Part shown: positions 1 through 64,000 of the stretch, one piece after another | How the letters are laid out: each line of letters starts with the position of its first letter | Position numbering within the stretch: position 1 is the stretch's first letter | Origin: Actinomycetes bacterium | Lineage (GTDB): Bacteria > Actinomycetota > Actinomycetes > Mycobacteriales > Mycobacteriaceae | DNA length: 64,000 bases | Direction of reading: 5' to 3' | Assembly: GCA_023461275.1 (NCBI GenBank) | Contig: JAEYMI010000022.1 | Coordinates: forward strand, 30,829 to 94,828 | Program-made: the position numbers and the translations under genes | Notes under the pieces: generated by a model | The model's input: only the letters and a program-made list of their open reading frames with translations | Told to the model about the DNA's origin: nothing | The model's database searches: none

Positions 1-447
1 CTTGCGGCTGATGACGGTGCTGGCCTCGAAGCCCGCGACCTCGCCGTGGCCCATGCCCGGGTTCACGCCGTTGAATTCCAGAGCCAGCTCGACGGGCTTG
101 GTGACGCCCTTGAGGGTGAAGTCACCGGTCAGCACGTAGTCGTCGCCCTTGGGAGCCACCGAGGTGGAGACGAAGGTGGCGGTCGGGTACTTCTCGGCGT
201 CGAAGAAGTCGGCGGACTTGACGTGGCCGTCGCGCTGCTCGTTGCCGGTGGTCAGCGAGGTGACGTCGATCTCGGCGTTCACCGCGGGGGTGCCGTCTTC
301 GGCGACGGTGATGGTGCCGCTGAAGGTGTCGAACTTGCCGCGGACCTTGCTGACCATGAGGTGCTTGACGGAGAAGCCGACTGTCGAGTGGGCGGCGTCG
401 ATGGTCCAGGTGCCGGCGGCGATCGGGGCGGTGACTGCAGTGGTCAT
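1..447 (-). CDS. YceI-like protein (3' end runs off the window start)
   Basis: Reverse translation from ATG (445-447) reads MTTAVTAPIAAGTWTIDAAHSTVGFSVKHLMVSKVRGKFDTF..., a typical YceI N-terminus. It is absent from the ORF track because no stop lies inside the window. Confidence 0.75.
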   Translation of the reverse strand, partial: MTTAVTAPIAAGTWTIDAAHSTVGFSVKHLMVSKVRGKFDTFSGTITVAEDGTPAVNAEIDVTSLTTGNEQRDGHVKSADFFDAEKYPTATFVSTSVAPKGDDYVLTGDFTLKGVTKPVELALEFNGVNPGMGHGEVAGFEASTVISRK

Positions 448-543
448 GGAAGTACTCCTTGGAATGTTGTCTCGTCGTCGGCGGTGTCGTCGACGTAGGT
501 TCTTCGGGTCGCGTGGGCCCTTGCGACCCAACAGTACTCTAAA

Positions 544-557
544 CGGACCATGGTCCG
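544..557. repeat. Perfect 14-bp palindrome CGGACCATGGTCCG in the NUDIX/YceI intergenic region (function unknown)
   Basis: Read directly from the sequence. It lies between the NUDIX stop (595) and the yceI start (447). Confidence 0.3.
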
Positions 558-594
558 ATTGCATTCCCCGGGTTCCGAAATTTTTTTCCTAGAG

Positions 595-1197
595 TCAGCG
601 CCAGGCGAATACCGGCTGCTCAAGGTCGTCGACCCGGGTATTTCGTCGGCGCAAGACCACCTCGGTGAACTGATAGATGACCGCCGCGGTCGGTGCGTGG
701 ATCAGATCCCCGACGATCGGCAGCTGTATCACCGGGCGCTCGGATTGCGGGATGGTCAGGAATCGCGGTTCGACGAGGAGCTCGTCGAGGGTGACGAAGA
801 ACAGCCGCGCGACCTCGTCGGGGTTGGGGGTGGGCTCGGTGTCGTCGTCGGACCAGCAGACCACCGGCGTGATCACGAATCCCGAGCGTGTCGGATAGTC
901 GTCGAGGAGGCCGACGACCGCGTCCGGGCGCAGGGCGATGCCGATCTCCTCGTGCAGTTCGCGCAGCGCTGCGGTCGGCTCATTCTCGCCGTCGTCGAGA
1001 CGGCCGCCGGGCAGAGCGTACTGAGCGGCGTGGTGTCGCATCGTCGACGGTCGTTTCATCAGCCAGATGCCCTGGTTGCCGTCGCGTTCGGAGATCACCA
1101 CGGCCACCGCGGCGGCTCGGGCGTCGGCCTGCACGGCCCGACGTCGGGGGAAGGCGTCGAGTGCCGAGACGACGTCGGCGCGATCGATGCGGGTCAC
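595..1197 (-). CDS. NUDIX hydrolase (CoA pyrophosphatase-like)
   Basis: 200-aa ORF with Nudix box [24 protein letters not shown]. Its GTG start overlaps the upstream stop (GTGA). Confidence 0.85.
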
Positions 1198-2084
1198 AAC
1201 CTCAGTTCATCACGTTGGGCGCTCCCGGTGGCCTGCGCGGCGGCGAGGTTGAGGTGATAGGAGATGACGGCGAGCGCAGACAGGCCCACCGCCAGGTTCC
1301 ACAGCGCGCCGAAACCTTCGAGCGCGAAGTCGACGAGCGCGTTGGACATGGTGAACACCAGTGCCGCGAGCCGCAAAGACCGCATCGGCCACAGCTTGGT
1401 GGTCCGACGTCGGGCGATCATGGCCGGCAGCGCCAACGCCGCGGTGATGATGCCGCTGACGAACAGGATCCACGCCGCCTTCTCGTTGCGGCTGATCTCG
1501 AGGTAGATCTCCACCTCGCCGAGATCGCGGTTGCGCAGTGCCCAACCGAGCGCCCCGATGACGACCGTGAGCAGCGAGCTCAGCGCCAGCATCCACCCGA
1601 AGAAGTTGGCCCACCACGGGCTGCGCAGGAATCCCGGGATCAGTGCCGCGCCACGGTGCCGCAAGGCCATCAGCCGGTCGGGGGTGTCGACGCTGGCGTC
1701 GAGCATGGTGGCGATGGTGGTGATGACCGTGGAATCGGCGCCGCGGTCGCCGGCGAAGGAAAGGAATTCATGCGCCTGTTGCCGACGACGCTTCGGAAGT
1801 CCGTGTGCCACACCGTCTGCGGCGATCGACGCGGCGTTGGCAAGCGCCTCGGCGACGGTCGGGGCACGGAAATCGCGAACGACACGGGCGATGATCAGGA
1901 TCAGCACGACGAGCAGATACATGATCTCCGCCGACGGCCCGTAGAAATAGTCGTTGTCCTTGGTGACGAACTTGCCGACCTCGTCGAGAAAGAGCCCGAA
2001 ACCGATGCCGCCCAACACAATTGAGGTGATGCGCATCGTCGGGCCGAGGAACAGCCAGCCGAAGACCAGCGCCAGCATCATCAA
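1194..2084 (-). CDS. Polytopic membrane protein, C-terminal reading frame. The N-terminal part appears to lie in another frame up to 2295 (frameshift near 2155-2165).
   Basis: 296-aa hydrophobic ORF. Upstream, the same frame reads [29 protein letters not shown] directly after a TGA. A second frame (GTG at 2295) supplies MTPRTTT...AAVEWFLIFAIGTILVTPR. Confidence 0.7.
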
Positions 2085-2377
2085 CGCGCCACCCCACAGC
2101 GCGTGCGCGATATGCAGAGTGCCGCCGCCGATCTGCGGGTAGCCGGTCAGCCGTAGGTAGGCGCGGGGTCACCAGGATGGTGCCGATCGCGAAGATGAGG
2201 AACCACTCGACGGCCGCGGTCCCGTGGATGCTGCGGATGACGACGGCGGTCGTGCGCGGGTGCGTCGTGGGTGGGGTCGTCGTGCGTGGGGTCACGTGTG
2301 GATTATGGATCGTGAATCGGACATTGTGCGTCGACTTCGTCGATCCCGGGGGTTGAGGCCTGAGGTCGGGGGCGGGC

Positions 2378-2430
2378 GCTGGTTCCCGCGAACATGACTA
2401 CGGTCGCGGGAAAGAGTTGAGGTCGCGGGA
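2378..2430. repeat. 53-bp direct repeat, copy 1 (contains TTCCCGCGA-N12-TCGCGGGAA hairpin)
   Basis: GCTGGTTCCCGCGAACATGACTACGGTCGCGGGAAAGAGTTGAGGTCGCGGGA. It differs at one base from the copy at 3045-3097. Confidence 0.9.
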
Positions 2431-2655
2431 ACCTTCTCGCTGCGCGTCGCGCGCAACAACGGGCAGGTTGTCGGGCGGGTTCCCCACCGCCTCGATGAAT
2501 GCATGACGTCTGAGGCAGCTATACCCGCGTCCACGTACAGATGAGGTGCCCGGTCCGACGGATTCGAGCGTCGGGGGAAGGCATTCGCAAGGTCCTCGAC
2601 CGCAATCAGCCACCGGCGTTAAAGCGAGAATAGAACGTGCCAGAAATCAATAGAA

Positions 2656-2690
2656 AGAGCCACCGGCCGAATACTTCGGTCGGTGGCTCT
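2656..2690. terminator. Bidirectional intrinsic terminator hairpin
   Basis: AGAGCCACCGGCCGAA-TAC-TTCGGTCGGTGGCTCT has a 16-bp stem with 1 mismatch. T-rich tracts follow on both strands. It sits just downstream of the 23-aa ORF. Confidence 0.7.
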
Positions 2691-2708
2691 TTTATTGTCG
2701 CTCTGCAA

Positions 2709-2780
2709 TCAGAGGCTTCCGATTCCGGTGAGGATGACGGTGAGGAACTCGTTGATGGCGGCGAAGATGTCATGAATCAT
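2709..2780 (-). CDS. 23-aa hydrophobic/acidic small peptide MIHDIFAAINEFLTVILTGIGSL
   Basis: ATG is preceded by GGAGGG at 7-12 nt. The stop is followed by the strong hairpin terminator. The ORF is embedded in a segment of about 40% GC. It is below the ORF-track size cutoff. Confidence 0.5.
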   Translation of the reverse strand: MIHDIFAAINEFLTVILTGIGSL

Positions 2781-2831
2781 GGTAATGCCCTCCGTGAGTT
2801 GATTTTTCGCGTGATGTAGTCGCGCGACCGC

Positions 2832-2837
2832 AGCCTA
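2832..2837 (-). promoter_or_regulatory. Candidate -10 hexamer TAGGCT for the small-peptide transcript
   Basis: The minus strand reads TGTTAGGCT about 50 nt upstream of the ATG at 2780. The same hexamer recurs as a putative -10 upstream of phoU and the GT2 genes. Confidence 0.3.
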
Positions 2838-3044
2838 ACAGAACGTCGAGAAAAGATCACTCCAGCCTTTACACCGCACGATATGGTTAATCGATCGTGA
2901 ATTTCGAGGGAATATCCACCTGCCATTGTTTCAACATTAATATCGGACATAGGTGACTAAATCACCCACGAACTGCGCACTACAGCGAGCTCGCGGGGGG
3001 TTCGCCGGCGTTCGCGATGGTCGGGCCATGTTCCCGCGACCTCA

Positions 3045-3097
3045 GCTGGTTCCCGCGAACATGACTACGGTCGCGGGAAAGAGTTGAGATCGCGGGA
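3045..3097. repeat. 53-bp direct repeat, copy 2
   Basis: GCTGGTTCCCGCGAACATGACTACGGTCGCGGGAAAGAGTTGAGATCGCGGGA. It is preceded by a partial copy (CATGTTCCCGCGACC, 3027-3041). Confidence 0.9.
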
Positions 3098-3137
3098 GTT
3101 TTCCCGGCGGCAGCTCGCAGGCGAACCCACAGCGCGA

Positions 3138-3731
3138 TCAACGCACTTCGATGGCCATCCGCAGCAATTCGGCAACCTGCTCGGCACGCTCGGGCGCCGA
3201 CGCCCGACCGGTCTGGACCATGGCGATCAACAACCCCAGCAAAATCGATTCCAGGGCACCTGCGACGCGATCGCGATCGATGTCCGTCCGCACCCGGCCG
3301 ATCTCCTGGCCCTTACGCAACGACACCTCGAGCTCGGATCGAAGTCTCGTGGACACCTCACCCGTCGCCAATCGCGGCAACAGTTCGGGTTCGTTGCCGC
3401 AGAGCACGCGCATCACCAACGGGTAGTCCACCATCCGGGTCGCGAATTCGGACATGATCGCCAGCCAGTAGCCGTCCCCTATCGGCTGCGCTTCGCCCGC
3501 GAACACGGCATCTGCGAGGAGCCCCGCCTGCCGGTCGTAGGCGGCGACGAAGAGCTGTTCCTTGTTCGCGAAGTGGAAGTAGACCGCGGATGGGCTGATC
3601 GATAGATCGCGAGCCACCGCCGATACGGACGTCTGGCGAAAGCCATGTTCGGCGAACGCAGCTGCTGCGGCGTCGAGAATCAGGTCGCGCGTCGACCCGC
3701 TCGCCCCCGCATCGGTTCGCCCGGTAGCCAT
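3138..3731 (-). CDS. TetR/AcrR family transcriptional regulator
   Basis: N-terminal HTH RDLILDAAAAAFAEHGFRQTSVSAVARDLSISPSAVYFHFANKEQL. The start is taken at MATGRTD; the ORF extends to a GTG at 3776. Confidence 0.85.
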   Translation of the reverse strand: MATGRTDAGASGSTRDLILDAAAAAFAEHGFRQTSVSAVARDLSISPSAVYFHFANKEQLFVAAYDRQAGLLADAVFAGEAQPIGDGYWLAIMSEFATRMVDYPLVMRVLCGNEPELLPRLATGEVSTRLRSELEVSLRKGQEIGRVRTDIDRDRVAGALESILLGLLIAMVQTGRASAPERAEQVAELLRMAIEVR

Positions 3732-3813
3732 CTGGCCAGCGTAACGGTGCAATGTCCGAATCACGGCGAGCCCCACGCTTGCACAACTGAACGATCTGCT
3801 GAATCATTCAGTC

Positions 3814-5040
3814 ATGCTTCATCGCCTTCGCGCGTCGTACCTGCTCAAGCCGCGCCTGCTCTTGGCGCCACTCGTCGCGATATCCGTCATCGCAGCGTCG
3901 ATAGTGCTGCCCGGCACCCTCGCCCAGGCCGAACCACGACTGCCCACCCTGCCCTTCGGGGCACCGCACGTCACGGTGAACGTCAACAAACCGGGCGCGC
4001 CCGGCTACGTCTTCTACACCACCGGAATCGCTGCGGCACTACCACTTCCGATCTCCGTCCCCGGTATCACGACAACCAACGACGCCGCCGTCATCGCCGA
4101 CAAGAGCGGTCGCGTCGTCTGGCGCTATGTTCCGCCCGCCGGTGACACCGTCGCGAACTTTCGCACCCAGATGTTCAACGGCCGCAAGGTGTTGACCTGG
4201 TGGCAGGGTGCCGGCGCCAACGGCCACGGCTCCGGTGTCGACTACATCGCCGATACTCGCGGACACGTGATCAAGACCCTGACACCGGGTAACGGGCTGG
4301 CGTCTGACGTGCACGAGTTCCGACTCACACCGGATGGCCGGGCCCTCATCACGTCGTACGTGCCGGTCACCGCAGACCTCACCTCAGTCGGCGGACCCAA
4401 GAACGGCACCATGCTCAATTGCGTTGCGTCCGTGATCGATGCGAACTCGGGCCGCGTCCTGATGCATTGGTCGGCGATGGATCACATCCCCGTCACCGAC
4501 ACGTCGATGCGGTACACGGGCCTGCCGGGTTTGGCGACCTTCGACCCGTTCCACATGAACTCCATCGCCCTCGACCCGTCGGGCAATCTGCTCATCTCGT
4601 TCCGAAACCTCAACGCGCTCTACAACATCGACGCGGTCAGCGGCGCTGTCAACTGGCGACTCGGCGGCAAACGCTCGACGATCCGCGTGGCACCGGGCGC
4701 CGAATTCTTCGGCCAGCACGACGCCGAATACGCGAATCCGACGACGATCCGCCTCTTCGACAACAACATCAATGTCAGCAACCAGCTCGGCGACTCCAGC
4801 ATCAAATGGATTCACATCGACCCGACGCACTCGGCCGCGACACTGGTCCGCAGCCAACGACACCCGGCCGGCCTGGCCACCGCAGCCATGGGCAACGCGC
4901 GGGCGCTTCCCAACGGCAACACCTTCGGCGGCTGGGGCACCTCGCCGCACATCTCCGAGTTCTCGCCGTCGGGTGAATTGATCTACGACGCAACGCTTCC
5001 CGTGGGCACCTACCGCGCCTACCTGGATACGCTGCCGTAA
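3814..5040 (+). CDS. Secreted arylsulfotransferase (ASST)-family beta-propeller protein
   Basis: 408 aa with a signal peptide (LVAISVIAASIVLPGTLAQA). ASST-like motifs include HEFRLTPDGRALI, FDPFHMNSI and FGQHDAE. Confidence 0.6.
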   Translation: MLHRLRASYLLKPRLLLAPLVAISVIAASIVLPGTLAQAEPRLPTLPFGAPHVTVNVNKPGAPGYVFYTTGIAAALPLPISVPGITTTNDAAVIADKSGRVVWRYVPPAGDTVANFRTQMFNGRKVLTWWQGAGANGHGSGVDYIADTRGHVIKTLTPGNGLASDVHEFRLTPDGRALITSYVPVTADLTSVGGPKNGTMLNCVASVIDANSGRVLMHWSAMDHIPVTDTSMRYTGLPGLATFDPFHMNSIALDPSGNLLISFRNLNALYNIDAVSGAVNWRLGGKRSTIRVAPGAEFFGQHDAEYANPTTIRLFDNNINVSNQLGDSSIKWIHIDPTHSAATLVRSQRHPAGLATAAMGNARALPNGNTFGGWGTSPHISEFSPSGELIYDATLPVGTYRAYLDTLP

Positions 5041-5077
5041 CCGTCCTGGCGTGGCGTGAATCCGGCGCCACAACGAG

Positions 5078-5104
5078 AAAAACCACCTGTCACCAGGTGG
5101 TTTT
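5078..5104. terminator. Bidirectional intrinsic terminator
   Basis: AAAAACCACCTG-TCAC-CAGGTGGTTTT lies between the ASST stop and the tRNA-Phe 3' end. Confidence 0.75.
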
Positions 5105-5111
5105 CTACAAG

Positions 5112-5185
5112 TGGCCAGAGTCGGGATCGAACCGACGACCTTCCGCTTTTCAGGCGGACGCTCGTACCAACTGAGCTACCTGGCC
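5112..5185 (-). tRNA. tRNA-Phe (GAA)
   Basis: GGCCAGGTAGCTCAGTTGGTACGAGCGTCCGCCTGAAAAGCGGAAGGTCGTCGGTTCGATCCCGACTCTGGCCA. The cloverleaf folds by hand, with anticodon loop CTGAAAA. Confidence 0.95.
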
Positions 5186-5232
5186 GGGAAGGTCCGGTGA
5201 CAATACCGGAACCCTTGGCAACAAACATGTTG

Positions 5233-5306
5233 CGACCCTGACGGGACTCGAACCCGCGACCTCCGCCGTGACAGGGCGGCGCGCTAACCAACTGCGCCAC
5301 AGGGCC
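5233..5306 (-). tRNA. tRNA-Asp (GTC)
   Basis: GGCCCTGTGGCGCAGTTGGTTAGCGCGCCGCCCTGTCACGGCGGAGGTCGCGGGTTCGAGTCCCGTCAGGGTCG, with anticodon loop CTGTCAC and discriminator G. Confidence 0.95.
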
Positions 5307-5342
5307 TTGTTCAGTTATCTGCCCCCACGTAGCGGGCAGGCG

Positions 5343-5415
5343 TACCCCCTACGGGATTCGAACCCGCGCTACCGCCTTGAAAGGGCGGCGTCCTAGGCCG
5401 CTAGACGAAGGGGGC
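5343..5415 (-). tRNA. tRNA-Glu (TTC)
   Basis: GCCCCCTTCGTCTAGCGGCCTAGGACGCCGCCCTTTCAAGGCGGTAGCGCGGGTTCGAATCCCGTAGGGGGTA, with anticodon loop CTTTCAA. Confidence 0.93.
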
Positions 5416-5689
5416 CGGTGTTCTCCGTTGGGAGCCGACTTAGCTTAGGACACGCCGTGAACAATACACAAATCGCTAGGTCAACGACCCTTTTGCGCAG
5501 GTGGGGAGGCGATCGGGCAGACGCGTGACGACCGGTCGCCAAGCTCGGAGCGCACCTGGCACTCACCGACATAGCTCCGACGACGCGGATCCGACGGCAC
5601 AGGTCCGACGCCGCGACGGGCCACCTCGCGTCGACGACCGTGCAACGGGTTGTAAACTTCATGGCGCTCCGCTCCACCGGAGCAACCCA

Positions 5690-5765
5690 GCCCCTTTAGC
5701 TCAGTTGGTAGAGCTACGGACTTTTAATCCGCAGGTCCTCGGTTCGAGCCCGAGAGGGGGCACCA
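5690..5765 (+). tRNA. tRNA-Lys (TTT), CCA encoded
   Basis: GCCCCTTTAGCTCAGTTGGTAGAGCTACGGACTTTTAATCCGCAGGTCCTCGGTTCGAGCCCGAGAGGGGGCACCA. Confidence 0.95.
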
Positions 5766-5766
5766 C
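5750..5766. repeat. attL-like 17-bp direct repeat (3' end of tRNA-Lys)
   Basis: CCGAGAGGGGGCACCAC; identical to 8477-8493. Confidence 0.85.
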
Positions 5767-5792
5767 AAACCGCCTGGCAACGGGCGGTTTTT
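5767..5792 (+). terminator. Intrinsic terminator after tRNA-Lys
   Basis: AAACCGCC-TGGCAAC-GGGCGGTTTTT. Confidence 0.6.
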
Positions 5793-5880
5793 GCGTTTGC
5801 GACCCCTGTTACACACGTAGCAACCCGGCATTGCCCCGGCACCCGGGGGGCGCCGCGCCGGGTTTGTCGGTATCGATCTC

Positions 5881-5886
5881 TAGGAT
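5881..5886 (+). promoter_or_regulatory. Candidate -10 (TAGGAT) giving a leaderless or near-leaderless transcript starting at ATG 5894
   Basis: A TAnnnT hexamer lies 7 nt upstream of ATG 5894. Confidence 0.3.
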
Positions 5887-5893
5887 GTACTTC

Positions 5894-6634
5894 ATGCCGT
5901 CTTCGCTGATCACGGACGCATTAGGGCAACCCGACGATGCGTCTCAAGAACCCGCACGCAACCCCGACACCTTGCCGTCCACCGCAGACCCGAGCGGCGA
6001 GTGCCCTCGGTGCGGACGAGTGAGTAATTTCCATGTGGGAGTGACACTCCCCCTCGTCTTGCGATCTTCGTCATTCAGTGATTCCCCATTCACACGCGAG
6101 CGCGGAGTTGAGCTTGTCTGTCAAGGCTGCGGCGACTCGACCATTGTGATCGAGGAATCGCCGGGCGGTCCCTTCAGCAGATTTCGGCCGACATTCTGGT
6201 ACCCGAAGCCAGGGCACCTGCAGGACACAACTGATGTGCCGGACCCGATTGCGGGAGCGTTCGACGAAGGCGCACGGTGCGTGAGTGTCGACGCCCCAAA
6301 TGCCGCAGTTGCTATGTTTCGCAACGCACTCGCTCAAATCGTGCAAGACAAAGGCAGCGAAGAAGCCAAGAAGAAGAACACTCTCAACGAGGCGGTACAG
6401 CAAATGGTGGCCGACCGCACTCTCCACGACGGCTTCAAGGAATGGGCAGACCACGTTCGAAAGGTCGGCAACGCGGGTGCACATCAAGAATCCTGGTCGG
6501 AGATACCGATCGACCAAGCTCAAGAATTGTGCGAGCTGGTCAAGCATCTGATCGACACGCTATACATCCAGCCTGGGCGGGTCAGTCGTGCGATGCCCGC
6601 CAGAAAGCGGTCTGCGACCGCTACCGGAGACTGA
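5894..6634 (+). CDS. Zn-ribbon plus DUF4145-domain protein
   Basis: Two CxxC pairs (CPRCGRVS ... CQGCGDS) are followed by DUF4145-like AAVAMFRNALAQIV...WADHVRKVGNAGAHQES...ELVKHLIDTLY. An alternative ATG lies at 5885. The 5501 ORF-track start is rejected because it overlaps tRNA-Lys. Confidence 0.7.
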   Translation: MPSSLITDALGQPDDASQEPARNPDTLPSTADPSGECPRCGRVSNFHVGVTLPLVLRSSSFSDSPFTRERGVELVCQGCGDSTIVIEESPGGPFSRFRPTFWYPKPGHLQDTTDVPDPIAGAFDEGARCVSVDAPNAAVAMFRNALAQIVQDKGSEEAKKKNTLNEAVQQMVADRTLHDGFKEWADHVRKVGNAGAHQESWSEIPIDQAQELCELVKHLIDTLYIQPGRVSRAMPARKRSATATGD

Positions 6635-6896
6635 CCACCGTGCGGCCCCGATCCGGATTCGGAACTGCCACAGGATGACCGAGCGGGGCGCTCTTACCGC
6701 CTTCGGCCTCGGAGATGTAGTCGGCGTAAACGTTCAGCGTCGTAACGAAACTCGCGTGCCCGAGCCATTTAGACACCTGCATGTAGTGCTCGCCCGCCGA
6801 CAAACTGTTCGCTGCGGAACTGCGGCGCAGGTCGCGCCAGCGGGACGCACTGTAAGCGACGTGCCGCAAGGACCGAGCAGAGCCACAGTCGGCCAG
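6621..6896 (-). pseudogene. Tyrosine recombinase/integrase, C-terminal remnant only
   Basis: SRWRDLRRSSAANSLSAGEHYMQVSKWLGHASFVTTLNVYADYI matches the HxLRH...LGH...Y catalytic C-terminus. The frame is closed by a stop at 6897-6899 and no N-terminal domain is present. Confidence 0.7.
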
Positions 6897-7107
6897 TTAT
6901 CGGAGCTGATGGGCTCGCTCCGCTTGCATGTGGCGGCGACCCCGTCAGCCTAGGCTTGGCGCCGGGCCCTCCTGCCGATGTTAAGCGCCTGCCGTTGGCC
7001 ATCGATCGGTCACATGCTCGCCGGGCCGGTCACGGCGTGTCCCGATAAGACTGGTATCCATCTGGCGGCGATGTGACCCTCCCATGCATCTCGCATCCAT
7101 GCCGCGA

Positions 7108-7113
7108 TAGTCT
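7108..7113 (+). promoter_or_regulatory. Candidate -10 (TAGTCT) for the two-gene cassette
   Basis: A TAnnnT hexamer lies 10 nt upstream of ATG 7124. Confidence 0.25.
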
Positions 7114-7123
7114 CCGAGACCTG

Positions 7124-7585
7124 ATGACTCCGAACCCTGGGAAGAAGCAACGCCGACTAGCGGACATGGGTGTTGAGCCCGCGAGGTTCAAGTTCGAGCG
7201 ACGCGACGAAGCCGAGCTGATTCTCGACTCTCCCATCCCACTTTCCCCAGAAGGTGACCACCTGCACCTGCGGCAGTGGTGCTACCGAGGGAAAATTGTC
7301 GACTTTGCCATCATGCAGTACCTCACCCCGTCGCATCCCGACAACTCGGGCTCGGATGGTAACTCAGATGTAGCACGAATAGATACGTCTCACAGCGAGG
7401 TGCACAAGCATCAGTACTTTCGGGACGGACGCGAGCAAGTCCGATCTGTGATCAAATCACTACAGGATGCCGATAGTCTGGAACATGCCGAGGAGATGAT
7501 AGATGCATGCTTCGACGCCTGTAACGATGACATGAGCGAGCACTGGGTCGACCATTTGGACACTTGGAGAGGGGATACGCCATGA
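7124..7585 (+). CDS. Hypothetical protein (islet cargo gene A; His-rich core ARIDTSHSEVHKHQY)
   Basis: The ORF-track frame is 7073-7585. The start is chosen at MTPNPGKK. The stop overlaps the next start (ATGA at 7582-7585). Confidence 0.6.
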   Translation: MTPNPGKKQRRLADMGVEPARFKFERRDEAELILDSPIPLSPEGDHLHLRQWCYRGKIVDFAIMQYLTPSHPDNSGSDGNSDVARIDTSHSEVHKHQYFRDGREQVRSVIKSLQDADSLEHAEEMIDACFDACNDDMSEHWVDHLDTWRGDTP

Positions 7586-8034
7586 GCGGTAACCACGACC
7601 GCATTCGCGGTCGCCTTGCCACCGTGCGGATCTTCACCGCCATGATGCGCAACGACAACTTCCGCCGATCCTTCGCCGAACGTTCCGGCTGGACCCCAAA
7701 CTCGCCAATTGTGCCGTGCGAGTCAAACACGCTGTTTGGCGAAGTGTATGAGATGGCCATACCTGCCCTCGATGAGTCCGGCGCCACCGTTGCAGCGATC
7801 CCAGTGCTGGCGATGACGCCACAGACGGACGACTCCGACGACAAACTAACACTGTCATTGACTGTTGTGAGTCTACGAAAGCACGTTAGCGGAGAAGCGA
7901 CCCCTGAGGATGCAATCGACATCGACAGCATCAGCCACGAGGTCACAATGGCACAGGTCTGTGAAACTCTTGCGCCAGCCAAGAAGTGGGACATATCTGA
8001 CTGCGTGGCGCCGACGTCAACGACCGGTGCCTGA
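7582..8034 (+). CDS. Hypothetical acidic protein (islet cargo gene B)
   Basis: Starts MSGNHDRIRGRLATV; the ORF-track frame is 7564-8034. It is translationally coupled to gene A by a 4-nt overlap. Confidence 0.6.
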   Translation: MSGNHDRIRGRLATVRIFTAMMRNDNFRRSFAERSGWTPNSPIVPCESNTLFGEVYEMAIPALDESGATVAAIPVLAMTPQTDDSDDKLTLSLTVVSLRKHVSGEATPEDAIDIDSISHEVTMAQVCETLAPAKKWDISDCVAPTSTTGA

Positions 8035-8113
8035 GCTCGTGTAGTTAGGGCGCGTCGCATCGTTCAGATCGTCTTCGAACCGGTCCGATACATGATGTTC
8101 AGTGTCATCGACG

Positions 8114-8147
8114 CCTGAACGCGCAGAACATCCGCTGCGCGTTCAGG
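8114..8147 (+). terminator. Perfect 13-bp stem-loop downstream of the cassette
   Basis: CCTGAACGCGCAG-AACATCCG-CTGCGCGTTCAGG lies 80 nt after the stop at 8034. There is no clear U-tract. Confidence 0.45.
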
Positions 8148-8476
8148 ACGCTCGCATCGCTGACGCGCCATAGGTCGTGCGGTGTGAACCTTCGAAGGAC
8201 AGCTCGAATCTATACGCGCCGATCGAACTAACCATGATATGCTGGCGTCTTTGACCCGTATCGGATTTTGACCTCGTTCGCTCGGGAACAGCAGTCCACC
8301 CTTTCAGCCCTGCCAAGTTCGCGACGTCGGTGCACCGATGCCTGAACATCCCACATCGACGTCTGATGGAATCCAACGCGGACGTCCATCCACCACAGCA
8401 GATGAACGTCAGGACCAGGATCAGCCCCCAATGATGTCGCCTGCAGCGTCAACGAGCGCTTCCGACCCGCGCGGTA

Positions 8477-8493
8477 CCGAGAGGGGGCACCAC
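8477..8493. repeat. attR-like 17-bp direct repeat
   Basis: CCGAGAGGGGGCACCAC; identical to the tRNA-Lys 3' end. Confidence 0.85.
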
Positions 8494-8573
8494 GCAGGCA
8501 GCGATGTCGGGTGTTCATTTGGCGTAATCCGCTTTACCCGCGACGGATCCGAAAGCAAAAGTAGGATCCGAGA

Positions 8574-10769
8574 GTGGCTGTGCAGAATTCGCAATCTTCG
8601 ATACTCAAATCACTTCGGGTGTACGACCCGGGCCACACCTGGCTGATTTACGCGACGTCGACGACGATCGCGACGGCGTTGGGGATTCTGGTTGCCCATT
8701 TCGTCATCGCAGCCACCCACGGACCCGACATCCTGCTGGTGACCGGCGGCATCATCGGCATGGTCGCATTCGGCGCGACCGGTGACGTCACCGCGAAGGC
8801 CCGCTGGCTGACGTCGGTGACCGTGATCGTCCCGGCGCTGGCCGCAGCAGCTCTGGCCGTCGTCCTGACGCATCACTCCCCCGCCGAGATCGTCGTAGCG
8901 GTGCCACTGGCCGGATTCGGCATCTGGGTACGACGATTCGGTTGGCGCGGCCTGGCCGTGGGTGGCGTCGTCTTCTTCGCCTACCTGATGGCGATCTTGG
9001 CCATGCGCGAGCCCGGGGCGAACATGCATCAGATCCTCCTCGTCGTCGGAGGCGCGCTTGCCTGCGGTGTGTTTCTGCGGACGGTGATGCTGATCGAGTT
9101 CCCGACACGTCGACTACGGCTTCACCTTCGCCAGTTTCGGGCGTCGTGCGCCGAAGCACTCGAGCGATCCCAACGACCCGGAACCGACGCCGAGATGCTG
9201 GTGCCGGTAAGCCACCTGCCCGACCTCACGCTGGCCATGGACGGATGGCTCCACCAGTTCGACGTCACATCGCTCGGCGTGGACCCGAACAAGCTGCGCC
9301 GCAGTATGTTCGACGCACAGAGCGCAACCGAGCTCGCATGCGAACAACTGCAGTCGCTGACGAGAGCCGGCGTCGATCCGCATGCCGATCCCACCCTCTC
9401 CGACGTCCTCGACACGCTGATGGCACTTGTCCGCGGCGAGCCGTCGAGCCACGACGCCACCGCTGCAGAAGCCCTGGCACGCTCGACGATCGCCACGGTC
9501 GATCCGTCGACTCCGCTCGGCCTGGCAACACTTTTCGTGTCCCGCGCGGTACTGGCACATCTCGACGTCGACGACGCAGCACACGCCGATCCCAAGCCTG
9601 CCGGCCCCAACCCTGCCGATCCCGACCTCGCTGACCCCGACCCGGCCGAAACCGCTCCACCCCAACCTGATTCGACCGATACAGACATCCCGCACCCGGC
9701 CACGCACGCCGCCACCGACACTGCGGCCGTCGTGCGGTGGTGGGATCACATGCGGCCCACCTCCCGGATGGCCATTCAGGTGATGGCAGCGACGGCGATC
9801 GCAGCGGGTGTGGGACAGGCGATGGCGGCCGGACGCTGGTATTGGGCGGTGATGACGACGTTCATCGTGTTCATGACCGCCGCAACCCGGGCCGACGTCC
9901 TGACGAAATCGTCATGGCGCGTAATCGGAACCGTGGTGGGGGTCGCGTTCGGTGCGGTGGTGGCAATCCTGCTCGTCGGTCACCCGCTCCCGCTGTCCAT
10001 CCTCTTCCTGGTCTGCGTGTTCTTCGGCTACTACTATCAGGGCTCCAATAACGGCATTCCCACCATCTTCTTCACCGTTCAGTTCGCGGTCATCTACGCG
10101 CTCTTGGGTTTCCATAACTGGACCCTGGCCTTCGTTCGGCTCGACGAAACCATCGTGGGCGCGATCATCGGCGTGATCTGCGCCTACCTCGTCACGTCGA
10201 AACGATCCGATGGCGCGGTGGCCGCCAGCGTCGACAAATACTTTGCGGCACTTGATCATCTGATCACCTCCTGCGGTGACGCACAGACCACCGCGAATCA
10301 GACGCAACCTGTCGTCGACGCGGCGATCACTCTCGACAACGCGCATCAGGCGGTCCGCTCGACGCTGTCGAACATGGCGGCGGCGATGCTCGTCGGGACC
10401 GGCGCACGACGCCGCGCTCGGTCAGTGCACCTCGACCGCCTCACGCGAAGTGCGCACGTGCTGGCGCAGACATCGGCTGCGCTGTCTGCCGACCCATCAC
10501 TGGTGTACACCGGGTCCGATGCCGAAGTGGTGCGGACTGCGGTCCGTCGGCTGCGAGACGACGCCGAGGACCTCCATCAGATCTATCTGGAACGACAACC
10601 CGCGGCCCCCGCCGAACCACGTGAATCGTTGGCGCAGTTGCTCAGTGGCGTCGACGCGCGACCGGACACCCCCCGCGGGGCAGGCGTCGCGGCGTCGGTC
10701 CGACTGGACCATCTCCTCCGAACGCTTCCGGACACCGTCGCCGCTCCCGCTCTTTCCAGCCGGGAATAA
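8574..10769 (+). CDS. FUSC-family (fusaric acid resistance/aromatic acid exporter-like) membrane protein
   Basis: 731 aa with two hydrophobic halves. The second half contains RWYWAVMTTFIVFMTAATRADVLTKSSWRVIGTVVGVAFG, typical of FUSC/YccS. Confidence 0.8.
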   Translation: MAVQNSQSSILKSLRVYDPGHTWLIYATSTTIATALGILVAHFVIAATHGPDILLVTGGIIGMVAFGATGDVTAKARWLTSVTVIVPALAAAALAVVLTHHSPAEIVVAVPLAGFGIWVRRFGWRGLAVGGVVFFAYLMAILAMREPGANMHQILLVVGGALACGVFLRTVMLIEFPTRRLRLHLRQFRASCAEALERSQRPGTDAEMLVPVSHLPDLTLAMDGWLHQFDVTSLGVDPNKLRRSMFDAQSATELACEQLQSLTRAGVDPHADPTLSDVLDTLMALVRGEPSSHDATAAEALARSTIATVDPSTPLGLATLFVSRAVLAHLDVDDAAHADPKPAGPNPADPDLADPDPAETAPPQPDSTDTDIPHPATHAATDTAAVVRWWDHMRPTSRMAIQVMAATAIAAGVGQAMAAGRWYWAVMTTFIVFMTAATRADVLTKSSWRVIGTVVGVAFGAVVAILLVGHPLPLSILFLVCVFFGYYYQGSNNGIPTIFFTVQFAVIYALLGFHNWTLAFVRLDETIVGAIIGVICAYLVTSKRSDGAVAASVDKYFAALDHLITSCGDAQTTANQTQPVVDAAITLDNAHQAVRSTLSNMAAAMLVGTGARRRARSVHLDRLTRSAHVLAQTSAALSADPSLVYTGSDAEVVRTAVRRLRDDAEDLHQIYLERQPAAPAEPRESLAQLLSGVDARPDTPRGAGVAASVRLDHLLRTLPDTVAAPALSSRE

Positions 10770-10865
10770 GCTGCTCGGAGACGTGACAGCGCAGTCACTT
10801 GTGCTCGCAGCGATCGCGCGGCCGGCATTCAGGGTCCTTCCAGCTGAGGTCGCCATGATCGACCC

Positions 10866-12344
10866 ATGACTGCTGTGACCGAGCCGCCTGCGCTGACCCA
10901 CCCGCCTGCCGTGTCAGGCCCGCAGGCCGATGACGCCTCGTCCGAGCCGACCTCGGGCCGCAGTGTTCCGCGCTGGCTTCGATGGGCCGTGATCGGCGCG
11001 ATCCTCACGGTCGGCTTGGTGATCCGGTATCAGTTCGTCGACGTCACCACGATGGACTACAGCAATTTCATCAGTCGGTGGTATTCGACGCTCGACGAGC
11101 AGGGGTTCTCGGCCTTCAAAACCAGGTTCGCCGACTACAACTATCCCTACCTGTATCTGCTCTGGATGTTGACGGTGACCCACATACCGTCGCTGATCGG
11201 AGCCAAGGCGCTGTCGGTGGCCTTCGACGTCGTGTTGGCGTTCTTCGCATATCGGATTGTGGCGCTTCGGTCGCCGAGTTTCTGGATTCGCGCACTGGCG
11301 TTCGGGCTGATCTTCTTGCTGCCCTCGGTGATTGCCAACAGTTCCTACTGGGGGCAGGCGGACGCGATCTACTCCGCGTGCGCCCTGGGCGGGGTGTACT
11401 TCTTGCTGCGCAGCGATCCGATCACTCGCGGCAACGCGATCTGGGCATGCGTATTCTTCGGTCTGGCAATTAGTTTCAAACTACAGGCCGTCTTCGTTGT
11501 GCCGATTCTATTGTGGCTGTTGGTTCGTCGGGCCATTCCGTGGTACTCACTGCTGGCGATCCCGGCGGTCTTCGTGGCGCTGGAGGTGCCGGCGATCGTC
11601 GCCGGCGCGCCGGTGAGTACTGCACTGTCGGTCTACCTGGATCAGACCGACTCATACAAGTCGCTGACGCTTGGCGCGGCCAATCTGTATCAGCTCATTC
11701 CGATTTCGGGCGACGTCAGCTGGCTCGCGCACCTGGGGATCGCAGCGGCTGCGACCGTCATCCTGGCGTTCCTCGGCTGGTCGGTCTATAAACGCCCTCC
11801 GGTGACCCGCGAGACGATCCTCGTCGTCGCCACCGCGAGCGCAGTGATCGTGCCATTCCTCCTGCCGTCGATGCACGAACGCTACTTCTACACAGCCGAG
11901 ATCCTGACTGTAGTGATGGCGTTCTACCTTCCGATGCGCTACTGGATCATCCCAATCCTGGTGCAGGCAGCCGCGATTGGCGTCTACCACTCCTCGCTCA
12001 GTGGCGAACAAGGACACGGGGGCATGCCAGGACAGGGTGGCGGTCTCCGACCCCAGGGCGACCCGGGTGGTGCCACACCCCCGCAGGGCGGTCAGGGTCA
12101 GGCCGGTTGGGGCCACGGCGCAGGCGGCCCGGGTGGTCAGGGTGGTCAGGGCGGTCAAGGCGGGGGCCCGGGTGGTCATTCAGGCGGAATGCCGGGTTCG
12201 ACGAGCGGTTACAGCTCGGGACGTGGCGATGCCGTACTGAGCGTCTACGCCGCGTTCATGGCCGCGGCCGCGCTCGGGATGATCGCGACGGTCGTGAGTC
12301 GATTGCGCGAGGCCTGGCCGGATCGTCGCCCAGACACGCTCTGA
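10866..12344 (+). CDS. GT-C-fold membrane glycosyltransferase (Gpi18/DUF2029-like mannosyltransferase family) with a Gly/Gln-rich insertion
   Basis: 492 aa and polytopic, with YNYPYLYLLW, SYWGQADAIY, FKLQAV and HERYFY motifs. There is a low-complexity GGQGGQGGQGGGPGG loop before the last TM helix. Confidence 0.65.
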   Translation: MTAVTEPPALTHPPAVSGPQADDASSEPTSGRSVPRWLRWAVIGAILTVGLVIRYQFVDVTTMDYSNFISRWYSTLDEQGFSAFKTRFADYNYPYLYLLWMLTVTHIPSLIGAKALSVAFDVVLAFFAYRIVALRSPSFWIRALAFGLIFLLPSVIANSSYWGQADAIYSACALGGVYFLLRSDPITRGNAIWACVFFGLAISFKLQAVFVVPILLWLLVRRAIPWYSLLAIPAVFVALEVPAIVAGAPVSTALSVYLDQTDSYKSLTLGAANLYQLIPISGDVSWLAHLGIAAAATVILAFLGWSVYKRPPVTRETILVVATASAVIVPFLLPSMHERYFYTAEILTVVMAFYLPMRYWIIPILVQAAAIGVYHSSLSGEQGHGGMPGQGGGLRPQGDPGGATPPQGGQGQAGWGHGAGGPGGQGGQGGQGGGPGGHSGGMPGSTSGYSSGRGDAVLSVYAAFMAAAALGMIATVVSRLREAWPDRRPDTL

Positions 12345-12360
12345 GGTCTACGCTGCACCC

Positions 12361-12717
12361 ATGGAAGTACTACGCCATGTAATAGTTCTGGTGCATCTCG
12401 TCGGCTTCGCCATGACGCTTGGCGCGTGGATCGTCGAACTGACCGCGCGTCGACTTCGTTTCACCAGGCTGATGGACTACGGCCTGCTGGTGATGCTGGT
12501 CTCCGGAGTGATTCTGGCGCTCCCGTGGCCCGAGGGTTTCTCCCCCAACTACGTCAAGATCGGCGTCAAGTTGGCCATCCTCATCGTCCTCGGCGGCGTC
12601 CTCGGCATGGGCAGCGCGCGGCAGCGTCGAACCGGCGAAGCAGTCCCGGCGCCACTGTTCTACGCCGCAGGGCTGTTGACCTTGGCCGCAGCCGCGATCG
12701 CGGTCATCTGGCGCTGA
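12361..12717 (+). CDS. Small integral membrane protein (4 predicted TM helices)
   Basis: 118-aa hydrophobic ORF with high GC3. Confidence 0.65.
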   Translation: MEVLRHVIVLVHLVGFAMTLGAWIVELTARRLRFTRLMDYGLLVMLVSGVILALPWPEGFSPNYVKIGVKLAILIVLGGVLGMGSARQRRTGEAVPAPLFYAAGLLTLAAAAIAVIWR

Positions 12718-12748
12718 GCCGACGCCTCACAGAGCCGACGAGGGTCGG

Positions 12749-13090
12749 TCACGTCGGCGGCGGCAAGGTGACCACCGGGCACGGATAGGTGGCGCCGGGC
12801 GGGTCACACTCGACGTAGGCGCACACACCGCCGGAGTTGAATTGACTGCATTGCATGACCGGCGGCACCCCGTCGAACTCCGGGCCACCACCGGCCCGCA
12901 ACGTGATGGTCACCGAATCGATCGAATCAGCTTCCACATCAACGTATTTCGACAGGATCGCGTTCACTTCCAATAACGCCTCGATGGCCTCGGCCCGCAA
13001 CACCCGCACCCGGTCGCGGTCACTCTCCGATACCGGAACGCCATCCTCGCTCGGTGTCTGCACCGCGCCACGCTCATCTCCACAACACAT
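12749..13090 (-). CDS. Hypothetical Cys-rich protein
   Basis: The ATG at 13090 is preceded by GGAGAA at 6 nt. The product reads MCCGDERG...CSQFNSGGVCAYVECDPPGATYPCP. The ORF track extends to a TTG at 13144. Confidence 0.55.
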   Translation of the reverse strand: MCCGDERGAVQTPSEDGVPVSESDRDRVRVLRAEAIEALLEVNAILSKYVDVEADSIDSVTITLRAGGGPEFDGVPPVMQCSQFNSGGVCAYVECDPPGATYPCPVVTLPPPT

Positions 13091-13234
13091 GATTTCTCCG
13101 ATCGACGATTCTTCCGATCGCCCACATGCGGGGCCTCCCAACAAGAATGGCGCACGCCGGTTACGGTCGCGGCCCGAACGTCGATTTCTGTCGGTTGATC
13201 AATCGATAGCGCTCATCGCGCGGCAGAACCGAGA

Positions 13235-14026
13235 TCACCGGTGCACGGCGATCTCCGATCCGAGCATGTAGCCGGGTGCCAACGGGAGGGTATCGCCGCT
13301 CCAAAAGCGGCCCGGGTCAAACCAATTGGAGTCCTTGTCGTCGGAGACCAGCCCGATTTCGGTGTAGGTGATCGCGACAACCTCGGCGCAGTACGCAGCC
13401 TGCAGGGTGGCTCGGTGCGCCTGGCGTTCGGCTCGACGTCGTCGTACGAGTTTCTCCAGCGGCGGAATACCTCGGACGACGTCGACGCTGCTGGGCACCC
13501 GCCCGCGGAACCACCGGCCGGCCAGTTTCGCCGACGGCGGGAACGGCGTGCCGTCAAGGCGTGCGATCACCCGCAGCAACGCATCCTCCTGCTCACGGGT
13601 CACGTCGGGCGTGAGCTGCCGCAGCCAACAGTCCTGACCGTAGCGATCCATCCACTGCAGCACCGCCTCTCGGCCGTCGTGCAACTGAACGCCACGGTGA
13701 TGGCTGCCGGTCCACATGTCGAGCAGCTTGTCGCCCATCTCGGCGTGCCACAGCAGTGGCGGCAGGTCGTCGATGCCGACGGTCATCGCGACATGATTGA
13801 CCGGCGCGTTGGTCAGCGTTTGAATGGCCCGATCCGGACCCGAGCGTCCTCGGAACAGCCAGACGTCGCCGGTACGGGTGGCCTCGAGCGCTTCGTCGAG
13901 GCTGATGCCATCCCGACCGACCCCATCGCGATCGCCGCCACCCCGATCACCATCGCGGTTCCTGAGCAGTGCCATCAGCAGATCGTAGTCAGCGGTTCCC
14001 GGTCGGTGCCCTCCAGCGCGTTGCAC
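13235..14026 (-). CDS. YiiX/YaeF-like permuted papain-fold (NlpC/P60 superfamily) protein
   Basis: GDVWLFRGRSGPDRAIQTLTNAPVNHVAMTV and a C-terminal YCAEVVAITY fit the permuted Cys/His arrangement. The start is uncertain; an alternative ATG lies at 13975. Confidence 0.5.
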   Translation of the reverse strand: MQRAGGHRPGTADYDLLMALLRNRDGDRGGGDRDGVGRDGISLDEALEATRTGDVWLFRGRSGPDRAIQTLTNAPVNHVAMTVGIDDLPPLLWHAEMGDKLLDMWTGSHHRGVQLHDGREAVLQWMDRYGQDCWLRQLTPDVTREQEDALLRVIARLDGTPFPPSAKLAGRWFRGRVPSSVDVVRGIPPLEKLVRRRRAERQAHRATLQAAYCAEVVAITYTEIGLVSDDKDSNWFDPGRFWSGDTLPLAPGYMLGSEIAVHR

Positions 14027-14042
14027 GCTCTAGGCTCAGGTC

Positions 14043-14225
14043 ATGCGCAACGCGTGGAAGTGGATCGGGCTGGCCGGCGCGGTCGGGGTCGCCGCGGGCG
14101 GCGTTCTGGTGGCCCGCGACCAGCGACAACGCACCGCCTACACCGCCGACGACGTCCGCGAACGGCTCCACGCCCGCTATGCGCAAGCGCAATCCAGAGC
14201 AGCGTCGGAGTCGCCTGACCGATGA
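14043..14225 (+). CDS. Small membrane-anchored protein
   Basis: 60 aa with one TM helix (WIGLAGAVGVAAGGVLVA). The stop overlaps the next start (ATGA). Confidence 0.5.
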   Translation: MRNAWKWIGLAGAVGVAAGGVLVARDQRQRTAYTADDVRERLHARYAQAQSRAASESPDR

Positions 14226-15277
14226 GGTTCTTCGATCCGCTCACCGCGCCCGTCGACCCGGTGACGGCACTCACGCGGATCGCCTGGCTGCTCGAACGTG
14301 ACCGCCAGAGCAGCTATCGTGTCGAAGCATTCCGGAAGGCGGCACGCGCAGCGGCGGAGATCGGTTCCGACGAGCTCACGCGTCGCGCGGAGAACGGTTC
14401 ACTCACCGAGATCTCCGGCATCGGCAAAACCACCGCGACGGTGATCGTCGAATCGATTGCCGGTGAACTACCCGAATACCTTGCTTCACTGCAGAATTCG
14501 ACGCCAGACCCGCCGACGGGTACGGCCGCCGCACTCTACCAAGCCATCGTCGGCGACCTGCACGCACACACCGAGTGGAGCGACGGCGGATCGACCATCG
14601 ACGAGTTGGCCGATGCGGCAACAGCTCACGGACAACAATGGCTGACCATCACCGATCATTCACCGCGCCTGACCGTCGCCAACGGACTCTCACCGGCGCG
14701 CCTGTCCCGACAGATCGACGCCATCGCCGCATACAATGCCGAGCACAACTCGGGCTGCCGGATCCTGACCGGCATCGAAGTCGACATCCTCGACGACGGC
14801 ACCCTCGACCAGTCCGACGAGATGCTCACCCAACTCGACATCGTCACCGCCTCAATACATTCCAAGCTCGCGATGGACCACGCACCGATGACCAAGCGGA
14901 TGGTCGCCGCAGCGAGCAACCCGCGGGTGAACGTCCTCGGGCACTGCACCGGACGTCGGGTGGAGGGCGGGCGGCCACGCAAGCAATCGACCTTCGACGC
15001 CGAAGCGGTCTTCACCGCCTGCCGCGACCACCACACCGCCGTGGAGATCAACTCGCGCCCCGAGCGTCGTGACCCGCCCGACGAACTGATCGAGCTCGCC
15101 CGCGACCTCGGCTGCCTGTTCGCCATCGATTCCGACGCGCACGCCCCCGGACAACTCGACTTCAAGGTGCTCGGCGCCGGGCGTGCCGCCCGGCTGGGCA
15201 TCACCGCCGACCGCATCGTCACCACCTGGCCGGCCGACGACGTGCTCGCCTGGGCCGCAGGCGGCGCACGCGTCTGA
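14222..15277 (+). CDS. PHP-domain phosphoesterase with N-terminal HhH (PolX-like, no polymerase palm)
   Basis: HhH segment SGIGKTTATVI. PHP motifs include GDLHAHTEWSDG, ITDHS, GIEVDI, SIHS, GHCTGR and DSDAH. Confidence 0.8.
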   Translation: MRFFDPLTAPVDPVTALTRIAWLLERDRQSSYRVEAFRKAARAAAEIGSDELTRRAENGSLTEISGIGKTTATVIVESIAGELPEYLASLQNSTPDPPTGTAAALYQAIVGDLHAHTEWSDGGSTIDELADAATAHGQQWLTITDHSPRLTVANGLSPARLSRQIDAIAAYNAEHNSGCRILTGIEVDILDDGTLDQSDEMLTQLDIVTASIHSKLAMDHAPMTKRMVAAASNPRVNVLGHCTGRRVEGGRPRKQSTFDAEAVFTACRDHHTAVEINSRPERRDPPDELIELARDLGCLFAIDSDAHAPGQLDFKVLGAGRAARLGITADRIVTTWPADDVLAWAAGGARV

Positions 15278-15285
15278 TTCGACAC

Positions 15286-17241
15286 GTGGCTGATTCGACG
15301 CCGTTGTTGATTCGACGCGACGGCAGCGCAGTCACCTCGTACAGTCGTCGCAGCAGGTCCCGGGCGGATCAGGCTACGGGCGGACCAGGGCACGGGCAGA
15401 TCAGCGGACGGCCGAATCAGGGTATGGCGAGGAAGCGAACGGTGGACGGACACGTAATCGTATGTGGGTTCTCCGGCATCGGCATGCGCGTCATCGAGCA
15501 ACTCGTCGGGTCGTCCGAGCGCGTTGTTCTCGTGGTGCGCTCGGTTGACCGGGCTCTGGAATCGGCGCTGCGCCGGTGGAACATCGAGCATCATGCCGCG
15601 GTGGTCGGTATCGAGGCGGCACTCGTCGACGCCGGAATCGCCACCGCGCAATCGGTGGTGTGCGTCGAAGATGACGAACTGTGGAATCTGGAGGCCGCAC
15701 TGGTCGCCGGGAAACTGCGGCCCGACGTCCGAGTGATCACCCAGATGGCCAATGCCACCGTGCGAGGCGCGCTGTCCGACGGGGCGGTCCCCGGCTCGAC
15801 CCTCGACATCGCCGACCTCGCCGCACCGTCGGTGATCGAGACGTGTCTGGGAAATCCCTTGTACAACATCGAGATCGATGGCGTGCAGTTCGCCACGGCA
15901 CAGTTGCGCGTCGACCGGAACGCCACGCTGCGTGAGCTATACGGCGATCTGGCGCCCATCGCAGTCAGCGTCGGCGCCGGAGACAACGGCGGAAACGACG
16001 GCAGAAGCGACGGCGGAGGCCCGCAATTGCACGCCTGCCCGGGGCGCGATCTGCCCGTCGAACCCGGCGATGTGGCCACCATGTTCGGCACGCCCGAACA
16101 GCTTGCGGCGCATACGGACTCGTTCGAGTCAGCCGGCCCGGCCGCAGTGACCCCGACGACGGTCCGGCCCGGTCCGATGCGACGTGCCCGGCTGGCGGTG
16201 CGCGCCTTTGTGGAGGACGCCAATCCGAACTTCTTCCGGATGCTCGGATTTCTGTTGTGCCTGTTGACGTTATCGACGTTCATCCTGTGGCTCGGATACC
16301 AGAAGCCGGGTATGTCGGTCCTCGACGCCATCTACTTCAGCACCGAGACGGTGGCCACCGTCGGCTACGGCGACTTCAACTTCGCCACCCAGCCGACGTG
16401 GCTGCGCATCTGGTCGATCCTGCTCATGTTCGCCGGATTGACGACCACCGCCATGATCATGGCGTTCCTCGCCGAACTGCTGGTCTCCCGGCGCCTGTCG
16501 CAATCGATGGGACGTCGTCGGGCGCAACACATGTCAGGTCATGTCGTGGTGATCGGCTTGGGCGCGTTCGGGATTCGGGTGGCCCGCGAGTTGGTGGAGC
16601 GTGGCCGCGAGGTGGTGATCGTCGAACGTAGCGACCATGATCGATACCTCTCGGCGGCGAGCGCACTGGGCATTCCCATCGTTTTCGGTGACGCCACCCT
16701 CCCCGACACCCTGCTCGACGCCGGCGTCGAGAGGGCGTCGAGTGTGGCCGTGCTGACCAGCAACGACATGGTCAATGTGGAGATCGGCATCACCGCGCGC
16801 GGCATCCTCGGCGACAAATGGCTCGACACCGCCGATCGGCACGGCGTGCCGGTGGTGATGCGGGTCTTCGACCGGACACTCGCCGTCGCGGTCACCGAGC
16901 GGTTCGGCTTCCGCAACGTGCGGTCCACCGCCGAACTGGCCGCCCCGTGGTTCATCGGCGCCGCACTCGGCATCGAGGTGCTGGGCACGCTCTCGGTGCG
17001 GTCGCGGTCGTTCATGATCGGACAGCTCCCCATCCGCGCCGGCGGCGGCCTGGAAGGTGTTGCCATGCATCAACTCTCGGCGCACACCCGGGTGGTGGCG
17101 ATCAAGAGATCCGACGGCGCGCTGGAGTATCCACCACGACGCGGCACCAGCTTCGCCGCCGGCGACCGCGCCTACCTGATGGGCCCCTACGAGGAACTGC
17201 TGTCGGTGCTCGAACAGCAGCGACGCGGCGCACAGACCTGA
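15286..17241 (+). CDS. Potassium channel with flanking RCK/TrkA-N domains
   Basis: Selectivity filter TVGYGD. Two Rossmann GxGxxG segments (VCGFSGIG, VIGLGAFG). The start is uncertain; an alternative ATG lies at 15424. Confidence 0.85.
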   Translation: MADSTPLLIRRDGSAVTSYSRRSRSRADQATGGPGHGQISGRPNQGMARKRTVDGHVIVCGFSGIGMRVIEQLVGSSERVVLVVRSVDRALESALRRWNIEHHAAVVGIEAALVDAGIATAQSVVCVEDDELWNLEAALVAGKLRPDVRVITQMANATVRGALSDGAVPGSTLDIADLAAPSVIETCLGNPLYNIEIDGVQFATAQLRVDRNATLRELYGDLAPIAVSVGAGDNGGNDGRSDGGGPQLHACPGRDLPVEPGDVATMFGTPEQLAAHTDSFESAGPAAVTPTTVRPGPMRRARLAVRAFVEDANPNFFRMLGFLLCLLTLSTFILWLGYQKPGMSVLDAIYFSTETVATVGYGDFNFATQPTWLRIWSILLMFAGLTTTAMIMAFLAELLVSRRLSQSMGRRRAQHMSGHVVVIGLGAFGIRVARELVERGREVVIVERSDHDRYLSAASALGIPIVFGDATLPDTLLDAGVERASSVAVLTSNDMVNVEIGITARGILGDKWLDTADRHGVPVVMRVFDRTLAVAVTERFGFRNVRSTAELAAPWFIGAALGIEVLGTLSVRSRSFMIGQLPIRAGGGLEGVAMHQLSAHTRVVAIKRSDGALEYPPRRGTSFAAGDRAYLMGPYEELLSVLEQQRRGAQT

Positions 17242-17247
17242 CCACAA

Positions 17248-17299
17248 CGAACCGTGGGATGCACCGGGCCCGAAATTGTCCGCCTGGTCCCACGGTTCG
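17248..17299. terminator. Hairpin between convergent genes
   Basis: CGAACCGTGGGA ... TCCCACGGTTCG has a perfect 12-bp stem and a 28-nt loop. Confidence 0.4.
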
Positions 17300-17300
17300 G

Positions 17301-18233
17301 CTATGAGCCGGCCGCTGAGACCCGCTCATGGACCGCGTCGACGGCTTCGGTGAACGGCGGGATGAACCATTCGGCTCCGATCACACAGCACGCGTGACCG
17401 CCGTCGACCTCGAAGCGCCGAGCACCGGGGATTCCGTCGACCAGTAGTTGCTGCCGCGTGGGTTCCACCACCCGATCCTTGACCGAGACGACGACCGACG
17501 TCGGTACGTCGATCTCACCCAACCAGTCGCGGGAATCGAAGTCGCCCAAGCCGTCACCGAAGTCACCCATGTGTGACAGCGGCGTTGAAAAGAACTGCCG
17601 CAGAGCCCATACCGCGGTCCGCGAGGTGGGTTCGTCGATCTTCTTCGAGCCCGGCAGTGGCAATCGGTCCAGCTTGCGCATCAGGGCGCCGGTGCGATGT
17701 GCCTGTGCGCGGTGTTCGGGGTTGTTCGTCGAAAAGTACGGCCCGGTGGAACACAGCACGAGCCCGTCGACCCGCTCGGGATGCCGACGCCAGATCAACT
17801 GGGCGATGCCGCCGCCCATGGAGAATCCGGCGGCGGTGAAACTGTCGATGCCGAGTACATCGGCCAGCGCGACGACGTCGTCGGCGCAGTCGTCGAGGCT
17901 GAAGCTCTCCGATTGAATTCCCCGCCCATGCCAGCGCTGATCCATGGTGATCACCCGGTAGTGCTGGTTGAGTACGGGGATCGTCGGATACCAGCAGAGC
18001 AGTCCGGTGGTGAGCACCGAATGCAGCAGGAACACCACCGGTGCATCTCGGGGCCCGGAGTCGGTCACGAATGTCGTACCGCGCCCGTGCAATTCGACCA
18101 TCGACCCTGACGGGAGGTCTCGCACCGGATACGGACGGATCAGGTGTCGGAAGCCGCGGCGCACAGTGCCGACGGCGGAACGGACCCGGATACTCACATC
18201 GTCGAGGTTACGCGCCGACGCGTCGGCGTACAC
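17301..18233 (-). CDS. Alpha/beta hydrolase
   Basis: 310 aa with HG oxyanion motif LLHSV and nucleophile elbow GFSMGG. Confidence 0.85.
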   Translation of the reverse strand: MYADASARNLDDVSIRVRSAVGTVRRGFRHLIRPYPVRDLPSGSMVELHGRGTTFVTDSGPRDAPVVFLLHSVLTTGLLCWYPTIPVLNQHYRVITMDQRWHGRGIQSESFSLDDCADDVVALADVLGIDSFTAAGFSMGGGIAQLIWRRHPERVDGLVLCSTGPYFSTNNPEHRAQAHRTGALMRKLDRLPLPGSKKIDEPTSRTAVWALRQFFSTPLSHMGDFGDGLGDFDSRDWLGEIDVPTSVVVSVKDRVVEPTRQQLLVDGIPGARRFEVDGGHACCVIGAEWFIPPFTEAVDAVHERVSAAGS

Positions 18234-18269
18234 GGCTCACCGGTGAGACATGATCTACGATTCGTCCAA

Positions 18270-19040
18270 ATGAGTACGCCCTATCCCGTCCCACGCTGGC
18301 CAGAGGTTTCGTCCGCGGTTCCCGAAGGCACCGCAACCCCCGAAATGATCTCGGCGACAACGGATACCGGCAGTCCGGCCCCGTGGCTCATCGAAGGCCA
18401 CGGGGTGGCCTGGATCGCGCGCGCCTCCCGATCCGACGTCGACCTGCTGCCCGCCGAACTCCGGTCCGGCGCACTGCCGGTGGCCCGCGTGGCGATGGCG
18501 GTGCGTTACGCGAGCACCCCGGTCGGTCCGTACAACGAGCTCGGCTGCGGACTCGCCTGCCTTCGACGCGATGGCGCCTGGCTGCACATCCCGTTCCTGC
18601 CCGTCGACTCAGCAGCCACCATGCGCGGCGGCCGGGAGAACTGGGCGCTGCCCAAGACGCTGGCGACCTTCACCGGCGATCCCGAGCCCGAGTCGTCGTT
18701 CCGGCTGGCCGGCGACCACCCGCAGCCATGGTCGGTGAGCCTCGACATCTCGCGTCGAAGGGGTTCGGTGCCGCTGGGGGTTCCCGGGCCGCTCAAGTGG
18801 CTGCCGGCGTTCGGATTGACGTCGTTGCTGGGCATCGAACAGGTCACGCCGGACGGTCGGCGACTGCGGGCCGGCTTCGACAACCCGTTCGCGCCGTCGG
18901 TCCAGGTGGGCTCCGCCGGAGTGGACGTCGAGGTCGACGGCAGCCCTGAGCTGCGACGATTACTTCCCGACGGCCATCATCGGGGCGTGGCGATGACCTA
19001 CCGCGGGGTGCACCTCGCCGCGGCCCGCGTCGATCGCTGA
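18270..19040 (+). CDS. Acetoacetate decarboxylase (ADC)-family protein
   Basis: VRYASTPVGPYNELG and PVDSAATMRGGRENWALPK are ADC-family signatures. The start is taken at MSTPYPV. Confidence 0.6.
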   Translation: MSTPYPVPRWPEVSSAVPEGTATPEMISATTDTGSPAPWLIEGHGVAWIARASRSDVDLLPAELRSGALPVARVAMAVRYASTPVGPYNELGCGLACLRRDGAWLHIPFLPVDSAATMRGGRENWALPKTLATFTGDPEPESSFRLAGDHPQPWSVSLDISRRRGSVPLGVPGPLKWLPAFGLTSLLGIEQVTPDGRRLRAGFDNPFAPSVQVGSAGVDVEVDGSPELRRLLPDGHHRGVAMTYRGVHLAAARVDR

Positions 19041-19113
19041 GACCCCCACCCGGAGCCGTTTGCGGGTTCGACCCGCTTTTGGGGTCTGAGACGTCCGGGG
19101 TGGTCGTGAGCTT

Positions 19114-19190
19114 GGCACAACCTCGGTAGGACCGGCGGTCGGTGTCGATAATCGACGCGACGATCCGCAGGCACCGAGGCTGTGTCACGC
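19114..19190. repeat. Palindromic intergenic element of about 77 bp, copy A
   Basis: GGCACAACCTCGGTA...ATAATCGACGCGAC...CACCGAGGCTGTGTCACGC; the arms are inverted repeats. Related copies lie at 25600 and 59632. Confidence 0.7.
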
Positions 19191-19292
19191 AATCTCGTCG
19201 TCGACGACGGCTGCACGCGCGAACGCGGGGTGAGCTTCCGGTCCCGGGGTGAACTCGCAGGCGCGGGCTGGGTACCGGGGCGAGTAACGGGG

Positions 19293-19670
19293 TCAGGCCA
19301 GCGTACGAACCCGGTACTTGAGCGTGCCGGTCAGCACGTGCCCGTCGACGGCACGGGCGCGGTAGCGGACGGTGAACCAGCCCGGGGGCGTCTTGGTGCT
19401 CAGTCCGGCGAGCACGCTACGACCTGAGAACCGCACCTTGCCCTGCCGGATCGACCGCTGGGCGGCGTCGGTGACGCTGACGGTGACCGCCGCGGGCCGG
19501 GCGGCGAAGGTCAGGGTGATGTGGTCGGGTGCGGCGTGCAGCACGCTGGCGTTGCGCGGATCCGAACGCACCAGCTGCGAATGCGCGGTCGCCGGCGCCG
19601 CACACCACGCGGTCACGGCCAGCAATACAGTGCAGATGGCCGCGGTCAACCCGGTTCGACGACGCGCCAT
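19293..19670 (-). CDS. CopC-domain copper-resistance protein
   Basis: A signal peptide is followed by the mature N-terminus HSQLVRSDPRNASVL, typical of CopC. Confidence 0.75.
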   Translation of the reverse strand: MARRRTGLTAAICTVLLAVTAWCAAPATAHSQLVRSDPRNASVLHAAPDHITLTFAARPAAVTVSVTDAAQRSIRQGKVRFSGRSVLAGLSTKTPPGWFTVRYRARAVDGHVLTGTLKYRVRTLA

Positions 19671-19752
19671 GTCCGGTGAGCCTCCCTCTTGTGCCACGTG
19701 CGGATTCCCCGGTCGGGTCCGGCTCGGGCGTGGCGGTGAAACAATAGCTCAC

Positions 19753-20613
19753 ATGTCATCGTCGACGGCCACTCACAGCATCGAGATCCGCGAGATGTCC
19801 GCGCCGGCCGACCTCGCCCGTCTCGTCGGAGTGTTCGACGACGTGTGGCGCCCGGACCCCACCAACCCTCCGGCCAGCACCGACATGCTGCGCGCCCTGG
19901 CCCACGCCGGCAACTACGTGGTGGGGGCCTTCGTCGAGGGTCGGCTCGCCGGCGGCAGCGTCGGATTCTTCGCGGCGCCGGCCGGTGAGGTGCTGCACAG
20001 TCACATGACCGGGGTCTCGCACCTCGGCCGCGGACTCGGTCTCGGCCATGCGATGAAGATGCATCAGCGCGACTGGGCGATCGCGCGCGGTCTGACGGCC
20101 ATCACGTGGACCTTCGATCCGCTCGTCGCACGCAACGCCTACTTCAATCTCACCAAACTCGGCGCGGCACCGGTCGAATACCACCGCGACTTCTACGGGG
20201 TGATCGGCGACCAACTGGCCGGCGAGGACGAGACCGATCGACTCCTGCTGCGCTGGGCGCTGACCGAGGCCACCCTGGAACCCGACACCTCCCGCAGCGC
20301 AACCCAATTCGTCGACGACGGAGCGATCCTCGCCATCGACGACACCGATCCCGATCACCCGGTTGCCGTCACCGACCCACTCCCCGATCACGCGACGGTG
20401 GTGGTCCCGGTGCCTCCCGATATCGAGTTGCTGCGTCGGGAAACCCCGGAGGTGGCAACGCGATGGCGACGGGCATCGGCCGGGGTGTTCGCCCAGCTCG
20501 CTATGCCCGACAAGACCAGGCCGACGGCATTCTTGCGTTCCGGCCATTACGTTTTCGGCCCGGCTGTGCTGAATCACCGGTCGGGACTGAATCACCAAGC
20601 CGGTCAACGATGA
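19753..20613 (+). CDS. GNAT-family N-acyltransferase (candidate amino acid N-succinyl/acetyltransferase)
   Basis: The start is MSSSTATHSIEI. GNAT core HMTGVSHLGRGLGLGHAMKMHQRDWA. The stop overlaps the NSAR/OSBS start (ATGA). Confidence 0.6.
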   Translation: MSSSTATHSIEIREMSAPADLARLVGVFDDVWRPDPTNPPASTDMLRALAHAGNYVVGAFVEGRLAGGSVGFFAAPAGEVLHSHMTGVSHLGRGLGLGHAMKMHQRDWAIARGLTAITWTFDPLVARNAYFNLTKLGAAPVEYHRDFYGVIGDQLAGEDETDRLLLRWALTEATLEPDTSRSATQFVDDGAILAIDDTDPDHPVAVTDPLPDHATVVVPVPPDIELLRRETPEVATRWRRASAGVFAQLAMPDKTRPTAFLRSGHYVFGPAVLNHRSGLNHQAGQR

Positions 20614-21725
20614 GCGTCCGGATCGAGGGCGTCGAACTACGGCGCGTCGAATTGCCTCTCGCGGCTCCGTTTCGCACATCGTTCGGAATTGAACACTCGC
20701 GCAACGCCTTACTCGTCCGGGTGGTCACCCCCGATGCCGAGGGCTGGGGTGAATGCGTGACGATCGACGAGCCGATCTATTCCGAGGAGTACACCGACGG
20801 CGCGATCGATGTGCTGCGTCGATTCCTGGTGCCACCGGTGTGTGATGCCGACGAGATCACCGCATCGGCTGTCAGCCGTCGGCTCGCCCATATCAAGGGT
20901 CACCGAATGGCCAAGGGCGCGTTGGAGGCAGCTGTTCTCGATGCCGAAACCCGAATAGCCGGAATATCACTGGCGGAGCGTCTCGGCGGAACCTTGCCGC
21001 GGGTGCGGGTCGGGGTGTCGGTCGGGATCGGCGACTCGATCCCCGAACTTCTCGACGAGGTGGCCGCCCATCTCGAGAGTGGTTATGGCCGAATCAAACT
21101 GAAGATCGAACCCGGCTGGGACATCGAACCGGTGCGGGCGGTGCGGGAACGCTTCGGTGATCAGCTACTACTGCAGGTCGACGCCAACACGGCCTACGGA
21201 CCCACCGATCTGCGGCACCTCACCCGACTCGACGACTTCGACCTGCTCCTGATCGAGCAGCCATTCGACGAAGAAGACCTGGCCACTCACGTTCGGCTGC
21301 AACAGATGTCGTCGACGCCGATCTGCCTCGACGAATCGATCACGTCGGCCCGCGCCGCCGCCGACGCCATCCGGCTGGGCGCCTGCGAGATCGTGAACAT
21401 CAAACCCGGCCGGGTGGGTGGCTATCTCGAGGCCGCACGCATCCACGATGTCTGTGTGGCACATGGCATTCCGGTGTGGTGCGGCGGAATGCTCGAAACC
21501 GGCATCGGGCGGGCGGCCAACCTCGCGCTCGCGTCGATGCCGGGATTCACGCTCCCCGGCGACATCTCGTCGACCTCCCGGTACTTCCACCGCGACATCA
21601 CACCGGAGTTCACCGCGGTCGACGGCGTGATGACGGTACCGACCGGCCCCGGCATCGGGGTGAGTCCGCTCGACGACGCCCTCGCCGAACTCACAACATG
21701 GAGCGAGTGGCTCGTCGGGCCGTAG
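20610..21725 (+). CDS. Enolase-superfamily o-succinylbenzoate synthase / N-succinylamino acid racemase family protein
   Basis: IKLKIEPGWD, LQVDANTAY, IEQP, CLDES and NIKPGRVGG provide the MLE-subgroup catalytic Lys/Asp/Glu pattern. Confidence 0.8.
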   Translation: MSVRIEGVELRRVELPLAAPFRTSFGIEHSRNALLVRVVTPDAEGWGECVTIDEPIYSEEYTDGAIDVLRRFLVPPVCDADEITASAVSRRLAHIKGHRMAKGALEAAVLDAETRIAGISLAERLGGTLPRVRVGVSVGIGDSIPELLDEVAAHLESGYGRIKLKIEPGWDIEPVRAVRERFGDQLLLQVDANTAYGPTDLRHLTRLDDFDLLLIEQPFDEEDLATHVRLQQMSSTPICLDESITSARAAADAIRLGACEIVNIKPGRVGGYLEAARIHDVCVAHGIPVWCGGMLETGIGRAANLALASMPGFTLPGDISSTSRYFHRDITPEFTAVDGVMTVPTGPGIGVSPLDDALAELTTWSEWLVGP

Positions 21726-21918
21726 GAGGCTGCGGGGCCGGGCGATGAACCACAGCCGGGCCCTCGGTGCCATCGGCCCGGTGCCACCTGCTCGGTGCCA
21801 TCCGCTCGCTGTCATTCGATCGGGTCATTCGTTCGGGAACACATCGAAGGACCCATGCCCCTGGCCGGTCCGGCGTGCTCTAATGATGCGATTCGATCGC
21901 TCATCCGGGGGGGTAGCA

Positions 21919-22311
21919 ATGAGTTTCGTCAGGTCCAGACTCGCGCGTCGCACGTTGACGATCCTGTTCGCGAGCGCCTTCGGCGTGCTGGCAGTCGCGA
22001 CTCCCGCCCATGCGACGCCGCCCAACCACTTCGGTGCCATGGCGATCAGTTTCTCGACCGGCAGCGTGGGCTCGGCGGTCAACTACTACACCACCCATGA
22101 GGCGCAACTGGCCGCGATGGCACGCTGCGGCGTCGCAGACTGCCAGTGGGTGGTCACGATGGACCGCAACTGCGGCTCGGTCGCGCAGCAGCCACTGACC
22201 GACCACTGGGGCTGGGCGTACGGCCCCGACCGCAACCGCGCCCGCGTGTCCGCGCGCAACGCCGCCGGCTGGTTCGCCTACGACGTGCTCTCGGCCTGCA
22301 CCGCTAGGTAG
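21919..22311 (+). CDS. Secreted DUF4189-domain protein
   Basis: Signal peptide (AFGVLAVATPAHA) followed by FGAMAISFSTGSVGSAVNY...ARCGVADCQWVV...CGSVA. Confidence 0.65.
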   Translation: MSFVRSRLARRTLTILFASAFGVLAVATPAHATPPNHFGAMAISFSTGSVGSAVNYYTTHEAQLAAMARCGVADCQWVVTMDRNCGSVAQQPLTDHWGWAYGPDRNRARVSARNAAGWFAYDVLSACTAR

Positions 22312-22385
22312 CGCCGCCGACACCGACACACCCCGTCACCGGGGGCGTGTCACCACGCGCCGGGCGCGCGTGATCGTATGGATTG

Positions 22386-23441
22386 ATGACCACCGTCGAG
22401 GTAACCGGACATCGCCAGCGTGAGGCGTGGGCGAACAAGGTCCTGCCGCCGGTCGAAGAGGTCCGCCCGGGCCTCTGGTCGATCCCGGTCACGATGCCCG
22501 CCAACCCGCTGCGCTACATCCTGGTCTACGCGCTGGCCCTGCCCGACGGCCTCGCCCTGATCGACACCGGCTGGAACACCGACGAGGGCTGGCAGATGCT
22601 CGTCGACGGCATCCACACCACCGGTCACGACGTCTCCGACGTCCGGCACGTGTCGATCACCCATCTGCACCCAGACCATTTCGGGCTGGTGCCGCGACTA
22701 CTGGAACACGCCGACCCGGTGCTCGCGATGCACCGCAACGATGCCCGTCACCTGCGGTTTCACGACGATGACGAGGTACGACGCCAGGTCGCCGCCACAC
22801 GGCAATCGCTCGCGAAGCTCGGCGCGCCGACTGAGGGCGCCGAGGTGGGCCTCGGACAGTTCGTGCGCCTGCCACAAGGTCGCAGCTTCGACGTCGAACT
22901 CGATGACGGCGACCCGCTGGGCCTGGACGGATGGAACCTGCGTGCGGTCTGGACACCCGGGCACACCGCAGGTCACCTCTGCTTTCTCGACGAGGATGCC
23001 GGCTTCGTGTTCACCGGCGATCATCTGCTGCCGCGCATCAGCCCGAACGTCTCGACCAACGCGTTCCAGTCCGGGAGCCCGCTCGCGCAGTACCTGATCT
23101 CGCTGGCCAACACCGAGCATCTGCCCGACGTCGAAGCGTTGCCGTCGCACGAGTACCGCTTTCGTGGGCTGGCCGATCGCGCGTCGGACCTGCTCGGCCA
23201 TCACCAGGCCCGGCTCGACGAGATCGAGGCGGCCGTGCGCGCCGAGCCCGAGACCACCGCGTGGGACATCACCCGGTCGGTGACCTGGTCGCGGCCGTTC
23301 TCCGACCTGTCGGTGATGCTCAGCCGGATGGCGTTGCACGAGACGCACGCCCACCTCGTCGTCCTGGCCGAGCGAGGCATCCTCACCGCCCACGACGGCG
23401 TGCCGGAGCGGTGGACGGTCCGGACCGACCCCACCGGGTAA
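22386..23441 (+). CDS. MBL-fold metallo-hydrolase
   Basis: THLHPDHFG (HxHxDH) motif, plus TPGHTAGH. Confidence 0.85.
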   Translation: MTTVEVTGHRQREAWANKVLPPVEEVRPGLWSIPVTMPANPLRYILVYALALPDGLALIDTGWNTDEGWQMLVDGIHTTGHDVSDVRHVSITHLHPDHFGLVPRLLEHADPVLAMHRNDARHLRFHDDDEVRRQVAATRQSLAKLGAPTEGAEVGLGQFVRLPQGRSFDVELDDGDPLGLDGWNLRAVWTPGHTAGHLCFLDEDAGFVFTGDHLLPRISPNVSTNAFQSGSPLAQYLISLANTEHLPDVEALPSHEYRFRGLADRASDLLGHHQARLDEIEAAVRAEPETTAWDITRSVTWSRPFSDLSVMLSRMALHETHAHLVVLAERGILTAHDGVPERWTVRTDPTG

Positions 23442-23453
23442 TAGGCTGATGGG

Positions 23454-25475
<2,022 letters not shown>

Positions 25476-25599
25476 TTTCGCGCGATCGAACGGGGCCCCT
25501 GACGCGTTCGCTCCCGATGTAGTCGTTCGCGCGTGATGCATCAATCGCGAACGAACAGATCGCGAGCGAACACAAGAACCACTCGGTCAACACGAACCC

Positions 25600-25676
25600 G
25601 ACACAACCTCGGTGCCACAGCAATACCGAGTCAATAATCGACGCGACACCGCTCTCCCACCGAGGCTGTGTCACGC
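25600..25676. repeat. Palindromic intergenic element of about 77 bp, copy B
   Basis: GACACAACCTCGGTG (25600-25614) and CACCGAGGCTGTGTC (25658-25672) are 14/15 complementary. The core ATAATCGACGCGAC is shared with copy A. Confidence 0.75.
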
Positions 25677-25719
25677 CCTAGAAAGAAACCGACGGCGGCT
25701 CGTGCCCGACGAGCGAGGT

Positions 25720-25824
25720 GAGCGCTATCGACGAGAACCTGGGCGCCGTCAACGGCAACGAGGGCGCCGTCAACGGCAAGGTGGGCGCCGTCAACGGCAA
25801 CGAGGGCGCCGTCGACGAACAGCA
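25720..25824. repeat. Tandem array of 21-bp GGGCGCCGTCAACGGCAA-type units (about 5 copies)
   Basis: GGGCGCCGTCAACGGCAACGA, GGGCGCCGTCAACGGCAAGGT and GGGCGCCGTCAACGGCAACGA, plus degenerate end units. It abuts the WS/DGAT stop codon. Confidence 0.85.
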
Positions 25825-25828
25825 CGGC

Positions 25829-27238
25829 TCAGGAGTGGTCCTCGCACGCCTTGAGCAGTTGCTTGATCTGGTCGTCGAATCCGTCGGCGATCCGGTCGAC
25901 GTCGGGTGCCTGGTCGGTGCAGGTGACCACGCCGACGTTGAGGTTTCCGTCGGCGGAGAAGACGGTGATGTTCAGCCCCAGTCCGTGGAAGATCGGGCCG
26001 AGCGGGAAGACGCCGGTGACGCGGGCCCCCGCGAAGTAGAGCCCGAAGTCGGGGCCGGCGACGTTGGACACCACCGCGTTGAAGATCGGCGGATGCTTCA
26101 GCGCCAGCTTGCGATCGCCGTAGAGCTTCATCGCCGACGACATGGTGCTGCCCGGCGCGAACTGCGCCCAGGCGCGCATCAGGTTGGCGTCGATCTCGCC
26201 GTGATGCTCCTTGGCGGTGCGGCTGGTCTCCGCGGTGCGCTCGAGGCGTTCGACGGGGTCGTCAATGTCGGAGTGCAGCAGGGTGAACATGCCGGTCACC
26301 TTGTTGGTGCCGCCGACCACCAGACTCTCCTCGCCGGCGTCATGCACCGACACCGGGACCATCGCCACCAGCGGCTGCTCCGGAAGTTCCTGGTGATCGG
26401 CCAGATAGTGGCGCAGCGCGCCGGCCGTGACCGCGAGGACGACGTCGTTGACCTTCACGCCGAAGCGGTTCTTGATCTTCTTGACGTCGTCGAGGTTCAG
26501 CTGCGCCAGCGCGATGGACCGATGCGGGGTGATCGGCCCGTTGAAACGCAGCCGCGGCGCCTGGAACGGTGCGGGCATCGCCGAATTCCGGCGCATCCGC
26601 AGCGCCCACGCGAACGGCACCTCGATGGTCGCCGGAAGCAGCTTGGCCATGGCGATGGGCCGCTGCACGAAGTAGTTGATCGCCCCGGTGACCGCCATCG
26701 TGGCCCGCGACGACGTGCCCGCGGTCTGCCGGATCTTCTCGGCGTCGAGGTCGGGGGCGTCCGGGGTCAGCGAGCACAGTTGTGAAAGCAGGTCGGCGCT
26801 GGTCACACCGTCGACGGAGGCATGGTGCATGCGGATCATCACCGCGATGCGTCCGTCGGCGAGTCCTTCGATGATCCAGATCTCCCACAGCGGCTTGCCA
26901 CGGTCGAGGGTCTGACCGGCCAGATGACCACAGAGCTCGGCGAGTTCGGCCTCCCCGCCGGGCGCAGGCACCGCGATGCGATGGACGTGGCGTTCGATGT
27001 CGAAGTGGCTGTCCTCGACCCACACCGGGTGATCGATGTTGAGGAATGAGTTGTCGAGTTTGCGTCGGAAATTGGGCATCTCGCGCACACGCCGCTCGAG
27101 CTCCCGGCGCACCTTGCGGAAGTTGTACCCGCCCTTGATGGTGTCCGGATCGATCACGAGAACACCCATGACATGCATGAGCTGCGCGCGTGTCTCCATG
27201 TACAGGAACGACGCGTCGAGCCCGCTCAGCCGCTGCAT
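25829..27238 (-). CDS. Wax ester synthase/diacylglycerol acyltransferase (WS/DGAT)
   Basis: 469 aa. Begins MQRLSGLDASFLYMET and carries the active-site motif HHASVDG. Confidence 0.9.
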   Translation of the reverse strand: MQRLSGLDASFLYMETRAQLMHVMGVLVIDPDTIKGGYNFRKVRRELERRVREMPNFRRKLDNSFLNIDHPVWVEDSHFDIERHVHRIAVPAPGGEAELAELCGHLAGQTLDRGKPLWEIWIIEGLADGRIAVMIRMHHASVDGVTSADLLSQLCSLTPDAPDLDAEKIRQTAGTSSRATMAVTGAINYFVQRPIAMAKLLPATIEVPFAWALRMRRNSAMPAPFQAPRLRFNGPITPHRSIALAQLNLDDVKKIKNRFGVKVNDVVLAVTAGALRHYLADHQELPEQPLVAMVPVSVHDAGEESLVVGGTNKVTGMFTLLHSDIDDPVERLERTAETSRTAKEHHGEIDANLMRAWAQFAPGSTMSSAMKLYGDRKLALKHPPIFNAVVSNVAGPDFGLYFAGARVTGVFPLGPIFHGLGLNITVFSADGNLNVGVVTCTDQAPDVDRIADGFDDQIKQLLKACEDHS

Positions 27239-27640
27239 GTCGACGTCCGATCATGTCTCACAGATGTGATGCTACGCAGCGCACACGAACTCGGGTTTGA
27301 TGTCTGAAAATGCGTGACCGAGCAGTCAAATCTGCCCATCGTCTGTGAAATGTTCCCCAGGGACTGGCGCGATACCCTACTGATCGGTAAGAATCTGTGA
27401 TGCGCGACGCAGATGAGGCCGTCGACCGTGGATTTCACAGCCGACGGACGGGGGGTAACACTTCACAGCGCGGTGACGACACCCAGTGGTCACAACAGCG
27501 GTCGCACCACCGTGGTTACGACACCGTAGGTACGAACTTGGGTTGACTTCTCAAGTGCCGTACCCTGGACCACTGATCATCATGTCGCGACCACGACTAA
27601 GGCATGACATACGAACCCAAACCGTGCGGAGGACGACGAT

Positions 27641-28633
27641 ATGGCCCGCGAGCTGAAGCAACTCGAATTGCTGCAAGAACTCTCCCCGGTCGCCGAGGAG
27701 AACGTCAACCGGCATCTCAAGATCGCCAAGGACTGGAACCCGCACGACTACGTGCCGTGGGATGAGGGCCGCAACTTCGCCGCACTCGGTGGCGTCGACT
27801 ACGACCCCGAGCAATCGCAGCTCGATGAGGTCGCCAAGGCCGCGATGATCACCAACCTCCTCACCGAGGACAACCTGCCGTCGTATCACCGCGTGATCGC
27901 CGACAACTTCTCGATGGACTCCGCCTGGGGCCACTGGGTGGGCCGCTGGACCGCCGAGGAGAACCGCCACAGCATCGTGATGCGCGACTACCTCGTCGTC
28001 ACCCGTGGCGTCGACCCGGCCTCCCTGGAAGCCGACCGCATGGTCCACATGACCAACGGCTACTCGCCGGAGGCCGCCGCCGGCGACCGCGTGGAAGAGC
28101 TGATGGCCAAGGGTCAGGACATGGGCATTCTGCACTCGGTCGCGTACGTGACCTTCCAGGAGCTCGCGACCCGCGTGAGCCACCGCAACACCGGCAAGGC
28201 CTGCAACGACCCGATCGCCGACAAGATGCTGCAGCGCATCGCCGCCGACGAGAACCTGCACATGATCTTCTACCGCAACATCTGCGGCGCGGGCATGGAC
28301 ATCTCCCCCGACCAGACGCTGCGCGCGGTCACCGACATCGTCACCAACTTCCAGATGCCCGGCGCCGGCATGCCGAACTTCCGTCGCCACGGCGTGCTGA
28401 TGGCCAAGCACGGCATCTACGACCTGCGCCAGCACCTCGAAGAGGTCATCATGCCGGTGCTGCGTAAGTGGAATGTCTTCGACCGCACCGACTTCGGCTC
28501 CGAGGGCGAGGCGACCCGCGAAGAGCTGGCCACCTTCCTCGAGCAGCTCGAGAAGGACACCATCCGCTTCGAGGAGATGCGCGACCGCGCGCTCGCCCGC
28601 GAGGCCAAGAAGCGCGAGCAGCAGGCATCCTGA
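27641..28633 (+). CDS. desA1: Acyl-ACP desaturase (DesA1-like)
   Basis: 330 aa with di-iron motifs EENRH and DENLH. RBS GGAGGA. The position is syntenic with M. tuberculosis desA1. Confidence 0.85.
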   Translation: MARELKQLELLQELSPVAEENVNRHLKIAKDWNPHDYVPWDEGRNFAALGGVDYDPEQSQLDEVAKAAMITNLLTEDNLPSYHRVIADNFSMDSAWGHWVGRWTAEENRHSIVMRDYLVVTRGVDPASLEADRMVHMTNGYSPEAAAGDRVEELMAKGQDMGILHSVAYVTFQELATRVSHRNTGKACNDPIADKMLQRIAADENLHMIFYRNICGAGMDISPDQTLRAVTDIVTNFQMPGAGMPNFRRHGVLMAKHGIYDLRQHLEEVIMPVLRKWNVFDRTDFGSEGEATREELATFLEQLEKDTIRFEEMRDRALAREAKKREQQAS

Positions 28634-28650
28634 GCACTCCGACGACGACC

Positions 28651-29877
28651 ATGCCACCGGCGCCCTCGACCATCGAGGGCGCCGGTCTGGCGTCTGCCCG
28701 ACCGACCGATTCGGATCGCGCCGCCGATCAACACCGACCCGCTCTGCGCATCGGTTCGATCGAGTTGAACTCACCGGTGGTCCTCGCGCCGATGGCCGGC
28801 GTCACCAACGTCGCCTTTCGCACGTTGTGCCGGGAGCTCGAACTGGCCCGCACCGGAACGGTTTCCGGACTCTACGTCTGCGAGATGGTGACCGCCCGGG
28901 CCCTCGTCGAACGACATCCGGTCACCATGCACATGACCACCTTCGGACCCGACGAACAGCCACGCTCCATGCAGCTGTACACCGTCGACCCCGAATACAC
29001 TTACGCCGCAGCCAAAATGATCGTCGACGAGAACCTCGCCGACCACATCGACATGAACTTCGGCTGCCCCGTCCCCAAGGTCACCCGACGCGGCGGTGGC
29101 TCGGCGATCCCCTACAAGCGCAAGCTCTTTGAGCGCATCGTGGCCGCCGCGGTCCGCGCCACCGAGGGCACCGACATCCCGGTGACCGTCAAGTTCCGCA
29201 TCGGCATCGACGACGAGCACCACACCCACCTCGACGCCGGTCGCATCGCGGCCGCAGAAGGCGCCAAAGCCGTTGCGCTGCATGCCCGTACCGCCTCGCA
29301 GCGCTACTCCGGCACCGCCGACTGGGATGAAATCGCCCGCCTCAAGGAGCATGTCACCGAGGTGCCGGTGCTCGGCAACGGCGACATCTTCGAGGCCGCC
29401 GACGCCGTCGCGATGATGCGACGCACCGGATGCGACGGCGTCGTCATCGGCCGTGGCTGCCTCGGGCGGCCGTGGTTGTTCGCCGAATTGTCGGCCGAGC
29501 TCAACGGTTTCGACACCCCCACCCCGCCGACGCTCGGTGAGGTCGCCGCGATCATCGTCCGCCACGGCGAACTGCTCGCCGACCACCACGGCGAAGACAA
29601 GGGCATGCGTGAAATCCGCAAGCACGTCGCGTGGTACCTGCGCGGCTTCCCGGCCGGCGCCGAGACCCGGCAGCGTATGTCGCTGGTCAGCACCGTCGAC
29701 GAATTGCGCGAACTGGTCGGCGCACTGCCTGCCGACACCCCCTTCCCTGCCGACGGGCACGGACCGCGCGGGCGCCAGGGGTCACCGGCCAAGGTGGCAC
29801 TGCCCGACGGCTGGCTCGACGATCCGCAGGAGGACATCGTCCCCGCCGACGCCGAAGTGATGCACTCGGGCGGCTGA
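28651..29877 (+). CDS. dus: tRNA-dihydrouridine synthase
   Basis: LAPMAGVTNVAFR, DMNFGCP and VTVKFRIG motifs. The start is taken at MPPAPSTIEG. Confidence 0.85.
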   Translation: MPPAPSTIEGAGLASARPTDSDRAADQHRPALRIGSIELNSPVVLAPMAGVTNVAFRTLCRELELARTGTVSGLYVCEMVTARALVERHPVTMHMTTFGPDEQPRSMQLYTVDPEYTYAAAKMIVDENLADHIDMNFGCPVPKVTRRGGGSAIPYKRKLFERIVAAAVRATEGTDIPVTVKFRIGIDDEHHTHLDAGRIAAAEGAKAVALHARTASQRYSGTADWDEIARLKEHVTEVPVLGNGDIFEAADAVAMMRRTGCDGVVIGRGCLGRPWLFAELSAELNGFDTPTPPTLGEVAAIIVRHGELLADHHGEDKGMREIRKHVAWYLRGFPAGAETRQRMSLVSTVDELRELVGALPADTPFPADGHGPRGRQGSPAKVALPDGWLDDPQEDIVPADAEVMHSGG

Positions 29878-29936
29878 CCTCTGGGGCTTGGCGATCGCCG
29901 ACGGTGCGGCTGACCTGCGGCCGACGTTGGGGTGGC

Positions 29937-29971
29937 GCACCTGAGCACGGTACAGATATGTTCTCAGGTGC
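29937..29971 (+). terminator. Hairpin downstream of dus
   Basis: GCACCTGAG-N17-CTCAGGTGC. Confidence 0.35.
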
Positions 29972-30079
29972 AATCAGTATGATGACCAACGGATTCTTGC
30001 GTCACGCAGGAAATGTCAGTCTGCCCGCAGCAACGGCCCCTCCGACTTCGCGGCAGAAGTTCGTCGGGGCTGTCGAAGG

Positions 30080-32308
30080 GTGACAGTGAGTCGCAGGACG
30101 TCGGGTCCACGGGACCCCGGTTCGCAGGGCAATGGCCCGGCGGATGACGACCCCGGGAACGACAAACCCCGGGGCACGCCGCGTCGATCCCGACGAGCGG
30201 CACGTCAGCAGGGCGACGACAAGAACTTCCGCGACATGTACGGCGAAGCGCCGCCGAACGACGTCCCCGCGCATGGCCAGCTGACCGAACCACGCTCCGC
30301 CGACCGCTACGTCCGCGGCCGCAGCAGGCTCACCGTCCGCGAGCTGATGGCTCAGATGAACGCCGAGGACGCCGGCCCCGACGAACGGCCGACCAGAGCT
30401 GTTCCCGTCGCACCGGTTCAGCGCTCCTCTACCCGTCGCTCGTCGATTCCGCAGGACGACGGCCACCCCGCGGACGACTCGGTCACCCAGGCCATCCCGA
30501 CGATCAAGGACGCGCCCGCCGAACCCGGCGTCGACCTTTCCGACGATGCCACCGCACGGCGTGTCATCGAAGAATCCCGTGCCCAGGAATCCCACGCCCC
30601 GGATGCCTCCGACGGCGAGGTCCCCGCGGCCCTGGTCGGAGCCCAGGTCGCGCCCCTGCAGCGCACGCCCGATCTCACCGACGCGATCCCGAAGGTCACA
30701 TCCGGCCGACGACGTGCGTCGGACTCGGCGGGCGCGCGCCCGGGCCCTCGTCGCCACCAACCGTCGACGCCGGCCGACCGACGCCGGGGCATCGCCCGCA
30801 GCGCCACGGTCACCGGCCGCATCCTGGTCACCATCGCGTGTGTCACCGCGCTCGTCGGCACCGGCTTCGTCTGGGGCTACCTCAAGTCGTGGAACGGCAA
30901 CTGGAAGACCATCGCGGCGCTGAACTCCGAAGACTCCAACATCCGCAACAAGGACGCCCAGTACGGCGACGAGAACTACCTGATCGTCGGTACCGACACC
31001 CGTACGGGCAAGAACAGCACCGTCGGCGCGGGCACCGTCGCCGACGCCGAGGGCGCCCGGTCGGACACCGTGATCCTGGTGAACATTCCGGCCAACCGCA
31101 GCCGGGTGGTCGCGGTGTCGTTCCCCCGCGACCTGCAGGTCGATCGGCCCGAATGCCAGACCTGGGACAACAACTCCGGCACCTATTCCGGCGAGCTACC
31201 CGGCGCCGACGGGGTGAAGCTGAACAGCGTCTACGCCGACGGCGGACCGAAATGCCTGGTCAAGGTCATTACGGAGATGAGTGGCCTGAACATCAACCAC
31301 TTCATCGCGATGGACTTCTATGGCTTTGAAAAGGTCGTCCGGTCGATCGGTGGCGTCGAGGTCTGTTCCACGACGCCCCTCTACGACTACGAGCTCGGCC
31401 AGATCCTGCGTAAACCGGGCAAGCAGAAGCTCACCGGCAAGCGCGCACTGAACTACGTCCGCGCACGCAATATCTCGACCGAGGGCAACGGCGACTACGG
31501 CCGCATCAAACGCCAACAGCTGTTCATGTCGTCGCTGCTGCGGTCGACGTTGTCGGGCAACGTGATGAGCAATCCCACCAAGCTCAACGGCATCGTCAAC
31601 ACCTTCATCGACTACAGCTTCGTCGACGGCGTCGACACCCAGTCGCTGCTGCGGCTGGCGGAATCAATGCAGGGCATCGAGGCGGGACGCGTGACGTTCC
31701 TGACGATCCCGACCGCAGGCACCACCACCGACGGATCGAACAACGAGATCCCACGGACCGACGACATCAACGCCATCTTCAACGCGATCATCGACGACAA
31801 GCCGTTGCCAGGTGAGAAGCGCAAGAAGGCGGCCGCGGAGTCGACGACGTCATCGAGTGCCCCGACGTCGACCAAGCCGGCCGGCCCGACGAAGGTCTCG
31901 GCCACGGCCCAGAACCCCGGCAATGTCGGCGTCCGCGTCCTCAACGGCACCGGCCGGGCCGGAACCGCCGCCGAGACCGCCAGCCAGCTCAGCCCCTACG
32001 GCTTCGATGTCCGCGGTGTCGCCGACGCGTCGGAGAACCGCGACACGACCGTCGTCCGGTACGGGACGGGCGAGCAGAACTCCGCAGCGACCCTGGCCGC
32101 GATGTTCCCGGGCGCATCGATCCAGTTGGATCGGACGGTGAAGTCCGGGGTCGAGGTCATTCTGGGCAGCGATTTCTCCGGTTCGCCCGATTCTCCGCCC
32201 GCTCCCGGCAGCACGCTGTCCACCGAGCAGTTGCCGCAGGCGAGCAATACGTCGAATCTGCCCAACGATCTCGCGGTGACCAACGCCGGCGACGCCACCT
32301 GCACTTGA
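30080..32308 (+). CDS. LCP (LytR-CpsA-Psr) family cell-wall glycopolymer ligase with LytR_C domain
   Basis: Basic disordered N-terminus, one TM helix, LCP core (LIVGTDTR...RSDTVILVNIP...SFPRDL) and a C-terminal VRVLNGTGRAGTA LytR_C motif. Confidence 0.85.
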   Translation: MTVSRRTSGPRDPGSQGNGPADDDPGNDKPRGTPRRSRRAARQQGDDKNFRDMYGEAPPNDVPAHGQLTEPRSADRYVRGRSRLTVRELMAQMNAEDAGPDERPTRAVPVAPVQRSSTRRSSIPQDDGHPADDSVTQAIPTIKDAPAEPGVDLSDDATARRVIEESRAQESHAPDASDGEVPAALVGAQVAPLQRTPDLTDAIPKVTSGRRRASDSAGARPGPRRHQPSTPADRRRGIARSATVTGRILVTIACVTALVGTGFVWGYLKSWNGNWKTIAALNSEDSNIRNKDAQYGDENYLIVGTDTRTGKNSTVGAGTVADAEGARSDTVILVNIPANRSRVVAVSFPRDLQVDRPECQTWDNNSGTYSGELPGADGVKLNSVYADGGPKCLVKVITEMSGLNINHFIAMDFYGFEKVVRSIGGVEVCSTTPLYDYELGQILRKPGKQKLTGKRALNYVRARNISTEGNGDYGRIKRQQLFMSSLLRSTLSGNVMSNPTKLNGIVNTFIDYSFVDGVDTQSLLRLAESMQGIEAGRVTFLTIPTAGTTTDGSNNEIPRTDDINAIFNAIIDDKPLPGEKRKKAAAESTTSSSAPTSTKPAGPTKVSATAQNPGNVGVRVLNGTGRAGTAAETASQLSPYGFDVRGVADASENRDTTVVRYGTGEQNSAATLAAMFPGASIQLDRTVKSGVEVILGSDFSGSPDSPPAPGSTLSTEQLPQASNTSNLPNDLAVTNAGDATCT

Positions 32309-32353
32309 GTGTTTTCCACCAAACCGCCTGGTGAAAGTCCTATGTTGTCGTTC

Positions 32354-32375
32354 GTTCATAGGCTGTTCACCGTGT
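32354..32375 (+). promoter_or_regulatory. PHO-box-like pair of 11-nt direct repeats upstream of phoU
   Basis: GTTCATAGGCT and GTTCACCGTGT. The GTTCA(CC) units have 11-bp periodicity, as in actinomycete PhoP-type boxes. Confidence 0.4.
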
Positions 32376-32403
32376 GAGATAGGGTTACGCAGGCCAGTCG
32401 TCG

Positions 32404-32409
32404 TAGGCT
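32404..32409 (+). promoter_or_regulatory. Candidate -10 (TAGGCT) 7 nt upstream of the phoU ATG (leaderless mRNA likely)
   Basis: The sequence reads TAGGCTTTCTCGTATG. Confidence 0.35.
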
Positions 32410-32416
32410 TTCTCGT

Positions 32417-33079
32417 ATGCGTACCGCGTACCACGATCAGCTTGATGAGCTGAATGAGATTCTCGGCGAAATGTGTGAGCTCGCCGGCGCCGCCATGGCC
32501 CGCGCCACCCAGGCACTGCTGCAGGCCGACCTCGCCGTCGCCGAAGAGGTCATCACCGACAACGAGAAGATGTCCGGGCTCTCGGCAACCGCCGAGGAAC
32601 GAGCTTTTGCACTGCTCGCACTGCAGGCACCGGTTGCCGGTGATCTGCGCGGCGTGGTGAGTGCATTCCAGATTGTCGCCGACATCGACCGCATGGGCGC
32701 ACTCGCGCTGCACGTCGCGAAGGTCGCCCGCCGACGCCATCCGGCCAAGGCCCTCCCCGAAGAGGTCAACGGCTACTTCGCCGAGATGGGACGGCTGGCG
32801 GTTGCGCTGGCCAACACCGCGCGCGAAGTGCTCAGGACGCAGGACCCCGAGGACGCGATCAGCCTGCAGGAAGACGACGACGCGATGGATGATCTCCATC
32901 GCCACCTGTTCACCGTCCTGATGGACCGTGACTGGGAGCACGGAGTGGCATCGGCCGTCGACGTCACCCTGCTCGGCCGCTACTACGAGCGGTTCGCCGA
33001 CCACGCGGTGCTGATCGGTCGTCGGGTGGTCTTCCAGGCCACCGGCCAGACGCCCGAGCAGTTCCTCGAGGTGTCCTAG
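32417..33079 (+). CDS. phoU: Phosphate signalling complex protein PhoU
   Basis: 220 aa with two PhoU repeats (DxxxD motifs). It lies adjacent to pstSCAB. Confidence 0.92.
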
Positions 33080-33112
33080 TCTCGGGTTCTAGCCTGACCC
33101 CGCACTCTCGTT

Positions 33113-33254
33113 GAGGGCGCCCTCCGCATCGTCGAGGGCGCCCTTTTCGACGTCCACGGCGCCCAGCAGCGCGTCGACAGCGCCCTCCCCGACATCGACA
33201 GCGCCCAACAGCGCGTCGACAGCGCCCTCCCCGACATCGACAGCGCCCTCCCTC
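33113..33254 (-). repeat. Array of 21-bp GGGCGC-type units, inverted orientation (includes a 2x 42-bp higher-order repeat)
   Basis: The pair GCGCCCAGCAGCGCGTCGACA / GCGCCCTCCCCGACATCGACA is repeated twice (33159-33242), with degenerate flanking units. Confidence 0.8.
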
Positions 33255-33390
33255 TTGCAGATCGAGTAGCTGGTCGGAGGAGCGCAGCGAGCCCGAACTG
33301 CGTATATCGAGATCACGTGACGGGGTTTCGATACGGTCCCACCCGCTGCGCTCGCAGGACCTACTCAACCCGCATAAAAGCCGTGCGAGT

Positions 33391-33508
33391 GGGCGCCATC
33401 GATGCCAGGCCGGGCGCCGTCGATGCCAGGCCGGGCGCCATCGATGCCAGGGTGGGCGCCGTCAACGCGAGCGAGGGCGCCGTCAACGGGAGCGAGGGCG
33501 CCGTCGAG
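33391..33508 (+). repeat. Tandem array of 21-bp GGGCGCC(A/G)TCGATGCCAGGCC-type units (5.6 copies)
   Basis: Units start at 33391, 33412, 33433, 33454, 33475 and 33496. This is the same family as 25720-25824. Confidence 0.85.
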
Positions 33509-33513
33509 AAACA

Positions 33514-33544
33514 AGAAAGCCCCCGGGATCACCGGGGGCTTTCT
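33514..33544. terminator. Strong hairpin terminator between convergent phoU and pstB
   Basis: AGAAAGCCCCCGG-GATCA-CCGGGGGCTTTCT has a 13-bp perfect stem. Confidence 0.75.
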
Positions 33545-33590
33545 TCACTGAGTCCGACGTCGTAGACAGGCCGGGCCCCAGTCGAACCGA

Positions 33591-34367
33591 CTAGCCGAAG
33601 CGGCCGGAGATGTAATCCTCGGTCTCGCGCTTGGTCGGGTTGGAGAAGATGGTCTCTGTGTCGTTGATCTCGACGAGCTGGCCGGGCTGACCGACGCCTT
33701 CGAGGTTGAAGAACGCGGTCTGGTCGCTGACGCGGGCGGCCTGCTGCATGTTGTGGGTCACGATGACGATGGTGTACTCCTTCTTGAGCTCACCCATCAG
33801 GTCTTCGATCGCCAGCGTCGAGATCGGGTCGAGCGCCGAGCACGGCTCGTCCATCAGCAGCACGTCGGGCGACACCGCGATCGCGCGCGCGATGCACAGA
33901 CGCTGCTGCTGACCACCCGACAGACCACCACCGGGCTTGTCGAGACGATCCTTGACCTCTTCCCACAGGTTCGCGCCGCGCAGGCTGCGCTCGCACACCT
34001 CGTTGAGCTGGGTCTTGTTGCGCACCCCGGACAGTCGCAGCCCGGCAACGACGTTGTCGCGAATCGACATGGTGGGGAACGGGTTCGGACGCTGGAACAC
34101 CATGCCGATGGTGGCCCGCACGCTCGTCGGGTTGATGCCCTTGGCGTAGATGTCCTCACCGTCGAGCAGCACCGATCCGACGGCGTAGGCGCCCGGGATC
34201 TCCTCGTGCATCCGGTTCAGGGTCCGCAGCACGGTGGACTTGCCGCAGCCCGACGGCCCGATGAATGCCGTGATGCTGTGCGGCGGAACCGACAGTGTCA
34301 CGTCTTTCACTGCGTGGAACTTGCTGTAGTAGACGTTCAGGTCTTTGATGTCGAGGCGTTTGGCCAT
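33591..34367 (-). CDS. pstB: Phosphate ABC transporter ATP-binding protein
   Basis: Walker [10 protein letters not shown], signature LSGGQQQRL and Walker B LLMDEP. Confidence 0.95.
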
Positions 34368-34395
34368 GGTGGTACCTTCAGTCGCTTTTCTTCGG

Positions 34396-35325
34396 CTATT
34401 TGGTCTTGGGGGCGAGATACTTCGCGAGCATCGCCGCGATCACGTTGAGTACCGCGATGATGATGATCAGCGTGAGAGCCGCACCCCAGTAGTAGAACGA
34501 CGATGCCGGCTGGCTGGCCGCCCACATGTCCTTGATGAACAACGGGAGCGAATTCATGCCGCCCTCTAAGGGATCGGTCTTGACCAGCGAGCTCGCCGGA
34601 CCGGCCAGGATGAGGACCGGAGCGGTCTCACCCATCACGCGGGCGATCGCGAGGAAGATGCCCGAGAGCATGCCCGACATCGCCGTGGGGATGACGATCC
34701 GCATGATCGTCTTCCACTTCGGGATACCGAGTGCGTACGACGCCTCGCGCAGCTCGTCGGGAACGAGCTTGAGCATCTCCTCACAGGAGCGCACGACGAT
34801 CGGCACCATCAGCAGGATCAGCGCCAGGCTGACCATGAATGCGCTTTGCCCCATCGACAGTCCGATGACGAACACGGTGAAGATGAACAGCGTCGCCACG
34901 ATCGACGGCACGCCGGCGAGGATGTCGACCATGAAGCTGACCGGCTTGACCAGCTTCGATGTCGGGTACTCGACCAGCATGACCGCGGTCATCACCGCGA
35001 TCGGCACCGAGATCACCGTCGCGATGAGTGCCTGGATGATCGACCCGACGATAGCGGGCGCAACACCGGCACCGTACTGCGTCGTGGTGTCGATGCCGTA
35101 GCCGTCGCCGAACCACCAGTTGGGGTCGGTGATGGCTGAGAAGCCTTGGGAGATAACCGTTCCCATCAACCAGACGAGCGGGATAACGCCCAGCACAAAG
35201 CATACACCGAACACGACCCACGCGAGATTGTTGCGGATCTTCCGCGAGGTCGAGATCTGCTTGAAGGCCGTGGGGCTCTGCTTGGCAGGCCCGCCTCCGG
35301 AGACCTCGTCGACTGTGAGCGTCAT
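34396..35325 (-). CDS. pstA: Phosphate ABC transporter permease PstA
   Basis: 309-aa permease with an EAA-like loop ([13 protein letters not shown]). Confidence 0.9.
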
Positions 35326-36404
35326 CCGTTGACCTTTCCACCGGCGACCGTACGGGCGACCGCGTTGACGACGAAGGTCAGTACGAAGAGCACCAGACCG
35401 GCTGCAATGTAAGCACTTTGGGTGTCCCGGCTACCGATGAACTCACCGACGTCGCGGGCGATCTTCGACGCGAAGGTGTCGCCGCCCTCGAACAGCGACC
35501 ACTTGAGCCGACCGACCGCGGCACTCAGGATGATCATCACCGCGATCGTCTCACCGAGAGCTCGACCGAGGGCGAGCATGGCGCCGGCGATGATGCCCGA
35601 CCGGCTGTACGGGAACGAGGTCATCCGGATGACCTCCCACTTGGTGGCGCCCAGCGCGAGCGCCGCCTCTTTCTGCCCACTCGGGGTCTGCCGCAGCACT
35701 TCTCGGCTGATCGAGGTGATGATGGGGAGCATCATGATCGCGAGCACGATGCCGGCGGTGAAGATGGTGCCGCCACCGCTGATCGACGTCTTGCCGGTGC
35801 CGAAGAGGAAGAACCATCCGAAGGTCGAGTTCAGCCATTCGGCGAACGGCGCGATCACCGGCGCGAGGATGTAGATACCCCACAGACCGAAGATGATCGA
35901 CGGGACCGCGGCCAGCAGGTCGATGACCGCGGCCATCGGCCGCGAGATCCGCGAGGGCGCGTACTCCACCAGGAACACCGCGATACCGATCGCGACCGGG
36001 GTCGCGATGGCCAGCGCGAAGAACGAGCTGAGGACGGTGGCGCGGAACAACTCCCAGATGCCGAACCGAACGTTGTCGTCGTCGAAGTTGGCTGCGCCGA
36101 CGTTCCAGTCGGAGGAGAAGATGAAGTTGGCATTGTTGGCGACCAACGCCGGGATGGCGTCGATGACCAGCGATATGCCGATCGCCGTGATCAAGATGAT
36201 CACGAACAGACCGGTACCGCGCGCCAGATAGGAGAAGATCCGGTCGGCCGCGGCTCCCCGGTGGCTGCTCAGGCCCGGGTGAATGTGTTCTTCGATGTCT
36301 CGTTCGTCTTCTGGACTCAGGTTGGTCTCCGGGTCGTCGTCCGGGGAGCCCGGCGGGGTTGCCGCCGGGCTCCGGTCGACGCCGGTGGTGTCATCCACTG
36401 ACAT
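35322..36404 (-). CDS. pstC: Phosphate ABC transporter permease PstC
   Basis: 360-aa permease ([12 protein letters not shown]). It overlaps the pstA start. Confidence 0.9.
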
Positions 36405-36457
36405 ATCTCAGTTCACTCACTCGGGGTTGTCGATTCTTTGTTGGGGGAAATCCGGTG

Positions 36458-37582
36458 TTACTGGATCGCCGAGATGGAAGCGTTCAGCTTCGTCTGGAAA
36501 TCAGCAGGCAGCGGAATGTAACCGGCATTCTGCAGCTCCTGGCCCTGGTTCTGCGGGCTGGCGGCAACAGACAGGAAGGTCTTGACGCCCTGACCGATTG
36601 CGGCATCCGGGTACTTGGAGCACACGATGGAATATGTTGCCAGAACGATCGGGTAGGCGCCCGCCTGCGTCGGCTTGTAGAACGACGAGGTGTCGATGAC
36701 CATGTTGTGGTTGTCCGGACCGTTCTTCAGGGTGGCCGACTCGATGGTCTTGCCGCCGGACTCAGCGGTCAGTGCAACACCGGTCTTGTCCTGGTCGGTG
36801 ATGATCTTGGCCATCGCCAGCTTGTTGGACTGGGCGAAGGCCCACTCGACGTAGGCGATCGAACCGTTGGTCGGCGTCACCGCGCCACCCACACCGGGGT
36901 TGCCCTGCTTGCCCTCGCCGACGCCACCGTTGAAGGTCTTGCCCGCGCCCTTGTCCCAGCCGCCGGCAGCGGTCAGGTACTTCTGGAAGTTGTCGGTGGT
37001 GCCGGACTGGTCGGCACGGTAGATCACCGAGATGGCCAGGTCAGGGAAGGTCTTGCCCTCGTTCTCAGCGGCGATGGCCGGATCATTCCAGTTCTTGATC
37101 GCACCGGAGAAGATCTTGGCCAGAGTCGGTCCCGACAGTGCGACGTCGGAGACGCCCGGCACGTTGTAGACCACTGCGATCGGGCCGAACACGAGCGGCA
37201 GCTGCCACGCCTCGGCACCGCCGCAACGCTGTGCGGCCGGAGCGACTTCGGCTTCCTTCAGCGGCGAGTCGGAGCCGCCGAAGTCGGTGAGGTTCTGGGT
37301 GAAATCGGACACACCCTGGCCCGAACCGCCACCACCGTACGAGAGTTCGTAGCCAGGGCAGGTCTTGGCGAACGATGTCGAGAAGATCTTCATCGCGTTG
37401 GCCTGAGCGGTCGAACCGCTCGCCTTCAGCGACTGCTTGCCTTCACATTTGATGTCGGCAACCTTGGATGCGGGCGCCGCGGACTCGGTGCCCTTATCGG
37501 CGTTGCTGCTGCAGGCCCCCAGGACCAGCGCCGACGTCGCAAGTGCCGACGCTACGGCCACGCTGGAACGACTCAGTTTCAC
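36458..37582 (-). CDS. pstS: Phosphate-binding lipoprotein PstS
   Basis: A GTG start is preceded by GGAGGA at 5 nt. Lipobox LVLGAC. Contains GSTAQ and SGTTDNF phosphate-binding motifs. Confidence 0.9.
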   Translation of the reverse strand: MKLSRSSVAVASALATSALVLGACSSNADKGTESAAPASKVADIKCEGKQSLKASGSTAQANAMKIFSTSFAKTCPGYELSYGGGGSGQGVSDFTQNLTDFGGSDSPLKEAEVAPAAQRCGGAEAWQLPLVFGPIAVVYNVPGVSDVALSGPTLAKIFSGAIKNWNDPAIAAENEGKTFPDLAISVIYRADQSGTTDNFQKYLTAAGGWDKGAGKTFNGGVGEGKQGNPGVGGAVTPTNGSIAYVEWAFAQSNKLAMAKIITDQDKTGVALTAESGGKTIESATLKNGPDNHNMVIDTSSFYKPTQAGAYPIVLATYSIVCSKYPDAAIGQGVKTFLSVAASPQNQGQELQNAGYIPLPADFQTKLNASISAIQ

Positions 37583-37674
37583 AGAATTCCTCCACATTAA
37601 AAACACGGCCGTACGCCAGTGCGTCGAACCCGGTCGAAACGACCCTAGGGAGGCCTGATGGACAGACCCCCTTG

Positions 37675-37696
37675 GGAAGGTGAACGGAAGATGAAT
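37675..37696 (-). promoter_or_regulatory. PHO-box-like pair of 11-nt direct repeats upstream of pstS
   Basis: The minus strand reads ATTCATCTTCC GTTCACCTTCC (9/11 identical units), about 93 nt upstream of the pstS GTG. Confidence 0.45.
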
Positions 37697-37886
37697 TGAA
37701 CCCACGTTGAGCGGTATTAAGGCAGGTTAACTAGTCAATTCGCCGAATGAACATATGGCCGAACGCGATATATCGGTCGGCCCGCGGGCAACGATACGAC
37801 GTGCGGGCCGACACACTGGGGGCAAGCGATATGGACCTGGAACGACTGCTGGGCGAGCTCGCCCAACTGCAGCATGAAGTCGATCT

Positions 37887-38132
37887 GTGTTGGCTGCCGG
37901 CACCGGCATCGGCGCGATCCCGGCTGCGATTGCGGGCGTACTGTCGGTATCAAAAGTGTTGGCGTGGATAGGAATTGCCATCACCGGCGCGGTGGCCATC
38001 ATCTCGACGACGGTCACTCAGGTGCAGGCCCTGAACGTGGAGACCAACAACGGACTCGCGTTTCCCGACGGCGTATGGCCGAAGGCCGTCACCGGTCGAT
38101 ACGACGATGCCTCGCGATGGGTGGCGAAGTGA
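37887..38132 (+). CDS. Hypothetical small membrane protein (possibly a frameshifted longer gene starting at ATG 37831)
   Basis: 81-aa ORF with high GC3 and two hydrophobic segments. An upstream frame encodes MDLERLLGELAQLQHEVDL and ends where this one opens. Confidence 0.35.
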   Translation: MLAAGTGIGAIPAAIAGVLSVSKVLAWIGIAITGAVAIISTTVTQVQALNVETNNGLAFPDGVWPKAVTGRYDDASRWVAK

Positions 38133-38292
38133 CGCACGAACCGTGGGGCTCCCCGCGGCGGTAGGCGTCGTCGGACTCGTGGCGGTCATCGTCCTGGCCC
38201 GACGTCGACCGCCCGCGAGGCGAGCGATCCGGATCACGATGGCATCGAACGCATCGCGACGCAGGCCGCCCCCCGGCCGGGCGGAACTACCC

Positions 38293-38304
38293 GGTTAGGG
38301 TGCC
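38293..38304 (+). promoter_or_regulatory. Shared promoter-like motif GGTTAGGGTGCC (-10 TAGGGT)
   Basis: It lies about 40 nt upstream of ATG 38345. It differs at 2 of 12 positions from GGTTAGGCTACC at 39640. Confidence 0.35.
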
Positions 38305-38344
38305 CTTTGGTAGCCTCGTCGCAGATTCTGATGAGCCATCTCTC

Positions 38345-39622
38345 ATGACCGTCACCTCGTCGACGCCACACCAACGTTTGCTCCGGCTGACCCGGTCGGG
38401 TACCCGCGTGGCCGCGGTCGATCTGCAGCACAGTCATCGTCGTTCCGCCGCGATCTTCGGCCCCGTCGCTGTCCCTGATCGCGTCGAAGCCATCCGACGT
38501 CTTCGCGCGATGGTCGACGCGGGCCCGGCACTGCGACTGTGTCTGCAACCGTCGACGACGTCACGACGATGGCGTCGCGCCGACGCCGACATCGCCGACG
38601 CGGTCATCGAGGTCCCTGATTCGCACGACCCCCTGGTGTTACTCGACCGACTACACCGCCTCCCCGAGTCCGGACTGCGGGTGGCGCTCGCCGGCAACTA
38701 CGTCGCCATCGATTTCAGCCATGGCCTCGGGGACACCGCGTTCTGCCAGGCCGTCGCCGACGTCGTGGTCGGCGCGGTCACGCTCGACGACCCGCACTGG
38801 GACGCCTATCGCCATCGGGTGTCCCCGCTGGCGGCGGCCGGCCTGGCGACCTTCGGGTCAGATCCCCGACGACTCTGGCGGTTGGGCGGCCTGCACCGTC
38901 GTCGCCCGATCCCCGACCCGGGACCGGCCGGCGATCCACACCCGGTCTCGCGCACCGCGCCCACCGCCCGGATGGTTCGCCTTCCCGCCGACGACGTCGC
39001 CCGGCTGCGCACGCTACGCGACCGGCATCGTCCGGGGGTTTCGATGTTCGCCATCTACACGATCGCGCTCATCCGAGCACTGTCCGACGCCGGGATCTCG
39101 CTGACACCCGCGGTCACCATCCCCTTCGACGTCAGGCCCTACCTGCCCGCCGGCATCGACACCCTCGCGACGTTCTCGGCCGGGCTGGCCTTCCCGATCG
39201 GGCCCGACACCGCACCCCACAGCCTGCAGGCGCTGCTGACCGAGTCGGCCTCATGCGGACGTCCGGTGGCCAACATGCTGGTCAGTACCGCCAAGATCCG
39301 GCTCGCGTCCCGCGAACAACTCGCCGCCGACCACTGGGCACTCGTCGGCGACACCCCGCGAGCCGACCTGCTGCATTCGTTCGTCGGGCGGCTTCCGCAG
39401 ACCGACGCGATCAGGTTTCTCGATCCCGCCGCGGCGTCGAATTACACGGTGAGCGACCCGATTTCACCGCGGGGGATCACCGTGACGTCGGCGATGATCG
39501 GCGACGGCGCCCTGTGCATGTCGGCGGCATTTCACGACGAGCATCTGGATGCGGATCGGATCGACCGGGCGATCTCCGGCATTGCGGGTGCGATCGAGTC
39601 CACGATCAGGACGCCAGGTTAG
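38345..39622 (+). CDS. Condensation-domain-like (PapA/WS-type HxxxD) acyltransferase, putative
   Basis: About 425 aa. The motif FSHGLGD lies about 130 aa from the N-terminus, where C-domain HHxxxDG sits. No other family is recognised. The ORF-track frame starts at 38300. Confidence 0.4.
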   Translation: MTVTSSTPHQRLLRLTRSGTRVAAVDLQHSHRRSAAIFGPVAVPDRVEAIRRLRAMVDAGPALRLCLQPSTTSRRWRRADADIADAVIEVPDSHDPLVLLDRLHRLPESGLRVALAGNYVAIDFSHGLGDTAFCQAVADVVVGAVTLDDPHWDAYRHRVSPLAAAGLATFGSDPRRLWRLGGLHRRRPIPDPGPAGDPHPVSRTAPTARMVRLPADDVARLRTLRDRHRPGVSMFAIYTIALIRALSDAGISLTPAVTIPFDVRPYLPAGIDTLATFSAGLAFPIGPDTAPHSLQALLTESASCGRPVANMLVSTAKIRLASREQLAADHWALVGDTPRADLLHSFVGRLPQTDAIRFLDPAAASNYTVSDPISPRGITVTSAMIGDGALCMSAAFHDEHLDADRIDRAISGIAGAIESTIRTPG

Positions 39623-39639
39623 CCTTTCCTTAGGTGGTG

Positions 39640-39651
39640 GGTTAGGCTACC
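39640..39651 (+). promoter_or_regulatory. Shared promoter-like motif GGTTAGGCTACC (-10 TAGGCT)
   Basis: It lies 38 nt upstream of the GTG at 39689. The 10-mer TTAGGCTACC recurs upstream of the GT2 gene at 60825 (minus strand). Confidence 0.4.
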
Positions 39652-39688
39652 AAGGCTTACCTTACCTGCGATCGAAGGTTTTCAGTCC

Positions 39689-40666
39689 GTGTCACAGCCA
39701 TCTCCGGCACAGCCCGCGCCCGCGGTGGCACCGACCCTGTCGATCGTCATCTGCTGCTACACCGCCCGCCGACTCGACCAGTTGCACGCCGCCGTGCTCA
39801 GCGCGGTCGGCCAACTCGGAGCCGACGACGAGGTCATCGTGGTCGTCGACCACAACCCCGACCTGTTCGCGACGCTGCACGCCGACATCACGGTCCGCGA
39901 CGACCGGGTGCGCGTGCTGGCCAACACCGAGACCAACGGATTGTCGGGGGCGCGTAACACCGGAGTCGGCGCGGCCGTCGGTGGCGTGGTCGTCTTCCTC
40001 GACGACGACGCAGCCTTCGACGCGGGCGCACTCGACGCCGTGCGCAACCGGTTCGCCGGCACCGAGGTGATAGCGATCGGTGGCGCGGTGCTGGCCCGAT
40101 GGTCCGACGACGCCGAACCTGGTTGGTTCCCATCGGAATTCGGTTGGGTGGTGGGCTGCGACTACCGCGGTCTGCCCGCCGACGGCGCCACGATCCGCAA
40201 CCCGATCGGTGCCGCGATGGCGGTCCGACGCGAGGCACTGGTCGAGATCGGCGGCTTCTCGCGCCACCTCGGCCGACGCGGCACCTTCCCCGCCGGGTGC
40301 GAAGAGACTTTGATGGGAATCGTTCTGCACGAACGCTTTCCGAGCTCGGTCATCGTCCGCGACACGGGGCTGCGAGTACACCATCACGTGCCACGAGACC
40401 GCGCGACGTTCGACTACTTCCTTCGACGCTGCTACCAGGAGGGCCGGTCCAAGGCCATCCTGGCGAAGCTGACCTCGGCCGACAGCGCATTGTCCAGCGA
40501 ACGCGGATACGCGACACGCACGCTGCCGTCCGGGGTGTGGCTGCACCGGCGTCAACCCTTGCGCGTGCTGGCGCTGGTCGTCGGATTAGCGGTCACCACA
40601 GCAGGTTTCGTCACCGGAACGGTGAATCACGCTCTACATCGACGTACTGGGGAGGATGTTCGATGA
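39689..40666 (+). CDS. Glycosyltransferase family 2
   Basis: LSIVICCYT, VVVDHN, ARNTG and FLDDD (DxD) motifs, with a C-terminal TM helix. Confidence 0.85.
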   Translation: MSQPSPAQPAPAVAPTLSIVICCYTARRLDQLHAAVLSAVGQLGADDEVIVVVDHNPDLFATLHADITVRDDRVRVLANTETNGLSGARNTGVGAAVGGVVVFLDDDAAFDAGALDAVRNRFAGTEVIAIGGAVLARWSDDAEPGWFPSEFGWVVGCDYRGLPADGATIRNPIGAAMAVRREALVEIGGFSRHLGRRGTFPAGCEETLMGIVLHERFPSSVIVRDTGLRVHHHVPRDRATFDYFLRRCYQEGRSKAILAKLTSADSALSSERGYATRTLPSGVWLHRRQPLRVLALVVGLAVTTAGFVTGTVNHALHRRTGEDVR

Positions 40667-41394
40667 CGACCACAATCGGTTCCGTGCTGCGTGATCCACG
40701 CACCGCACGATTCGCCGGCCTGACGCTACTGCTCTATTTCGCCGCCGAATGGGTGGTCGCGGCGAGCTGGCGCGGACAGTACGGTTATCGTGCCATCCCG
40801 ACCGGCCCGCTGGGTATCGAGTTCTGTGGTCCGCGCGGCAACTGGCCGTGTAGCGCGCTGTACCCGGTGATGAACGTCGGGTTCGCCGTCACCGGCGTCG
40901 CGATCGCCGTGCTCGCGGTGACCTGGCTGGCGCGGCGCGCCATCCCCGTCGCCGGCGGAGTGGCACTGATCCTCAGCGGCGCCGGGTTGCTCATCGCCGG
41001 AATCATCACGCAGCGTGTCGATTACGACGCACACGTGGCGGCCATGTCGGTGTTCTACGTGTTCGGCGCGCTGGGCGTCCTGTTCATCGGGGCATCCGAT
41101 GCCACCGGGTTGTCGGTGCCGGCGCGTGCCGCGCTGATCATGGGTGGTGCACTGGCCACCGTCGCGTACTTCGCCTTCGTCAGCGGGATCACCGGCTGGC
41201 TCGGCGACGGCGGCACCGAACGCGCCATCATCTACCCGATCCTCATCAGCCTGCTCGTCGCCGGCGTGACCGGCGGCAATCACGGCGGTTACCGCGTGGC
41301 AGGCGCCGCGAGCGCGACGGACCAGCCGGCGATCGACGATGCATCCGGCGCGACGGACGAGCCCGAGCTCGCCGCCACCCGGAACCCCGCATGA
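40663..41394 (+). CDS. Polytopic membrane protein (DUF998-like)
   Basis: 243 aa with 6 hydrophobic helices. RBS GGGGAGGA. ATGA overlap with the upstream GT2 gene. Confidence 0.6.
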   Translation: MTTTIGSVLRDPRTARFAGLTLLLYFAAEWVVAASWRGQYGYRAIPTGPLGIEFCGPRGNWPCSALYPVMNVGFAVTGVAIAVLAVTWLARRAIPVAGGVALILSGAGLLIAGIITQRVDYDAHVAAMSVFYVFGALGVLFIGASDATGLSVPARAALIMGGALATVAYFAFVSGITGWLGDGGTERAIIYPILISLLVAGVTGGNHGGYRVAGAASATDQPAIDDASGATDEPELAATRNPA

Positions 41395-42236
41395 TCCGCG
41401 GTATCGGCGGACGCAACGGCTCGCGGCAGGTGAGCCGCTGTGTGTCCGCGGCATCGATGCTGATGGTGGCCGGTACCGTCGCGGCTTGTTCGTCGGCCTT
41501 CGGGGCCGCCTCCCACCAGGACAAGGCGCCGGGCATCATCTTCGCCGACGAATTCGACGGCGACGAGGGTCCCGTCGGCGCACTGTGGCAGACCGAAACC
41601 GGCGGCGGCGGTTGGGGAAACAACGAGGCACAGGTCTACACCGACCGGGCGGAGAACGTCCGCGTCGACGGCCGCGGTCACCTTGAGATCAACGCGCGCT
41701 TCGACGGCACCACCATCACCAGCGCCCGCCTGACCACCCGTCGGCACGCGAGTGTGACCTACGGGCGAGTCGAAGCCCGCATCTCCCTGCCCGCCGGCAA
41801 GGGTCTGCATCCGGCATTCTGGTTGCTCGGCGACAATCTCGACGCGGTGGGCTGGCCCGCCTCCGGTGAGATCGACGTCATCGAAACCCTCAACGACGCA
41901 GCACAATTCCACACCGGCGTACACGCGCCGCGGAAGTCGTCGGAGCGGGGACAGAACGTGATGGTCAGCGGCACCCCGCCGACACCCTTGGCCGGTGAGT
42001 TCCACAACTACTGGATGATCAAGTCCCCCGGCCGAATCGAAACCGGTATCGACAAGACGTCGCTGTTCGTGGTGACCCGCGCCGATCTCGCGGCCGATGC
42101 GCAATGGGTGTTCGACGCACCGTTCCATGTGCTCCTCAATCTCGCGGTGGGCGGCGATTGGCCAGGGCCACCGGATGATTCGACGCCCAACCCCGCCACG
42201 ATGCTCGTCGACTGGGTCCGGGTGACAGCGCTGTGA
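41391..42236 (+). CDS. Glycoside hydrolase family 16 lipoprotein (beta-glucanase-like)
   Basis: Lipobox VAACS. GH16 catalytic motif GEIDVIE and WPAFWLL-like HPAFWLLG. Confidence 0.8.
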   Translation: MIRGIGGRNGSRQVSRCVSAASMLMVAGTVAACSSAFGAASHQDKAPGIIFADEFDGDEGPVGALWQTETGGGGWGNNEAQVYTDRAENVRVDGRGHLEINARFDGTTITSARLTTRRHASVTYGRVEARISLPAGKGLHPAFWLLGDNLDAVGWPASGEIDVIETLNDAAQFHTGVHAPRKSSERGQNVMVSGTPPTPLAGEFHNYWMIKSPGRIETGIDKTSLFVVTRADLAADAQWVFDAPFHVLLNLAVGGDWPGPPDDSTPNPATMLVDWVRVTAL

Positions 42237-43513
42237 ACCACTCCATAGACAACAAACCCATGACCGAGATCACGTTGCAGTCCGCGATGGTGTCCGACGG
42301 CCGTCCCGAATGGGACGGCGCCACCTGGATCGGCATCCTCGACACCGCCCCGATCCAGGCCACTGGCGACGAGATCATCTGCGGCACACCTACGTCGGCG
42401 GACGGCTACCGGCACGCGCGGATACTGATCCGCGACGGTCACCGTCCACTGCACTTCGTCAGCACCCCGATCGAGGGCGGCCGGGTTCGCCTACCGCTCC
42501 CCGACACTCCCACTGACTCCGCCGAGACTGATACCGACGGTGTACCACTGCCGTCGATCTCGGTGGTGCTGTGTACGCGCGAGCGTCCCGACCAACTACG
42601 TGGCGCCCTCGAATCACTCTGTCGCATCGACTATCCCGACTACGAGGTGATCGTCGTCGACAATGCCCCGAGCACCGATGCCACCGAACGAGTCGTCGCC
42701 GAGTTCGACGATCCGCGCGTCCGGCGTGTACTCGCGCCGGTCGCAGGCCTCTCGTCGGCACGCAATGTCGGCGTGCGGGCGGCCGGCCACGATATCGTCG
42801 CCTTCACCGACGACGACGTTGTCGCCGACGTCGGCTGGTTACGCGGACTGGCACGGGGATTCGCCCGGTCAACCGATGTCGCGTGCGTCAGCGGGCTGGT
42901 GCCCAGCGGCGAATTGCGCACGCTGCCACAGGCTTACTTCGATTGGCGGGTGTCCTGGGCGGACAACACCGACGCGCGGGTCTACCGGTTGAGCGACCCA
43001 CCCCCGGACGTGCCGTTGTTCCCATTCCAGGTCGGCGTCTACGGGACCGGCGCCAATTTCGCGGTCCGACGCGACGCCGTCGCCGAGCTCGGCTTCTTCG
43101 ACGAACGTCTCGGCGCGGGAACCGCCACTCGCGGCGGCGAGGACCTCGACATTTTCTTCCGGATGCTGGTCGCCGGCCATGCGCTGGCCGTCGAACCGTC
43201 GTCGATCATCTGGCACCGACACCGAAGTGACAACGACGCCTTGATGTCTCAGGCCCGCGGCTACGGCGTCGGCCTGGGCGCATGGCTGTCCAAGGTCGCG
43301 ATCACGCGGCAGTATCGACGCCTGGCACTGTCGGTGCTTCGACGTCGGCTGAGCGCGGTGGCCCGCGCCGGGGCCGCCTACGGGGCGATCGCGGCACCCC
43401 CGCCGGAGTTCCTGTCCACGGTGCCCTCATCGGTCGGCCGGGTGGAGGTCTTCTCCGTCCTGGCCGGGCCTCGCGCGCTGTGGCGCGCACATCGGGAGCG
43501 GAAGCGATCATGA
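42233..43513 (+). CDS. Glycosyltransferase family 2
   Basis: ISVVLCTRERP, VIVVDNAPSTD, ARNVG and FTDDD motifs. GTGA overlap upstream and ATGA overlap downstream. Confidence 0.85.
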   Translation: MNHSIDNKPMTEITLQSAMVSDGRPEWDGATWIGILDTAPIQATGDEIICGTPTSADGYRHARILIRDGHRPLHFVSTPIEGGRVRLPLPDTPTDSAETDTDGVPLPSISVVLCTRERPDQLRGALESLCRIDYPDYEVIVVDNAPSTDATERVVAEFDDPRVRRVLAPVAGLSSARNVGVRAAGHDIVAFTDDDVVADVGWLRGLARGFARSTDVACVSGLVPSGELRTLPQAYFDWRVSWADNTDARVYRLSDPPPDVPLFPFQVGVYGTGANFAVRRDAVAELGFFDERLGAGTATRGGEDLDIFFRMLVAGHALAVEPSSIIWHRHRSDNDALMSQARGYGVGLGAWLSKVAITRQYRRLALSVLRRRLSAVARAGAAYGAIAAPPPEFLSTVPSSVGRVEVFSVLAGPRALWRAHRERKRS

Positions 43514-45678
43514 CGACCACATCGATGACCACCAGCCCATCCACCTCACCCGAAGAGCCCGACGCGACGGAACCGACGCCGAGCGTCGAGGTGGCCGACA
43601 CCTCCCGCCCGGCGCCGGCCGGTCTGGCCCTACCCGACGTCGCGCTCCTGGCCTCGATCGCCGGATTGGCCGGGCTGGCACCGGTTCCCGCGCCGGTCAA
43701 GGCCGTACTGGTCGCGATCTTCGTGTCGCTGGGGCCCGGCGCCGCCATCGCGACCTGGGTCCCGATCCCGCGGCATCTGCGGCTCGCCGCGATCCCGACG
43801 TTGAGCATGTCGGTGATGACCATCGTGGCAATCGGCGCGATGTGGTCCTACCGGTGGAACCCGACCGGCATCCTGGTGGTGTGCTGTGCGGCCACCGCCG
43901 GTGCCGCCGCGGTGAAATACGTTCGACGCGGCAGTTTTCCACCGTTCTCGAGCTGGATCGGCACCCTGGTGTCCCAGCTCCGCTTCGCCATCACCGCGCC
44001 CGGGGTCAACCCGGCAACGGCGCTGATCGCGGTCGGTCTGATCCTGTGGGCGATGGCGATGCCGTCGCTGCCCGGCACCGACGCCAGCTTCTACGGGCTG
44101 CTCGCATCGGGCAGCGGACGGCTCCTGGTCCCGGCGATCCTGCTCAACGCCGCCGGTTTCTGCTGGGCGGTGACCACCCGCCGGACCGGGGCGGCCGCGT
44201 TCGCCGTTGTCGGCGCCATCGTGATCGGCCGGATGACAACGTGGGTCGGCACCGAGATGCCGCTCTACGACTGGACCTACAAGCACATCGCGGTGGTCCG
44301 ATACATCCTCGAGCACAACCTGATCCAGCCCGACGGCACCGACATCTACGCGCAGTGGCCGGCGTTCTTCGTGACCTCGGCCTGGTATCTCGACGTGACC
44401 GGACTCGACCCCTACGCGCTTGCGCAGGCATTCGCCCCCATCGTGCACGTGCTGTTGGCCCTGATCGTGTACTCGGCCGCGCGGGTGGTCGGGCATTCCC
44501 ATCGAGTCGCGCTGGTGGCCACGTTCATTGCCGAGTCGGTGAATTGGGTTGGCCAGGATTACTTCTCACCCCAGGCATGGACGTTGGTGCTGGCTTTCGG
44601 CCTGATCGCAATACTCATCGCCTCTCGGGGTGCCCCGAGAATGGCTGTGCTGGCGATCATTCCGTTTGCTGCGATGGTGCCCACCCACCAGCTGACACCG
44701 TTCTGGGTACTCGGCGCTGCCACGTTGCTGGTGATCTTCCGACGAGTGCGGCCCTGGTGGGCCGTCGCGGCGATGATCGTGATCGCCGGCGCTTACCTCG
44801 CACTGAACTTCAGTGCTGTTGCGCCCTATGGCATCTTGTCCGGCGGCAACCCGGTGAACAACGCCACCAGCAACGTCACCATGGTGGGATTGCCGTCGCG
44901 GGAGTTCACCTCGCTGATCTGCCGCGGGCTGTCGGCCGGGGTGTTCGCCGCGGCCGCGTTGTCCGCGGTGTGGGCGTGGCGGACGCATCGACGTCACGTT
45001 CTGCTGCAGGCGATCCTGGCATTCTCGGCACTCGGGCTGCTGCTGGGCCAGAGTTATGGCGGTGAGGCGATCTTCCGGGTCTACCTCTACAGCCTGCTGG
45101 GCTGCGCCCTACTGATCGCCCCGTTCTTCGTCATGTTGCTCGACGGGTGGCGGCGCGGACCGTTGCGGTCGATCGGCGCGCTGGGCGCGGTCTCCGGCGC
45201 CCTGGCGGCGGCGCTGGCCGGGCTGTATTCCTTTGTCGCACTGTGGCCGATCGTCGTCGAGACGCGCGACCAGGTGGAGACGATGGACGCGATCACCGCG
45301 CAGGCACCAGCAGGGTCACGGTTCCTCATGATGTACGCCGGCGGCATGCCGACGCGTACAAACGCCAACTACGCCGCCCTCACGCTGCGCAACCCGTACT
45401 TCGACTATTCGCTGGCCTTCGATCTGAACGGCAACACCACCACCTTCCCCACTGCCGAACAGCTCGGGTACCTGGAGTGGAAGATCGACGAGCAACGAGA
45501 ACCCACGTTCATCGCCTTCAGCACGCAATCGAGCCGGACCATCGAGTACTACGGCGGCTTCAGTCCTGGTGCGGTGCAAACGTTTCAGCAGGTGCTTCGG
45601 GAGTCTCCGCAATGGCGCGTGATCCACGAGGGCAAGGACTCGGTGGTGTTCCGACACGACCCACCCGTGCGTAAATGA
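43510..45678 (+). CDS. Large polytopic membrane protein with C-terminal extracytoplasmic domain (candidate polymerase or GT-C-type enzyme)
   Basis: 722 aa with more than 12 hydrophobic helices, followed by a soluble tail of about 130 aa. No motif was recognised by eye. Confidence 0.6.
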   Translation: MTTTSMTTSPSTSPEEPDATEPTPSVEVADTSRPAPAGLALPDVALLASIAGLAGLAPVPAPVKAVLVAIFVSLGPGAAIATWVPIPRHLRLAAIPTLSMSVMTIVAIGAMWSYRWNPTGILVVCCAATAGAAAVKYVRRGSFPPFSSWIGTLVSQLRFAITAPGVNPATALIAVGLILWAMAMPSLPGTDASFYGLLASGSGRLLVPAILLNAAGFCWAVTTRRTGAAAFAVVGAIVIGRMTTWVGTEMPLYDWTYKHIAVVRYILEHNLIQPDGTDIYAQWPAFFVTSAWYLDVTGLDPYALAQAFAPIVHVLLALIVYSAARVVGHSHRVALVATFIAESVNWVGQDYFSPQAWTLVLAFGLIAILIASRGAPRMAVLAIIPFAAMVPTHQLTPFWVLGAATLLVIFRRVRPWWAVAAMIVIAGAYLALNFSAVAPYGILSGGNPVNNATSNVTMVGLPSREFTSLICRGLSAGVFAAAALSAVWAWRTHRRHVLLQAILAFSALGLLLGQSYGGEAIFRVYLYSLLGCALLIAPFFVMLLDGWRRGPLRSIGALGAVSGALAAALAGLYSFVALWPIVVETRDQVETMDAITAQAPAGSRFLMMYAGGMPTRTNANYAALTLRNPYFDYSLAFDLNGNTTTFPTAEQLGYLEWKIDEQREPTFIAFSTQSSRTIEYYGGFSPGAVQTFQQVLRESPQWRVIHEGKDSVVFRHDPPVRK

Positions 45679-45833
45679 AGCCGGCCAGCCGTGTGAAATG
45701 AACCACAAAGTAAACTGACAGTTAGGCAAGGATTACCTTAGAGACTAGCGTCGAACAGGAACGATGAGCGACGCAAAAGGACGCGGGGGCGTTGCATCGC
45801 CACTGCAGTCTTGACCCGATACGAGGGGGAAAC

Positions 45834-46817
45834 GTGACACAGGCTTCTGACGACCTGGAGTCCGCACGCGAGCTCGATGTGCCGCAGGTAGGCGACATGA
45901 GCGAGTTCGAAGAAGACTTCACCCACGTCGACGACCCGGAGCCGCATGACCCCGAGTCGGGCAGCGACGCCGCAACCGGTGAGACCACCGAACCGACTGT
46001 CTCCGTAGTGATCCCGACCCGCAACGAAGCACTCAACCTGCCGTATGTTGCCAGCCGGATGCCACCGGTCGACGAGATCATCGTCGTCGACGGCGCATCG
46101 TCGGACGACACCGTCGACGTCGCGCGCCGGCTGTGGCCGCACGCGGTGATCGTCCACCAGTCGCGCGACGGTAAGGGCAACGCACTCGCATGCGGGTTCG
46201 CCGCGGCCACCAGCGACATCATCGTTATGATCGATGCCGACGGCTCGACCGATCCGGCGGAGATCCCGGAGTTCGTCGCCGCGCTGATCAATGGTGCCGA
46301 CCTCGCCAAGGGCAGTCGGTTCTCCCACGGCGGCGGCAGCGACGACATCACCACCTTGCGCAGGTTCGGCAACAAGGGCCTGAACTGGCTGGTGAACCGG
46401 ATCTTCTCGACCGGATTCGCCGATCTCTGCTACGGCTACAACGCATTCTGGCGCCGGCACCTGTCGGTCATCGACCTGCCCGACATCCACGCGAGCGAAC
46501 CGCAGTGGGGTGACGGTTTCGAGGTGGAGACCATCATCAACGTCCGGATGGCTCGCGGCGACATGGCGATCCGTGAGGTCGGCAGCCACGAGAGCCCGCG
46601 CATCCACGGCCGCAGCAATCTCAACGCGGTCAGCGACGGCATCCGTGTGCTGAGAACCATTGACCGCGAACGACGATCGAGGCGTGCCACACTCCGCTCC
46701 TCCGAAGCCCGGTCCGCCGAAGCCCAGACCGGCGCCGAGGACCAGACCGGCGGCCAAGCCCAGACCACCAACACCGCCGATCTTCCACTCGGTGCCGGCA
46801 AGGTGCAACGGCCGTGA
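45834..46817 (+). CDS. GT2 polyprenyl-phosphate glycosyltransferase (Dpm1/GtrB-like)
   Basis: A GTG is preceded by GAGGGGGA. Contains VSVVIPTRNE, VVDGASSD, IDADGS and GSRF motifs. Confidence 0.8.
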   Translation: MTQASDDLESARELDVPQVGDMSEFEEDFTHVDDPEPHDPESGSDAATGETTEPTVSVVIPTRNEALNLPYVASRMPPVDEIIVVDGASSDDTVDVARRLWPHAVIVHQSRDGKGNALACGFAAATSDIIVMIDADGSTDPAEIPEFVAALINGADLAKGSRFSHGGGSDDITTLRRFGNKGLNWLVNRIFSTGFADLCYGYNAFWRRHLSVIDLPDIHASEPQWGDGFEVETIINVRMARGDMAIREVGSHESPRIHGRSNLNAVSDGIRVLRTIDRERRSRRATLRSSEARSAEAQTGAEDQTGGQAQTTNTADLPLGAGKVQRP

Positions 46818-48076
46818 CCGGCAATCGAATTCGCACCCAGGTCGCGATCATCGGTGCCGGCCCCGCTGGGCTCACCTTGGCGCACATGCTGCATCTGCAG
46901 GGCATCGACAGCGTGGTGCTGGAACGTCAGAGCCAGGAGCACGTGCGCTCGCGTATCCGCGCCGGGGTCATCGAACACACCACCGTCGACCTGCTGACTG
47001 AGCTCGGGCTGGCAGAACGTCTGCATCGTGAAGCCCTGGTGCACGATGGTTTCTACCTCCGATTCGACCGCACCACACACCATCTCGACTTCCACCGGCA
47101 CACCGGACGACATGCTTTCGTCTACGGCCAGGCCGAGATAGTCGCCGACCTCATCGACGCCCGCCACGCGACCGGACGCCCGCTGATCTTCGACGCCGAC
47201 GGCGTTCGGGTGCGCGACATCGACACTGACCACCCCGTCGTCGAATACTCCTGGCAGGGTGCGGAATACACCATCGACGCGGATATCGTCGCCGGCGCCG
47301 ATGGATTCCACGGAGTTTGCCGGCAGATGATGGATCCGGCGACCGTGCGGGTCTTCGAACGGTCGTATCCCTTTGCCTGGCTGGGCATCATGGCGCGCAC
47401 CACGCCGGTCACCGCCGAGGGCATGTACTGCGCCCACCCCAACGGCCTGTCGGTACACAGCATGCGAGGCCCCAACCTCACGCGGCAATACCTGCAGGTC
47501 GGCGCCGACACCGACCTTTCGGCATGGAGCGACGAGCGGATCTGGGCAGAGTTGCGGCGCCGCAGCGCATCCGACGATCATCCCGAACTCGAGACCGGTG
47601 AGATCATCGAACGCTCGCTCGCACCGCTGCGCAGCGTGGTCACCGAACCGATGCAGCGAGGGTCGTTGTTCCTGCTCGGCGACTCGGCGCACATCGTGCC
47701 GCCGACCGGCGCCAAAGGCCTCAACCTCGCCATGTCCGACGCCAGTGTGCTCTCGCACGCGCTCGGTGTCTTCTACCTCGACCGAGACCGCAGCGCGCTA
47801 GACGCCTACTCGGCCACCGCATTGCCGCGCATTTGGCAGGCGCAGGTCTTCTCGTGGGACCTGACCACCACGTTGCACCGTTTCTCCGACGATGGCTTCG
47901 ACTGGCAGCTGCGGCATGCCCGTCTTCAGCGCTGGGCCACCTCCCTCGACGCGCAGCAGGCGCTCGGCGAGGTCTACCTCGGCTTGCCCTTCCCGACGCC
48001 GTGGCGTCCCGAAATTTCAGTTACACAACCGCGTGACGACGCCGCGTCCGCGCTCGGTGATCGGAGTCTGGCGTGA
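46814..48076 (+). CDS. PobA-family FAD-dependent (amino)hydroxybenzoate hydroxylase
   Basis: GAGPAGL dinucleotide fold. YPFAWLG, SMR and RQY match the PHBH substrate-binding Tyr/Arg/Tyr. Also contains GDSAHIVPPTGAKGLN. Confidence 0.75.
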   Translation: MTGNRIRTQVAIIGAGPAGLTLAHMLHLQGIDSVVLERQSQEHVRSRIRAGVIEHTTVDLLTELGLAERLHREALVHDGFYLRFDRTTHHLDFHRHTGRHAFVYGQAEIVADLIDARHATGRPLIFDADGVRVRDIDTDHPVVEYSWQGAEYTIDADIVAGADGFHGVCRQMMDPATVRVFERSYPFAWLGIMARTTPVTAEGMYCAHPNGLSVHSMRGPNLTRQYLQVGADTDLSAWSDERIWAELRRRSASDDHPELETGEIIERSLAPLRSVVTEPMQRGSLFLLGDSAHIVPPTGAKGLNLAMSDASVLSHALGVFYLDRDRSALDAYSATALPRIWQAQVFSWDLTTTLHRFSDDGFDWQLRHARLQRWATSLDAQQALGEVYLGLPFPTPWRPEISVTQPRDDAASALGDRSLA

Positions 48077-48912
48077 TCGACAACAATGGCAATCGCCGAC
48101 ATATGATGTCCGGCAAGCATATTCGCATGACTCGTATCTTTGGTTCGTCGAGTCGTCGAGCCCTGGTGGTACCCATGGATCACTCGGTGACCATCGGCCC
48201 ACTCGGCGCGCGCGGCCACGCCGACCAGATGGCAGCGGTCCTCGCCCGAGCCGGCGCCGACGCGCTGATCGTCCACAAGGGTCGCGCCCGCACCATCTCA
48301 CCGGGACGCTTCGGATCGATGGGTCTGATCGTTCACCTGTCCGCGGGTACCAATCTCGCGGTCGACCAGACCCGCAAGGTGCTCGTCGGATCGGTGGAGG
48401 AATGCCTGAGCCTGGGTGCCGACGCGGTCAGTGTCCACGTCAACGTCGGTGCGCCAACTGAATCCGAGCAGCTCACCGATCTCGGTGTGGTCGCCGCGGA
48501 GTGCGACAAACTCGGTGTCCCGTTGCTGGCCATGATGTACGCCCGTGGCGGCGTCGCCGACGCCGGCAACACCTCGGTGGCGACGCTGGCACATCTCGCG
48601 GCGATCGCCACCGACCTCGGGGCCGACATCGTCAAGCTCGATTACGCCGGCGCGCCGGAACGGATGAACGAGGTGGTCGACACCAGCCCGCTGCCGATCC
48701 TGGTGGCCGGCGGGCCGACGACTGCTTCCGACGAGGCCGCCATCGCGTTCGGGTTGCAGGTGGCCGAATCACGGGTCGCCGGACTCAGTTTCGGTCGGTT
48801 GATCTTCGGTGCGGAACACCCGCAGCGTGTCGCGTCGACGCTTGCCGACCGCCTGCATCGTGAAGCCGCCCCCGCACACCCGAAGGCGACGGCCACCCTC
48901 GAGCTCGCCTGA
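48073..48912 (+). CDS. DhnA-type class I aldolase (GriI / ADH-synthase AroA'-like)
   Basis: GKHIRMTRIF, VVPMDH, ADIVKLDY (Schiff-base Lys context) and VAGGP motifs. Confidence 0.7.
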   Translation: MIDNNGNRRHMMSGKHIRMTRIFGSSSRRALVVPMDHSVTIGPLGARGHADQMAAVLARAGADALIVHKGRARTISPGRFGSMGLIVHLSAGTNLAVDQTRKVLVGSVEECLSLGADAVSVHVNVGAPTESEQLTDLGVVAAECDKLGVPLLAMMYARGGVADAGNTSVATLAHLAAIATDLGADIVKLDYAGAPERMNEVVDTSPLPILVAGGPTTASDEAAIAFGLQVAESRVAGLSFGRLIFGAEHPQRVASTLADRLHREAAPAHPKATATLELA

Positions 48913-48991
48913 GCCCGCGCCTGTGCACCTCCGACATCAGCACCCGGACCATCAGACCCAGCCCATCAGTTCCCAGCAAGAAGGCACCATC

Positions 48992-50200
48992 ATGAGCGCA
49001 TCCACCGATATCGTCACCGACGACATCACCCCCCTCAAACCCGTTCCGTCGGTCACCGCCGCCGGCTCGACCAGCATCTCCGGGGCCAGCGAGACCGACG
49101 GTCCGCGTGAACATTTCGCGTGGATCGATGTCCGCAACACGAAGGGCTCATTGCGCGACGCGCTGATCCAGGCCGCCATCCACCATCGCATCGACGGCGT
49201 CGTCTCCGACGATCCCGCCGTCCTGATCGATCTACCACCGACGATTCGTCGGGTGCTGACCGGCACTTCGTCGGCCGAGTCCGGGTCCATCGACCTCACC
49301 CTCGTCGAACATCCCGGCCACGACGGACCGATCGAGGCGCCGTCGTCGGATGCCGATCTCGGTGTGCACGTGGTGGTCTCCGACGCCGAGACGCTGCGGC
49401 ATGCCTGCGAGATCGTGCGTCGGGTGCCGTGGACTGTCCTGACCTTCACCGACCCCACCAAGATCCCGCTGGAGATCGTCATCGCCGCCGCGGAGAACTC
49501 CGGCGGCCGCAGCATCACCGTCGTCAACGACATCGAGGATGCCGAGATCGTCAAGCTGGTTCTCGAACACGGTTCCGACGGACTGCTTCTGGCGCCTCGC
49601 AACGCCGATGACGTGGCCACTCTCGCCGAGGTCATCCGGCCGTCAGCGGAGACGATCGAGCTGACCGAACTCACGGTCACCAAGGTCGAGCACATCGGCA
49701 TGGGTGAGCGGGCGTGCATCGACACCTGCTCACTGCTGGAGAAGGACGAAGGCTGCCTGATCGGCTCCTTCTCCACCGGAATGTTTCTGTCCTGCAGCGA
49801 AACACATCCGCTCCCCTACATGCCGACCCGCCCGTTCCGATGGAACGCCGGTGCGGTGCACTCCTACGTCCTCACCCCGGGAAACCGGACCCGCTACGTC
49901 AGCGAACTGCACGCCGGGCAGCCGATCCTCGCCGTCCGCAGCGACGGCTCGGTGCGCGAGGTTCGGATCGGACGCGTGAAAATCGAACGGCGGCCGATCA
50001 TCTCGGTCACCGCGACCGCACCCGACGGCCGCGTCGTCAACGTGATCGCCCAGGACGACTGGCATGTCCGGCTGCTCGGCCCGGGTGGATCGGTCAACAA
50101 CGTCACCGACCTCAAGCCCGGCGACCTGCTCCTCGGCTACGCGCCCAGCGAATCCCGCCACGTCGGCCTGCCGATCACCGAGTTCTGCGACGAGCGATAG
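48992..50200 (+). CDS. 3-dehydroquinate synthase II family protein (GriH / 3-amino-4-hydroxybenzoate synthase-like)
   Basis: 402 aa, recognised as archaeal-type DHQS-II/GriH. It is paired with the DhnA aldolase, as in griI-griH. Confidence 0.65.
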   Translation: MSASTDIVTDDITPLKPVPSVTAAGSTSISGASETDGPREHFAWIDVRNTKGSLRDALIQAAIHHRIDGVVSDDPAVLIDLPPTIRRVLTGTSSAESGSIDLTLVEHPGHDGPIEAPSSDADLGVHVVVSDAETLRHACEIVRRVPWTVLTFTDPTKIPLEIVIAAAENSGGRSITVVNDIEDAEIVKLVLEHGSDGLLLAPRNADDVATLAEVIRPSAETIELTELTVTKVEHIGMGERACIDTCSLLEKDEGCLIGSFSTGMFLSCSETHPLPYMPTRPFRWNAGAVHSYVLTPGNRTRYVSELHAGQPILAVRSDGSVREVRIGRVKIERRPIISVTATAPDGRVVNVIAQDDWHVRLLGPGGSVNNVTDLKPGDLLLGYAPSESRHVGLPITEFCDER

Positions 50201-50207
50201 GCCGGCG

Positions 50208-51422
50208 GTGACCATCTCGACAGCCGCCGGACCACCGGTCACCGGTTCAGACGACAACGGCACGGCGCCAACCTCTCCCGACGTCCTCTGGTACATCAAC
50301 CCGACCGATGGCGAGGCACCCTGGGAGCCGACCCAACGGTACGAGCCGACGTTCGAACGTCTGCGGCATCAGGCCCGCACACTCGACCGACTCGGCTATT
50401 GGGGCGCGTTGACGACTGCGCGCGAACCCATTTCGCTCGTCGCCGACACCGAGAACCTACGCTTCCTGATCCCGGTGTACCCGGGCGTCAAGCCACCGGT
50501 TCTGATGGCCGAAGAGGCACAGGTCTTCGACCAGTACTCCGGCGGCCGACTGCTGATCAACCAGGTCAACGGCGCCGACCCCGTGCTGCATCGTTACGGC
50601 AGATTCCATTCCAAAGCCGAACGCTATCGACTCTCCGCGGAGTACTGGCGACAGGTCAAGCGCCTCTATCTCGACGACGCCGAGGCGTACGACGGCGAAT
50701 TCTTCACCTACGGACCGCAATACAAGCCGTCGATTCCGGGGCCGCGGCAACCCAACGGGCTACCGATCTGGGGAACCGGAGCGTCGCCGGAGGGCATCGA
50801 CCACGCCGTCGACGTCCTCGACGTGTATCTCTCGTTCATGTCCGAGCCGTCGTCGCTGGCCGGTCTGTTCAACCGGGTGCGTGCCGCCGCCGCGGCCAAG
50901 GGACGCACCCTGCGCTTCGGTGTACTGGCCAGCGTCATCGTCCGCGACACCGACGAGGCCGCCTGGGAACGTTTCGAATGGCAACTCGCGCAGACCCGGC
51001 CGGAAACCGTACTGGCCACCGCCGACCGTAACCTGCGCAGTTTCGGCTACCCCGGACTCGACGAGATCACCAGTGACGACCCGCAGGTACAAGCCCGGAT
51101 CGACGCCCTGCGCGCCGGCCGGATTCCCGCACGGGCCGAGTTGCAGTTCGCGCCGAATATGGCTGCCGGACTGACCACCTGGACCGCCGCCGAACCGCCC
51201 TTCGACATCGCGGGCAAGGGCACCGGCACCTACTTCGTGGGCAGCGCCGAGAACGTCGCGGCCACCATGCGTTCGGTCGCCGAACAGGCCGGTATCGACG
51301 TCTGGATCCTGTCGGCGTGGCCGCTGGCACGCGAAGCCGAGATCGCCGCCGAACTCCTGCTTCCGCAGCTGCGCGAACAACATTCGACGTCCGGCGCGGG
51401 ACACCGCGAGACCCGACGGTGA
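50208..51422 (+). CDS. LLM-class (luciferase-like, SsuD-type) flavin-dependent monooxygenase
   Basis: VLWYINPTDGE... N-terminus, with TIM-barrel LLM pattern LLINQVNG and GSAENVAATM. The GTG start lies 7 nt after the upstream stop. Confidence 0.65.
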   Translation: MTISTAAGPPVTGSDDNGTAPTSPDVLWYINPTDGEAPWEPTQRYEPTFERLRHQARTLDRLGYWGALTTAREPISLVADTENLRFLIPVYPGVKPPVLMAEEAQVFDQYSGGRLLINQVNGADPVLHRYGRFHSKAERYRLSAEYWRQVKRLYLDDAEAYDGEFFTYGPQYKPSIPGPRQPNGLPIWGTGASPEGIDHAVDVLDVYLSFMSEPSSLAGLFNRVRAAAAAKGRTLRFGVLASVIVRDTDEAAWERFEWQLAQTRPETVLATADRNLRSFGYPGLDEITSDDPQVQARIDALRAGRIPARAELQFAPNMAAGLTTWTAAEPPFDIAGKGTGTYFVGSAENVAATMRSVAEQAGIDVWILSAWPLAREAEIAAELLLPQLREQHSTSGAGHRETRR

Positions 51423-52792
51423 GTTCACGACCGGTCGGCTCTCCGATTCGCCGTGTCCAATCGATCGTCGGTGCCGCACGTCGGAGCCGTCAGGCACCGT
51501 CGAGCGGCCTCAGTGTCGACATCGCGGCGATCATGACGTCGAGCATCATGACCGGCGCACTCGGTTTCGTGTTCTGGACCATCGCCGCCCGCGGCTACAC
51601 GCCGGCGGAGGTGGGTCGGGCGTCGGCGATCATCTCGTCGGCGACGTTGCTCAGTTCGCTGTCGAACCTGAGCCTCGGCGACCTCTACGAGCGATTCCTG
51701 CCGGTGTCCGGGCGCGACGCCGCCCGTCACATCGCGTCGGGCCGGTTCGCGATCATGGCGCTCGCCGCGGTGATGGGTGTCGGGTTCGTCCTGCTCGGTC
51801 CGCGGGAATCGTTGTTCGACAGCATGATCGAACAGATTCTCTATCCCATCGCTGTCGTGGTGCTCGGTGTCTTCGCCATCCAGGACAAGACGCTCATCGG
51901 GCTCGGCCGTGCCCGGACGGTGGCGAGGAAGAACATCACGCAGTCGGTGGCGAAGCTGGCGCTGGTGGCGGCGTTCATTCCGCTGGCCACCGGCTCGGCG
52001 ATCGTGTGGGCATGGGTGGTTCCGGCGGCGTTGATCGCGATCTGGATCGGCTTCACCTCGGTACGCACGAGTAGCCGCGCGATGGTCGGTGAGCCCAATC
52101 TGCCGCCACGAAGCGAGATCTGGCACTTCTTCGCGGGATCGTTGGCGATGAACGTGGTGGGTGTCTTTGTGCCGCTGGTGGTTCCGCTGGTGATCGTCGC
52201 CACCTTGGGCACCGAGATGAACGCCTACTTCTCGATCTGCTGGCTCATCATCTCCACGGCCATCATCCTGCTGTACTCGACTGCCGCCCCGTTCATCTCG
52301 GCCGCCGCGGAACCGGGAGCCGATCTGCGTCATGCCACAATCCGCTTCATCGCGCTGTGTGGCGGGGCGGGCATTCTCAGCTGCGTGGGCCTGATCATCA
52401 TCGCGCCGTGGGTGTTGGCGATCATGGGGCCGTCCTACGCCGAGAACGGCACCGTGCTGGTGCGGCTGATGGCGTTGACGTTGCCGACGGTCTCATTTGT
52501 CGCGATCTACACCGCGCTGGCCAAAGTCGAACGGCGACTGCGGTTCGCGGTCGGCGTTCAGGTGGTGTTCGGGATCTTCGTCATCGCCGGCATCGCGCCG
52601 GCCGCCGAACGATGGGGCATCCAAGGGGTCGGTTACCTCTATCTCGCCGCCGATCTGCTCGTGGTGGCCATCCTGCTCGTCCCGGGGATCGCGTTGATCC
52701 GCCGTGCGCTGCGCCATCCGGTCGCCCCGACCGTCGCAGACACCCCGAACGTCGTGCGTAGCTCATCTGCTTCGTCGGGAACATGGTCATGA
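51419..52792 (+). CDS. MOP-superfamily (Wzx-like) oligosaccharide/lipid flippase
   Basis: About 457 aa with about 12-14 TM helices. GTGA overlap with the upstream gene. Confidence 0.5.
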   Translation: MSSRPVGSPIRRVQSIVGAARRSRQAPSSGLSVDIAAIMTSSIMTGALGFVFWTIAARGYTPAEVGRASAIISSATLLSSLSNLSLGDLYERFLPVSGRDAARHIASGRFAIMALAAVMGVGFVLLGPRESLFDSMIEQILYPIAVVVLGVFAIQDKTLIGLGRARTVARKNITQSVAKLALVAAFIPLATGSAIVWAWVVPAALIAIWIGFTSVRTSSRAMVGEPNLPPRSEIWHFFAGSLAMNVVGVFVPLVVPLVIVATLGTEMNAYFSICWLIISTAIILLYSTAAPFISAAAEPGADLRHATIRFIALCGGAGILSCVGLIIIAPWVLAIMGPSYAENGTVLVRLMALTLPTVSFVAIYTALAKVERRLRFAVGVQVVFGIFVIAGIAPAAERWGIQGVGYLYLAADLLVVAILLVPGIALIRRALRHPVAPTVADTPNVVRSSSASSGTWS

Positions 52793-54225
52793 CCGTGTCA
52801 CCGGATCGGGTCTCGGCTACCAGCGTCGCGGCCGGATTTGCGCATGCCGCACAACGATTCGACGACGCCGCCGCACTTCGCATGGGGCACGAGGTGATCA
52901 CCTACCGCGAGTTCGGCACACGGTCGAGAAACATCGCTGCCGCCCTCGAGCGCCTCTCCCCCGAAGCCGACGGTCCGGTCGTCGTGCAACTGCCGATGTC
53001 TGCGGATTCGGCTGCCATCGTGCTCGGTGTCTTCACCGCCCGTCGGCCCCTCGTCGCCCTCGATCCGGAACTCCCGCGCGAACGAATCGCCGGAATCCTC
53101 GGCGAACTCGGTCGTCACGGACGGTCACCGGCATTGTTCGTCGCGGCCGCGAGCCACCTCGACGATGCTCGGGTCATTGCCGAACCGCATGACCTCGCTG
53201 TCGTCGACGCTGCCACGCTTGACGTCCGAGGCGACGCTGATATGGCTGTTCCGCAGCGCTATTCGGCAGACACCGTGACCAGCATCCAGTTCACCTCCGG
53301 TTCCACCGGGTCACCGAAGGGCGTGCTGCACCCCGACGCGATGTGGCTGGCCGACGCGGTCTTCATGCGCGACTGCTTCGACATCACCCCCGGCCAACCA
53401 GTCGCCCTGTGTTTGCCCTTCAGCTTTGGTGCCGGCCTGAACGTCTTGATCAACTCGTTGCTCAACGGCGCCGAGATCACCGTTGTCGATCCGCGTACCG
53501 CGGGTACCACCGCCGTCCTGGAGGCCATCGCGAGCGCGGACTCGACCACCGCGTTCATGACGCCGAATCTCTTGCGGGCGTTGCTCGGTGCGCGCGGCGA
53601 TGCCGACCGTGCGCACCGCGCGTGGGGCTCGGTGAAGCGGATCATCACCACCGGTGAACCGTTGCGCGGCGACCTCGCGGCCGACGCGGTGCGACGTGCC
53701 CGGCAGGCCGTCGTCACCAATTGGGTCGGATCGTCGGAGACCTCGGCGCTGGCCTATTTCGATGTGCGACAGGGTGATCAGATCGAACCCGGCAACCTCC
53801 CGGCGGGCAGGCTGGCGCCCGGCAAGTCGGTGATCTTCGACGACGACGGCCGCATCGTCGTCGTATCCCCTTATCTCGCACAGGGGTATCTCGACGCGAC
53901 GATGAACCCCGGACGGTTCGGTCACGACGAGTCGGGCACACCCTACTTCCAGATGGGTGATCGCGGCGAGTGGCAGAACGGCATCCTGTATCTGCAGGGG
54001 CGAACCGACAATGCCGTCAAGGTGCGCGGCTATCTCGTGGAGCCTGCCGAGATCGAGAAGGCATTGTTGGCCGACGGTGATCTGCGCGAGGTGACCGCGG
54101 TACCGATCACCAACTCCGCCGGCGCGTGGAGTTGGCCGCCTACGTGGTACCCAGCGGCTCGACCCGCACGCCACCGACCGCCGTGTTACGCGTCCGGCTT
54201 CGGGATCGTTTGCCGGACTGGATGA
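52783..54225 (+). CDS. NRPS-like adenylation domain, frame 1 of a frameshifted A-T-TE gene
   Basis: A3 motif TSGSTGSPKG, A5-like NWVGSSE and A8 GRTDNAVKVRGYLVEPAEIE. After ...VTAVPITNSAG the frame becomes junk (AWSWPPTWYP...). Confidence 0.75.
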   Translation: MVMTVSPDRVSATSVAAGFAHAAQRFDDAAALRMGHEVITYREFGTRSRNIAAALERLSPEADGPVVVQLPMSADSAAIVLGVFTARRPLVALDPELPRERIAGILGELGRHGRSPALFVAAASHLDDARVIAEPHDLAVVDAATLDVRGDADMAVPQRYSADTVTSIQFTSGSTGSPKGVLHPDAMWLADAVFMRDCFDITPGQPVALCLPFSFGAGLNVLINSLLNGAEITVVDPRTAGTTAVLEAIASADSTTAFMTPNLLRALLGARGDADRAHRAWGSVKRIITTGEPLRGDLAADAVRRARQAVVTNWVGSSETSALAYFDVRQGDQIEPGNLPAGRLAPGKSVIFDDDGRIVVVSPYLAQGYLDATMNPGRFGHDESGTPYFQMGDRGEWQNGILYLQGRTDNAVKVRGYLVEPAEIEKALLADGDLREVTAVPITNSAGAWSWPPTWYPAARPARHRPPCYASGFGIVCRTG

Positions 54226-55319
54226 TTCCAGCACACTTCGTCGAACTCACGGAGTTGCCGCGCACTGGGCGCGGCAAGGTCGACCGTGCCGCACTTCCGG
54301 TCCCCAGCCGTGTCATCGAGCCGCCGCGCGGCGAGACCGAAGCCGCGATTGCAGCGGTGTGGGCCGAGGTCCTGCAACTCGATGAGGTCGGACGCGACGA
54401 GAACATCTACGCCTTGGGCGCGGATTCGTTGACAGTGCAGGACATTCTGGTCGCCATGACCCGACGCCTCGGCATCACACTGACCCAAGCACAGGCCGCG
54501 GCGTGTCCGACGGTCGCGCTGATGGCTGAGATCGCCGACGGACCGACAGGTTCTGGTCCTTTCGGCACAGTGTCCGGACGGTTGGCCGGCCTGGCCCCGA
54601 CAACCGTGCCGTTGCACTCCGGGGCGGGGCGGCCGGTGTTCTGCTTTACCGGCGCCGGAGCTTCCGCCCTTGCGTTCGTACCATTCGCCGAAAAGCTGGC
54701 CCGCCGCGACGGGGTCGGATCGGTGTACGCCTTCGCCCCGAACGGTCTCGAGAACCGTGGGCTACCGGATTGGACGGTTGCCGCAGCGGCCCGACGCCAC
54801 CTGCGCGACCTGCGCCGCATCCAACCCACCGGACCCTATGTGCTGGTGGGACATTCGCTCGGCGGATTCATCGCTCTCGAGGTGGCGCGGCGGTTGCGCG
54901 CCGCAGGTGAACGCGTCGATCAGGTGGTTGTTCTCGATACCTTTCTGCCGCAACGTTTTGCGCGTTCGGCAACCACGGTCGACCCGGATCTGTCGGTGAC
55001 CGCACCGGAAGCGCCCTTACCGCGCGCCGAGTTGTGGCGACGCCGGGCCCGAATCCCGTTGGCGGGCCTCGTGCCGATGTCGCCGGTCGATTCGGCGCGC
55101 GCAATGGAAGAGGTCGGCCGTCGGGTGGGAATCTTCCACCGCCCCAAGGTCTACGACGGCGACGTACTCCTGGTACTGGGTACCGAGAACCACGACGATC
55201 CACGCATCTGGCGCGACCGCATCGTCACCGGCGAGCTGACCGTGCTACACCTCGACTGCGACCACATGTCGATCATCCGCGACCCCCACATCGGCGCCGT
55301 CGTCGACGCGATGGAATAG
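54126..55319 (+). CDS. NRPS-like A-domain C-terminal subdomain plus thiolation plus thioesterase, frame 2 of the same gene
   Basis: VELAAYVVP, A10 motif PRTGRGKVDR, PCP LGADSLTV, TE motif GHSLGG and LDCDHMS. Confidence 0.75.
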   Translation: MELAAYVVPSGSTRTPPTAVLRVRLRDRLPDWMIPAHFVELTELPRTGRGKVDRAALPVPSRVIEPPRGETEAAIAAVWAEVLQLDEVGRDENIYALGADSLTVQDILVAMTRRLGITLTQAQAAACPTVALMAEIADGPTGSGPFGTVSGRLAGLAPTTVPLHSGAGRPVFCFTGAGASALAFVPFAEKLARRDGVGSVYAFAPNGLENRGLPDWTVAAAARRHLRDLRRIQPTGPYVLVGHSLGGFIALEVARRLRAAGERVDQVVVLDTFLPQRFARSATTVDPDLSVTAPEAPLPRAELWRRRARIPLAGLVPMSPVDSARAMEEVGRRVGIFHRPKVYDGDVLLVLGTENHDDPRIWRDRIVTGELTVLHLDCDHMSIIRDPHIGAVVDAME

Positions 55320-55331
55320 CACCCGCCGCAA

Positions 55332-55372
55332 AGGAATGCATTTGTCGCGCGACACGCACCAAATGCATTCCT
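55332..55372. terminator. 13-bp perfect inverted repeat after the cluster (terminator or operator)
   Basis: AGGAATGCATTTG-N15-CAAATGCATTCCT begins 13 nt after the stop at 55319. Confidence 0.45.
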
Positions 55373-55526
55373 CTGTCAGCCCTCGACCGGCCCGACCGCT
55401 GGTCGAGTGCCGTATCGAGTCCGTCCGCGGTCCGATCATCTACACCTCTTTCAAGCGAACGCATGACGGCGCTGCAATTCGGCAGGCGTTAGAGTTGCGA
55501 AGCGGTCACGGAGTTGAGGGGGCAGT

Positions 55527-55841
55527 ATGACGCCACGAGTGTCAGTCACGCCGGAGGAATTGTCGTCGGCCGGAAGCACGCTGAACGGCTACGGCCAGGC
55601 CATTCGCAACGTCGAGGCACCGACGTTCGGGTCAGTGGCTAACTCACTGCAAGGCTTCACCACCGGTACCGCGGCATCTGAGCTAGGACGTGTGGTGGCC
55701 ACATCCTTGACAACGATCGCATGCCGCCACGAGGAACTCGGCGATGCGATGAGCTGCGGATCGTCGACCTACCAGGACGCCGACGATCAGGCTGCCCACA
55801 GATTGAAGGCGGTTGGCGACCTGAACTCCGGCGGGCGGTAA
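55527..55841 (+). CDS. Type VII secretion target (EspC/DUF2580-like) small helical protein
   Basis: 104 aa. RBS GAGGGGG. Starts MTPRVSVTPEELSSAGSTL. A C-terminal YQDAD gives the YxxxD motif. Confidence 0.65.
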   Translation: MTPRVSVTPEELSSAGSTLNGYGQAIRNVEAPTFGSVANSLQGFTTGTAASELGRVVATSLTTIACRHEELGDAMSCGSSTYQDADDQAAHRLKAVGDLNSGGR

Positions 55842-55844
55842 CCC

Positions 55845-58208
55845 ATGACCCGGATGACACGCGCTGTCGTGGAGAACGCACACCTCGACCCGTTGGACTC
55901 GGCGTCAACATCTCTGAGTCCTGTCGAAAAGGCCATCGATGACAACGCGGAGAACATGCACCGCACGGTTCACGGCTTGGCATGGACAGGGACGGGGCGA
56001 ACCGAGGCACTAGGACGGGCGGATGCCGAGCGGACGCAGATGCGACGAGTCAGCGATGCCGCTAGCGACCTGGCGAAGGCCTTCAGCCACGGTAAGCACA
56101 CGATGGCGCCAATGGTGGACTCGCTCAAGACCTCTGCCGCACATCTCACCGAAGCCGACTTCAATGTTGCGCAAGACTGGACCGTCACCGACGGTTACCA
56201 GTACGGGCTCGCCGAGGCCACGTATGCGGACAATCCGCAGAAGATGCGCGAGCTTCACGAACTCCAACGCAAGCGTGCCGAAGAAGCCAAGAACGCCACG
56301 GTTCGGCTGCAGAGGCTTGCGCATGAACTAGAAGCCGCCGACGACGACACCGCCAAAGCGATCCGTGCAGCCAAGCACCGGCTCGAAGCGATGGCACCCG
56401 CGAGCAAAGCCATGAGTTGGAAACAGGCCAAGCTGGACGTGGAGTCGCTGCGCGATGGGCACCCAACTCCCGAACAATTGGCGCGATTGCGCGCGGCTAC
56501 TCATCTGAGTCCGCAGGATATGGCGTCACTTGCAGCGGGCAAGCCTACGAACATTTCGCAAGGGCAATTCGACTACCTGCAGAGCATGATGCGCCAACTA
56601 CACGGCGTCAGCCTGCAGGACATGCTCGACATTAACAAGCAGGCGCCCGGGCTGCTCGGCGACGGGTTCCGGCTCATGTCCATGCCGAACCTCCAGACCG
56701 AAGGCGGCAGCCGCGGTGGGATGGACGAACTGCCGATCCCGATTCGGACGCTACTTCAGCAGAATCCGATCCTGGTGACCACGCACGTACCGAACACACT
56801 GGGCGCACCAATCCAGGCCATGACCGCCATTCCCCGACTCGGTGACTTCAATGCTCTCAACACACTTCTCGGTGAGGGAAACCAGAATCTTCGGCTCGGC
56901 GCCGACGTGGATCGTGGGCTACTCAAGCAGGCATCTGAGATTTCCTCCGTAATGGGGCCGCGGGGAAGTCACGACTATTACGGAACCTACGACAATCGCC
57001 AGGATCTCGGCTCGATTCGGCAGACGGTTGACGCGATGCTCCACAACGGCGGAGGAGACCACCAAGCGGTCGCCGATTTCCTCACCGGAGACAACATGGC
57101 GTCCACAGTGACACCGGGAAGCCACTACCACGCCGATTCACACCTGCGGGGGCTGCTCGAGCAAAAGTGGATGCCCGATGAGCTGGGCGCCAAGTCGATG
57201 ATGCACTGGATTGGTGGCGCAGCCGACGACCACGGTTACGAGAGTGTCCTGGGCGGCCGGTCGGCTGACGCTCTGGCGAAATACATGGTCGCCCATCACG
57301 ATGAACTGGCCTACATCGGACCCAAGGGCGGACCGTACTCATCCCTTGGAATTCTCAACCCTGAACTCACGCAGGAAATCTCACGAAGCCTATCGCCGTA
57401 CTTCCCGAACTTCGCCGGCTATCCGAGTGACCTGTTACTCAACCACACTGCCGGCCCGCTCGCCGACACTGACGATTTCGGGAAGTTGATCGGCCTGCTG
57501 GGTACTGATAAGAAGGCCGGCGACATCGCTATTCTCAGCGCAACGTCGTGGGAGAACTATGCGGCCCACGAATACGGCGAGGATCCGATGAACGTCGGAC
57601 TGGGAACCTCCGCAAGTCACTTACACCAGTCCGTCGCGGCCGGAATTGGCGACGCGCAGAAGATTCTGCAATCAAACCAAGAATGGACGTCGGAGGTCGA
57701 GTACGACGATAAGCAAAAGAAGGCGGCCAACATACTTGGGTTTCTGCAGGGCCTCAACATTCCCGGCCTCAGCGACGCCGCTACGATGGCCGGCCCCGAG
57801 ATCGCAGACCAGTACGCCGGGCAGAAACCTGGCGACCCCTCGCTATCGCATTCTTGGCAAGGCCAGATTGAGGGCTACAACAAGACGTACGACGGTATGA
57901 CGGGTGGCGTCGCGCGACAATACCAGATTGCGAGCGGATATCTAGAGGACCACCCCGAGATTATTGATCGACACTGGAAGGCAGATGACGGGTCTGATAT
58001 TAACTTCTTCCAAAAAGACAAAAATGGACATGTTGAATTCAACCCAGCTGCTATTCGAAAGAATTCAATTGATTTCGAAAGATTCCTCAAGGAAAAAGGT
58101 GTTCCGCTATCGGACTACCTCCAGAGTTACGATGCGCGAACAGCAGGAACAACGATTGACAACGAAACTCGCCAACTCCCGAGTGTCGCCACCAAACCGC
58201 CGGGATAG
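55845..58208 (+). CDS. Large putative T7SS substrate with an N-terminal WxG-type helical domain
   Basis: 787 aa. A WTG (WxG) lies in a helix-turn-helix N-terminus (HGLAWTGTGRTEALGRADAE). GC is reduced, and the last 250 nt or so are 37% GC. Confidence 0.6.
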   Translation: MTRMTRAVVENAHLDPLDSASTSLSPVEKAIDDNAENMHRTVHGLAWTGTGRTEALGRADAERTQMRRVSDAASDLAKAFSHGKHTMAPMVDSLKTSAAHLTEADFNVAQDWTVTDGYQYGLAEATYADNPQKMRELHELQRKRAEEAKNATVRLQRLAHELEAADDDTAKAIRAAKHRLEAMAPASKAMSWKQAKLDVESLRDGHPTPEQLARLRAATHLSPQDMASLAAGKPTNISQGQFDYLQSMMRQLHGVSLQDMLDINKQAPGLLGDGFRLMSMPNLQTEGGSRGGMDELPIPIRTLLQQNPILVTTHVPNTLGAPIQAMTAIPRLGDFNALNTLLGEGNQNLRLGADVDRGLLKQASEISSVMGPRGSHDYYGTYDNRQDLGSIRQTVDAMLHNGGGDHQAVADFLTGDNMASTVTPGSHYHADSHLRGLLEQKWMPDELGAKSMMHWIGGAADDHGYESVLGGRSADALAKYMVAHHDELAYIGPKGGPYSSLGILNPELTQEISRSLSPYFPNFAGYPSDLLLNHTAGPLADTDDFGKLIGLLGTDKKAGDIAILSATSWENYAAHEYGEDPMNVGLGTSASHLHQSVAAGIGDAQKILQSNQEWTSEVEYDDKQKKAANILGFLQGLNIPGLSDAATMAGPEIADQYAGQKPGDPSLSHSWQGQIEGYNKTYDGMTGGVARQYQIASGYLEDHPEIIDRHWKADDGSDINFFQKDKNGHVEFNPAAIRKNSIDFERFLKEKGVPLSDYLQSYDARTAGTTIDNETRQLPSVATKPPG

Positions 58209-58911
58209 GTATTGGAAAGCATCCTGCGCGGCACTACTCCTCCTAATCATGAGCGGATGCGGGCCATCAGAACCGCACGCCGGGAGTTCATCGGCGGCGG
58301 TCTCGAGCGCGGAAACAGGAATTTCCGAAGGGGTCCATTATCGCGCGCGCTGGGCGGACGGCCCGATCGACTTGATGTCGCCAACAGGAACGTTTATCCG
58401 CGCCTTCACCGAATCGAATTTCCTTGCAGTTATTGAGTCCAACGATGCCAAAGCATTCCCTGGATATGCTCGAGCCAATCGCGACCGAGAAATCCGACAA
58501 TACGGCCAAAACAATGTTTTTAAAAAGACCGTTGATATCGGCATGAAACTGATACATGTCGACAACCAAAACGGCGATACAGCAGTTGCACGAGTCTGCT
58601 ATGACGGTATCGGTCAATTAGACTATTCGGACTACCCGCCGATGCTCAGCCCACAGAACACCGAGACACGCGGCACTCGAATGTTCCTCATCACTTTCCA
58701 CCGCACCGGCACCACCCCGCCGCCGAATCAACGCGGACCACTCTCAGGCCCACTGACCAACGTCTTCGGCGGCTGGTACGTCACCAAACTCACCAGCACC
58801 TGGCACGACGACGACCCCACCAAACCACACCCAAAGGCCGAATGCGGCACCATGCCCGACCTCACCAAACCCGGAACCTCGACGCCCGGTTGGCCCAAAC
58901 GCGGCATATGA
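58183..58911 (+). CDS. Lipoprotein, tandem paralog 1
   Basis: The GTG start gives MSPPNRRDRYWKASCAALLLLIMSGCG (lipobox). It overlaps the 3' end of the 787-aa gene by 26 nt. Confidence 0.65.
   Translation: MSPPNRRDRYWKASCAALLLLIMSGCGPSEPHAGSSSAAVSSAETGISEGVHYRARWADGPIDLMSPTGTFIRAFTESNFLAVIESNDAKAFPGYARANRDREIRQYGQNNVFKKTVDIGMKLIHVDNQNGDTAVARVCYDGIGQLDYSDYPPMLSPQNTETRGTRMFLITFHRTGTTPPPNQRGPLSGPLTNVFGGWYVTKLTSTWHDDDPTKPHPKAECGTMPDLTKPGTSTPGWPKRGI

Positions 58912-64000: not shown

Follow-up and report, generated by a model that had tools for sequence, protein, structure and literature searches.

A candidate membrane-peptide gene in a variable, palindrome-bounded slot beside a tRNA cluster of Gordonia

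Introduction

What kind of element is the segment at positions 2378–3097 of the 64,000-nucleotide stretch of DNA analysed here (the window), and does the 23-codon open reading frame that it contains give rise to a peptide? A sequence-only reading had described an AT-rich segment of 0.6 kb between direct repeats and had proposed a recombination-prone cassette with a minimal expression unit for a hydrophobic peptide. To our knowledge, gene callers miss small peptide genes, hardly any of which has been characterised in mycolate-containing actinobacteria. The host is a Gordonia, a genus that forms foam in wastewater; the closest relatives of the membrane protein encoded next to the segment (71–78%) all come from Gordonia.

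Results

Two copies of a composite palindrome bound the segment

The 53-nt direct repeats (2378–2430 and 3045–3097) indeed differ at a single position, and their similarity runs on to 62 nt at 92%. The hairpin TTCCCGCGA-N12-TCGCGGGAA that had been noted in each of them occurs exactly twice in the 64 kb (2383–2412 and 3050–3079), against 0.01 occurrences expected by chance in a window of this length, and the third motif, TCGCGGGA, was also found in both copies. The 9-mer TCGCGGGAA is present seven times in the 64-kb window, six of these inside the two repeats. The right copy contains a fourth motif (3031–3039), which was absent from the earlier description. We refer to the composite palindrome as E, to its copy next to the TetR gene as E(A) and to its copy next to the membrane-protein gene as E(B). 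Two relatives were compared with the window: L014, an ENA metagenome contig that aligns to window positions 5766–3031 and 2431–1, and X1, a metagenome run holding a relative with 91–92% flank identity. The palindromes and their surroundings are as follows.

1194–2295, minus strand: conserved gene for a 366-aa membrane protein, left flank of the slot.
2378–2432, no strand: E(B), truncated palindrome on the side of the membrane-protein gene; its low-coordinate outer arm is missing in the window strain.
3030–3097, no strand: E(A), full composite palindrome of 67–68 nt, 41 nt past the TetR stop codon and identical in L014.
3138–3731, minus strand: conserved gene for a TetR-family regulator, right flank of the slot.
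3814–5040: arylsulfotransferase gene, divergent from the TetR gene, neighbour to the right of the slot.
Beyond the arylsulfotransferase gene: tRNA-Phe, tRNA-Asp, tRNA-Glu (minus strand) and tRNA-Lys (plus strand).

Of the four TTCCCGCGA-type motifs in E(A), two are direct and two are inverted. The layout of E is that of two inverted sites (11-8-11) flanked by two more copies of the same motif, with a motif spacing of 18–21 nt and a variable number of units. The right copy has 27-nt arms that are 85% complementary around a 12-nt loop, and E folded as RNA reached −51.6 kcal/mol (z = −7.35). In L014, E(B) is complete (67 nt) and has an additional 19-nt unit, and the E(B) region of X1 has 72 extra letters and includes the outer arm. 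Because both relatives retain this arm, its loss from the window is, on this comparison, a strain-specific deletion. E(A) starts with CTCCCGCGAT and E(B) with TTCCCGCGAC in both the window strain and L014, and the two copies in the slot are in direct orientation.

The earlier reading would have been undermined if the 53-mer were a common genome-wide repeat unrelated to the segment. In the 64-kb window it occurs only at the slot, but diverged copies exist in metagenome X1, where at least four E-like sequences (85–90%) lie on other contigs and in other contexts. Scanning JGI metagenomes with the E pattern returned just four unrelated look-alikes, and scanning IMG/VR returned none; a search of the palindrome against Rfam gave spurious sub-threshold miRNA matches alone.

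Genomic setting

The membrane-protein gene is frameshifted in the window by a 1-nt insertion in a G run near 2165. Logan contigs of SRR13400335 match the window at 100% identity and share the frameshift. The gene is intact in both L014 and X1. When genome contigs were searched with the arylsulfotransferase, the sole match was from Mycobacterium talmoniae (58%). In a locus of a Gordonia MAG (L007), the tRNA cluster abuts the orthologue of the membrane-protein gene directly on its upstream side, and the TetR–arylsulfotransferase pair sits elsewhere in the MAG, without E. Since the cluster adjoins the orthologue there, the whole of 2296–5110 in the window is, judged by gene order, an islet inserted beside tRNA-Phe. 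The exact motif AATGTCCGAWTCACG is common to the upstream regions of the TetR and membrane-protein genes, which suggests that the two form a common regulon.

The slot holds different cargo in closely related strains

The flanks of L014 (TetR, arylsulfotransferase and membrane-protein genes) are 98.2–99.4% identical to those of the window, and both E copies are present (6635–6701 and 9318–9384), but the DNA between them, 2.6 kb long, is unrelated to the segment and lacks the peptide. The proposal of a recombination-prone cassette between repeats was strengthened by this 98–99% identical strain with the same repeats and a wholly different cargo, while the expectation that the peptide would be conserved wherever its surroundings are conserved failed in the same strain. 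Because L014 conserves the surrounding DNA and lacks the peptide, the latter is, from this distribution, accessory and not core. The L014 cargo contains the following genes.

A 278-aa nucleotidyltransferase of the GSU2403/NTP_transf_8 type (28.9 bits against a cut-off of 26.3), with weak similarity to AbiEii.
A 362-aa partner, with weak similarity to AbiEi_2 and to wHTH domains.
A fragment, read by inspection only as a C-terminus of the DJ-1/PfpI type, with no Pfam match.

The 278-aa/362-aa pair is a predicted AbiE-like type IV toxin-antitoxin module, and its DNA is 85.5% identical to that of genes inside a Mycobacteroides abscessus island. We considered that E might be a site borne by the cargo and discarded this idea, the M. 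abscessus copies of the pair being without E.

In X1, the peptide segment lies on a contig of 696 nt with E at its boundaries. Over 689 nt, this cassette differs from that of the window by 30 substitutions (identity about 95.6%), and the 38-nt core of E is present in X1 at about twice the single-copy depth, as two copies would give. The distribution of the cassette does not follow how closely the flanks are related, and in X1 the coding DNA of the flanks has diverged more than the cassette. Since L014 swaps the cargo while the more distant X1 shares the peptide, the findings fit an accessory cassette that may have been gained, lost or exchanged in a polymorphic slot of the tRNA-adjacent islet. 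On the TetR side, the cargos of the window and of L014 part exactly where the palindrome ends. The locus was absent from X4 and X5, which belong to the study of X1 and look like metagenomes of other communities, and neither an empty slot nor an excision product was seen among the loci compared.

Composition and parts of the interior

The low GC content that had first drawn attention was confirmed at 2881–2960 (30 G+C in 80 nt), but the background against which it stands is 65.2% (window) and not 67%. The interior as a whole (2431–3029) averages 55.8% GC and is really low (42–52%) only at 2651–2960; 2432–2650 has 62% GC. From low to high coordinates, the interior contains the following parts.

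2431–2460, no strand: 30-nt segment adjoining E(B), 27 of its 30 positions identical to L014 9268–9297.
2461–2653, no strand: part of the cassette with normal GC content (62%), without a credible ORF.
2654–2692, minus strand: strong terminator-like hairpin with 18-nt arms, 94% complementary, and a 3-nt loop.
2709–2780, minus strand: ORF of the 23-aa peptide, ATG at 2780, stop codon at 2709–2711, product MIHDIFAAINEFLTVILTGIGSL.
2788–2793, minus strand: Shine-Dalgarno sequence GGAGGG, 7 nt upstream of the ATG and unchanged in X1.
2832–2840, minus strand: putative extended −10 element TGtTAGGCT (TAGGCT at 2837–2832), read from the sequence.
2876–2953, minus strand: AT-rich tract with an apparent decayed duplicate of the start region of the membrane-protein gene, found by local alignment.

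The segment next to E(B) is the sole interior sequence common to both alternative cargos, and 2470–2569 is invariant in X1. The duplicate in the AT-rich tract consists of ATGTCCGAT, a 41-nt AT-rich insert and TCACGATCGATTAACCAtatcGTG, to be compared with ATGTCCGATTCACGATCCATAATCCAcacGTG at 2324–2293, and this split copy corresponds to the GTG of the membrane-protein gene together with the sequence directly before it. The local alignment alone has a P value of about 0.04, and a colinear 9-mer adds weight to it; the duplication apparently continues past E, in decayed form, to the start of the membrane-protein gene. Comparison of the cassette DNA with phages and plasmids gave no match.

Anatomy of the mini-gene

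The minimal expression unit read earlier on the minus strand (−10 hexamer, ribosome-binding site, ORF and terminator) is anatomically sound, with each part at the position given for it. On the mini-gene, simple consensus scanners detected no promoter and no terminator; we treat the −10 element as putative because the scanner did not call it. Transcription from this element would start near 2825 and yield an mRNA of about 180 nt. Positions 2813–2858 are invariant in X1. The hairpin at 2654–2692 begins 16 nt past the stop codon of the ORF and, because it is T-rich on either side, appears to be a bidirectional terminator-like element. In X1, a compensatory C/G insertion (behind 2659 and 2684) adds one base pair to its stem.

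The predicted transcript folds better than shuffled sequences (z = −3.64). In the centroid structure the terminator alone gives most of the folding energy and little else is kept, and the fold contains no alternative, anti-terminator pairing. A consensus scan of both strands gave no promoter, and the only plus-strand TANNNT suitably placed for an antisense RNA, TATTGT at 2693–2698, is changed in X1. Among the RNA sequencing runs searched, none contained the locus. The leader sequence GTCGCGCGAC was considered as a specific operator and dropped, since it is no more frequent than expected by chance. No Rfam match to the RNA of the segment was found, even at E-values up to 1.

The ORF is probably translated

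The GC content of the ORF is 48, 30 and 83% at the first, second and third codon positions (11, 7 and 19 of 23), and this is the only one of the 18 ORFs in the segment with the pattern GC3 >> GC1 > GC2. The predicted peptide (23 aa, 2.49 kDa, pI 4.35) has a net charge of about −2.4, no basic residues, no signal peptide and a penultimate serine (Ser22). Its GRAVY score is 1.41, its mean Eisenberg hydrophobicity 0.58 and its hydrophobic moment 0.44, a value matched by just 0.02% of shuffles; the polar residues H3, D4, A7, N10, E11, T14, T18, G21 and S22 all lie in a 120-degree arc. Because of the GGAGGG 7 nt upstream, the contrast between GC3 and GC2 and an amphipathic helix beyond what shuffling gives, the ORF looks translated, and we consider translation somewhat more probable than its absence.

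In the comparison with X1, 2707–2811 (ORF, Shine-Dalgarno sequence and leader) is without differences. A substitution-free ORF of 72 nt has a probability of about 0.04 at the rate of the cassette, a figure that counts only with the ORF specified beforehand and that comes from one relative, and of 0.002 at the rate of the flanks; the 105-nt substitution-free run, again in one relative, could arise by chance when 30 substitutions are scattered over 689 nt.

No homologue of the peptide was found in Pfam (E-values up to 1), NCBIfam, PADLOC or PDB sequences, nor by tblastn against plasmids and phages, nor with a class-degenerate codon pattern of the peptide in JGI metagenomes and IMG/VR. A 41-aa in-frame extension had no homologue among 1.84 billion protein representatives, and no paralogue turned up in the window or in the other loci retrieved. 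We also compared the peptide with the first helix of the membrane protein, of which it might have been a diverged copy (IH..AA..FL resemblance); the resemblance was not significant (P = 0.06–0.23).

Discussion

A proposed exchangeable cassette with a toxin-like peptide

In our judgement there is about an even chance for the reading in which the segment, an accessory cassette in an E-bounded slot, carries a translated mini-gene for a membrane-active, toxin-like peptide. The slot is delimited by the two E copies, one just past the TetR gene and the other just before the membrane-protein gene, and its content is polymorphic; its cargo would be swapped or lost through recombination at these copies and at adjacent homology. 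RecA-type or Campbell-type recombination would be the likeliest route, because the duplication appears to reach, decayed, beyond E to the start of the membrane-protein gene; such an extended duplication fits homologous integration of the Campbell type better than a dedicated site-specific system. The stable hairpins of E may double as bidirectional terminators or insulators.

The cargo would be self-contained, comprising an extended −10 element, a 45-nt leader, a strong Shine-Dalgarno sequence, the 23-codon ORF and a 19-bp terminator. Its product would be an acidic, strongly amphipathic alpha-helix, with His, Asp, Asn, Glu, Thr and Ser on the polar face, that could insert into membranes and oligomerise, and it might act as a toxin-like or permeabilising accessory product comparable to a type I toxin. 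We favour a toxin-like role because the peptide is predicted to be an amphipathic membrane helix on an accessory cassette, and circumstantial support comes from the toxin-antitoxin pair in the same slot of the sister strain. A bolder version appears very improbable to us: in it, the E palindromes would be dedicated cassette-exchange sites of the Corynebacteriales, through which small toxin or defence modules would be shuttled in and out of the chromosomal slot, and the peptide would be, as one such cassette's product, the first actinobacterial type I-like membrane toxin or a new and smallest class of mycoloylated mycomembrane peptide.

Alternative explanations

The evidence for the mini-gene can also be read at the level of RNA, the ORF being fortuitous and the product either a small RNA (about 180 nt) that stops at the terminator or nothing at all, in decaying, functionless foreign DNA. 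The block that is invariant in X1 takes in synonymous sites and the untranslated leader and fits RNA constraint or recent transfer equally well, the transcript folds better than its shuffles, and the conserved, compensated terminator speaks for transcription rather than translation. We nevertheless find this unlikely, because most of the folding energy is that of the terminator, no Rfam family matched even at E-values up to 1, and the ideally spaced Shine-Dalgarno sequence, the order GC3 >> GC1 > GC2 in a context of 52% GC and an amphipathic periodicity reached by 0.02% of shuffles all speak against a non-coding RNA. Were the ORF translated, its peptide could instead serve the membrane-protein gene, as the leader peptide of an attenuator that includes the hairpin or, in a variant, as a small subunit or regulator of the membrane protein. 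Such a role would agree with the order on the minus strand (promoter, short ORF, terminator and, 360 nt further on, the membrane-protein gene) and with the presence of AATGTCCGAWTCACG upstream of both this gene and the TetR gene. In L014, however, the membrane-protein gene is intact behind an unrelated and oppositely oriented cargo, and so needs no such leader; in the window strain it is frameshifted, the transcript shows no anti-terminator pairing and the stable E(B) hairpin intervenes between terminator and gene. We give this arrangement hardly any credence.

A different function is suggested by the lineage of the host. The product could be a leaderless peptide of the PorA/PorH/ProtX kind, exported to the mycomembrane, possibly O-mycoloylated at Ser22 by a MytC-type enzyme, and forming or modulating a cation-selective channel. 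Gordonia is one of the mycolate-containing Corynebacteriales and the peptide is small, acidic, amphipathic and free of a signal peptide; PorH and ProtX are modified at the penultimate residue without a sequence motif, and MytC orthologues have been reported in Gordonia (PMC5310785). What makes such a channel peptide improbable is that no Pfam family, PorA and PorH included, matched at E-values up to 1, that 23 aa is far below the 38–57 aa of known examples, that a housekeeping porin would be expected in a strain of 98–99% identity from which this gene is missing, and that the groEL2/ppk2 neighbourhood seen at Corynebacterium porHA is absent here. An apparent similarity of the peptide to PorA was noticed. 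As to the palindromes, E could be an att-like site for site-specific recombination and the slot an acceptor similar to that of integrons or pdif modules, with its recombinase encoded elsewhere, so that E would be more than a REP/TRIT-like hairpin exploited by homologous recombination. This would account for different cargos between the same two sites, for a TetR-side junction exactly at the palindrome end, for the maintenance of the CTCCCGCGAT and TTCCCGCGAC variants together with the 30 nt common beside E(B), as if cassettes brought a half-site with them, for the 11-8-11 inverted sites and for the restriction of E, within the 64 kb, to the two copies that bound the slot. We rate it as quite unlikely, however: no recombinase gene was found at or beside the slot, the toxin-antitoxin cargo occurs in M. 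abscessus without E, GTTCCCG departs from GTTRRRY, the core of integrons, a putative promoter belongs to the peptide cassette itself, diverged E-like copies occur in other contexts in X1, as in dispersed REP-like families, and the duplication apparently continues past E, which favours homologous integration.

Significance

We view the peptide gene as a candidate orphan small membrane-peptide gene on a variable islet. As a candidate the locus is clean, being anatomically complete, with a product predicted to be strongly amphipathic, and being swapped for a toxin-antitoxin module between palindromes. Should the peptide prove to be expressed and active on membranes, Gordonia would join the hosts of type I-like toxins or of PorA/ProtX-like envelope peptides, and the E slot would offer a simple natural model of palindrome-mediated cargo turnover. 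Without expression, the locus would be an ordinary variable islet beside a tRNA cluster.

Comparison with known systems

Integrons and the pdif modules of Acinetobacter resemble the slot in that variable cargo, including toxin-antitoxin pairs, lies between short conserved palindromic sites. Unlike in integrons, there is no integrase and no GTTRRRY core, and a putative promoter lies within the cassette; E has GTTCCCG and CGGGAAC at its ends, where attC has RYYYAAC and GTTRRRY, and in place of intI and attI with promoterless cassettes, the neighbours are the TetR, arylsulfotransferase and membrane-protein genes. The pdif modules differ in that E bears no likeness to the 28-bp dif site and that the bounding sites are direct. 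Flanking direct repeats with alternative occupancy between strains are shared with attL/attR pairs, but no integrase or recombinase gene was found in the L014 cargo, the flanks or the cassette itself (0.6 kb).

Like REP/REPIN and TRIT elements, E is a GC-rich, bidirectional palindrome just past a stop codon, with inverted motif doublets and with diverged copies elsewhere, and it conforms to the description of REPINs as extragenic palindromes whose inverted doublets form a long hairpin. A genome has 147 copies of TRIT, which reportedly occurs in Mycobacterium alone and overlaps stop codons (PMC3152330). REP elements number tens to hundreds per genome; of E, two copies lie in the 64 kb, both of them at this slot. 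E also differs in its four motif copies per element with a variable number of units. No RAYT (Y1 transposase) gene was seen among the selected window ORFs that were scanned.

With regard to the peptide, the phenol-soluble modulins and delta-toxin are similar in length (about 20–26 aa), in having no signal peptide and in their very high helical hydrophobic moment. They differ by phylum, by lack of homology and by their setting, neither a Pmt-type exporter nor an agr-like context being seen here. PorA, PorH and ProtX of Corynebacterium glutamicum are likewise leaderless, small, acidic and amphipathic peptides in a member of the Corynebacteriales, and the penultimate serine of the present peptide has the position of the mycoloylation sites of PorH and ProtX. 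In C. glutamicum, PorH is mycoloylated at Ser56 of 57 and ProtX at Ser37 of 38 with no consensus motif, and ProtX itself belongs to no family (PMC5310785). The present peptide is shorter (23 against 38–57 aa), has no Pfam match and is encoded in an accessory location.

The type I toxins (TisB, DinQ, Ibs, Fst and BsrG) differ from our candidate in that a peptide without basic residues (charge about −2.4) is unusual among them; it has no sequence relative, and the scans gave no sign of an RNA antitoxin, antisense or overlapping. A full type I system would require such an RNA, which base-pairs with the toxin mRNA. We know of no validated type I toxin-antitoxin system in Actinobacteria. The candidate nevertheless belongs with the small (<60 aa), hydrophobic peptides predicted to target the membrane, and the likeness to the type I toxins extends to a stand-alone gene for a helical peptide of less than 60 aa, a strong Shine-Dalgarno sequence, a terminator of its own, and a location on accessory DNA, in a slot that holds another toxin-antitoxin module in the sister strain.

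Genes flanking the slot and a shared 15-mer

Relative to the locus of a Gordonia MAG (L007), window positions 2296-5110, which comprise a TetR-arylsulfotransferase gene pair and the slot (the region between the two copies of palindrome E, whose cargo differs by strain), form an insertion between tRNA-Phe and a membrane-protein gene. Beyond the tRNA cluster, where L007 has PPK2 and SDR genes, the window instead carries a FUSC-family gene together with an ORF of 492 aa. The nearest arylsulfotransferase among GTDB species representatives was that of Mycobacterium talmoniae, at only 58%. A palindrome, CTGAATcATTCAG, lies immediately 5' of the arylsulfotransferase ATG; it is separate from an exact 15-mer, AATGTCCGAWTCACG, which occurs in only two copies within the 64 kb. 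The features concerned are as follows.

1194-2295, minus strand: gene of a conserved 366-aa Gordonia membrane protein, carrying one inserted nucleotide within a run of G (2160-2170)
2311-2325, minus strand: AATGTCCGAWTCACG, copy 1, upstream of the membrane-protein gene
3751-3765, plus strand: AATGTCCGAWTCACG, copy 2, in the TetR/arylsulfotransferase intergenic region

Both copies of the 15-mer were found at equivalent positions in L014, a metagenome contig with flanks 98.2-99.4% identical to the window. The 15-mer may be an operator that ties the TetR regulator to the membrane-protein gene across the variable slot.

The 1-nt insertion splits the membrane-protein gene into ORFs of 175 and 296 aa. 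The identical frameshift was present in a Logan contig of SRR13400335, a run whose contigs match the window at 100%. The gene is unbroken both in L014 and in X1, a metagenome run with a relative 91-92% identical in the flanks.

Other compositionally distinct segments

A 2.7-kb islet (5750-8493; GC 53-60%) contains DUF4145, DUF7718, and small ORFs. Identical 17-nt copies of the tRNA-Lys 3' end, in direct orientation, flank it (5750-5766 and 8477-8493). L014 lacks this islet. The islet looks like a small element integrated at tRNA-Lys, without an integrase. The GC minimum of the window is found at 57500-58600 (34-41% per 100 nt, about 51% over 600 nt), a stretch in which a 787-aa ORF ends and a 315-aa ORF starts.

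Features similar to the slot components in other bacteria

On L005, an unrelated metagenomic contig of 70% GC, a palindrome of similar build to E lies right behind a stop codon (120-190). It consists of CTCCCGCGA motifs, two direct and two inverted, around an 11-nt loop. The four-motif architecture based on TCCCGCGA may recur in other high-GC bacteria.

In L014, the slot holds an AbiE-like nucleotidyltransferase/antitoxin pair (6729-8685). This pair shares 85.5% DNA identity, and up to 91% protein identity, with one within a genomic island of Mycobacteroides abscessus. The island additionally contains a REP_ORF2-G2P initiator, HTH_17, UDG, DUF4365, and a Type ISP restriction enzyme. The comparison points to a recent transfer of the pair between the two genera.

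What the first reader, a model, noticed from the sequence alone, without database searches (positions are those of the whole stretch)
5750..8493. Decayed 2.7-kb integrative islet at tRNA-Lys with intact 17-bp att repeats
The last 16 nt of tRNA-Lys plus one flanking base (CCGAGAGGGGGCACCAC) recur exactly at 8477-8493. Between the repeats lie the following:
- a 3' fragment only of a tyrosine recombinase (6621-6896, minus strand), overlapped at its end by the DUF4145 gene;
- three intact-looking cargo ORFs;
- about 440 bp with no convincing gene.

GC is clearly lower than in the flanks. The picture is an immobilised islet that has kept only its cargo, and such cargo is frequently phage-defence or toxin-antitoxin genes.
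Basis: seen in the sequence. Interest (0 to 1): 0.7.

Follow-up and report, generated by a model that had tools for sequence, protein, structure and literature searches.

The report
Decayed tRNA-Lys islet carrying defence genes
A 2.7-kb leftover of a phage-like mobile element sits at the end of a lysine tRNA gene in a Gordonia genome; it has lost its integrase but keeps a likely anti-phage RNase gene and an uncharacterised gene pair, which is an ordinary kind of genomic islet, though here it is confirmed by an empty site in a sister strain.

Summary
tRNA-Lys(UUU) lies at 5690-5765. The 17-mer CCGAGAGGGGGCACCAC occurs exactly twice, at 5750-5766 and 8477-8493. A metagenomic Gordonia contig that is 98-99% identical in both flanks has one 17-mer and runs straight from tRNA-Lys into the FUSC gene, so it is an empty site. 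The 2,727-bp insert has lower GC than the window (59.6% vs 65.2%).

**Cargo**
- **ORF1 (5894-6634)** is a full-length RAZR/PD-T7-4-like protein: a Cys4 zinc ribbon plus a DUF4145/HEPN domain with R-x7-H.
- **Integrase remnant (6621-6896, minus strand)** keeps only about the last 75-90 codons of a 425-460-aa integrase.
- **ORF3 (7124-7585, DUF7718) and ORF4 (7582-8034)** form an overlapping pair. The pair recurs beside a prophage in Gordonia sp. L191 and just after tRNA-Ser in Corynebacterium. An ORF3 homologue with a doubtful ORF4-like partner sits next to the immunity repressor of Gordonia phage Frokostdame.

In Rhodococcus and related contigs, ORF1 homologues lie tail-to-tail with intact integrases at the edge of elements that carry a primase and, in one case, a capsid gene. 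The islet is therefore a truncated prophage or satellite remnant.

This is a new member of a known kind; a DUF4145 gene at the end of a tRNA-integrated Mycobacterium abscessus island is already published. Interest is low to moderate. The DUF7718 pair is the only really open item.

The parts
5690..5765 (+). tRNA-Lys(UUU), the integration target; intact and identical to the copy at the empty site
   Evidence: ARAGORN; Rfam tRNA 67.4 bits; identical in L004
5750..5766 (+). attL core: left copy of the 17-bp direct repeat (tRNA 3' end plus 1 nt)
   Evidence: Exact match, 2 copies in the window, 0.01 expected; one copy in the empty-site contig L004
5767..5800 (+). Terminator-like hairpin plus T-run supplied by the element directly after the tRNA
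   Evidence: 10-bp stem, 6 GC pairs, followed by TTGCGTTTGC; absent from the empty site
5894..6634 (+). ORF1: RAZR/PD-T7-4-like gene encoding a Cys4 zinc ribbon plus a DUF4145 (HEPN-like RNase) domain; 246 aa (alternative ATG at 5885)
   Evidence: Pfam DUF4145 9.6e-13. PADLOC PD-T7-4 1.4e-9 over 15-202/211 of the model. phrog_1305 5.5e-27. Invariant C37/C40/C76/C79, and R189...H197 as R-x7-H, in 28 homologues. AF2 pLDDT 83.8. Foldseek top hits are HEPN domains.
6621..6896 (-). Tyrosine-integrase pseudogene: C-terminal ~75-90 codons only (keeps LGH...Y; the HxxR His is replaced by Arg); overlaps the ORF1 stop by 14 bp
   Evidence: Translation with upstream stops in all frames. phrog_1 2e-5. Pfam 0.063. 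tblastn to residues 354-428 of the 429-aa L014 integrase, E 5e-4, ending at the same stop position.
6897..7123 (.). Spacer with no recognisable gene (GC 64.8%); presumed deletion scar where the rest of the integrase and the element backbone once lay
   Evidence: No integrase similarity upstream of 6896; no similarity to any fetched locus
7124..7585 (+). ORF3: DUF7718 protein, 153 aa, conserved ARIDxxHxxVHxHQ(F/Y) motif
   Evidence: Pfam DUF7718 25.1 bits against a cut-off of 25. About 200 representative clusters. Invariant D87, H94, H96, W148. AF2 pLDDT 94.5, a 6-strand sheet plus 2 helices.
7582..8034 (+). ORF4: partner of ORF3, 150 aa, no known family; ATGA start/stop overlap with ORF3
   Evidence: No hit in Pfam, PHROGs, NCBIfam or PADLOC. 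47% identical to the gene following the ORF3 homologue in Gordonia sp. L191. 24% identical, E 3e-8, to the one in the Corynebacterium-type contig L012.
8035..8476 (.). Non-coding right arm: perfect 13-bp hairpin at 8114-8147 and three copies of a 15-nt motif (8106, 8333, 8354), which may be a terminator and relic integrase arm sites
   Evidence: the repeat finder D1 and I6. The motif is not enriched window-wide (8 found against 4.6 expected) but is clustered here. No Rfam or protein-family hit.
8477..8493 (+). attR core: right copy of the 17-bp repeat
   Evidence: homology with the empty-site contig resumes exactly here
8574..10769 (+). FUSC-family membrane protein gene, the chromosomal right flank (not part of the islet)
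   Evidence: Pfam FUSC_2 3.6e-18; directly follows tRNA-Lys in L004

Best explanation
The segment 5767-8493 is the eroded remnant of a phage-like integrative element (a prophage or a phage satellite).

**Integration (shown).** The element inserted by tyrosine-recombinase site-specific recombination into the 3' end of tRNA-Lys(UUU) in a Gordonia chromosome. This rebuilt the tRNA end and left a second copy of the 17-bp core at the far side.

**Decay (partly inferred).** An internal deletion then removed about 80% of the integrase gene and, by inference, the replication, structural and regulatory backbone. The element can no longer excise on its own.

**What survived**
- ORF1, the outermost gene next to attL. 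It is a RAZR/PD-T7-4-type single-gene abortive-infection RNase. By analogy with E. coli RAZR, it would oligomerise around ring-shaped phage proteins such as portals, which would switch on its HEPN RNase and shut down translation in infected cells.
- The short integrase tail that overlaps ORF1's 3' end.
- A translationally coupled DUF7718 + partner pair that travels with prophages and tRNA-adjacent islets in Mycobacteriales. It is most likely another lysogen-expressed defence or toxin-antitoxin-like module.

**Status of each step.** The insertion, the truncation, the domain architecture and the contexts of homologues are shown here. The nature of the ancestor, the defence activity of ORF1 and any role of ORF3-ORF4 are inferred.
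For: **Insertion at tRNA-Lys**
- The exact 17-bp repeats are at the tRNA 3' end.
- The empty-site allele has a single core in a 98-99% identical background, and the alignment breakpoints fall exactly on the core.
- GC and GC3 are low.

**Truncated integrase**
- The integrase is reduced to its last ~75 residues.

**ORF1 and its usual setting**
- ORF1 homologues (60-64% identical) in Rhodococcus rhodochrous and in metagenomic contigs lie convergent with full 425-460-aa integrases, their ends overlapping by 4 bp. They sit at the edge of elements with a Prim-Pol/AAA_25 primase, a resolvase-like gene and, in L019, a major head protein (phrog_3990, 1e-102).
- ORF1 matches the PADLOC PD-T7-4 model end to end.
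- It shares RAZR's zinc ribbon + DUF4145 layout and the R-x7-H spacing of the catalytic R146/H154.
- Its model gives an HEPN-like fold.

**Precedents**
- A DUF4145 gene at the extreme end of a tRNA-Leu-integrated candidate PICI in M. abscessus is linked to phage resistance (PMC10465359).
- The tRNA-Lys 3' end matches attP-like sites in many actinophages, including Gordonia phages.

**ORF3-ORF4 as mobile cargo**
- The pair lies beside tail and lysin genes in Gordonia sp. L191.
- It lies right after tRNA-Ser in Corynebacterium.
- An ORF3 homologue lies directly downstream of the immunity repressor in Gordonia phage Frokostdame.
Against: - No intact progenitor with this integrase lineage at tRNA-Lys was found. 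The attL and attR junction patterns gave no hits in metagenome or viral contigs, and the islet DNA has no match in phage or plasmid collections.
- The integrase remnant is only about 25% identical to the integrases next to ORF1 homologues, and its family scores are weak.
- The link to RAZR rests on profile and architecture. E. coli RAZR itself was not retrieved by PDB sequence or fold search.
- ORF3 and ORF4 match no defence model, and no informative structural relative was found.
- The direction of the event (gain here versus precise loss in the sister strain) is inferred from composition and gene content. It was not observed.
Confidence: 0.85

Rival explanations
1. The 2.7 kb is ancestral and the sister strain lost it, either by site-specific excision or by recombination between the two 17-mers. 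The polymorphism would then reflect loss rather than gain.
For: An empty site with one core is the product of either gain or precise loss. A hypervariable tract at 5486-5645 and four SNPs at 8496-8505 bracket the region, so its local history is complex.
Against: Low GC and GC3 and mobile-element gene content mark the segment as foreign. With the integrase destroyed, precise excision is unlikely unless it happened before the decay. Even under this rival the segment is still an integrative element.
Confidence: 0.1
2. The islet is a composite of two independent insertions at the same tRNA-Lys hot spot: one brought ORF1 + integrase and the other brought ORF3-ORF4. The internal att copy has since been lost.
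For: Composition is heterogeneous: the integrase remnant and spacer are about 64.5-65% GC, against 55.6-59% for ORF1, ORF3 and ORF4. ORF1 and the ORF3-ORF4 pair never co-occur in the other loci examined. tRNA-Lys is a frequent actinophage target.
Against: There is no internal degenerate copy of the tRNA 3' end above chance: best local score 20 against a shuffle mean of 19.8, and no 17-mer with 4 or fewer mismatches. A single element with mosaic cargo explains the same data.
Confidence: 0.15
3. The element was never large. It is a minimal, integrase-less 'defence islet' that is moved in trans by a helper integrase encoded elsewhere, and the integrase-like fragment is incidental.
For: Both att cores are perfectly intact. 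The right arm has three clustered 15-nt repeats that could be arm-type binding sites.
Against: The fragment is co-linear with the C-terminus of real integrases, and sits in the same tail-to-tail position as in intact elements. This is what a truncation would leave. No related integrase is present in the 64-kb window. The repeat evidence is weak.
Confidence: 0.07
4. The 17-bp repeat is a coincidence and the region is ordinary chromosome.
For: None beyond the short length of the repeat.
Against: The expected count is 0.01. The breakpoints of the empty-site allele coincide with the repeat to the base. The composition is foreign.
Confidence: 0.01

Closest known systems
RAZR (PD-T7-4), the ring-activated zinc-finger RNase of E. 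coli (Nature 2026, PMC13017515; originally found in the Vassallo et al. functional selection)
   Same: It is a single gene. It has an N-terminal Cys4 zinc ribbon and a C-terminal DUF4145/HEPN-like domain with catalytic Arg and His eight positions apart. ORF1 matches the PADLOC PD-T7-4 profile over 89% of the model.
   Different: ORF1 is actinobacterial and about 35 residues longer at the N-terminus. No pairwise comparison with E. coli RAZR was possible. Activity, oligomerisation and phage trigger are untested.
Candidate PICI of Mycobacterium abscessus GD01, integrated at tRNA-Leu, with the DUF4145 gene EXM25_05825 at its extreme end (Nat Microbiol 2023, PMC10465359)
   Same: It is also in Mycobacteriales. 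It is a tRNA-integrated phage-related island with a DUF4145 gene as the outermost gene next to an att site, and that gene is implicated in phage resistance.
   Different: That island is about 12 kb and apparently complete. The window element is a 2.7-kb remnant at tRNA-Lys with a dead integrase. Homology between the two DUF4145 proteins was not tested.
Integrative elements carrying DUF4145 + tyrosine integrase + Prim-Pol primase (and in one case a capsid gene) in Rhodococcus and related contigs (L014, L015-17, L019-21)
   Same: ORF1 homologues are 60-64% identical and show the same convergent, end-overlapping arrangement with the integrase at the element's edge.
   Different: Those elements are intact, sit next to a pseudouridine-synthase gene rather than tRNA-Lys, and have integrases only about 25% identical to the remnant. 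None carries ORF3-ORF4.
Prophage-encoded defence genes expressed with the immunity repressor in actinobacteriophages (for example the Gordonia phage Frokostdame gp44-gp43-gp42 operon)
   Same: A DUF7718 homologue (gp43, 31% identical, pairwise E 9e-11) directly follows the repressor gene and overlaps a small downstream gene. The layout parallels ORF3-ORF4.
   Different: Homology of gp42 to ORF4 is doubtful (E 0.005 over 32 residues). No function is known for gp43 or gp42. That lysogen-expressed genes in this position are often defence genes is general knowledge of the field, not something tested here.
TumE-TumA toxin-antitoxin superfamily (DUF6516; Nature 2023, PMC10584680)
   Same: Both are small alpha+beta proteins (an antiparallel sheet packed against two helices) in a bicistronic pair on mobile DNA.
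   Different: None of 41 DUF7718 relatives matches DUF6516, even at E up to 10. In this pair the DUF7718 gene is upstream. Both products are acidic. No structural comparison was possible.

Membership tests
tRNA-integrated genomic island / integrative element (tyrosine-recombinase type) | Insertion at the 3' end of a tRNA gene, flanked by direct repeats that duplicate the tRNA 3' end | tested here: met
   The 17-bp exact repeat includes the last 16 nt of tRNA-Lys
tRNA-integrated genomic island / integrative element (tyrosine-recombinase type) | Presence/absence polymorphism with an empty site carrying one core copy | tested here: met
   L004 has a single 17-mer, with tRNA-Lys followed directly by FUSC; flanks are 98-99% identical
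tRNA-integrated genomic island / integrative element (tyrosine-recombinase type) | Composition distinct from the host backbone | tested here: met
   GC 59.6% against 65.2%; GC3 0.64-0.68 against 0.77-0.83
tRNA-integrated genomic island / integrative element (tyrosine-recombinase type) | A functional integrase encoded in cis | tested here: not met
   Only the last ~75-90 codons remain, with stops upstream in all frames and the HxxR His replaced by Arg. It is therefore a remnant, not an active element.
RAZR / PD-T7-4 | Match to the PADLOC PD-T7-4 profile over most of its length | tested here: met
   E 1.4e-9, 35.8 bits, model positions 15-202 of 211, protein residues 39-244
RAZR / PD-T7-4 | N-terminal Cys4 zinc-ribbon domain | tested here: met
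   CPRC...CQGC. The four Cys are invariant in 28 homologues. The model shows a beta-rich N-terminal domain.
RAZR / PD-T7-4 | C-terminal DUF4145/HEPN-like domain with catalytic Arg and His (R146/H154 in E. coli RAZR, i.e. R-x7-H) | tested here: met
   Pfam DUF4145 9.6e-13. R189-x7-H197 lies within the invariant GNAGAH. Foldseek top hits are HEPN domains (2q00, 7bxo, 7ae6; probability 0.90-0.98, but E only about 0.1). The motif is described.
RAZR / PD-T7-4 | Abortive-infection phage defence, activated by assembly around ring-shaped phage proteins, with RNA cleavage | not testable with these tools
   Needs phage challenge and biochemistry; known only for E. coli RAZR
Phage satellite (PICI-like) or prophage | Integrase plus replication (primase/rep), regulatory and packaging or structural genes within one att-bounded element | tested here: not met
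   The window holds only ORF1, an integrase stub and ORF3-ORF4. Relatives of ORF1 sit in elements with an integrase, a Prim-Pol primase and, in L019, a major head protein. This supports descent from such an element but not current membership.
Pfam DUF7718 | Score at or above the Pfam gathering threshold | tested here: met
   ORF3 (153-aa form) scores 25.1 bits against a cut-off of 25.0, which is marginal. 38 of 41 relatives match at E<=0.01 (40 at E<=10), best E 2.6e-15.
TumE-TumA toxin-antitoxin (DUF6516) | Sequence membership in DUF6516 | tested here: not met
   No DUF6516 hit for ORF3 or 40 relatives at E up to 10
TumE-TumA toxin-antitoxin (DUF6516) | Seven-strand antiparallel sheet packed against two helices | tested here: inconclusive
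   The AF2 model (pLDDT 94.5) has six strands plus two C-terminal helices. No TumE structure or sequence was available for comparison.
TumE-TumA toxin-antitoxin (DUF6516) | Toxicity neutralised by the bicistronic partner | not testable with these tools
   The bicistronic overlap is present (ATGA at 7582-7585), but toxicity needs an experiment
Integration-dependent-immunity temperate phages targeting tRNA-Lys (for example Gordonia phage Meyran) | attP core inside the repressor gene, next to a short tyrosine integrase | tested here: not met
   Meyran has this layout. The window has no repressor gene, and its integrase remnant has no tblastn match in phages. In Meyran the integrase's 5' end faces the att site, whereas in the window the remnant's 3' end faces attL.

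The most novel reading that the evidence does not exclude
The DUF7718 + partner pair (ORF3-ORF4) is an undescribed two-gene anti-phage or toxin-antitoxin-like module of Mycobacteriales mobile elements. It would be expressed from lysogens and islets, as suggested by its position next to the immunity repressor in phage Frokostdame. It uses a conserved Asp/His cluster (D87, H94, H96) on a fold with no solved relative.

A secondary idea concerns ORF1. The conserved tail-to-tail overlap of RAZR-like genes with integrase genes may be functional (for example a shared terminator, or transcriptional interference linking excision to defence). That would explain why exactly the integrase 3' stub survived here.
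Probability: 0.3. Interest if true: 0.5.

Novelty: new member of a known kind. Interest (0 to 1): 0.3.

Why it matters
- **A clean worked example.** The islet shows how bacterial chromosomes keep useful cargo from mobile elements while discarding the mobility machinery. The empty-site allele in a strain about 1.5% diverged shows that insertion and reduction to 2.7 kb happened within a species' lifetime, unless the already-decayed islet arrived from another strain by homologous recombination.
- **RAZR in actinobacteria.** It extends the recently characterised RAZR/PD-T7-4 defence family to Gordonia, Rhodococcus and Nocardia. It also shows a recurrent position for that gene: outermost in the element, tail-to-tail with the integrase.
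- **A candidate for testing.** It flags a small, rarely sampled gene pair (DUF7718 + partner) that moves among prophages and tRNA-adjacent islets. Gordonia and Mycobacterium have large phage collections available for such a test.
- **Overall.** None of this overturns current views.

Tried and rejected
- **G. jacobaea as an empty site.** The only genome-contig hit (G. jacobaea, FUSC 83% identical) does not have tRNA-Lys next to FUSC, so it could not serve.
- **More distant relatives of the left flank.** Contigs with a 79% identical arylsulfotransferase have lost synteny with the tRNA cluster.
- **Islet DNA in collections.** blastn against phages and plasmids gave no match.
- **Cargo proteins in viral contigs.** No relatives were found.
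- **attL and attR junction patterns.** No hits in metagenome contigs or viral contigs.
- **Integrase remnant.** No match by tblastn in phages or in PDB sequences.
- **ORF1 against PDB sequences.** No hit, so RAZR itself was not retrieved.
- **ORF3 model.** Foldseek against PDB and BFVD returned only noise.
- **TumE link.** No DUF6516 hits, and the paper's supplement holds no sequences for a profile comparison. It is rejected as membership and kept only as a loose analogy.
- **Internal third att copy (tandem accretion).** Nothing above chance.
- **ORF4 against a 342-aa protein in the L015 element.** The similarity suggested by tblastx is not real.
- **Direct repeat of the tRNA-Ser 3' end around the Corynebacterium cassette.** None was found.
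- **P0134 (Gordonia sp. X0973).** The context look-up failed.

Full report
**1. The observation**

ARAGORN finds four tRNA genes in the window. These are tRNA-Phe, tRNA-Asp and tRNA-Glu on the minus strand (5111-5415) and tRNA-Lys(UUU) on the plus strand at 5690-5765.

The 17-mer CCGAGAGGGGGCACCAC occurs exactly at 5750-5766 and 8477-8493. It occurs nowhere else in the 64 kb, even with two mismatches allowed, against 0.01 expected from shuffles. Read against the tRNA, it covers the 3' strand of the T stem, the acceptor stem, the discriminator base, the encoded CCA and one further base. The identity does not extend beyond these 17 bp.

**2. The decisive test: an empty site**

The genome-contig scan with the FUSC protein returned only Gordonia jacobaea (83% identity). 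This places the window in Gordonia. In that species, however, FUSC is not next to tRNA-Lys, so the locus was uninformative.

I then searched with the left-flank arylsulfotransferase and found a 99% identical protein (P0001) on a 95.6-kb ENA metagenome contig. That contig (L004) has three relevant features:
- the same four tRNA genes;
- one copy of the 17-mer, at 11889-11905;
- the FUSC gene starting 81 bp after it.

Megablast of L004 against the window gives 98.3-99.2% identity in both flanks. One alignment ends at window 5766. The next starts at window 8477. The two overlap on the 17-mer in L004.

A same-strain Logan contig carries the islet unchanged.

**3. Composition**

The islet is 59.6% GC against 65.2% for the window, which is the 4.7th percentile of same-size windows. 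GC3 of the three cargo genes is 0.64-0.68, against 0.77-0.83 in flanking genes. The integrase stub and the adjacent spacer are about 64.5-65% GC, so the islet is itself mosaic.

**4. Anatomy**

*Left end.* Immediately after the tRNA, the element supplies a terminator-like hairpin with a T-run (5767-5800).

*ORF1 (5894-6634, with an alternative start at 5885).* The evidence is:
- Pfam DUF4145, E 9.6e-13;
- PADLOC PD-T7-4, E 1.4e-9, covering positions 15-202 of 211 in the model;
- phrog_1305, E 5.5e-27.

PD-T7-4 was renamed RAZR in a 2026 Nature paper. It has an N-terminal Cys4 zinc ribbon and a C-terminal DUF4145 domain that is a divergent HEPN RNase with catalytic R146 and H154. It is activated by assembling around ring-shaped phage proteins, and it cleaves RNA in an abortive-infection response.

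ORF1 has the same layout. In an alignment of 28 homologues from Rhodococcus, Gordonia and Nocardia, the four cysteines and the block GNAGAH are invariant. R189 lies eight positions before H197, the same spacing as in RAZR. The AlphaFold2 model (pLDDT 83.8) has a beta-rich N-terminal domain and a helical C-terminal domain. The best PDB matches of the helical domain are HEPN domains (2q00, 7bxo, 7ae6, 5yep; probability 0.82-0.98), though the E-values are only about 0.1-0.4. RAZR itself was not retrieved by sequence or fold search.

*Integrase remnant (6621-6896, minus strand).* This fragment translates to ...WRDLRRSSAANSLSAGEHYMQVSKWLGHASFVTTLNVYADY... followed by a stop, and all frames have stops upstream of it. 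Family scores are weak:
- Pfam Phage_integrase, E 0.063;
- phrog_1, E 2e-5.

It nevertheless aligns co-linearly with residues 354-428 of a 429-aa integrase (L014), E 5e-4, and ends at the equivalent stop. So about 80% of the gene is missing. The His of the HxxR motif is Arg in the remnant.

*Spacer (6897-7123).* Nothing is recognisable here.

*ORF3 (7124-7585) and ORF4 (7582-8034).* The two overlap by ATGA.

*Right arm (8035-8476).* This stretch has no gene or Rfam match. It contains a perfect 13-bp hairpin (8114-8147) and three clustered copies of a 15-nt motif. These could be a terminator and relic arm-type sites, but the statistics are weak.

**5. What intact relatives look like**

Context look-ups for ORF1 homologues covered P0128 in R. 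rhodochrous, P0127 in a JGI metagenome and Logan contigs, and P0125 in Logan contigs. In each case the DUF4145 gene is the first gene inside an inserted element. It is convergent with a full-length 425-460-aa tyrosine integrase, and their ends overlap by 4 bp. Behind the integrase, the contigs that extend far enough carry a Prim-Pol/AAA_25 primase preceded by a resolvase-like gene (L014-L017) or small unassigned genes (L019), and in L019 also a major head protein (phrog_3990, E 1e-102).

These elements sit next to a pseudouridine-synthase gene, not a tRNA. Their integrases are only about 25% identical to the window's stub. So the DUF4145-integrase module recurs with different integrase lineages and different targets.

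The window keeps the same tail-to-tail geometry, with a 14-bp overlap. This argues that the stub is a truncated integrase and not an incidental ORF.

There is a published precedent. In M. abscessus GD01, a candidate PICI integrated at tRNA-Leu carries a DUF4145 gene at its extreme end. Transposon insertions upstream of that gene confer phage resistance.

The tRNA-Lys 3' end is also a common actinophage target. A 45-nt query from it matches 260 phage records. These include Gordonia phages Meyran, Bunker and Dogfish, where the match lies inside the immunity-repressor gene next to a tyrosine integrase. Meyran also encodes an ORF1 homologue as gp1, 39.5% identical. The window's stub has no detectable similarity to phage integrases. 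Its orientation relative to att also differs from the Meyran layout. The progenitor was therefore not a Meyran-type phage.

**6. The ORF3-ORF4 pair**

ORF3 just reaches the Pfam DUF7718 threshold (25.1 bits against 25.0). Of 41 related sequences, 38 match at E<=0.01 and 40 at E<=10.

An exhaustive profile search finds about 200 representative clusters of roughly 140-aa proteins. Residues D87, H94, H96 and W148 are invariant, and the motif ARIDxxHxxVHxHQ(F/Y) is conserved. The AlphaFold2 model is confident (pLDDT 94.5) and shows a six-stranded antiparallel sheet followed by two helices. Neither PDB nor BFVD gives a meaningful match. ORF4 has no family.

The pair recurs in other settings:
- In Gordonia sp. 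L191 (WP_283818986.1 and WP_283818987.1) the two genes are 55% and 47% identical to ORF3 and ORF4. They overlap by 4 bp and lie about 2 kb from a block of prophage lysin and tail genes.
- In Corynebacterium wankanglinii and in skin-metagenome contigs, the pair lies immediately 3' of tRNA-Ser(GGA). ORF3 is 42-43% identical and ORF4 24%. Both genes are frameshifted in C. wankanglinii.
- In Gordonia phage Frokostdame, a DUF7718 homologue (gp43) directly follows the immunity repressor and overlaps a small downstream gene. Homology of that downstream gene to ORF4 is doubtful.

The pair is therefore mobile-element cargo found near att sites and immunity genes, where lysogen-expressed accessory genes usually sit.

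I considered the TumE-TumA toxin-antitoxin superfamily because its fold is described in similar terms. No member of the ORF3 family hits DUF6516 even at E up to 10, so membership is not supported. Both products are acidic, and no PADLOC model matches them or their homologues. A defence or toxin-antitoxin-like role is an inference from context only.

**7. Mechanism and history**

*Shown*
- Insertion at the tRNA-Lys 3' end with duplication of a 17-bp core.
- A sister strain without the insert.
- A truncated integrase.
- Three full-length cargo genes.

*Inferred*
- The ancestor was a prophage or satellite of the int/Prim-Pol type.
- An internal deletion removed its backbone.
- ORF1 survives because it protects the host against phages in the RAZR manner.
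- The integrase stub survives because it overlaps ORF1's 3' end.

I found no internal degenerate att copy that would indicate two tandem insertions. The mosaic GC and the fact that ORF1 and ORF3-ORF4 do not co-occur elsewhere leave that possibility open. No related integrase lies in the window, so the islet is immobile unless a helper integrase exists elsewhere in the genome.

*Two small unexplained details*
- Four substitutions relative to L004 lie at 8496-8505, directly after attR, followed by about 300 bp with none. In L004 this stretch forms a near-palindrome followed by a T-rich run, which may be the original tRNA terminator.
- The spacer between tRNA-Glu and tRNA-Lys (5486-5645) is hypervariable and includes a 48-bp indel.

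Either detail could reflect relaxed constraint, or import of the occupied allele by homologous recombination.

**8. Verdict**

It is an ordinary kind of object, a decayed tRNA-associated islet that retains defence-type cargo. It has close published and database precedents, so I class it as a new member of a known kind, with low to moderate interest. The open item worth an experiment is the DUF7718 + partner pair.

Noticed in passing
window 2378-3097 (compare L004 6535-9284): This is a second strain-variable locus. A palindrome-rich repeat of about 55-67 bp (TTCCCGCGACC...GGTCGCGGGAA) flanks a 600-bp low-GC (51%) segment in the window. In the sister contig L004 the same repeats flank a different 2.6-kb segment with 98-, 362- and 278-aa genes; the 278-aa gene has a weak NTP_transf_8 hit. 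None of the three matches PADLOC.
   Followed up: partly
window 55400-58000: This is the lowest-GC stretch of the window (about 57-58% against 65%). It may be another foreign segment.
   Followed up: no
window 10750-12745: The 492-aa membrane protein gene downstream of FUSC has a Gly/Gln-rich tail. It is absent from the syntenic region of G. jacobaea, where homology resumes at window 12746.
   Followed up: no
window 8496-8505 and 5486-5645: Four substitutions relative to the empty-site strain lie within 10 bp directly after attR, followed by none for about 300 bp. The tRNA-Glu/tRNA-Lys spacer is hypervariable and has a 48-bp indel. Background divergence is about 1-3 differences per 100 bp. This is unexplained. 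Possible causes are relaxed constraint on the old tRNA terminator, or a trace of homologous recombination.
   Followed up: partly
L001 9900-9970 (G. jacobaea, upstream of FUSC): FUSC is not adjacent to tRNA-Lys in G. jacobaea. Homology with the window begins about 30-50 bp after the attR position. The sequence just before it (GGGAGTGGCACCTCG) loosely resembles the att core. It could be a relic of an older, larger insertion, but this is speculative.
   Followed up: no
L011 9800-10873; L012 241-1303; L013: In Corynebacterium wankanglinii and in the two short metagenome contigs (L013 from human skin), the DUF7718 + partner pair lies immediately 3' of tRNA-Ser(GGA), with no detectable repeat of the tRNA end. 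In C. wankanglinii both genes appear frameshifted.
   Followed up: partly
L024 94-783 and L025 3446-3802 (Gordonia phage Meyran): Meyran encodes a RAZR-like protein as gene 1, next to the terminase genes. It also has a tRNA-Lys 3'-end-like sequence inside its immunity-repressor gene 34, beside a short tyrosine integrase. This is the layout of integration-dependent immunity.
   Followed up: partly
L014 8735-8738; L015 8681-8684; L019 5557-5560; window 6621-6634: RAZR-like DUF4145 genes and tyrosine-integrase genes are convergent with overlapping stop regions in every intact element examined. This holds even though the window's integrase stub is only about 25% identical to those integrases (which are 65-85% identical to one another). 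The arrangement may be functional.
   Followed up: partly

Follow-up and report, generated by a model that had tools for sequence, protein, structure and literature searches.

The locus raised the question of whether genes for glycan assembly, for the synthesis of an aromatic acid and for the loading of a carrier protein, lying together in a Gordonia-type bacterium, serve a single product. In the window, the whole stretch of 64,000 nucleotides that was analyzed, positions 38345 to 55319 (about 17 kb) were filled by plus-strand ORFs in an operon-like arrangement, and the ORF calls agreed with the co-directional run described in an earlier note on this DNA. The genes of the run were:

38345-39622, plus strand: stand-alone condensation-fold (HxxxD) acyltransferase, cytoplasmic, opening the glycan cassette
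39689-40666, plus strand: GT2 glycosyltransferase, GT2a (PF00535, E 5e-20)
40663-41394, plus strand: DUF998-like small polytopic membrane protein (PF06197, E 7e-6, under the gathering score)
41391-42236, plus strand: GH16 lipoprotein, acting on extracytoplasmic glycan as hydrolase or transglycosylase (PF00722, 50 bits; cut-off 22)
42233-43513, plus strand: GT2 glycosyltransferase, GT2b, extended by ~100 aa at the N-terminus (PF00535, E 8e-25)
43510-45678, plus strand: GT-C fold glycosyltransferase of 722 aa, a polytopic protein whose C-terminal domain is soluble (predicted fold)
45834-46817, plus strand: GT2 glycosyltransferase, GT2c, of the polyprenyl-phosphate hexose synthase type (Dpm1/AglJ/ArnC-like; PF00535, E 6e-24)
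46814-48076, plus strand: PobA-like FAD monooxygenase (NF006091, 513 bits against a cut-off of 351)
48073-48912, plus strand: GriI-like class I aldolase, step 1 to 3-amino-4-hydroxybenzoate (PF01791, E 1.5e-35; start possibly at 48103)
48992-50200, plus strand: GriH-like cyclase/aromatase of the DHQS-II family, 3,4-AHBA synthase type (PF01959, E 9e-105)
50208-51422, plus strand: luciferase-like (SsuD-like) flavin monooxygenase, LLM (PF00296, E 2e-34)
51419-52792, plus strand: MOP-family (Wzx-like) flippase, ~12 TM segments in a TM scan (PF01943 via homologs)
52783-55319, plus strand: NRPS-like A-T-TE loader (Pfam AMP-binding, AMP-binding_C, PP-binding and Thioesterase)

The gene-family assignments of the earlier note all held, by Pfam, NCBIfam or predicted fold; the proteins that lacked a Pfam match were settled by fold (the C-like protein and the 722-aa membrane protein) or through homologs (the Wzx-like protein). 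Each of the stop/start overlaps that it had claimed was likewise present in the sequence: ATGA at 40663, 41391 and 43510, GTGA at 42233, 46814, 48073 and 51419, and an ATG at 52783 that overlapped the preceding stop by 10 nt, where an alternative ATG at 52789 would give a canonical ATGA overlap instead. The remaining intergenic gaps of the cluster were 66, 155, 79 and 7 nt. The start at 48073 was uncertain because the GriI-family alignment began at residue 11 of that ORF (ATGs at 48103/48106), while that at 51419 was supported by the conservation, in orthologs, of residues upstream of the next Met; for GT2c, a start at 45792 was also possible. Promoter and terminator scans of the locus returned matches at chance level only.

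Pfam and NCBIfam profile searches found nothing for the first protein, proposed earlier to be a condensation-like HxxxD acyltransferase. The proposal was borne out by a structure search, in which the AF2 model (pLDDT 89.4) matched the condensation-domain fold of NRPS C domains, PapA5, TRI3 and HCT (Foldseek, E 1e-11 to 6e-15), and His126 of its SHGLGD sequence was invariant across 22 homologs. The protein belongs to the glycan cassette and is not evidently the aryl transferase, because a homolog (31% identical) was also encoded in a cassette of Rhodococcus jostii lacking both GriI/H and an A-T-TE enzyme. Pfam matches and a lipobox supported the expected three GT2 enzymes and GH16 lipoprotein. 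The best named relative of GT2a was of the AglG type, which extends lipid-linked sugars (NF041394, 168 bits, below the cut-off of 440), and that of GT2c was AglJ (118 bits), followed by dolichyl-phosphate hexose transferase, ArnC and PpgS, every score being under its cut-off. Orthologs of GT2b were found in R. jostii cassettes with 47-52% identity. The lipoprotein had, on reading of the sequence, a TVAAC lipobox and the ExDxxE motif (EIDVIE), and the DUF998-like protein, with ~6 hydrophobic segments, was kept in the cassettes of L082, L085 and L091.

The large membrane protein gave no match in sequence searches of Pfam and PDB. Its AF2 model (pLDDT 87.6) placed it among the GT-C enzymes, which made up all of the top 17 Foldseek matches (AftA, STT3, ALG12, ArnT, PglB and AglB; E 9e-6 to 1e-3), and the identity as a polymerase given in the earlier note, as part of a set of exporter, polymerase and GT genes, was rejected. 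From the model, the donor is expected to be a polyprenyl-phosphate-linked sugar, used outside the membrane; the fold match had a TM of ~0.4-0.5, and polysaccharide, lipid and protein acceptors are not separated by fold. If the GT-C enzyme were an oligosaccharyltransferase, the locus would glycosylate secreted or envelope proteins in the manner of the archaeal AglJ/AglG/AglR/AglB pathway, and the aryl acid would sit on a protein-linked glycan. The presence of STT3, PglB and AglB within the top structural matches, and the place of AglJ and AglG as first among the named relatives of GT2c and GT2a, fit such a pathway, but AftA, ALG12 and ArnT matched equally well, the NCBIfam scores were far under the cut-offs and no WWDxG motif was read in the C-terminal soluble domain, so that protein glycosylation was judged very improbable.

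The flippase itself had no direct match in the Pfam search, but PF01943 was found in homologs of 88-63% identity and in 11 of 19 aligned relatives, as anticipated for a Wzx-like protein. Taken together, these genes could build a glycan on a lipid carrier. GT2c would form a polyprenyl-phosphate hexose, GT2a, GT2b and a further GT2 described below may extend the lipid-linked sugar on the cytoplasmic face, the Wzx-like protein would flip it and the GT-C enzyme would pass it on, outside the membrane, to an acceptor whose nature is a guess. The GH16 lipoprotein may trim or transglycosylate the glycan, and the condensation-fold protein may O-acylate it.

The aromatic cassette matched the GriI/GriH-like pair, PobA-like enzyme and LLM monooxygenase of the earlier note in Pfam and NCBIfam, with GriI, GriH and PobA above cut-off. 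The aldolase scored 266 bits with NF005556 (cut-off 241) and 222 bits with the BagB/FevI model, under its cut-off of 500; the cyclase scored 483 bits with NF002625 (cut-off 375) and 418 bits with BagC/FevH, under 750, and was 52-56% identical to GriH proteins paired with GriI in Streptomyces and related genera. These families make 3-amino-4-hydroxybenzoate from aspartate semialdehyde and DHAP (PMC10179220, PMC8264950), the product predicted for GriI and GriH here. The PobA-like protein was below the cut-off of TIGR02360 (466 against 539 bits), and alignment to 1d7l showed that the PHBH substrate residues Y201, S212, R214, Y222, P293 and Y385 were all kept. It is probably, on these residues, an ortho-hydroxylase of a 4-hydroxybenzoate-type ring and would act at the free position ortho to the phenol, giving an acid of the 3-amino-4,5-dihydroxybenzoate type. 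The luciferase-like enzyme (165-168 bits with alkanesulfonate monooxygenase models, all under cut-off) was found only in loci having GriI/H, travelling with the cassette, and could carry out one more oxidation of the acid. An arylamine product fits a feature of eight related loci, in which PobA and GriI are separated by an arylamine N-acetyltransferase gene.

The aromatic cassette occurred by itself in several genomes (L022, L009, L014 and L017), so that the acid can serve a role of its own. The product might then be diffusible, a glycosylated aryl compound serving for instance as pigment, antibiotic or metal chelator (catechol/aminophenol), with the GT2s glycosylating an AHBA-derived aglycone, the MOP protein exporting it and no decorated envelope polymer. 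GriI/GriH cassettes are otherwise known from small-molecule pathways only (PMC10179220, PMC8264950), an ortho-hydroxylated aminophenol should be a good chelator, and some Rhodococcus loci had genes for an aryl-carrier-like protein and an MFS transporter just downstream. We nevertheless consider a diffusible product unlikely; the polyprenyl-phosphate-sugar-type GT2, the GT-C enzyme and the GH16 lipoprotein point to extracytoplasmic assembly of a lipid-linked glycan, and the same glycan cassette is known without any aromatic genes.

The loader connects the two sets of genes. Its Pfam domains were those of the stand-alone A-T-TE enzyme claimed earlier, but it was not one intact gene. A 1-nt deletion at ~54125, pinned by alignment to L084 (GGCGCCGTGG versus GGCG-CGTGG), split it into an A-core part (52783-54225) and a part with the A C-terminal subdomain, T and TE (54126-55319). 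The gene was unbroken in a 97.6%-identical relative, and each ortholog was one uninterrupted ORF (843-893 aa). Should the frameshift prove real, aryl decoration would be off in this genome. In the A domain, Lys517 was kept and Asp235 was replaced by Gly, so the substrate is probably not an alpha-amino acid. Within the window-type group, residue 235 was Gly in 8/8 GriI/H-positive and Ala in 3/3 GriI/H-negative loci, in two genera (11 loci, at least two independent changes). Other pocket positions, which we take to be those given by the GrsA motifs, varied between loci with and without PobA/LLM. In addition, Wzx and A-T-TE formed a single protein or ORF of 1283-1297 aa in five Mycolicibacterium-type genomes (L011, L023, L087, L088 and L092), a fusion that suits a lipid-linked substrate.

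Comparison of genomes indicated that the locus is composed of three modules: the glycan cassette (C-like acyltransferase, three GT2s, DUF998, GH16, GT-C and Wzx), the A-T-TE loader and PobA-GriI-GriH-LLM. This modular locus occurred across Gordonia, Rhodococcus, Williamsia and Mycolicibacterium. The glycan cassette was alone, without GriI/H and A-T-TE, in R. jostii; with Wzx and A-T-TE and without GriI/H in G. westfalica, M. thermoresistibile and M. diernhoferi; and with PobA-GriI-GriH-LLM and Wzx, A-T-TE being absent, in G. insulae. The full combination was found in the window, L084, L085, L091, L003, L011, L023, L087 and ~12 Rhodococcus, Gordonia and Williamsia loci.

Since every module can occur without the others, and the gene sets of the pstS-mshD interval differ among Gordonia, a polysaccharide locus and a separate small-molecule pathway for 3,4-AHBA, served by an NRPS-like enzyme of its own, could share a variable site by chance, a site that an Esp-like block and an IS element also entered. 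Several observations make this improbable, 1) the aromatic genes were nested in the cassette with translational coupling on both sides, and the junctions between modules, GT2c/PobA (where the stop of GT2c overlapped the start of PobA), LLM/Wzx and Wzx/A, all overlapped, 2) the combination persisted although the GT-C proteins were only 23-27% identical, across genera, 3) the Wzx-loader fusion was present in five genomes and 4) where GriI/H was missing the loader stayed with the cassette and its pocket residue changed. The recurrence, the fusion and the pocket covariation thus uphold the earlier suggestion of joint action between the glycan genes and those for the aromatic acid and for carrier loading.

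Downstream of the run lay:

55527-59640, plus strand: low-GC block with an EspC-like, a 787-aa EspA-like and two unassigned ORFs (PF10824, PF23275)
59764-60825, minus strand: further GT2 glycosyltransferase, GT2d (PF00535, E 1e-26)
60913-61878, minus strand: membrane-anchored Exo_endo_phos (EEP) phosphodiesterase-fold protein (PF03372, E 1e-25)

The first block (57-60% G+C against ~66%) separated A-T-TE from GT2d and was missing from L085 and L003, where GT2d comes after A-T-TE, directly so in L085; on gene order and composition it is an insertion outside the system. The window lineage gained this Esp-like block, and a relative of that lineage gained an IS element in the region. On the downstream side of the cluster, homologs of GT2d were present in 11 loci of Rhodococcus, Gordonia and Williamsia (41-47% identity) and in L085 (71%), and the EEP gene, whose product has 2-3 N-terminal hydrophobic segments, had A-T-TE or Wzx beside it or close by in L003, L011, L087, L088, L090 and the Rhodococcus loci; both genes are probably, by this conserved proximity, part of the locus. 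The earlier view of the whole block as an accessory insertion was not sustained, since several Gordonia had a variant of it between pstS and mshD as well and the composition was that of the backbone (G+C of the cluster 65-68%, as in the flanks, with only 56-60 kb deviating). Within the pstS-mshD block, only the EspC/EspA-like segment looks like a recent insertion.

The reading that we favor, to which we give an even chance on this genomic evidence, is that the three-module locus makes and decorates an extracytoplasmic envelope glycan of Mycobacteriales, the lipid-linked glycan being acylated with a derivative of 3,4-AHBA and then flipped. The A-T-TE enzyme would adenylate the acid, which is not an alpha-amino acid, and keep it as a thioester, and the TE may hand the aryl group over, on the cytoplasmic side of the membrane and beside the flippase, to the lipid-linked sugar, where a hydroxyl or an amine would accept it (the linkage is a guess); the decorated unit would then be exported. 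A literature search found no described system with this architecture. The TE of Pks13 acylates trehalose and is a precedent for the acylation of a sugar by a thioesterase, and the T-TE region of the locus matched the Pks13 model (E 1e-17).

The cluster comprises a glycan cassette, an aromatic cassette and a gene for an NRPS-like adenylation-carrier-thioesterase (A-T-TE) loader. It is flanked on the left by pstBACS and on the right by an EspC/EspA-like block, a fourth GT2 gene (GT2d), a gene for a membrane-anchored EEP-fold protein, mshD and glnR. The features of this region were:

37706-38344: gap of 640 nt separating pstS from the first gene of the cluster
37887-38132: ORF of 81 aa within this gap, also called as a gene in comparison locus L001, with no convincing family match and no Rfam match
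37975-38002: weak promoter-like site within the same gap
38345-55319, plus strand: the gene cluster, filled by ORFs
52783-54225 and 54126-55319, plus strand: the A-T-TE gene, read in two frames
55527-59640: low-GC block (57-60% versus about 66%) between the A-T-TE gene and GT2d, encoding an EspC-like protein of 104 aa (PF10824), a protein of 787 aa whose TPR_23 domain is EspA-like, and two further ORFs with no family match

All of the gene junctions listed in the earlier note were found in the window sequence: ATGA stop/start overlaps at 40663, 41391 and 43510, GTGA overlaps at 42233, 46814, 48073 and 51419, and a 10-nt overlap of the A-T-TE ATG at 52783 with the stop of the gene before it. 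Starting instead at the second ATG, at 52789, would make this a canonical ATGA overlap. The non-overlapping junctions were gaps of 66, 155 (45678/45834), 79 and 7 nt. The GriI start at 48073 is uncertain, because the NCBIfam family alignment begins only at residue 11 of this ORF; the upstream start of the flippase is supported by conservation of the residues ahead of the next Met. An Rfam search of 33-64 kb returned no RNA element, and the promoter and terminator scans gave no signal above shuffled sequence and were therefore uninformative on transcription units.

The G+C content was 65-68% across the cluster, the same as in the flanks, and dipped to 57-60% only at 56-60 kb. Recent horizontal acquisition of the whole block was rejected because its base composition matches that of the flanks. 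Nor could the region be upheld as a unique accessory insertion, since variants were present in related genomes and the locus was matched gene for gene in L084 (a 97.6%-identical metagenome contig), L085 and L091. The best relatives were all Gordonia, one being a metagenome bin named Gordonia. L085 and L003, two related Gordonia loci, lack the low-GC Esp-like block, and GT2d directly follows the A-T-TE gene in both. The block is therefore inserted within the locus, apparently as a recent arrival of ESX-secretion-associated genes in the glycan locus. GT2d and the EEP gene are probably part of the locus, because the same two genes lie downstream of the cluster in Rhodococcus.

Most of the gene content proposed in the earlier note was borne out by Pfam and NCBIfam, and the condensation-like (C-like) protein by its fold; the Wzx-like assignment is supported by homologs. 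The exceptions were the polymerase and an intact A-T-TE gene. The three GT2 enzymes of the cluster were confirmed with these family models. The GH16 protein matched PF00722 with 50 bits against a cut-off of 22, carried the ExDxxE catalytic motif as EIDVIE and had a TVAAC lipobox. The C-like, GT-C and Wzx-like proteins had no Pfam or NCBIfam match with their own sequences and gave nothing significant against the PDB, either as single sequences or as profiles, so structure predictions were needed for the C-like and GT-C proteins.

The predicted structure of the C-like protein, the product of the first gene, had a pLDDT of 89.4 and matched NRPS condensation domains, PapA5, TRI3 and HCT in Foldseek with E values of 1e-11 to 6e-15. 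A catalytic-type HxxxD motif was present as SHGLGD, with His126 invariant, and the Pfam Condensation model gave no match. Judged from the model, the protein qualifies as an acyltransferase of the condensation-domain superfamily (PapA5-like) with a two-lobed CAT-like fold. A role as the dedicated partner of the T domain was rejected, as the gene also occurs in a cassette without any carrier protein.

The model of the 722-aa membrane protein had a pLDDT of 87.6, and its top 17 PDB matches were all GT-C enzymes (AftA, STT3, ALG12, ArnT, PglB and AglB among them), each with a probability of 1.00. These structural matches identify the predicted fold as that of a GT-C glycosyltransferase and exclude a Wzy-type polymerase. 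Invariant acidic residues were present at D278, E342, D350 and E519. Enzymes of the GT-C class take their sugar from polyprenyl-phosphate-linked donors on the outer side of the membrane. With STT3, PglB and AglB among the matches, the locus might be read as a protein-glycosylation system with the GT-C protein as its oligosaccharyltransferase, a reading that is considered highly improbable.

The Wzx-like protein of the window had about 12 hydrophobic segments and no PF01943 match at E values up to 1. Homologs with identities of 88-63% do carry PF01943, under annotations as O-antigen or LPS export proteins, and the family was matched by 11 of the 19 aligned relatives (best E value 3e-11). MOP-family proteins, to which this candidate flippase would belong, flip lipid-linked glycans.

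Within the aromatic cassette, the PobA-like protein scored 513 bits with NF006091 (cut-off 351) and 466 bits with the equivalog model TIGR02360, under its cut-off of 539. All of the residues that hold the carboxylate and the 4-hydroxyl group in p-hydroxybenzoate hydroxylase were retained (Y201, S212, R214, Y222, P293 and Y385), which would fit a substrate of the 4-hydroxybenzoate type, for example 3-amino-4-hydroxybenzoate (3,4-AHBA). On its sequence, the enzyme is a PobA paralog with a putative substrate. A class I aldolase of the ADH-synthase/GriI subfamily (NF005556, 266 bits versus 241; PF01791) and a DHQS-II protein of the GriH type (NF002625, 483 bits versus 375; PF01959) are encoded by adjacent genes separated by 79 nt. 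GriI and GriH convert aspartate semialdehyde and DHAP to 3,4-AHBA (PMC10179220, PMC8264950). The exception-level models were not reached (BagB/FevI, 222 bits versus a cut-off of 500; BagC/FevH, 418 versus 750); the pair forms a separate clade and its putative product is therefore assigned from the family rather than from orthology. The luciferase-like monooxygenase (LLM) was confirmed by Pfam and NCBIfam.

In eight related loci the aromatic cassette includes an opposite-strand gene for an arylamine N-acetyltransferase (PF00797, E value 1e-36), placed between PobA and GriI in L010, L012, L013, L016, L017, L022 and L050 and present also at 5-331 in L003. The gene is absent from the window; its occurrence in the related loci fits an arylamine intermediate and is indirect support for 3,4-AHBA as the putative product of GriI and GriH. 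In L087, from Mycolicibacterium chitae, the region 5110-7205 holds a truncated GriH-like ORF of 284 aa followed by a gene that joins a DHQS C-terminal piece to a GT2 domain, while a full GriH copy is present at 12431-13603, so that the aromatic cassette of this genome is apparently rearranged or duplicated.

The AMP-binding, PP-binding and thioesterase domains were all detected by Pfam in the A-T-TE region, and the motifs LGADS (carrier GxDS), GHSLGG (thioesterase GHSxG) and GKVDR were readable. Although every domain is present, the gene is not the single intact frame that had been described, as its reading frame is broken near 54125. Alignment with L084 showed that a single C is missing in the window, where GGCGCCGTGG in L084 corresponds to GGCG-CGTGG. 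The intact proteins have 843 aa in L084, 863 aa in L085 and 893 aa in L091, and the orthologs elsewhere are single ORFs. The identical deletion was found in the Logan assembly of SRR13400335, which may derive from the same reads; a sequencing error and a genuine mutation that inactivates the gene are the two explanations for it. In L084 an IS element (DDE transposase, 464 aa) at 4574-5968 occupies the 66-nt gap between the C-like and first GT2 genes, equivalent to about 39630 in the window, and the A-T-TE gene is intact there. Two close relatives therefore carry different lesions in the locus, which may reflect relaxed selection or on/off variation.

Asp235 and Lys517 of adenylation domains bind the alpha-amino and carboxyl groups of amino-acid substrates. 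The LgrA motif FSFD aligned to FSFG in the window, placing Gly at the Asp235 position, while Lys517 was kept; the residue was Gly or Ala in all 25 orthologs compared. An alpha-amino acid was rejected as the substrate because Asp235 is replaced. Within the window-type sequence group, residue 235 was Gly in the eight loci with GriI/GriH (8/8) and Ala in the three without them (3/3), and the switch was present in both Gordonia and Mycolicibacterium. The odds of this association are 1 in 165 if phylogeny is ignored, and the pattern requires two or more independent changes. Differences at other pocket positions, approximately assigned from GrsA, set the Rhodococcus loci that have PobA and LLM apart from the Gordonia loci that lack these genes.

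Several observations connect the modules: 1) GT2c and the Wzx gene enclose the aromatic cassette, with stop/start overlaps at both of its ends, 2) the Wzx gene overlaps the A-T-TE gene, and 3) the Wzx-like and A-T-TE proteins form one reading frame in five loci from Mycolicibacterium-type genomes (L011, L023, L087, L088 and L092). In the three of these for which the source collection has gene calls, the fusion is a single gene for a protein of 1283-1297 aa (L087 13590-17483, L088 13682-17533 and L092 5148-9020). The evidence for the fusion comes from direct reading of the five loci; a word-index search with Wzx missed the fusion proteins. A flippase joined in this way to an acyl loader is a Rosetta-stone fusion, and to our knowledge no flippase-NRPS fusion has been described. 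The region could instead consist of two unrelated systems at one variable site, but this would be quite improbable, as the nesting, the fusion and the covariation at residue 235 speak against it. The connection between modules that the earlier note had drawn was strengthened, while its polymerase, intact loader, role for the C-like protein and unique insertion need correcting.

The distribution of the locus was followed by a scan with GriH, using one genome per species, and the ORFs of the comparison loci were chosen by conservation. GriH sequences from Mycobacteriales formed a clade at 66-78% identity, all others being at 56% or less. The glycan and A-T-TE genes were absent from all 58 GriH loci outside Mycobacteriales (Streptomyces, Lentzea and others), which share only GriI-GriH. 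Among 26 loci, made up of the 24 clade loci of the scan and the close relatives L084 and L085, the A-T-TE gene was present in 20, Wzx in 19 and the Dpm1-like GT2 in 18. A GT-C homolog was still present in loci where identity falls to 23-27%.

The genomic contexts of GT-C homologs showed the locus to be modular, the modules also occurring in other combinations. Two cassettes of Rhodococcus jostii contain GT2c, GT2a, GT2b, Wzx, GH16 and GT-C but lack aromatic and A-T-TE genes; the C-like and DUF998 genes are additionally present in one. Such paralogous cassettes suggest a family of variably decorated glycans. Of the two R. jostii cassettes (L082 and L083), one has a gene for a 597-aa double alpha/beta-hydrolase and adjoins that of a 1330-aa GGDEF-EAL protein, and the other has aminodeoxysugar and C-methyltransferase genes. 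The cassette is accompanied by Wzx and A-T-TE, without PobA, GriI, GriH and LLM, in G. westfalica, M. thermoresistibile and M. diernhoferi, the G. westfalica locus occupying the same pstS-mshD site. In Gordonia insulae the cassette, aromatic genes and Wzx are all present but A-T-TE is missing; here an opposite-strand gene for a 552-aa polytopic membrane protein with no family match (L090 12170-13828) lies between the GT-C and GT2c genes. The aromatic genes stand essentially alone in L009, L014, L017 and L022. Among these combinations, the window has the full three-module version.

The product of the locus is inferred from its genes. GT2c would form a polyprenyl-phosphate hexose, and the remaining GT2 enzymes would lengthen the lipid-linked sugar. 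The aromatic acid would be hydroxylated ortho to the phenol and undergo one further oxidation. It could then be loaded by the A-T-TE enzyme, whose TE domain would hand it to the lipid-linked sugar beside the flippase. The GT-C enzyme would install the decorated unit on an acceptor, GH16 might remodel the product and the C-like protein might attach another acyl group. It is tentatively proposed that many Mycobacteriales (Gordonia, Rhodococcus, Williamsia and Mycolicibacterium) make an envelope glycan that has so far gone unrecognised, and that an NRPS-like loader docked or fused to Wzx aryl-acylates its lipid-linked precursor at the membrane. Interchangeable cassettes would provide the acid, in this case a redox-active aminophenol formed from 3,4-AHBA. 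An unlikely alternative to this envelope glycan is a glycosylated aryl metabolite that diffuses freely.

Carriers of the locus include sludge-foaming Gordonia, the insect symbiont Rhodococcus rhodnii and environmental mycobacteria, so a decorated surface might influence hydrophobicity, recognition by phages or hosts, or the handling of metals. If the proposal of an aryl-acylated envelope glycan is correct, an aromatic, redox-active, metal-binding substituent would be added to the known envelope chemistry of mycolate bacteria, and 3,4-AHBA would have its first role beyond secondary metabolites of the Streptomyces type. An NRPS-like loader would be directly and physically linked to a glycan flippase, in a new way of decorating cell-surface polysaccharides that would be an analogue of D-alanylation using specialised-metabolite building blocks.

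No description of such a cluster was found in the literature on GriH/3,4-AHBA in Rhodococcus, Gordonia and Mycobacterium or on flippase/GH16/GT-C/adenylation glycan loci, in agreement with the earlier note, which knew of no described system with this architecture. It is not that of the Arn, PpgS/Rv3779, Dlt, Streptomyces 3,4-AHBA or phenolic glycolipid systems. In its logic the locus is similar to Arn, PpgS/Rv3779 and Dlt, in its acid supply to the Streptomyces pathways, and in its general theme to phenolic glycolipids. ArnC/ArnEF/ArnT add aminoarabinose to lipid A, and mycobacterial PpgS/Rv3789/Rv3779 add galactosamine to arabinogalactan. Both, like the window, encode together a GT2 polyprenyl-phosphate sugar synthase, a flippase and a GT-C transferase; ArnC and PpgS were among the NCBIfam matches of GT2c, and ArnT was a structural match of the GT-C protein. 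However, all of the sequence scores were under the family cut-offs, the flippase is of the MOP rather than the GtrA/ArnEF type, and the window has three more GT2 enzymes, the GH16 lipoprotein and the condensation-fold acyltransferase, together with an NRPS-like loader and genes for the supply of an aromatic acid.

Mycobacterial phenolic glycolipids and p-hydroxybenzoic acid derivatives are made by Rv2949c, FadD22 and glycosyltransferases. As in the proposed window product, a benzoic-acid block activated by an adenylation-carrier enzyme ends in a glycosylated envelope or surface molecule of Mycobacteriales. Phenolic glycolipids are extended by a PKS and glycosylated on the phenol by soluble nucleotide-sugar glycosyltransferases, whereas the window has no PKS, has lipid-linked glycan machinery (GT2, Wzx and GT-C) and would use an amino-substituted acid. 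The TE domain of Pks13 transfers the mycolic precursor to trehalose and is thus a sugar O-acyltransferase from the same bacterial order; the T-TE region of the window matched the Pks13 model (E value 1e-17). The Pks13 domain is part of a PKS and acts on lipid substrates, while acyl transfer by the window TE is putative.

The chemistry of the Streptomyces 3,4-AHBA pathways has been described (PMC10179220, PMC8264950). The grixazone (GriI/GriH), cremeomycin, ahbamycin and platensimycin pathways share the GriI-GriH pair with the window, at a GriH identity of 52-56%, and in both cases the pair has genes for an adenylating enzyme and a flavin hydroxylase as neighbours. The window differs in having no phenoxazinone synthase and no diazo, terpene or PKS genes.

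The Dlt proteins (DltA, DltC, DltB and DltD) carry out the D-alanylation of teichoic acids. The window has no MBOAT protein (DltB) and no DltD, the carrier and TE are fused to the A domain and in Mycolicibacterium also to the Wzx-like flippase, and the A-domain substrate is not an alpha-amino acid, Asp235 being replaced. DltA models nevertheless matched the window A domain with an E value of 1e-32, and by analogy the proposed system, like Dlt, would use an adenylation enzyme to put a small acid on a carrier for esterification of an envelope glycopolymer.

Follow-up and report, generated by a model that had tools for sequence, protein, structure and literature searches.

Four adjacent genes in a Gordonia-like bacterium, encoding a PobA-derived hydroxylase, a GriI/GriH-type pair and an LLM monooxygenase, would supply the aromatic unit for a larger envelope-glycan cluster that is conserved, and in which 3-amino-4-hydroxybenzoate (3,4-AHBA), or a hydroxylated form of it, is loaded by an NRPS-like adenylation–carrier–thioesterase protein (A-T-TE) and attached to the glycan; from sequence and gene context, we hold this reading at about even confidence. 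The genes lie at 46814-51422 of the window, by which we mean the whole 64,000-nucleotide stretch that was analysed, and are surrounded by a 17-kb co-directional array of cell-surface sugar-polymer genes (38.3-55.3 kb) that contains AglJ/AglG-like GT2 glycosyltransferases, a GH16 protein, a GT-C enzyme, a Wzx flippase and a frameshifted A-T-TE (Table 1). An earlier note, made from the DNA letters, had located the four genes on the plus strand and named their families, and the profile matches agree with it on both counts. The translational coupling that it described is also present, as a GTGA overlap of the PobA-like stop and the aldolase start (48073-48076), and a second GTGA joins the GT2c stop to the PobA-like start (46814-46817). 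Because the family matches are full-length and high-scoring and the order is kept in about 30 other genomes, chance is not at issue. This recurrence in actinobacterial genomes points to a new kind of aromatic decoration on the envelope more than to an antibiotic pathway of the classic type; we found no published description of it.

Table 1. Genes of the cluster and its far border, with positions in the window and the matches on which each assignment rests.
Feature	Position	Strand	Evidence
Conserved cluster protein, ~440 aa	38300..39622	+	No Pfam/NCBIfam match; no predicted TM segment
GT2a, GT2 glycosyltransferase	39689..40666	+	PF00535; NF041394 AglG 168 bits, below cutoff
DUF998-like polytopic membrane protein	40663..41394	+	Weak PF06197 match; ATGA overlap with GT2a stop
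GH16 glycoside hydrolase or transglycosylase	41391..42236	+	PF00722 50 bits; EglC-like, 74 bits
GT2b, GT2 glycosyltransferase	42233..43513	+	PF00535 88 bits; MftF-type TIGR03965 111.6 bits, below cutoff
GT-C-fold membrane glycosyltransferase, 722 aa, ~15 TM	43510..45678	+	AF2 model and Foldseek
GT2c, polyprenyl-phosphate hexose synthase type (AglJ/DPMS/ArnC-like)	45834..46817	+	TIGR04182 AglJ 118 bits
PobA-derived FAD monooxygenase	46814..48076	+	FAD_binding_3 257.6 bits; NF006091 513 bits (cutoff 351)
GriI-type DhnA class I aldolase	48073..48912	+	DeoC/DhnA 123 bits; NF005556 266 bits (cutoff 241)
GriH-type 3,4-AHBA synthase, DHQS-II family	48992..50200	+	PF01959 351.5 bits; NF002625 483 bits (cutoff 375)
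SsuD/MsuD-like FMNH2-dependent luciferase-like monooxygenase (LLM)	50208..51422	+	Bac_luciferase 119.7 bits
Wzx/MOP-family lipid-linked-glycan flippase, 12 TM	51533..52792	+	Weak PF01943
NRPS-like A-T-TE	52783..55319	+	Frameshifted: 1-nt deletion at ~54125
GT2d, GT2 glycosyltransferase	59764..60825	-	PF00535 94 bits; conserved at far cluster end
Membrane-anchored endonuclease/exonuclease/phosphatase (EEP) family protein	60913..61878	-	PF03372 91 bits; marks conserved cluster border

Of the two settings in which the earlier note placed the aldolase/DHQS-II pair, it is the GriI/GriH type, not the archaeal AroA'/AroB' type, that fits: the GriH-like protein reached 418 bits on the BagC/FevH 3,4-AHBA synthase model, while no archaeal-type DHQS-II equivalog gave it more than 246 bits and all of those scores were below cutoff. 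Phylogenetic placement, which that note had proposed as a check, put GriH in a bacterial clade that is patchy across genera, and to our knowledge these genera all have the canonical shikimate pathway (AroG/AroB). The aldolase is 41-51% identical to Streptomyces GriI and matches MJ0400 (2qjg) at 179 bits, with the VPMDH, AMMY.RG and ADIVK motifs conserved; the lysine that corresponds to K184, the Schiff-base residue of MJ0400, is kept as well. In nine related loci (L009, L011, L012, L015, L016, L021, L049, L083, L084), PF00797 arylamine N-acetyltransferase (NAT) genes adjoin griI, placed between it and the hydroxylase gene; they fit arylamine chemistry and support the GriI/GriH-type assignment. 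It is thus a well supported prediction that GriI would condense aspartate semialdehyde with dihydroxyacetone phosphate, and that GriH would cyclise and aromatise the product to 3,4-AHBA.

The hydroxylase is a member of a narrow, GriI/GriH-associated offshoot of PobA. The YPFAWLG, SMR and RQY motifs pointed out earlier align with PobA W185, S212/R214 and R220/Y222, and the reported retention of the PobA-type binding residues (Y201/S212/R214/Y222/P293/T294/Y385) extends, together with R220, to all 20 cluster-linked homologues. Every carboxylate- and phenol-binding residue is retained, yet Leu199, one of 11 PobA residues that lie no more than 4 Å from the substrate (PMC10466732), is always Gly. 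G199/M200/H211/Q221 form a signature invariant in the same 20 proteins, with S209 in most. When 1.84 billion proteins were searched, two of the top 33 representatives shared this signature, one of them a fragment; none of the other PobA-family representatives checked had the first-shell change L199G. The predicted substrate is 3-amino-4-hydroxybenzoate. From its residues, the enzyme would bind the free acid in the 4-hydroxybenzoate pose, with the carboxylate on S212/R214/Y222 and the phenol on Y201/P293, while the glycine would give room for the 3-amino group, and hydroxylation at the free ortho carbon would yield 3-amino-4,5-dihydroxybenzoate. An amino-dihydroxybenzoate product, as anticipated in the earlier note, is therefore a reasonable prediction. 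The parallel it drew with CreL/PtmB3 stands as an analogy but fails as homology, the neighbouring hydroxylases of Streptomyces-type loci being of another type: the flavoproteins encoded next to GriI/GriH in loci from Streptomyces, Pseudonocardiales and Micromonospora are 3-hydroxybenzoate-6-/salicylate-hydroxylase-like (NF006021, 266-299 bits) and only 24-28% identical to the window's PobA-like protein. The predicted regiochemistry differs as well, in that PobA geometry points to C5 (ortho to the 4-OH), whereas CreL and PtmB3 hydroxylate C2.

The LLM gene most likely starts at GTG 50208, 8 nt past the griH stop, and not at ATG 50064, inside griH. Its best NCBIfam match is SsuD, at 168 bits far under the cutoff of 510, the cluster holds no flavin reductase partner for it and, in keeping with the absence of an obvious role noted before, no function can be proposed from the protein's own sequence. 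The gene occurs in 15 loci, 14 with a PobA-like gene and one at a contig edge, and no locus with the LLM and without a PobA-like gene was found among the loci compared. Because it is present only where the hydroxylase occurs, the LLM enzyme probably acts next, on the hydroxylase product.

Although the counts of co-occurrence are not phylogenetically independent, at least one of GT2c, Wzx, GT-C and GH16 is found in 23 of the 28 loci in one GriH clade, and the A-T-TE in 22, whereas GT2c, Wzx, GT-C, A-T-TE and PobA-type genes are all missing from the 55 loci of other GriH clades. The linkage spans three orders, Mycobacteriales, Micrococcales (L083) and Micromonosporales (L084), and survives rearrangement, gene orders and orientations differing among loci. 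In M. chitae (L082) the AHBA genes are interleaved with glycan genes, and a GriH::GT2a fusion is found in P0066 and, in partial form, in M. chitae. A Rhodococcus jostii-type genome (L081) carries the same glycan cluster without any AHBA gene, which fits the AHBA module being an optional decoration of that cluster. Within the clade, the A-T-TE is missing within ±10 kb in six loci (L001, L008, L013, L016, L021, L084) and the glycan genes that were scored, GT2c, Wzx, GT-C and GH16, in five (L008, L011, L013, L016, L021). Of these, L011 has another GT2, and L008 and L013 retain just the PobA-GriI-GriH trio, with housekeeping genes on either side; a role for the aromatic acid by itself is thus also possible.

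The glycan genes point to polyprenyl-linked chemistry. GT2c, whose start is uncertain (45792, 45834 or 45897), has Pyrococcus DPMS (5mlz) and ArnC as its best PDB sequence matches, and it occurs in 20 of the 28 clade loci and in the AHBA-free cluster. The best match of GT2a is AglG, a glucosyl-dolichyl-phosphate glucuronosyltransferase, and GT2a ends in a TM segment (residues 291-309); the GH16 protein begins with a TM or signal segment (residues 17-35). For the polytopic membrane protein, the homologues from L081 and L085 receive a DUF998 assignment. The 722-residue protein, whose start was set by comparison with P0177, has no Pfam or PDB sequence match. Its AF2 model (33-sequence alignment; pLDDT 87.9, pTM 0.90) retrieved GT-C enzymes as all of the top 14 Foldseek PDB hits (AftA, STT3, PglB, ArnT, AglB and the DPY19 C-mannosyltransferase) with probability 0.99-1.00 and TM 0.32-0.49, but 0.22-0.24 for DPY19. 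The enzyme would take a donor linked to polyprenyl phosphate, on the outer side of the membrane.

PF01943, weak in the window's Wzx, was recorded for 14 of 56 listed Wzx homologues. The 3′ end of wzx overlaps the A-T-TE start by 10 nt, and in three mycobacterial genomes (L010, L022, L082) the two are fused into proteins of 1293-1335 aa. The A-T-TE lies directly 3′ of griH or the LLM gene across loci and its reading frame is unbroken in every locus except this one (intact 832-922 aa when unfused); in the window, the frameshift means that the aryl-loading step may be inactive here, or it may reflect an assembly error. Both the GxxSL motif with the carrier Ser and the GxSxG motif with the thioesterase nucleophile are conserved (the latter as GHSLG, except for GYSYG in L011), and A-domain position 235, at which Asp normally binds the alpha-amino group, is Gly in 20 of 20 homologues. 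The A-domain specificity codes form two dissimilar groups, GAN(F/V)(I/V)TW(A/S)(L/I)K and GGDHxCxNLK, and the split does not follow whether the hydroxylase is present, so the substrate assignment is weak. Elsewhere, an AMP-binding gene overlapping griH, AhbL2, has been assigned to AHBA activation (PMC10179220).

From synteny, fusions and the A-domain pocket, we propose that the A-T-TE would adenylate the aryl acid and load it on its own carrier domain, and that its thioesterase would move the aryl group onto a sugar of a polyprenyl-phosphate-linked glycan, itself presumably built by GT2c, GT2a and GT2b. Wzx would flip the decorated lipid-linked glycan, the GT-C enzyme would pass it to an envelope acceptor and the GH16 protein would remodel it. 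To which acceptor and through which linkage the aromatic unit would be attached, and indeed that it is attached at all, we infer from the genes present. Because the context is a glycan cluster with an aryl-loading A-T-TE, the likely biology is envelope modification, not a diffusible secondary metabolite.

A possible but clearly less favoured alternative is that the pathway yields a glycosylated aromatic that is soluble or secreted and serves as a pigment, chelator or redox cofactor. Its aglycone would be an AHBA-derived aminophenol, which the GT2s would glycosylate directly; the A-T-TE would form an oligomer or else an ester or amide derivative, and Wzx and GT-C would serve for export or belong to a neighbouring system. 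There are precedents: MftF builds a glucan on mycofactocin, and p-hydroxybenzoate glycosides are made in M. tuberculosis. MftF is the best NCBIfam match of GT2b, and GT2a and GT2d match it weakly too, but every such match is far under the model cutoff of 280, and GT2c and GT2a are nearer to the polyprenyl-phosphate-acting AglJ, AglG, DPMS and ArnC than to small-molecule glycosyltransferases. The GriH::GT2a fusions, the presence of GT2c and/or AHBA genes without A-T-TE in L001 and L021, and the bare trios of L008 and L013 would suit a soluble product; against it, in the Wzx::A-T-TE fusions the aryl-loading enzyme and a lipid-linked-glycan flippase are one protein, and the presence of GT2c, GT2a, GT2b, Wzx, GH16 and GT-C together in AHBA-free L081 indicates a self-standing glycan pathway.

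That same genome, the bare trios and the island-like setting of the Gordonia cluster could instead mean that an independent small AHBA cassette (GriI/GriH, optionally accompanied by hydroxylase, NAT, LLM and A-T-TE), making its own small molecule, was inserted at a permissive site beside an unrelated polysaccharide cluster. We regard such coincidence as unlikely, in view of the recurrence in three orders with differing gene arrangements, the interleaving in M. chitae, the two kinds of cross-module fusion, the GTGA coupling of GT2c, PobA-like gene and griI, and the lack of these partners at the 55 other GriI/GriH loci. Least probable by far is a role in primary metabolism, with the pair feeding 3-dehydroquinate as ADH synthase/DHQS-II and the flavoprotein acting as a catabolic 4-hydroxybenzoate 3-hydroxylase. 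The aldolase is about equally similar to MJ0400 and Streptomyces GriI and passes NF005556, a subfamily model that carries the ADH synthase name, but it is below the ADH-synthase equivalog cutoff (226.7 vs 299.45); likewise, the flavoprotein passes NF006091, the NCBIfam 4-hydroxybenzoate 3-monooxygenase subfamily, but not the PobA equivalog cutoff (466.5 vs 538.7), and carries L199G. The model scores of the GriH-like protein, the NAT genes and the patchy, accessory distribution within genera taken to have AroG/AroB further speak against this reading.

At one end of the cluster, the 38300-39622 protein has an invariant D-x-x-H-G-x-G-D/E motif in its alignment and homologues in the same cluster of L001, L005, L010, L081 and L085; its single-sequence AF2 model was unusable (pLDDT 33.6). 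At the other, GT2d is found in most clade loci, directly after the A-T-TE in L085, and the EEP protein, weakly VanJ-like (43 bits), is kept in L001, L002, L009, L010, L012, L019, L020, L027, L082 and L085. The Gordonia cluster as a whole lies island-like between two conserved core regions, pst-phoU and glnR.

The ring-forming genes lie within a co-directional array of 13 genes that runs from 38300 to 55319 and in which many neighbors overlap by 4 nt. The four co-directional genes singled out by the earlier note, encoding a PobA-like hydroxylase, an aldolase, a DHQS-II family protein and a luciferase-like monooxygenase (LLM), were recovered in the ORF listing and family scans. The window has a GC content of ~65%, and the nearest relatives of the studied genes are found in Gordonia species.

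Genes of the co-directional array, in order, and the separate glycosyltransferase GT2d (window positions)
Gene	Coordinates	Strand	Assignment	Supporting match
1	38300-39622	+	Conserved 440-aa protein	No family match
2 (GT2a)	39689-40666	+	GT2 glycosyltransferase	Best match AglG, 168 bits
3			DUF998-like membrane protein
4			GH16 protein
5 (GT2b)	42233-43513	+	GT2 glycosyltransferase
6 (GT-C)	43510-45678	+	722-aa polytopic membrane protein
7 (GT2c)	45834-46817	+	GT2 glycosyltransferase	AglJ, 118 bits; PDB: Pyrococcus dolichol-phosphate-mannose synthase, ArnC
8	46814-48076	+	PobA-like FAD monooxygenase	PF01494, 257.6 bits; NF006091, 513 bits (cutoff 351)
9	48073-48912	+	DhnA/DeoC class I aldolase (GriI-like)	NF005556, 266 bits (cutoff 241)
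10	48992-50200	+	DHQS-II family protein (GriH-like)	PF01959, 351.5 bits; NF002625, 483 bits (cutoff 375)
11	50208-51422	+	LLM	PF00296, 119.7 bits
12 (Wzx)	51533-52792	+	Putative 12-TM Wzx/MOP flippase
13 (A-T-TE)	52783-55319	+	NRPS-like adenylation–carrier–thioesterase protein
GT2d	59764-60825	-	GT2 glycosyltransferase

The proposal that the aldolase and its partner are a GriI/GriH-type pair rather than AroA'/AroB' is borne out by the GriH-like protein, which scores 418 bits on the model for BagC/FevH, the 3-amino-4-hydroxybenzoate (3,4-AHBA) synthase of bagremycin and ferroverdin, whereas on none of the archaeal-type DHQS-II equivalogs (173-246 bits) does it reach the cutoff (392-629). The aldolase is 41-51% identical to Streptomyces GriI and matches MJ0400 (2qjg) with 179 bits, keeping the Schiff-base lysine (MJ0400 K184) and the aligned segments ADIVK, VPMDH and AMMYARG; with scores of 222 bits for BagB/FevI and 227 bits for TIGR01949 (under the TIGR01949 cutoff), GriI and ADH synthase are indistinguishable here from sequence alone. 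The griH gene starts directly downstream of the aldolase gene, and this pairing is retained in nearly all of the 85 related loci. An aldolase of the DhnA type followed by a DHQS-II protein is likewise the two-gene unit of GriI/GriH (grixazone, Streptomyces griseus), BagB/BagC, FevI/FevH, AhbI/AhbH, CreI/CreH and PtmB1/PtmB2. Compared with its Streptomyces-type counterparts, however, the window GriH is 51-56% identical, falls in a separate clade and carries an N-terminal extension of ~40 residues, and its cluster contains glycan-assembly genes instead of GriC/D reductase, phenoxazinone synthase, diazo-forming, PKS or terpene genes. An exact look-up of the window GriH sequence returned no record, a PDB sequence search with it gave no match, and a plasmid megablast of the region recovered only short PobA-like fragments in Burkholderiaceae replicons. 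Independent, if indirect, evidence for an arylamine product comes from PF00797 arylamine N-acetyltransferase (NAT) genes, which in nine related loci lie between the hydroxylase and aldolase genes or adjoin them; some NAT homologs are known to use 3,4-AHBA as a substrate, or to work in AHBA pathways as amide synthases (PMC11213898).

The hydroxylase gene is joined to both of its neighbors by GTGA start/stop overlaps, to the upstream glycosyltransferase gene at 46814-46817 and to the aldolase gene at 48073-48076. Its product has the FAD fold of Pseudomonas PobA (4-hydroxybenzoate 3-monooxygenase, EC 1.14.13.2; PDB 1pbe, 1d7l, 6ju1) and 46% full-length identity to it, although it reaches only 466.5 bits on the PobA equivalog TIGR02360 (cutoff 538.7) and passes only the broader subfamily NF006091. 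The substrate-binding motifs quoted in the earlier note were found and align with PobA W185, S212/R214 and R220/Y222. Retained residues are Y201, S212, R214, R220, Y222, P293, T294, N300 and Y385, among them the carboxylate ligands S212/R214/Y222 and the phenol ligands Y201/P293/Y385. On a first-shell list composed of G46, V47, W185, L199, Y201, L210, S212, R214, Y222, P293 and T294 (PMC10466732) together with Y385, 10 of 12 positions are kept, the exceptions being L210, which is Val in most cluster-linked homologs, and L199, which is Gly in 20/20 of them and belongs to the 11 PobA residues within 4 Å of the substrate (PMC10466732). All 20 homologs adjoining GriI/GriH, including those of Microbacterium and Solwaraspora, share a signature of four changes relative to PobA (L199→Gly, I200→Met, C211→His and Y221→Gln), and most of them also have A209→Ser. 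HMMER was run exhaustively against 1.84 billion cluster representatives, and the signature was present in one full-length protein and one fragment among the best 33, which were inspected, while the others of these 33 lack Gly199 and have Leu, Ile, Val or another residue there. This subfamily, which is always linked to GriI/GriH, whereas PobA itself is linked to protocatechuate catabolism, appears to be undescribed so far.

Judging from these residues, the hydroxylase would bind free 3,4-AHBA in the pose of 4-hydroxybenzoate, with a Gly199 cavity taking the 3-amino group, and hydroxylation on the other ortho carbon would yield 3-amino-4,5-dihydroxybenzoate. Because the carboxylate triad is retained, hydroxylation should precede activation of the carboxyl group. 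The parallel that had been drawn with the CreL/PtmB3-type enzymes of cremeomycin and platensimycin biosynthesis holds as an analogy, that is, a class A flavoprotein beside GriI/GriH adding a hydroxyl to AHBA, but not as homology. The flavoproteins flanking GriI/GriH in Streptomyces-, Pseudonocardiales- and Micromonospora-type loci resemble 3-hydroxybenzoate-6-/salicylate hydroxylases (NF006021, 266-299 bits), and the window enzyme, 24-28% identical to them, belongs to a different subfamily, as judged by these GriI/GriH neighbors. The expected site of hydroxylation differs as well, being probably C5 for the window enzyme versus C2 for CreL/PtmB3.

The LLM family match starts at residue 73 of an ORF opening at ATG 50064, and an in-frame GTG is present 8 nt past the griH stop, so that the gene likely begins at this GTG. 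SsuD and MsuD are its nearest relatives. With 165-168 bits on the SsuD/MsuD equivalogs TIGR03565 and NF001939 (cutoffs of 510-518) and 7jv3 as best PDB match (138 bits), the protein is by sequence a member of the luciferase-like fold family only and not an SsuD/MsuD alkanesulfonate monooxygenase. LLM genes occur in 15 loci of the GriH clade to which the window belongs, 14 of them with a PobA-like gene and the 15th ending at a contig edge, while seven loci have the hydroxylase without an LLM. Because an LLM is never found without the hydroxylase, action on the hydroxylase product is suggested. No flavin reductase partner for the LLM is encoded in the cluster. An arylsulfotransferase (ASST) family protein (3814-5040; PF14269, 156 bits) is located 45 kb from this SsuD-like gene.

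The remainder of the array includes genes for a predicted polyprenyl-phosphate sugar synthase, further GT2 enzymes, a putative flippase and a GT-C protein, which together are the parts of an extracytoplasmic glycosylation pathway. The 722-aa polytopic protein gave no Pfam or PDB sequence match, also in a Pfam scan of ten homologs and a PDB profile search. In a Foldseek comparison of its AlphaFold2 model (33 homologs; pLDDT 87.9, pTM 0.90) with the PDB, all 14 best matches were GT-C enzymes (AftA, STT3, PglB, ArnT, AglB and DPY19; probability 0.99-1.00), with TM scores of 0.32-0.49 for 13 of them and 0.22-0.24 for DPY19, and E = 6e-6 for AftA. The model thus identifies a predicted GT-C fold glycosyltransferase with an N-terminal membrane module and a C-terminal extracytoplasmic domain. 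Wzx has 12 hydrophobic segments and scores 20 bits on PF01943, under the cutoff of 28; this family is on record for 14 of the 56 listed Wzx homologs, the source annotations name O-antigen/teichoic acid export proteins, and a PDB sequence search with Wzx gave one chance match (E = 0.56). A GT2 charging polyprenyl phosphate, additional GT2s, a putative Wzx-type flippase and a GT-C enzyme form the parts list in common with Haloferax AglJ/AglG/AglR/AglB, with ArnC/ArnE-F/ArnT and with mycobacterial PpgS/Rv3779 and AftA, although the window proteins match these systems well under all equivalog cutoffs, and we know of no described polyprenyl-phosphate extracytoplasmic glycosylation system that carries a module for aryl-acid synthesis and loading. 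A scan of 37.6-57 kb for promoters and terminators gave results at chance level.

The 440-aa protein that opens the array contains the motif D-x-x-H-G-x-G-D/E, which is invariant and recalls that of HxxxD acyltransferases, and its single-sequence AlphaFold2 model has a pLDDT of 33.6. Its assignment as an HxxxD acyltransferase of the condensation/PapA5/WS-DGAT type is unsupported, as hhalign comparison of its profile with the WS/DGAT protein of the window gave a probability of 0.18, and a PDB profile search gave no match. Within 25829-28633, the WS/DGAT wax-ester synthase/acyltransferase gene (PF03007, 266 bits) is divergent from a fatty-acid desaturase gene of the acyl-ACP type (PF03405, 242 bits), and both belong to ordinary mycolata lipid metabolism.

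The association of the two gene sets extends well beyond the window. In a neighbor-joining tree of GriH from 80 genome loci, supplemented by further loci from contig look-ups, the window protein falls in one clade of 28 loci, spanning Gordonia, Rhodococcus, Williamsia, Mycolicibacterium/Mycobacterium, Microbacterium sp. No. 7 (Micrococcales) and Solwaraspora (Micromonosporales). GT2c, Wzx, GT-C or GH16 genes are present in 23/28 of these loci and A-T-TE genes in 22/28, while GT2c, Wzx, GT-C, A-T-TE and PobA-type genes are missing from every one of the 55 loci outside it. Gene orders and orientations vary among clade members. The Mycolicibacterium chitae cluster (locus L082) has its AHBA and glycan genes interleaved and contains two GriH copies (5110-7205 and 12431-13603), one of them stand-alone and upstream of a Wzx::A-T-TE fusion; such fusions, of 1293-1335 aa, are found in three mycobacterial genomes. 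The other M. chitae copy is apparently fused to GT2a, split into two gene calls, and a GriH::GT2a fusion is intact in a 695-aa metagenomic protein (P0066). That P0066 and a stand-alone GriH homolog (P0043) are both recorded on 69,619 nt suggests that they share one contig. A Rhodococcus jostii-type genome has GT2c, GT2a, GT2b, Wzx, the 440-aa protein, DUF998, GH16 and GT-C without any AHBA gene or A-T-TE, so that the AHBA module has the look of an optional addition to a glycan pathway that can stand by itself. Rhodococcus rhodnii assemblies (two strains) have two GriH loci from different clades (L020, L038), one from the glycan-associated clade (67% identity) and one from the Streptomyces-type clade (54% identity) without glycan partners. 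In Gordonia sihwensis (L011, 1-20739), genes for GriH, LLM, PobA-like protein, NAT and GriI occur in shuffled order next to those for an N-terminally extended A-T-TE (1133 aa), a GT2 of 680 aa and a large NRPS of at least 2332 aa that runs off the locus.

The A-T-TE gene of the window is split into two overlapping frames, 52783-54225 and 54126-55319, while all homologs are single ORFs. Alignment to the closest relative, from Gordonia (L085; 78% nucleotide identity, intact 863 aa), places a 1-nt deletion at ~54125 (54115-54130), seen relative to all other homologs as well; it may have truly inactivated the gene or may stem from misassembly. The motifs TSGSTGSPKG, GRTDNAVKVRGY, GADSL and GHSLG are all present in the window gene, divided as it is by the deletion, and Lys517, the carrier Ser motif and the thioesterase nucleophile motif are conserved across the intact homologs. 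At position 235 of the A domain (A4 motif), where domains that activate alpha-amino acids have Asp, 20/20 homologs have Gly (FSFGAG versus FSFDGS in LgrA), which points to a substrate without an alpha-amino group. The ten-residue specificity codes form two unlike groups that do not track the presence of the hydroxylase, and no clean correlation of the codes with PobA or LLM presence was separable from phylogeny. The T-TE region scores 62.8 bits on a Pks13 model and the A domain 113 bits on DltA (PDB E ~1e-21). The thioesterase of Pks13 moves mycolate onto trehalose, and DltA/DltC D-alanylate teichoic acids; A-T-TE resembles these systems in combining an adenylating enzyme with a carrier domain to deliver an acyl group to a sugar or sugar polymer, a transfer that is hypothetical for A-T-TE, and differs from them in its A-T-TE order within one protein, sometimes fused to Wzx, and in the predicted aromatic nature of the acyl group. 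The A-T-TE gene lies directly after the griH or LLM gene, in parallel with the ahb cluster, in which an AMP-binding enzyme, AhbL2, follows griH; AhbL2 adenylates AHBA and its gene overlaps ahbH (PMC10179220). A metagenome scan with the A-T-TE alignment yielded 80 loci, all of them NRPS modules that are unrelated (best-segment identity no higher than 35%) and lack GriI/GriH or glycan genes; as its back-translated patterns were generic NRPS motifs, it is uninformative on A-T-TE relatives adjoining GriH.

By homology, GriI/GriH would form 3,4-AHBA from aspartate semialdehyde and DHAP. Synteny, the fusions and the Gly235 pocket are consistent with adenylation and thioesterification of the aryl acid by A-T-TE, whose thioesterase would then transfer the aryl group to a sugar of a polyprenyl-phosphate-linked glycan on the cytoplasmic face, a step with precedents in D-alanylation of the Dlt type and in the trehalose-directed thioesterase of Pks13, both matched here at the model level. 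Wzx would next flip the glycan and the GT-C enzyme would transfer it, as expected of their families. We regard it as possible, though not as probable, that in this way many mycolic-acid bacteria and some other actinobacteria decorate a glycan or glycoconjugate of the envelope with an aminocatechol that is redox-active and binds metal (3-amino-4,5-dihydroxybenzoyl or further oxidized), made by GriI/GriH and the PobA offshoot and attached to a lipid-linked precursor by an A-T-TE that is coupled, and in some species fused, to Wzx.

Several observations count against envelope decoration: two loci (L008, L013) keep only PobA-GriI-GriH between housekeeping genes, three (L001, L021, L084) are without A-T-TE, and the A-domain codes are heterogeneous. 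To our knowledge, the only described use of 3,4-AHBA is in building diffusible secondary metabolites of the Streptomyces type, such as grixazone, bagremycin, cremeomycin, platensimycin and the manumycins. We consider a soluble glycosylated aminophenol an unlikely product, if still a serious alternative; the Wzx::A-T-TE fusions in mycobacteria speak against it. Loci reduced to PobA-GriI-GriH, and the glycan cluster of the R. jostii-type genome, show that each set can occur alone, as would be seen if their adjacency were coincidental; given the recurrence of both sets across the clade in varied gene orders, the lack of glycan partners in the 55 GriI/GriH loci outside it and the GriH::GT2a fusion, coincidence is improbable. 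A role of the pair in primary metabolism, as AroA'/AroB', was considered in view of the aldolase scores and rejected as highly implausible: the AHBA genes are accessory within Gordonia, Rhodococcus and Mycolicibacterium, genera known to have a canonical shikimate pathway, and the GriH-like protein scores as an AHBA synthase.

The ring-forming pair is of a known kind, while its association with the assembly of a polyprenyl-phosphate glycan and the Wzx-coupled A-T-TE appear to be undescribed so far; no account of the cluster emerged from literature searches that combined 3-amino-4-hydroxybenzoate, GriI/GriH or DHQS-II with glycosyltransferases or with Gordonia, Rhodococcus or mycobacteria. The pair here defines a separate clade, which in Gordonia, Rhodococcus, Mycolicibacterium, Williamsia, Microbacterium and Solwaraspora is tied to the assembly of polyprenyl-phosphate glycans. 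An aromatic group on an envelope glycan would be new actinobacterial surface chemistry, as aminophenols and aminocatechols are redox-active, metal-binding and cross-linking, and would represent a new class of envelope modification, with NRPS-like machinery put to a new use in an A-T-TE that is joined to a flippase. The hydroxylase would be a natural PobA variant (L199G) accepting 3-substituted 4-hydroxybenzoates, which would make it relevant to the biocatalytic synthesis of polybenzoxazole monomers.

The cluster is flanked on one side (30080-37705) by a block with LCP (LytR-CpsA-Psr), PhoU and pstS genes and on the other (61884-63672) by genes for a GNAT protein, probably MshD-like, and GlnR. 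The flanking order recalls the region Rv0818-Rv0822c of M. tuberculosis, so that the cluster has the appearance of having been inserted into conserved core sequence. A stretch of ~4.4 kb with lower GC (55320-59760, GC 0.58-0.60) separates the A-T-TE gene from GT2d; the Gordonia relative L085, collinear otherwise, does not have it, and it looks like a recent insertion. It encodes a 787-aa protein with EspA-like TPR repeats (55845-58208; PF23275, 166 bits), with unannotated ORFs alongside. The region 5000-14200, which is mostly absent from the ORF list filtered by codon-position GC3, may be foreign DNA and contains genes for a DUF4145 protein (5501-6634) and a fusaric-acid-resistance-like membrane protein (8574-10769) together with ORFs without a family match.
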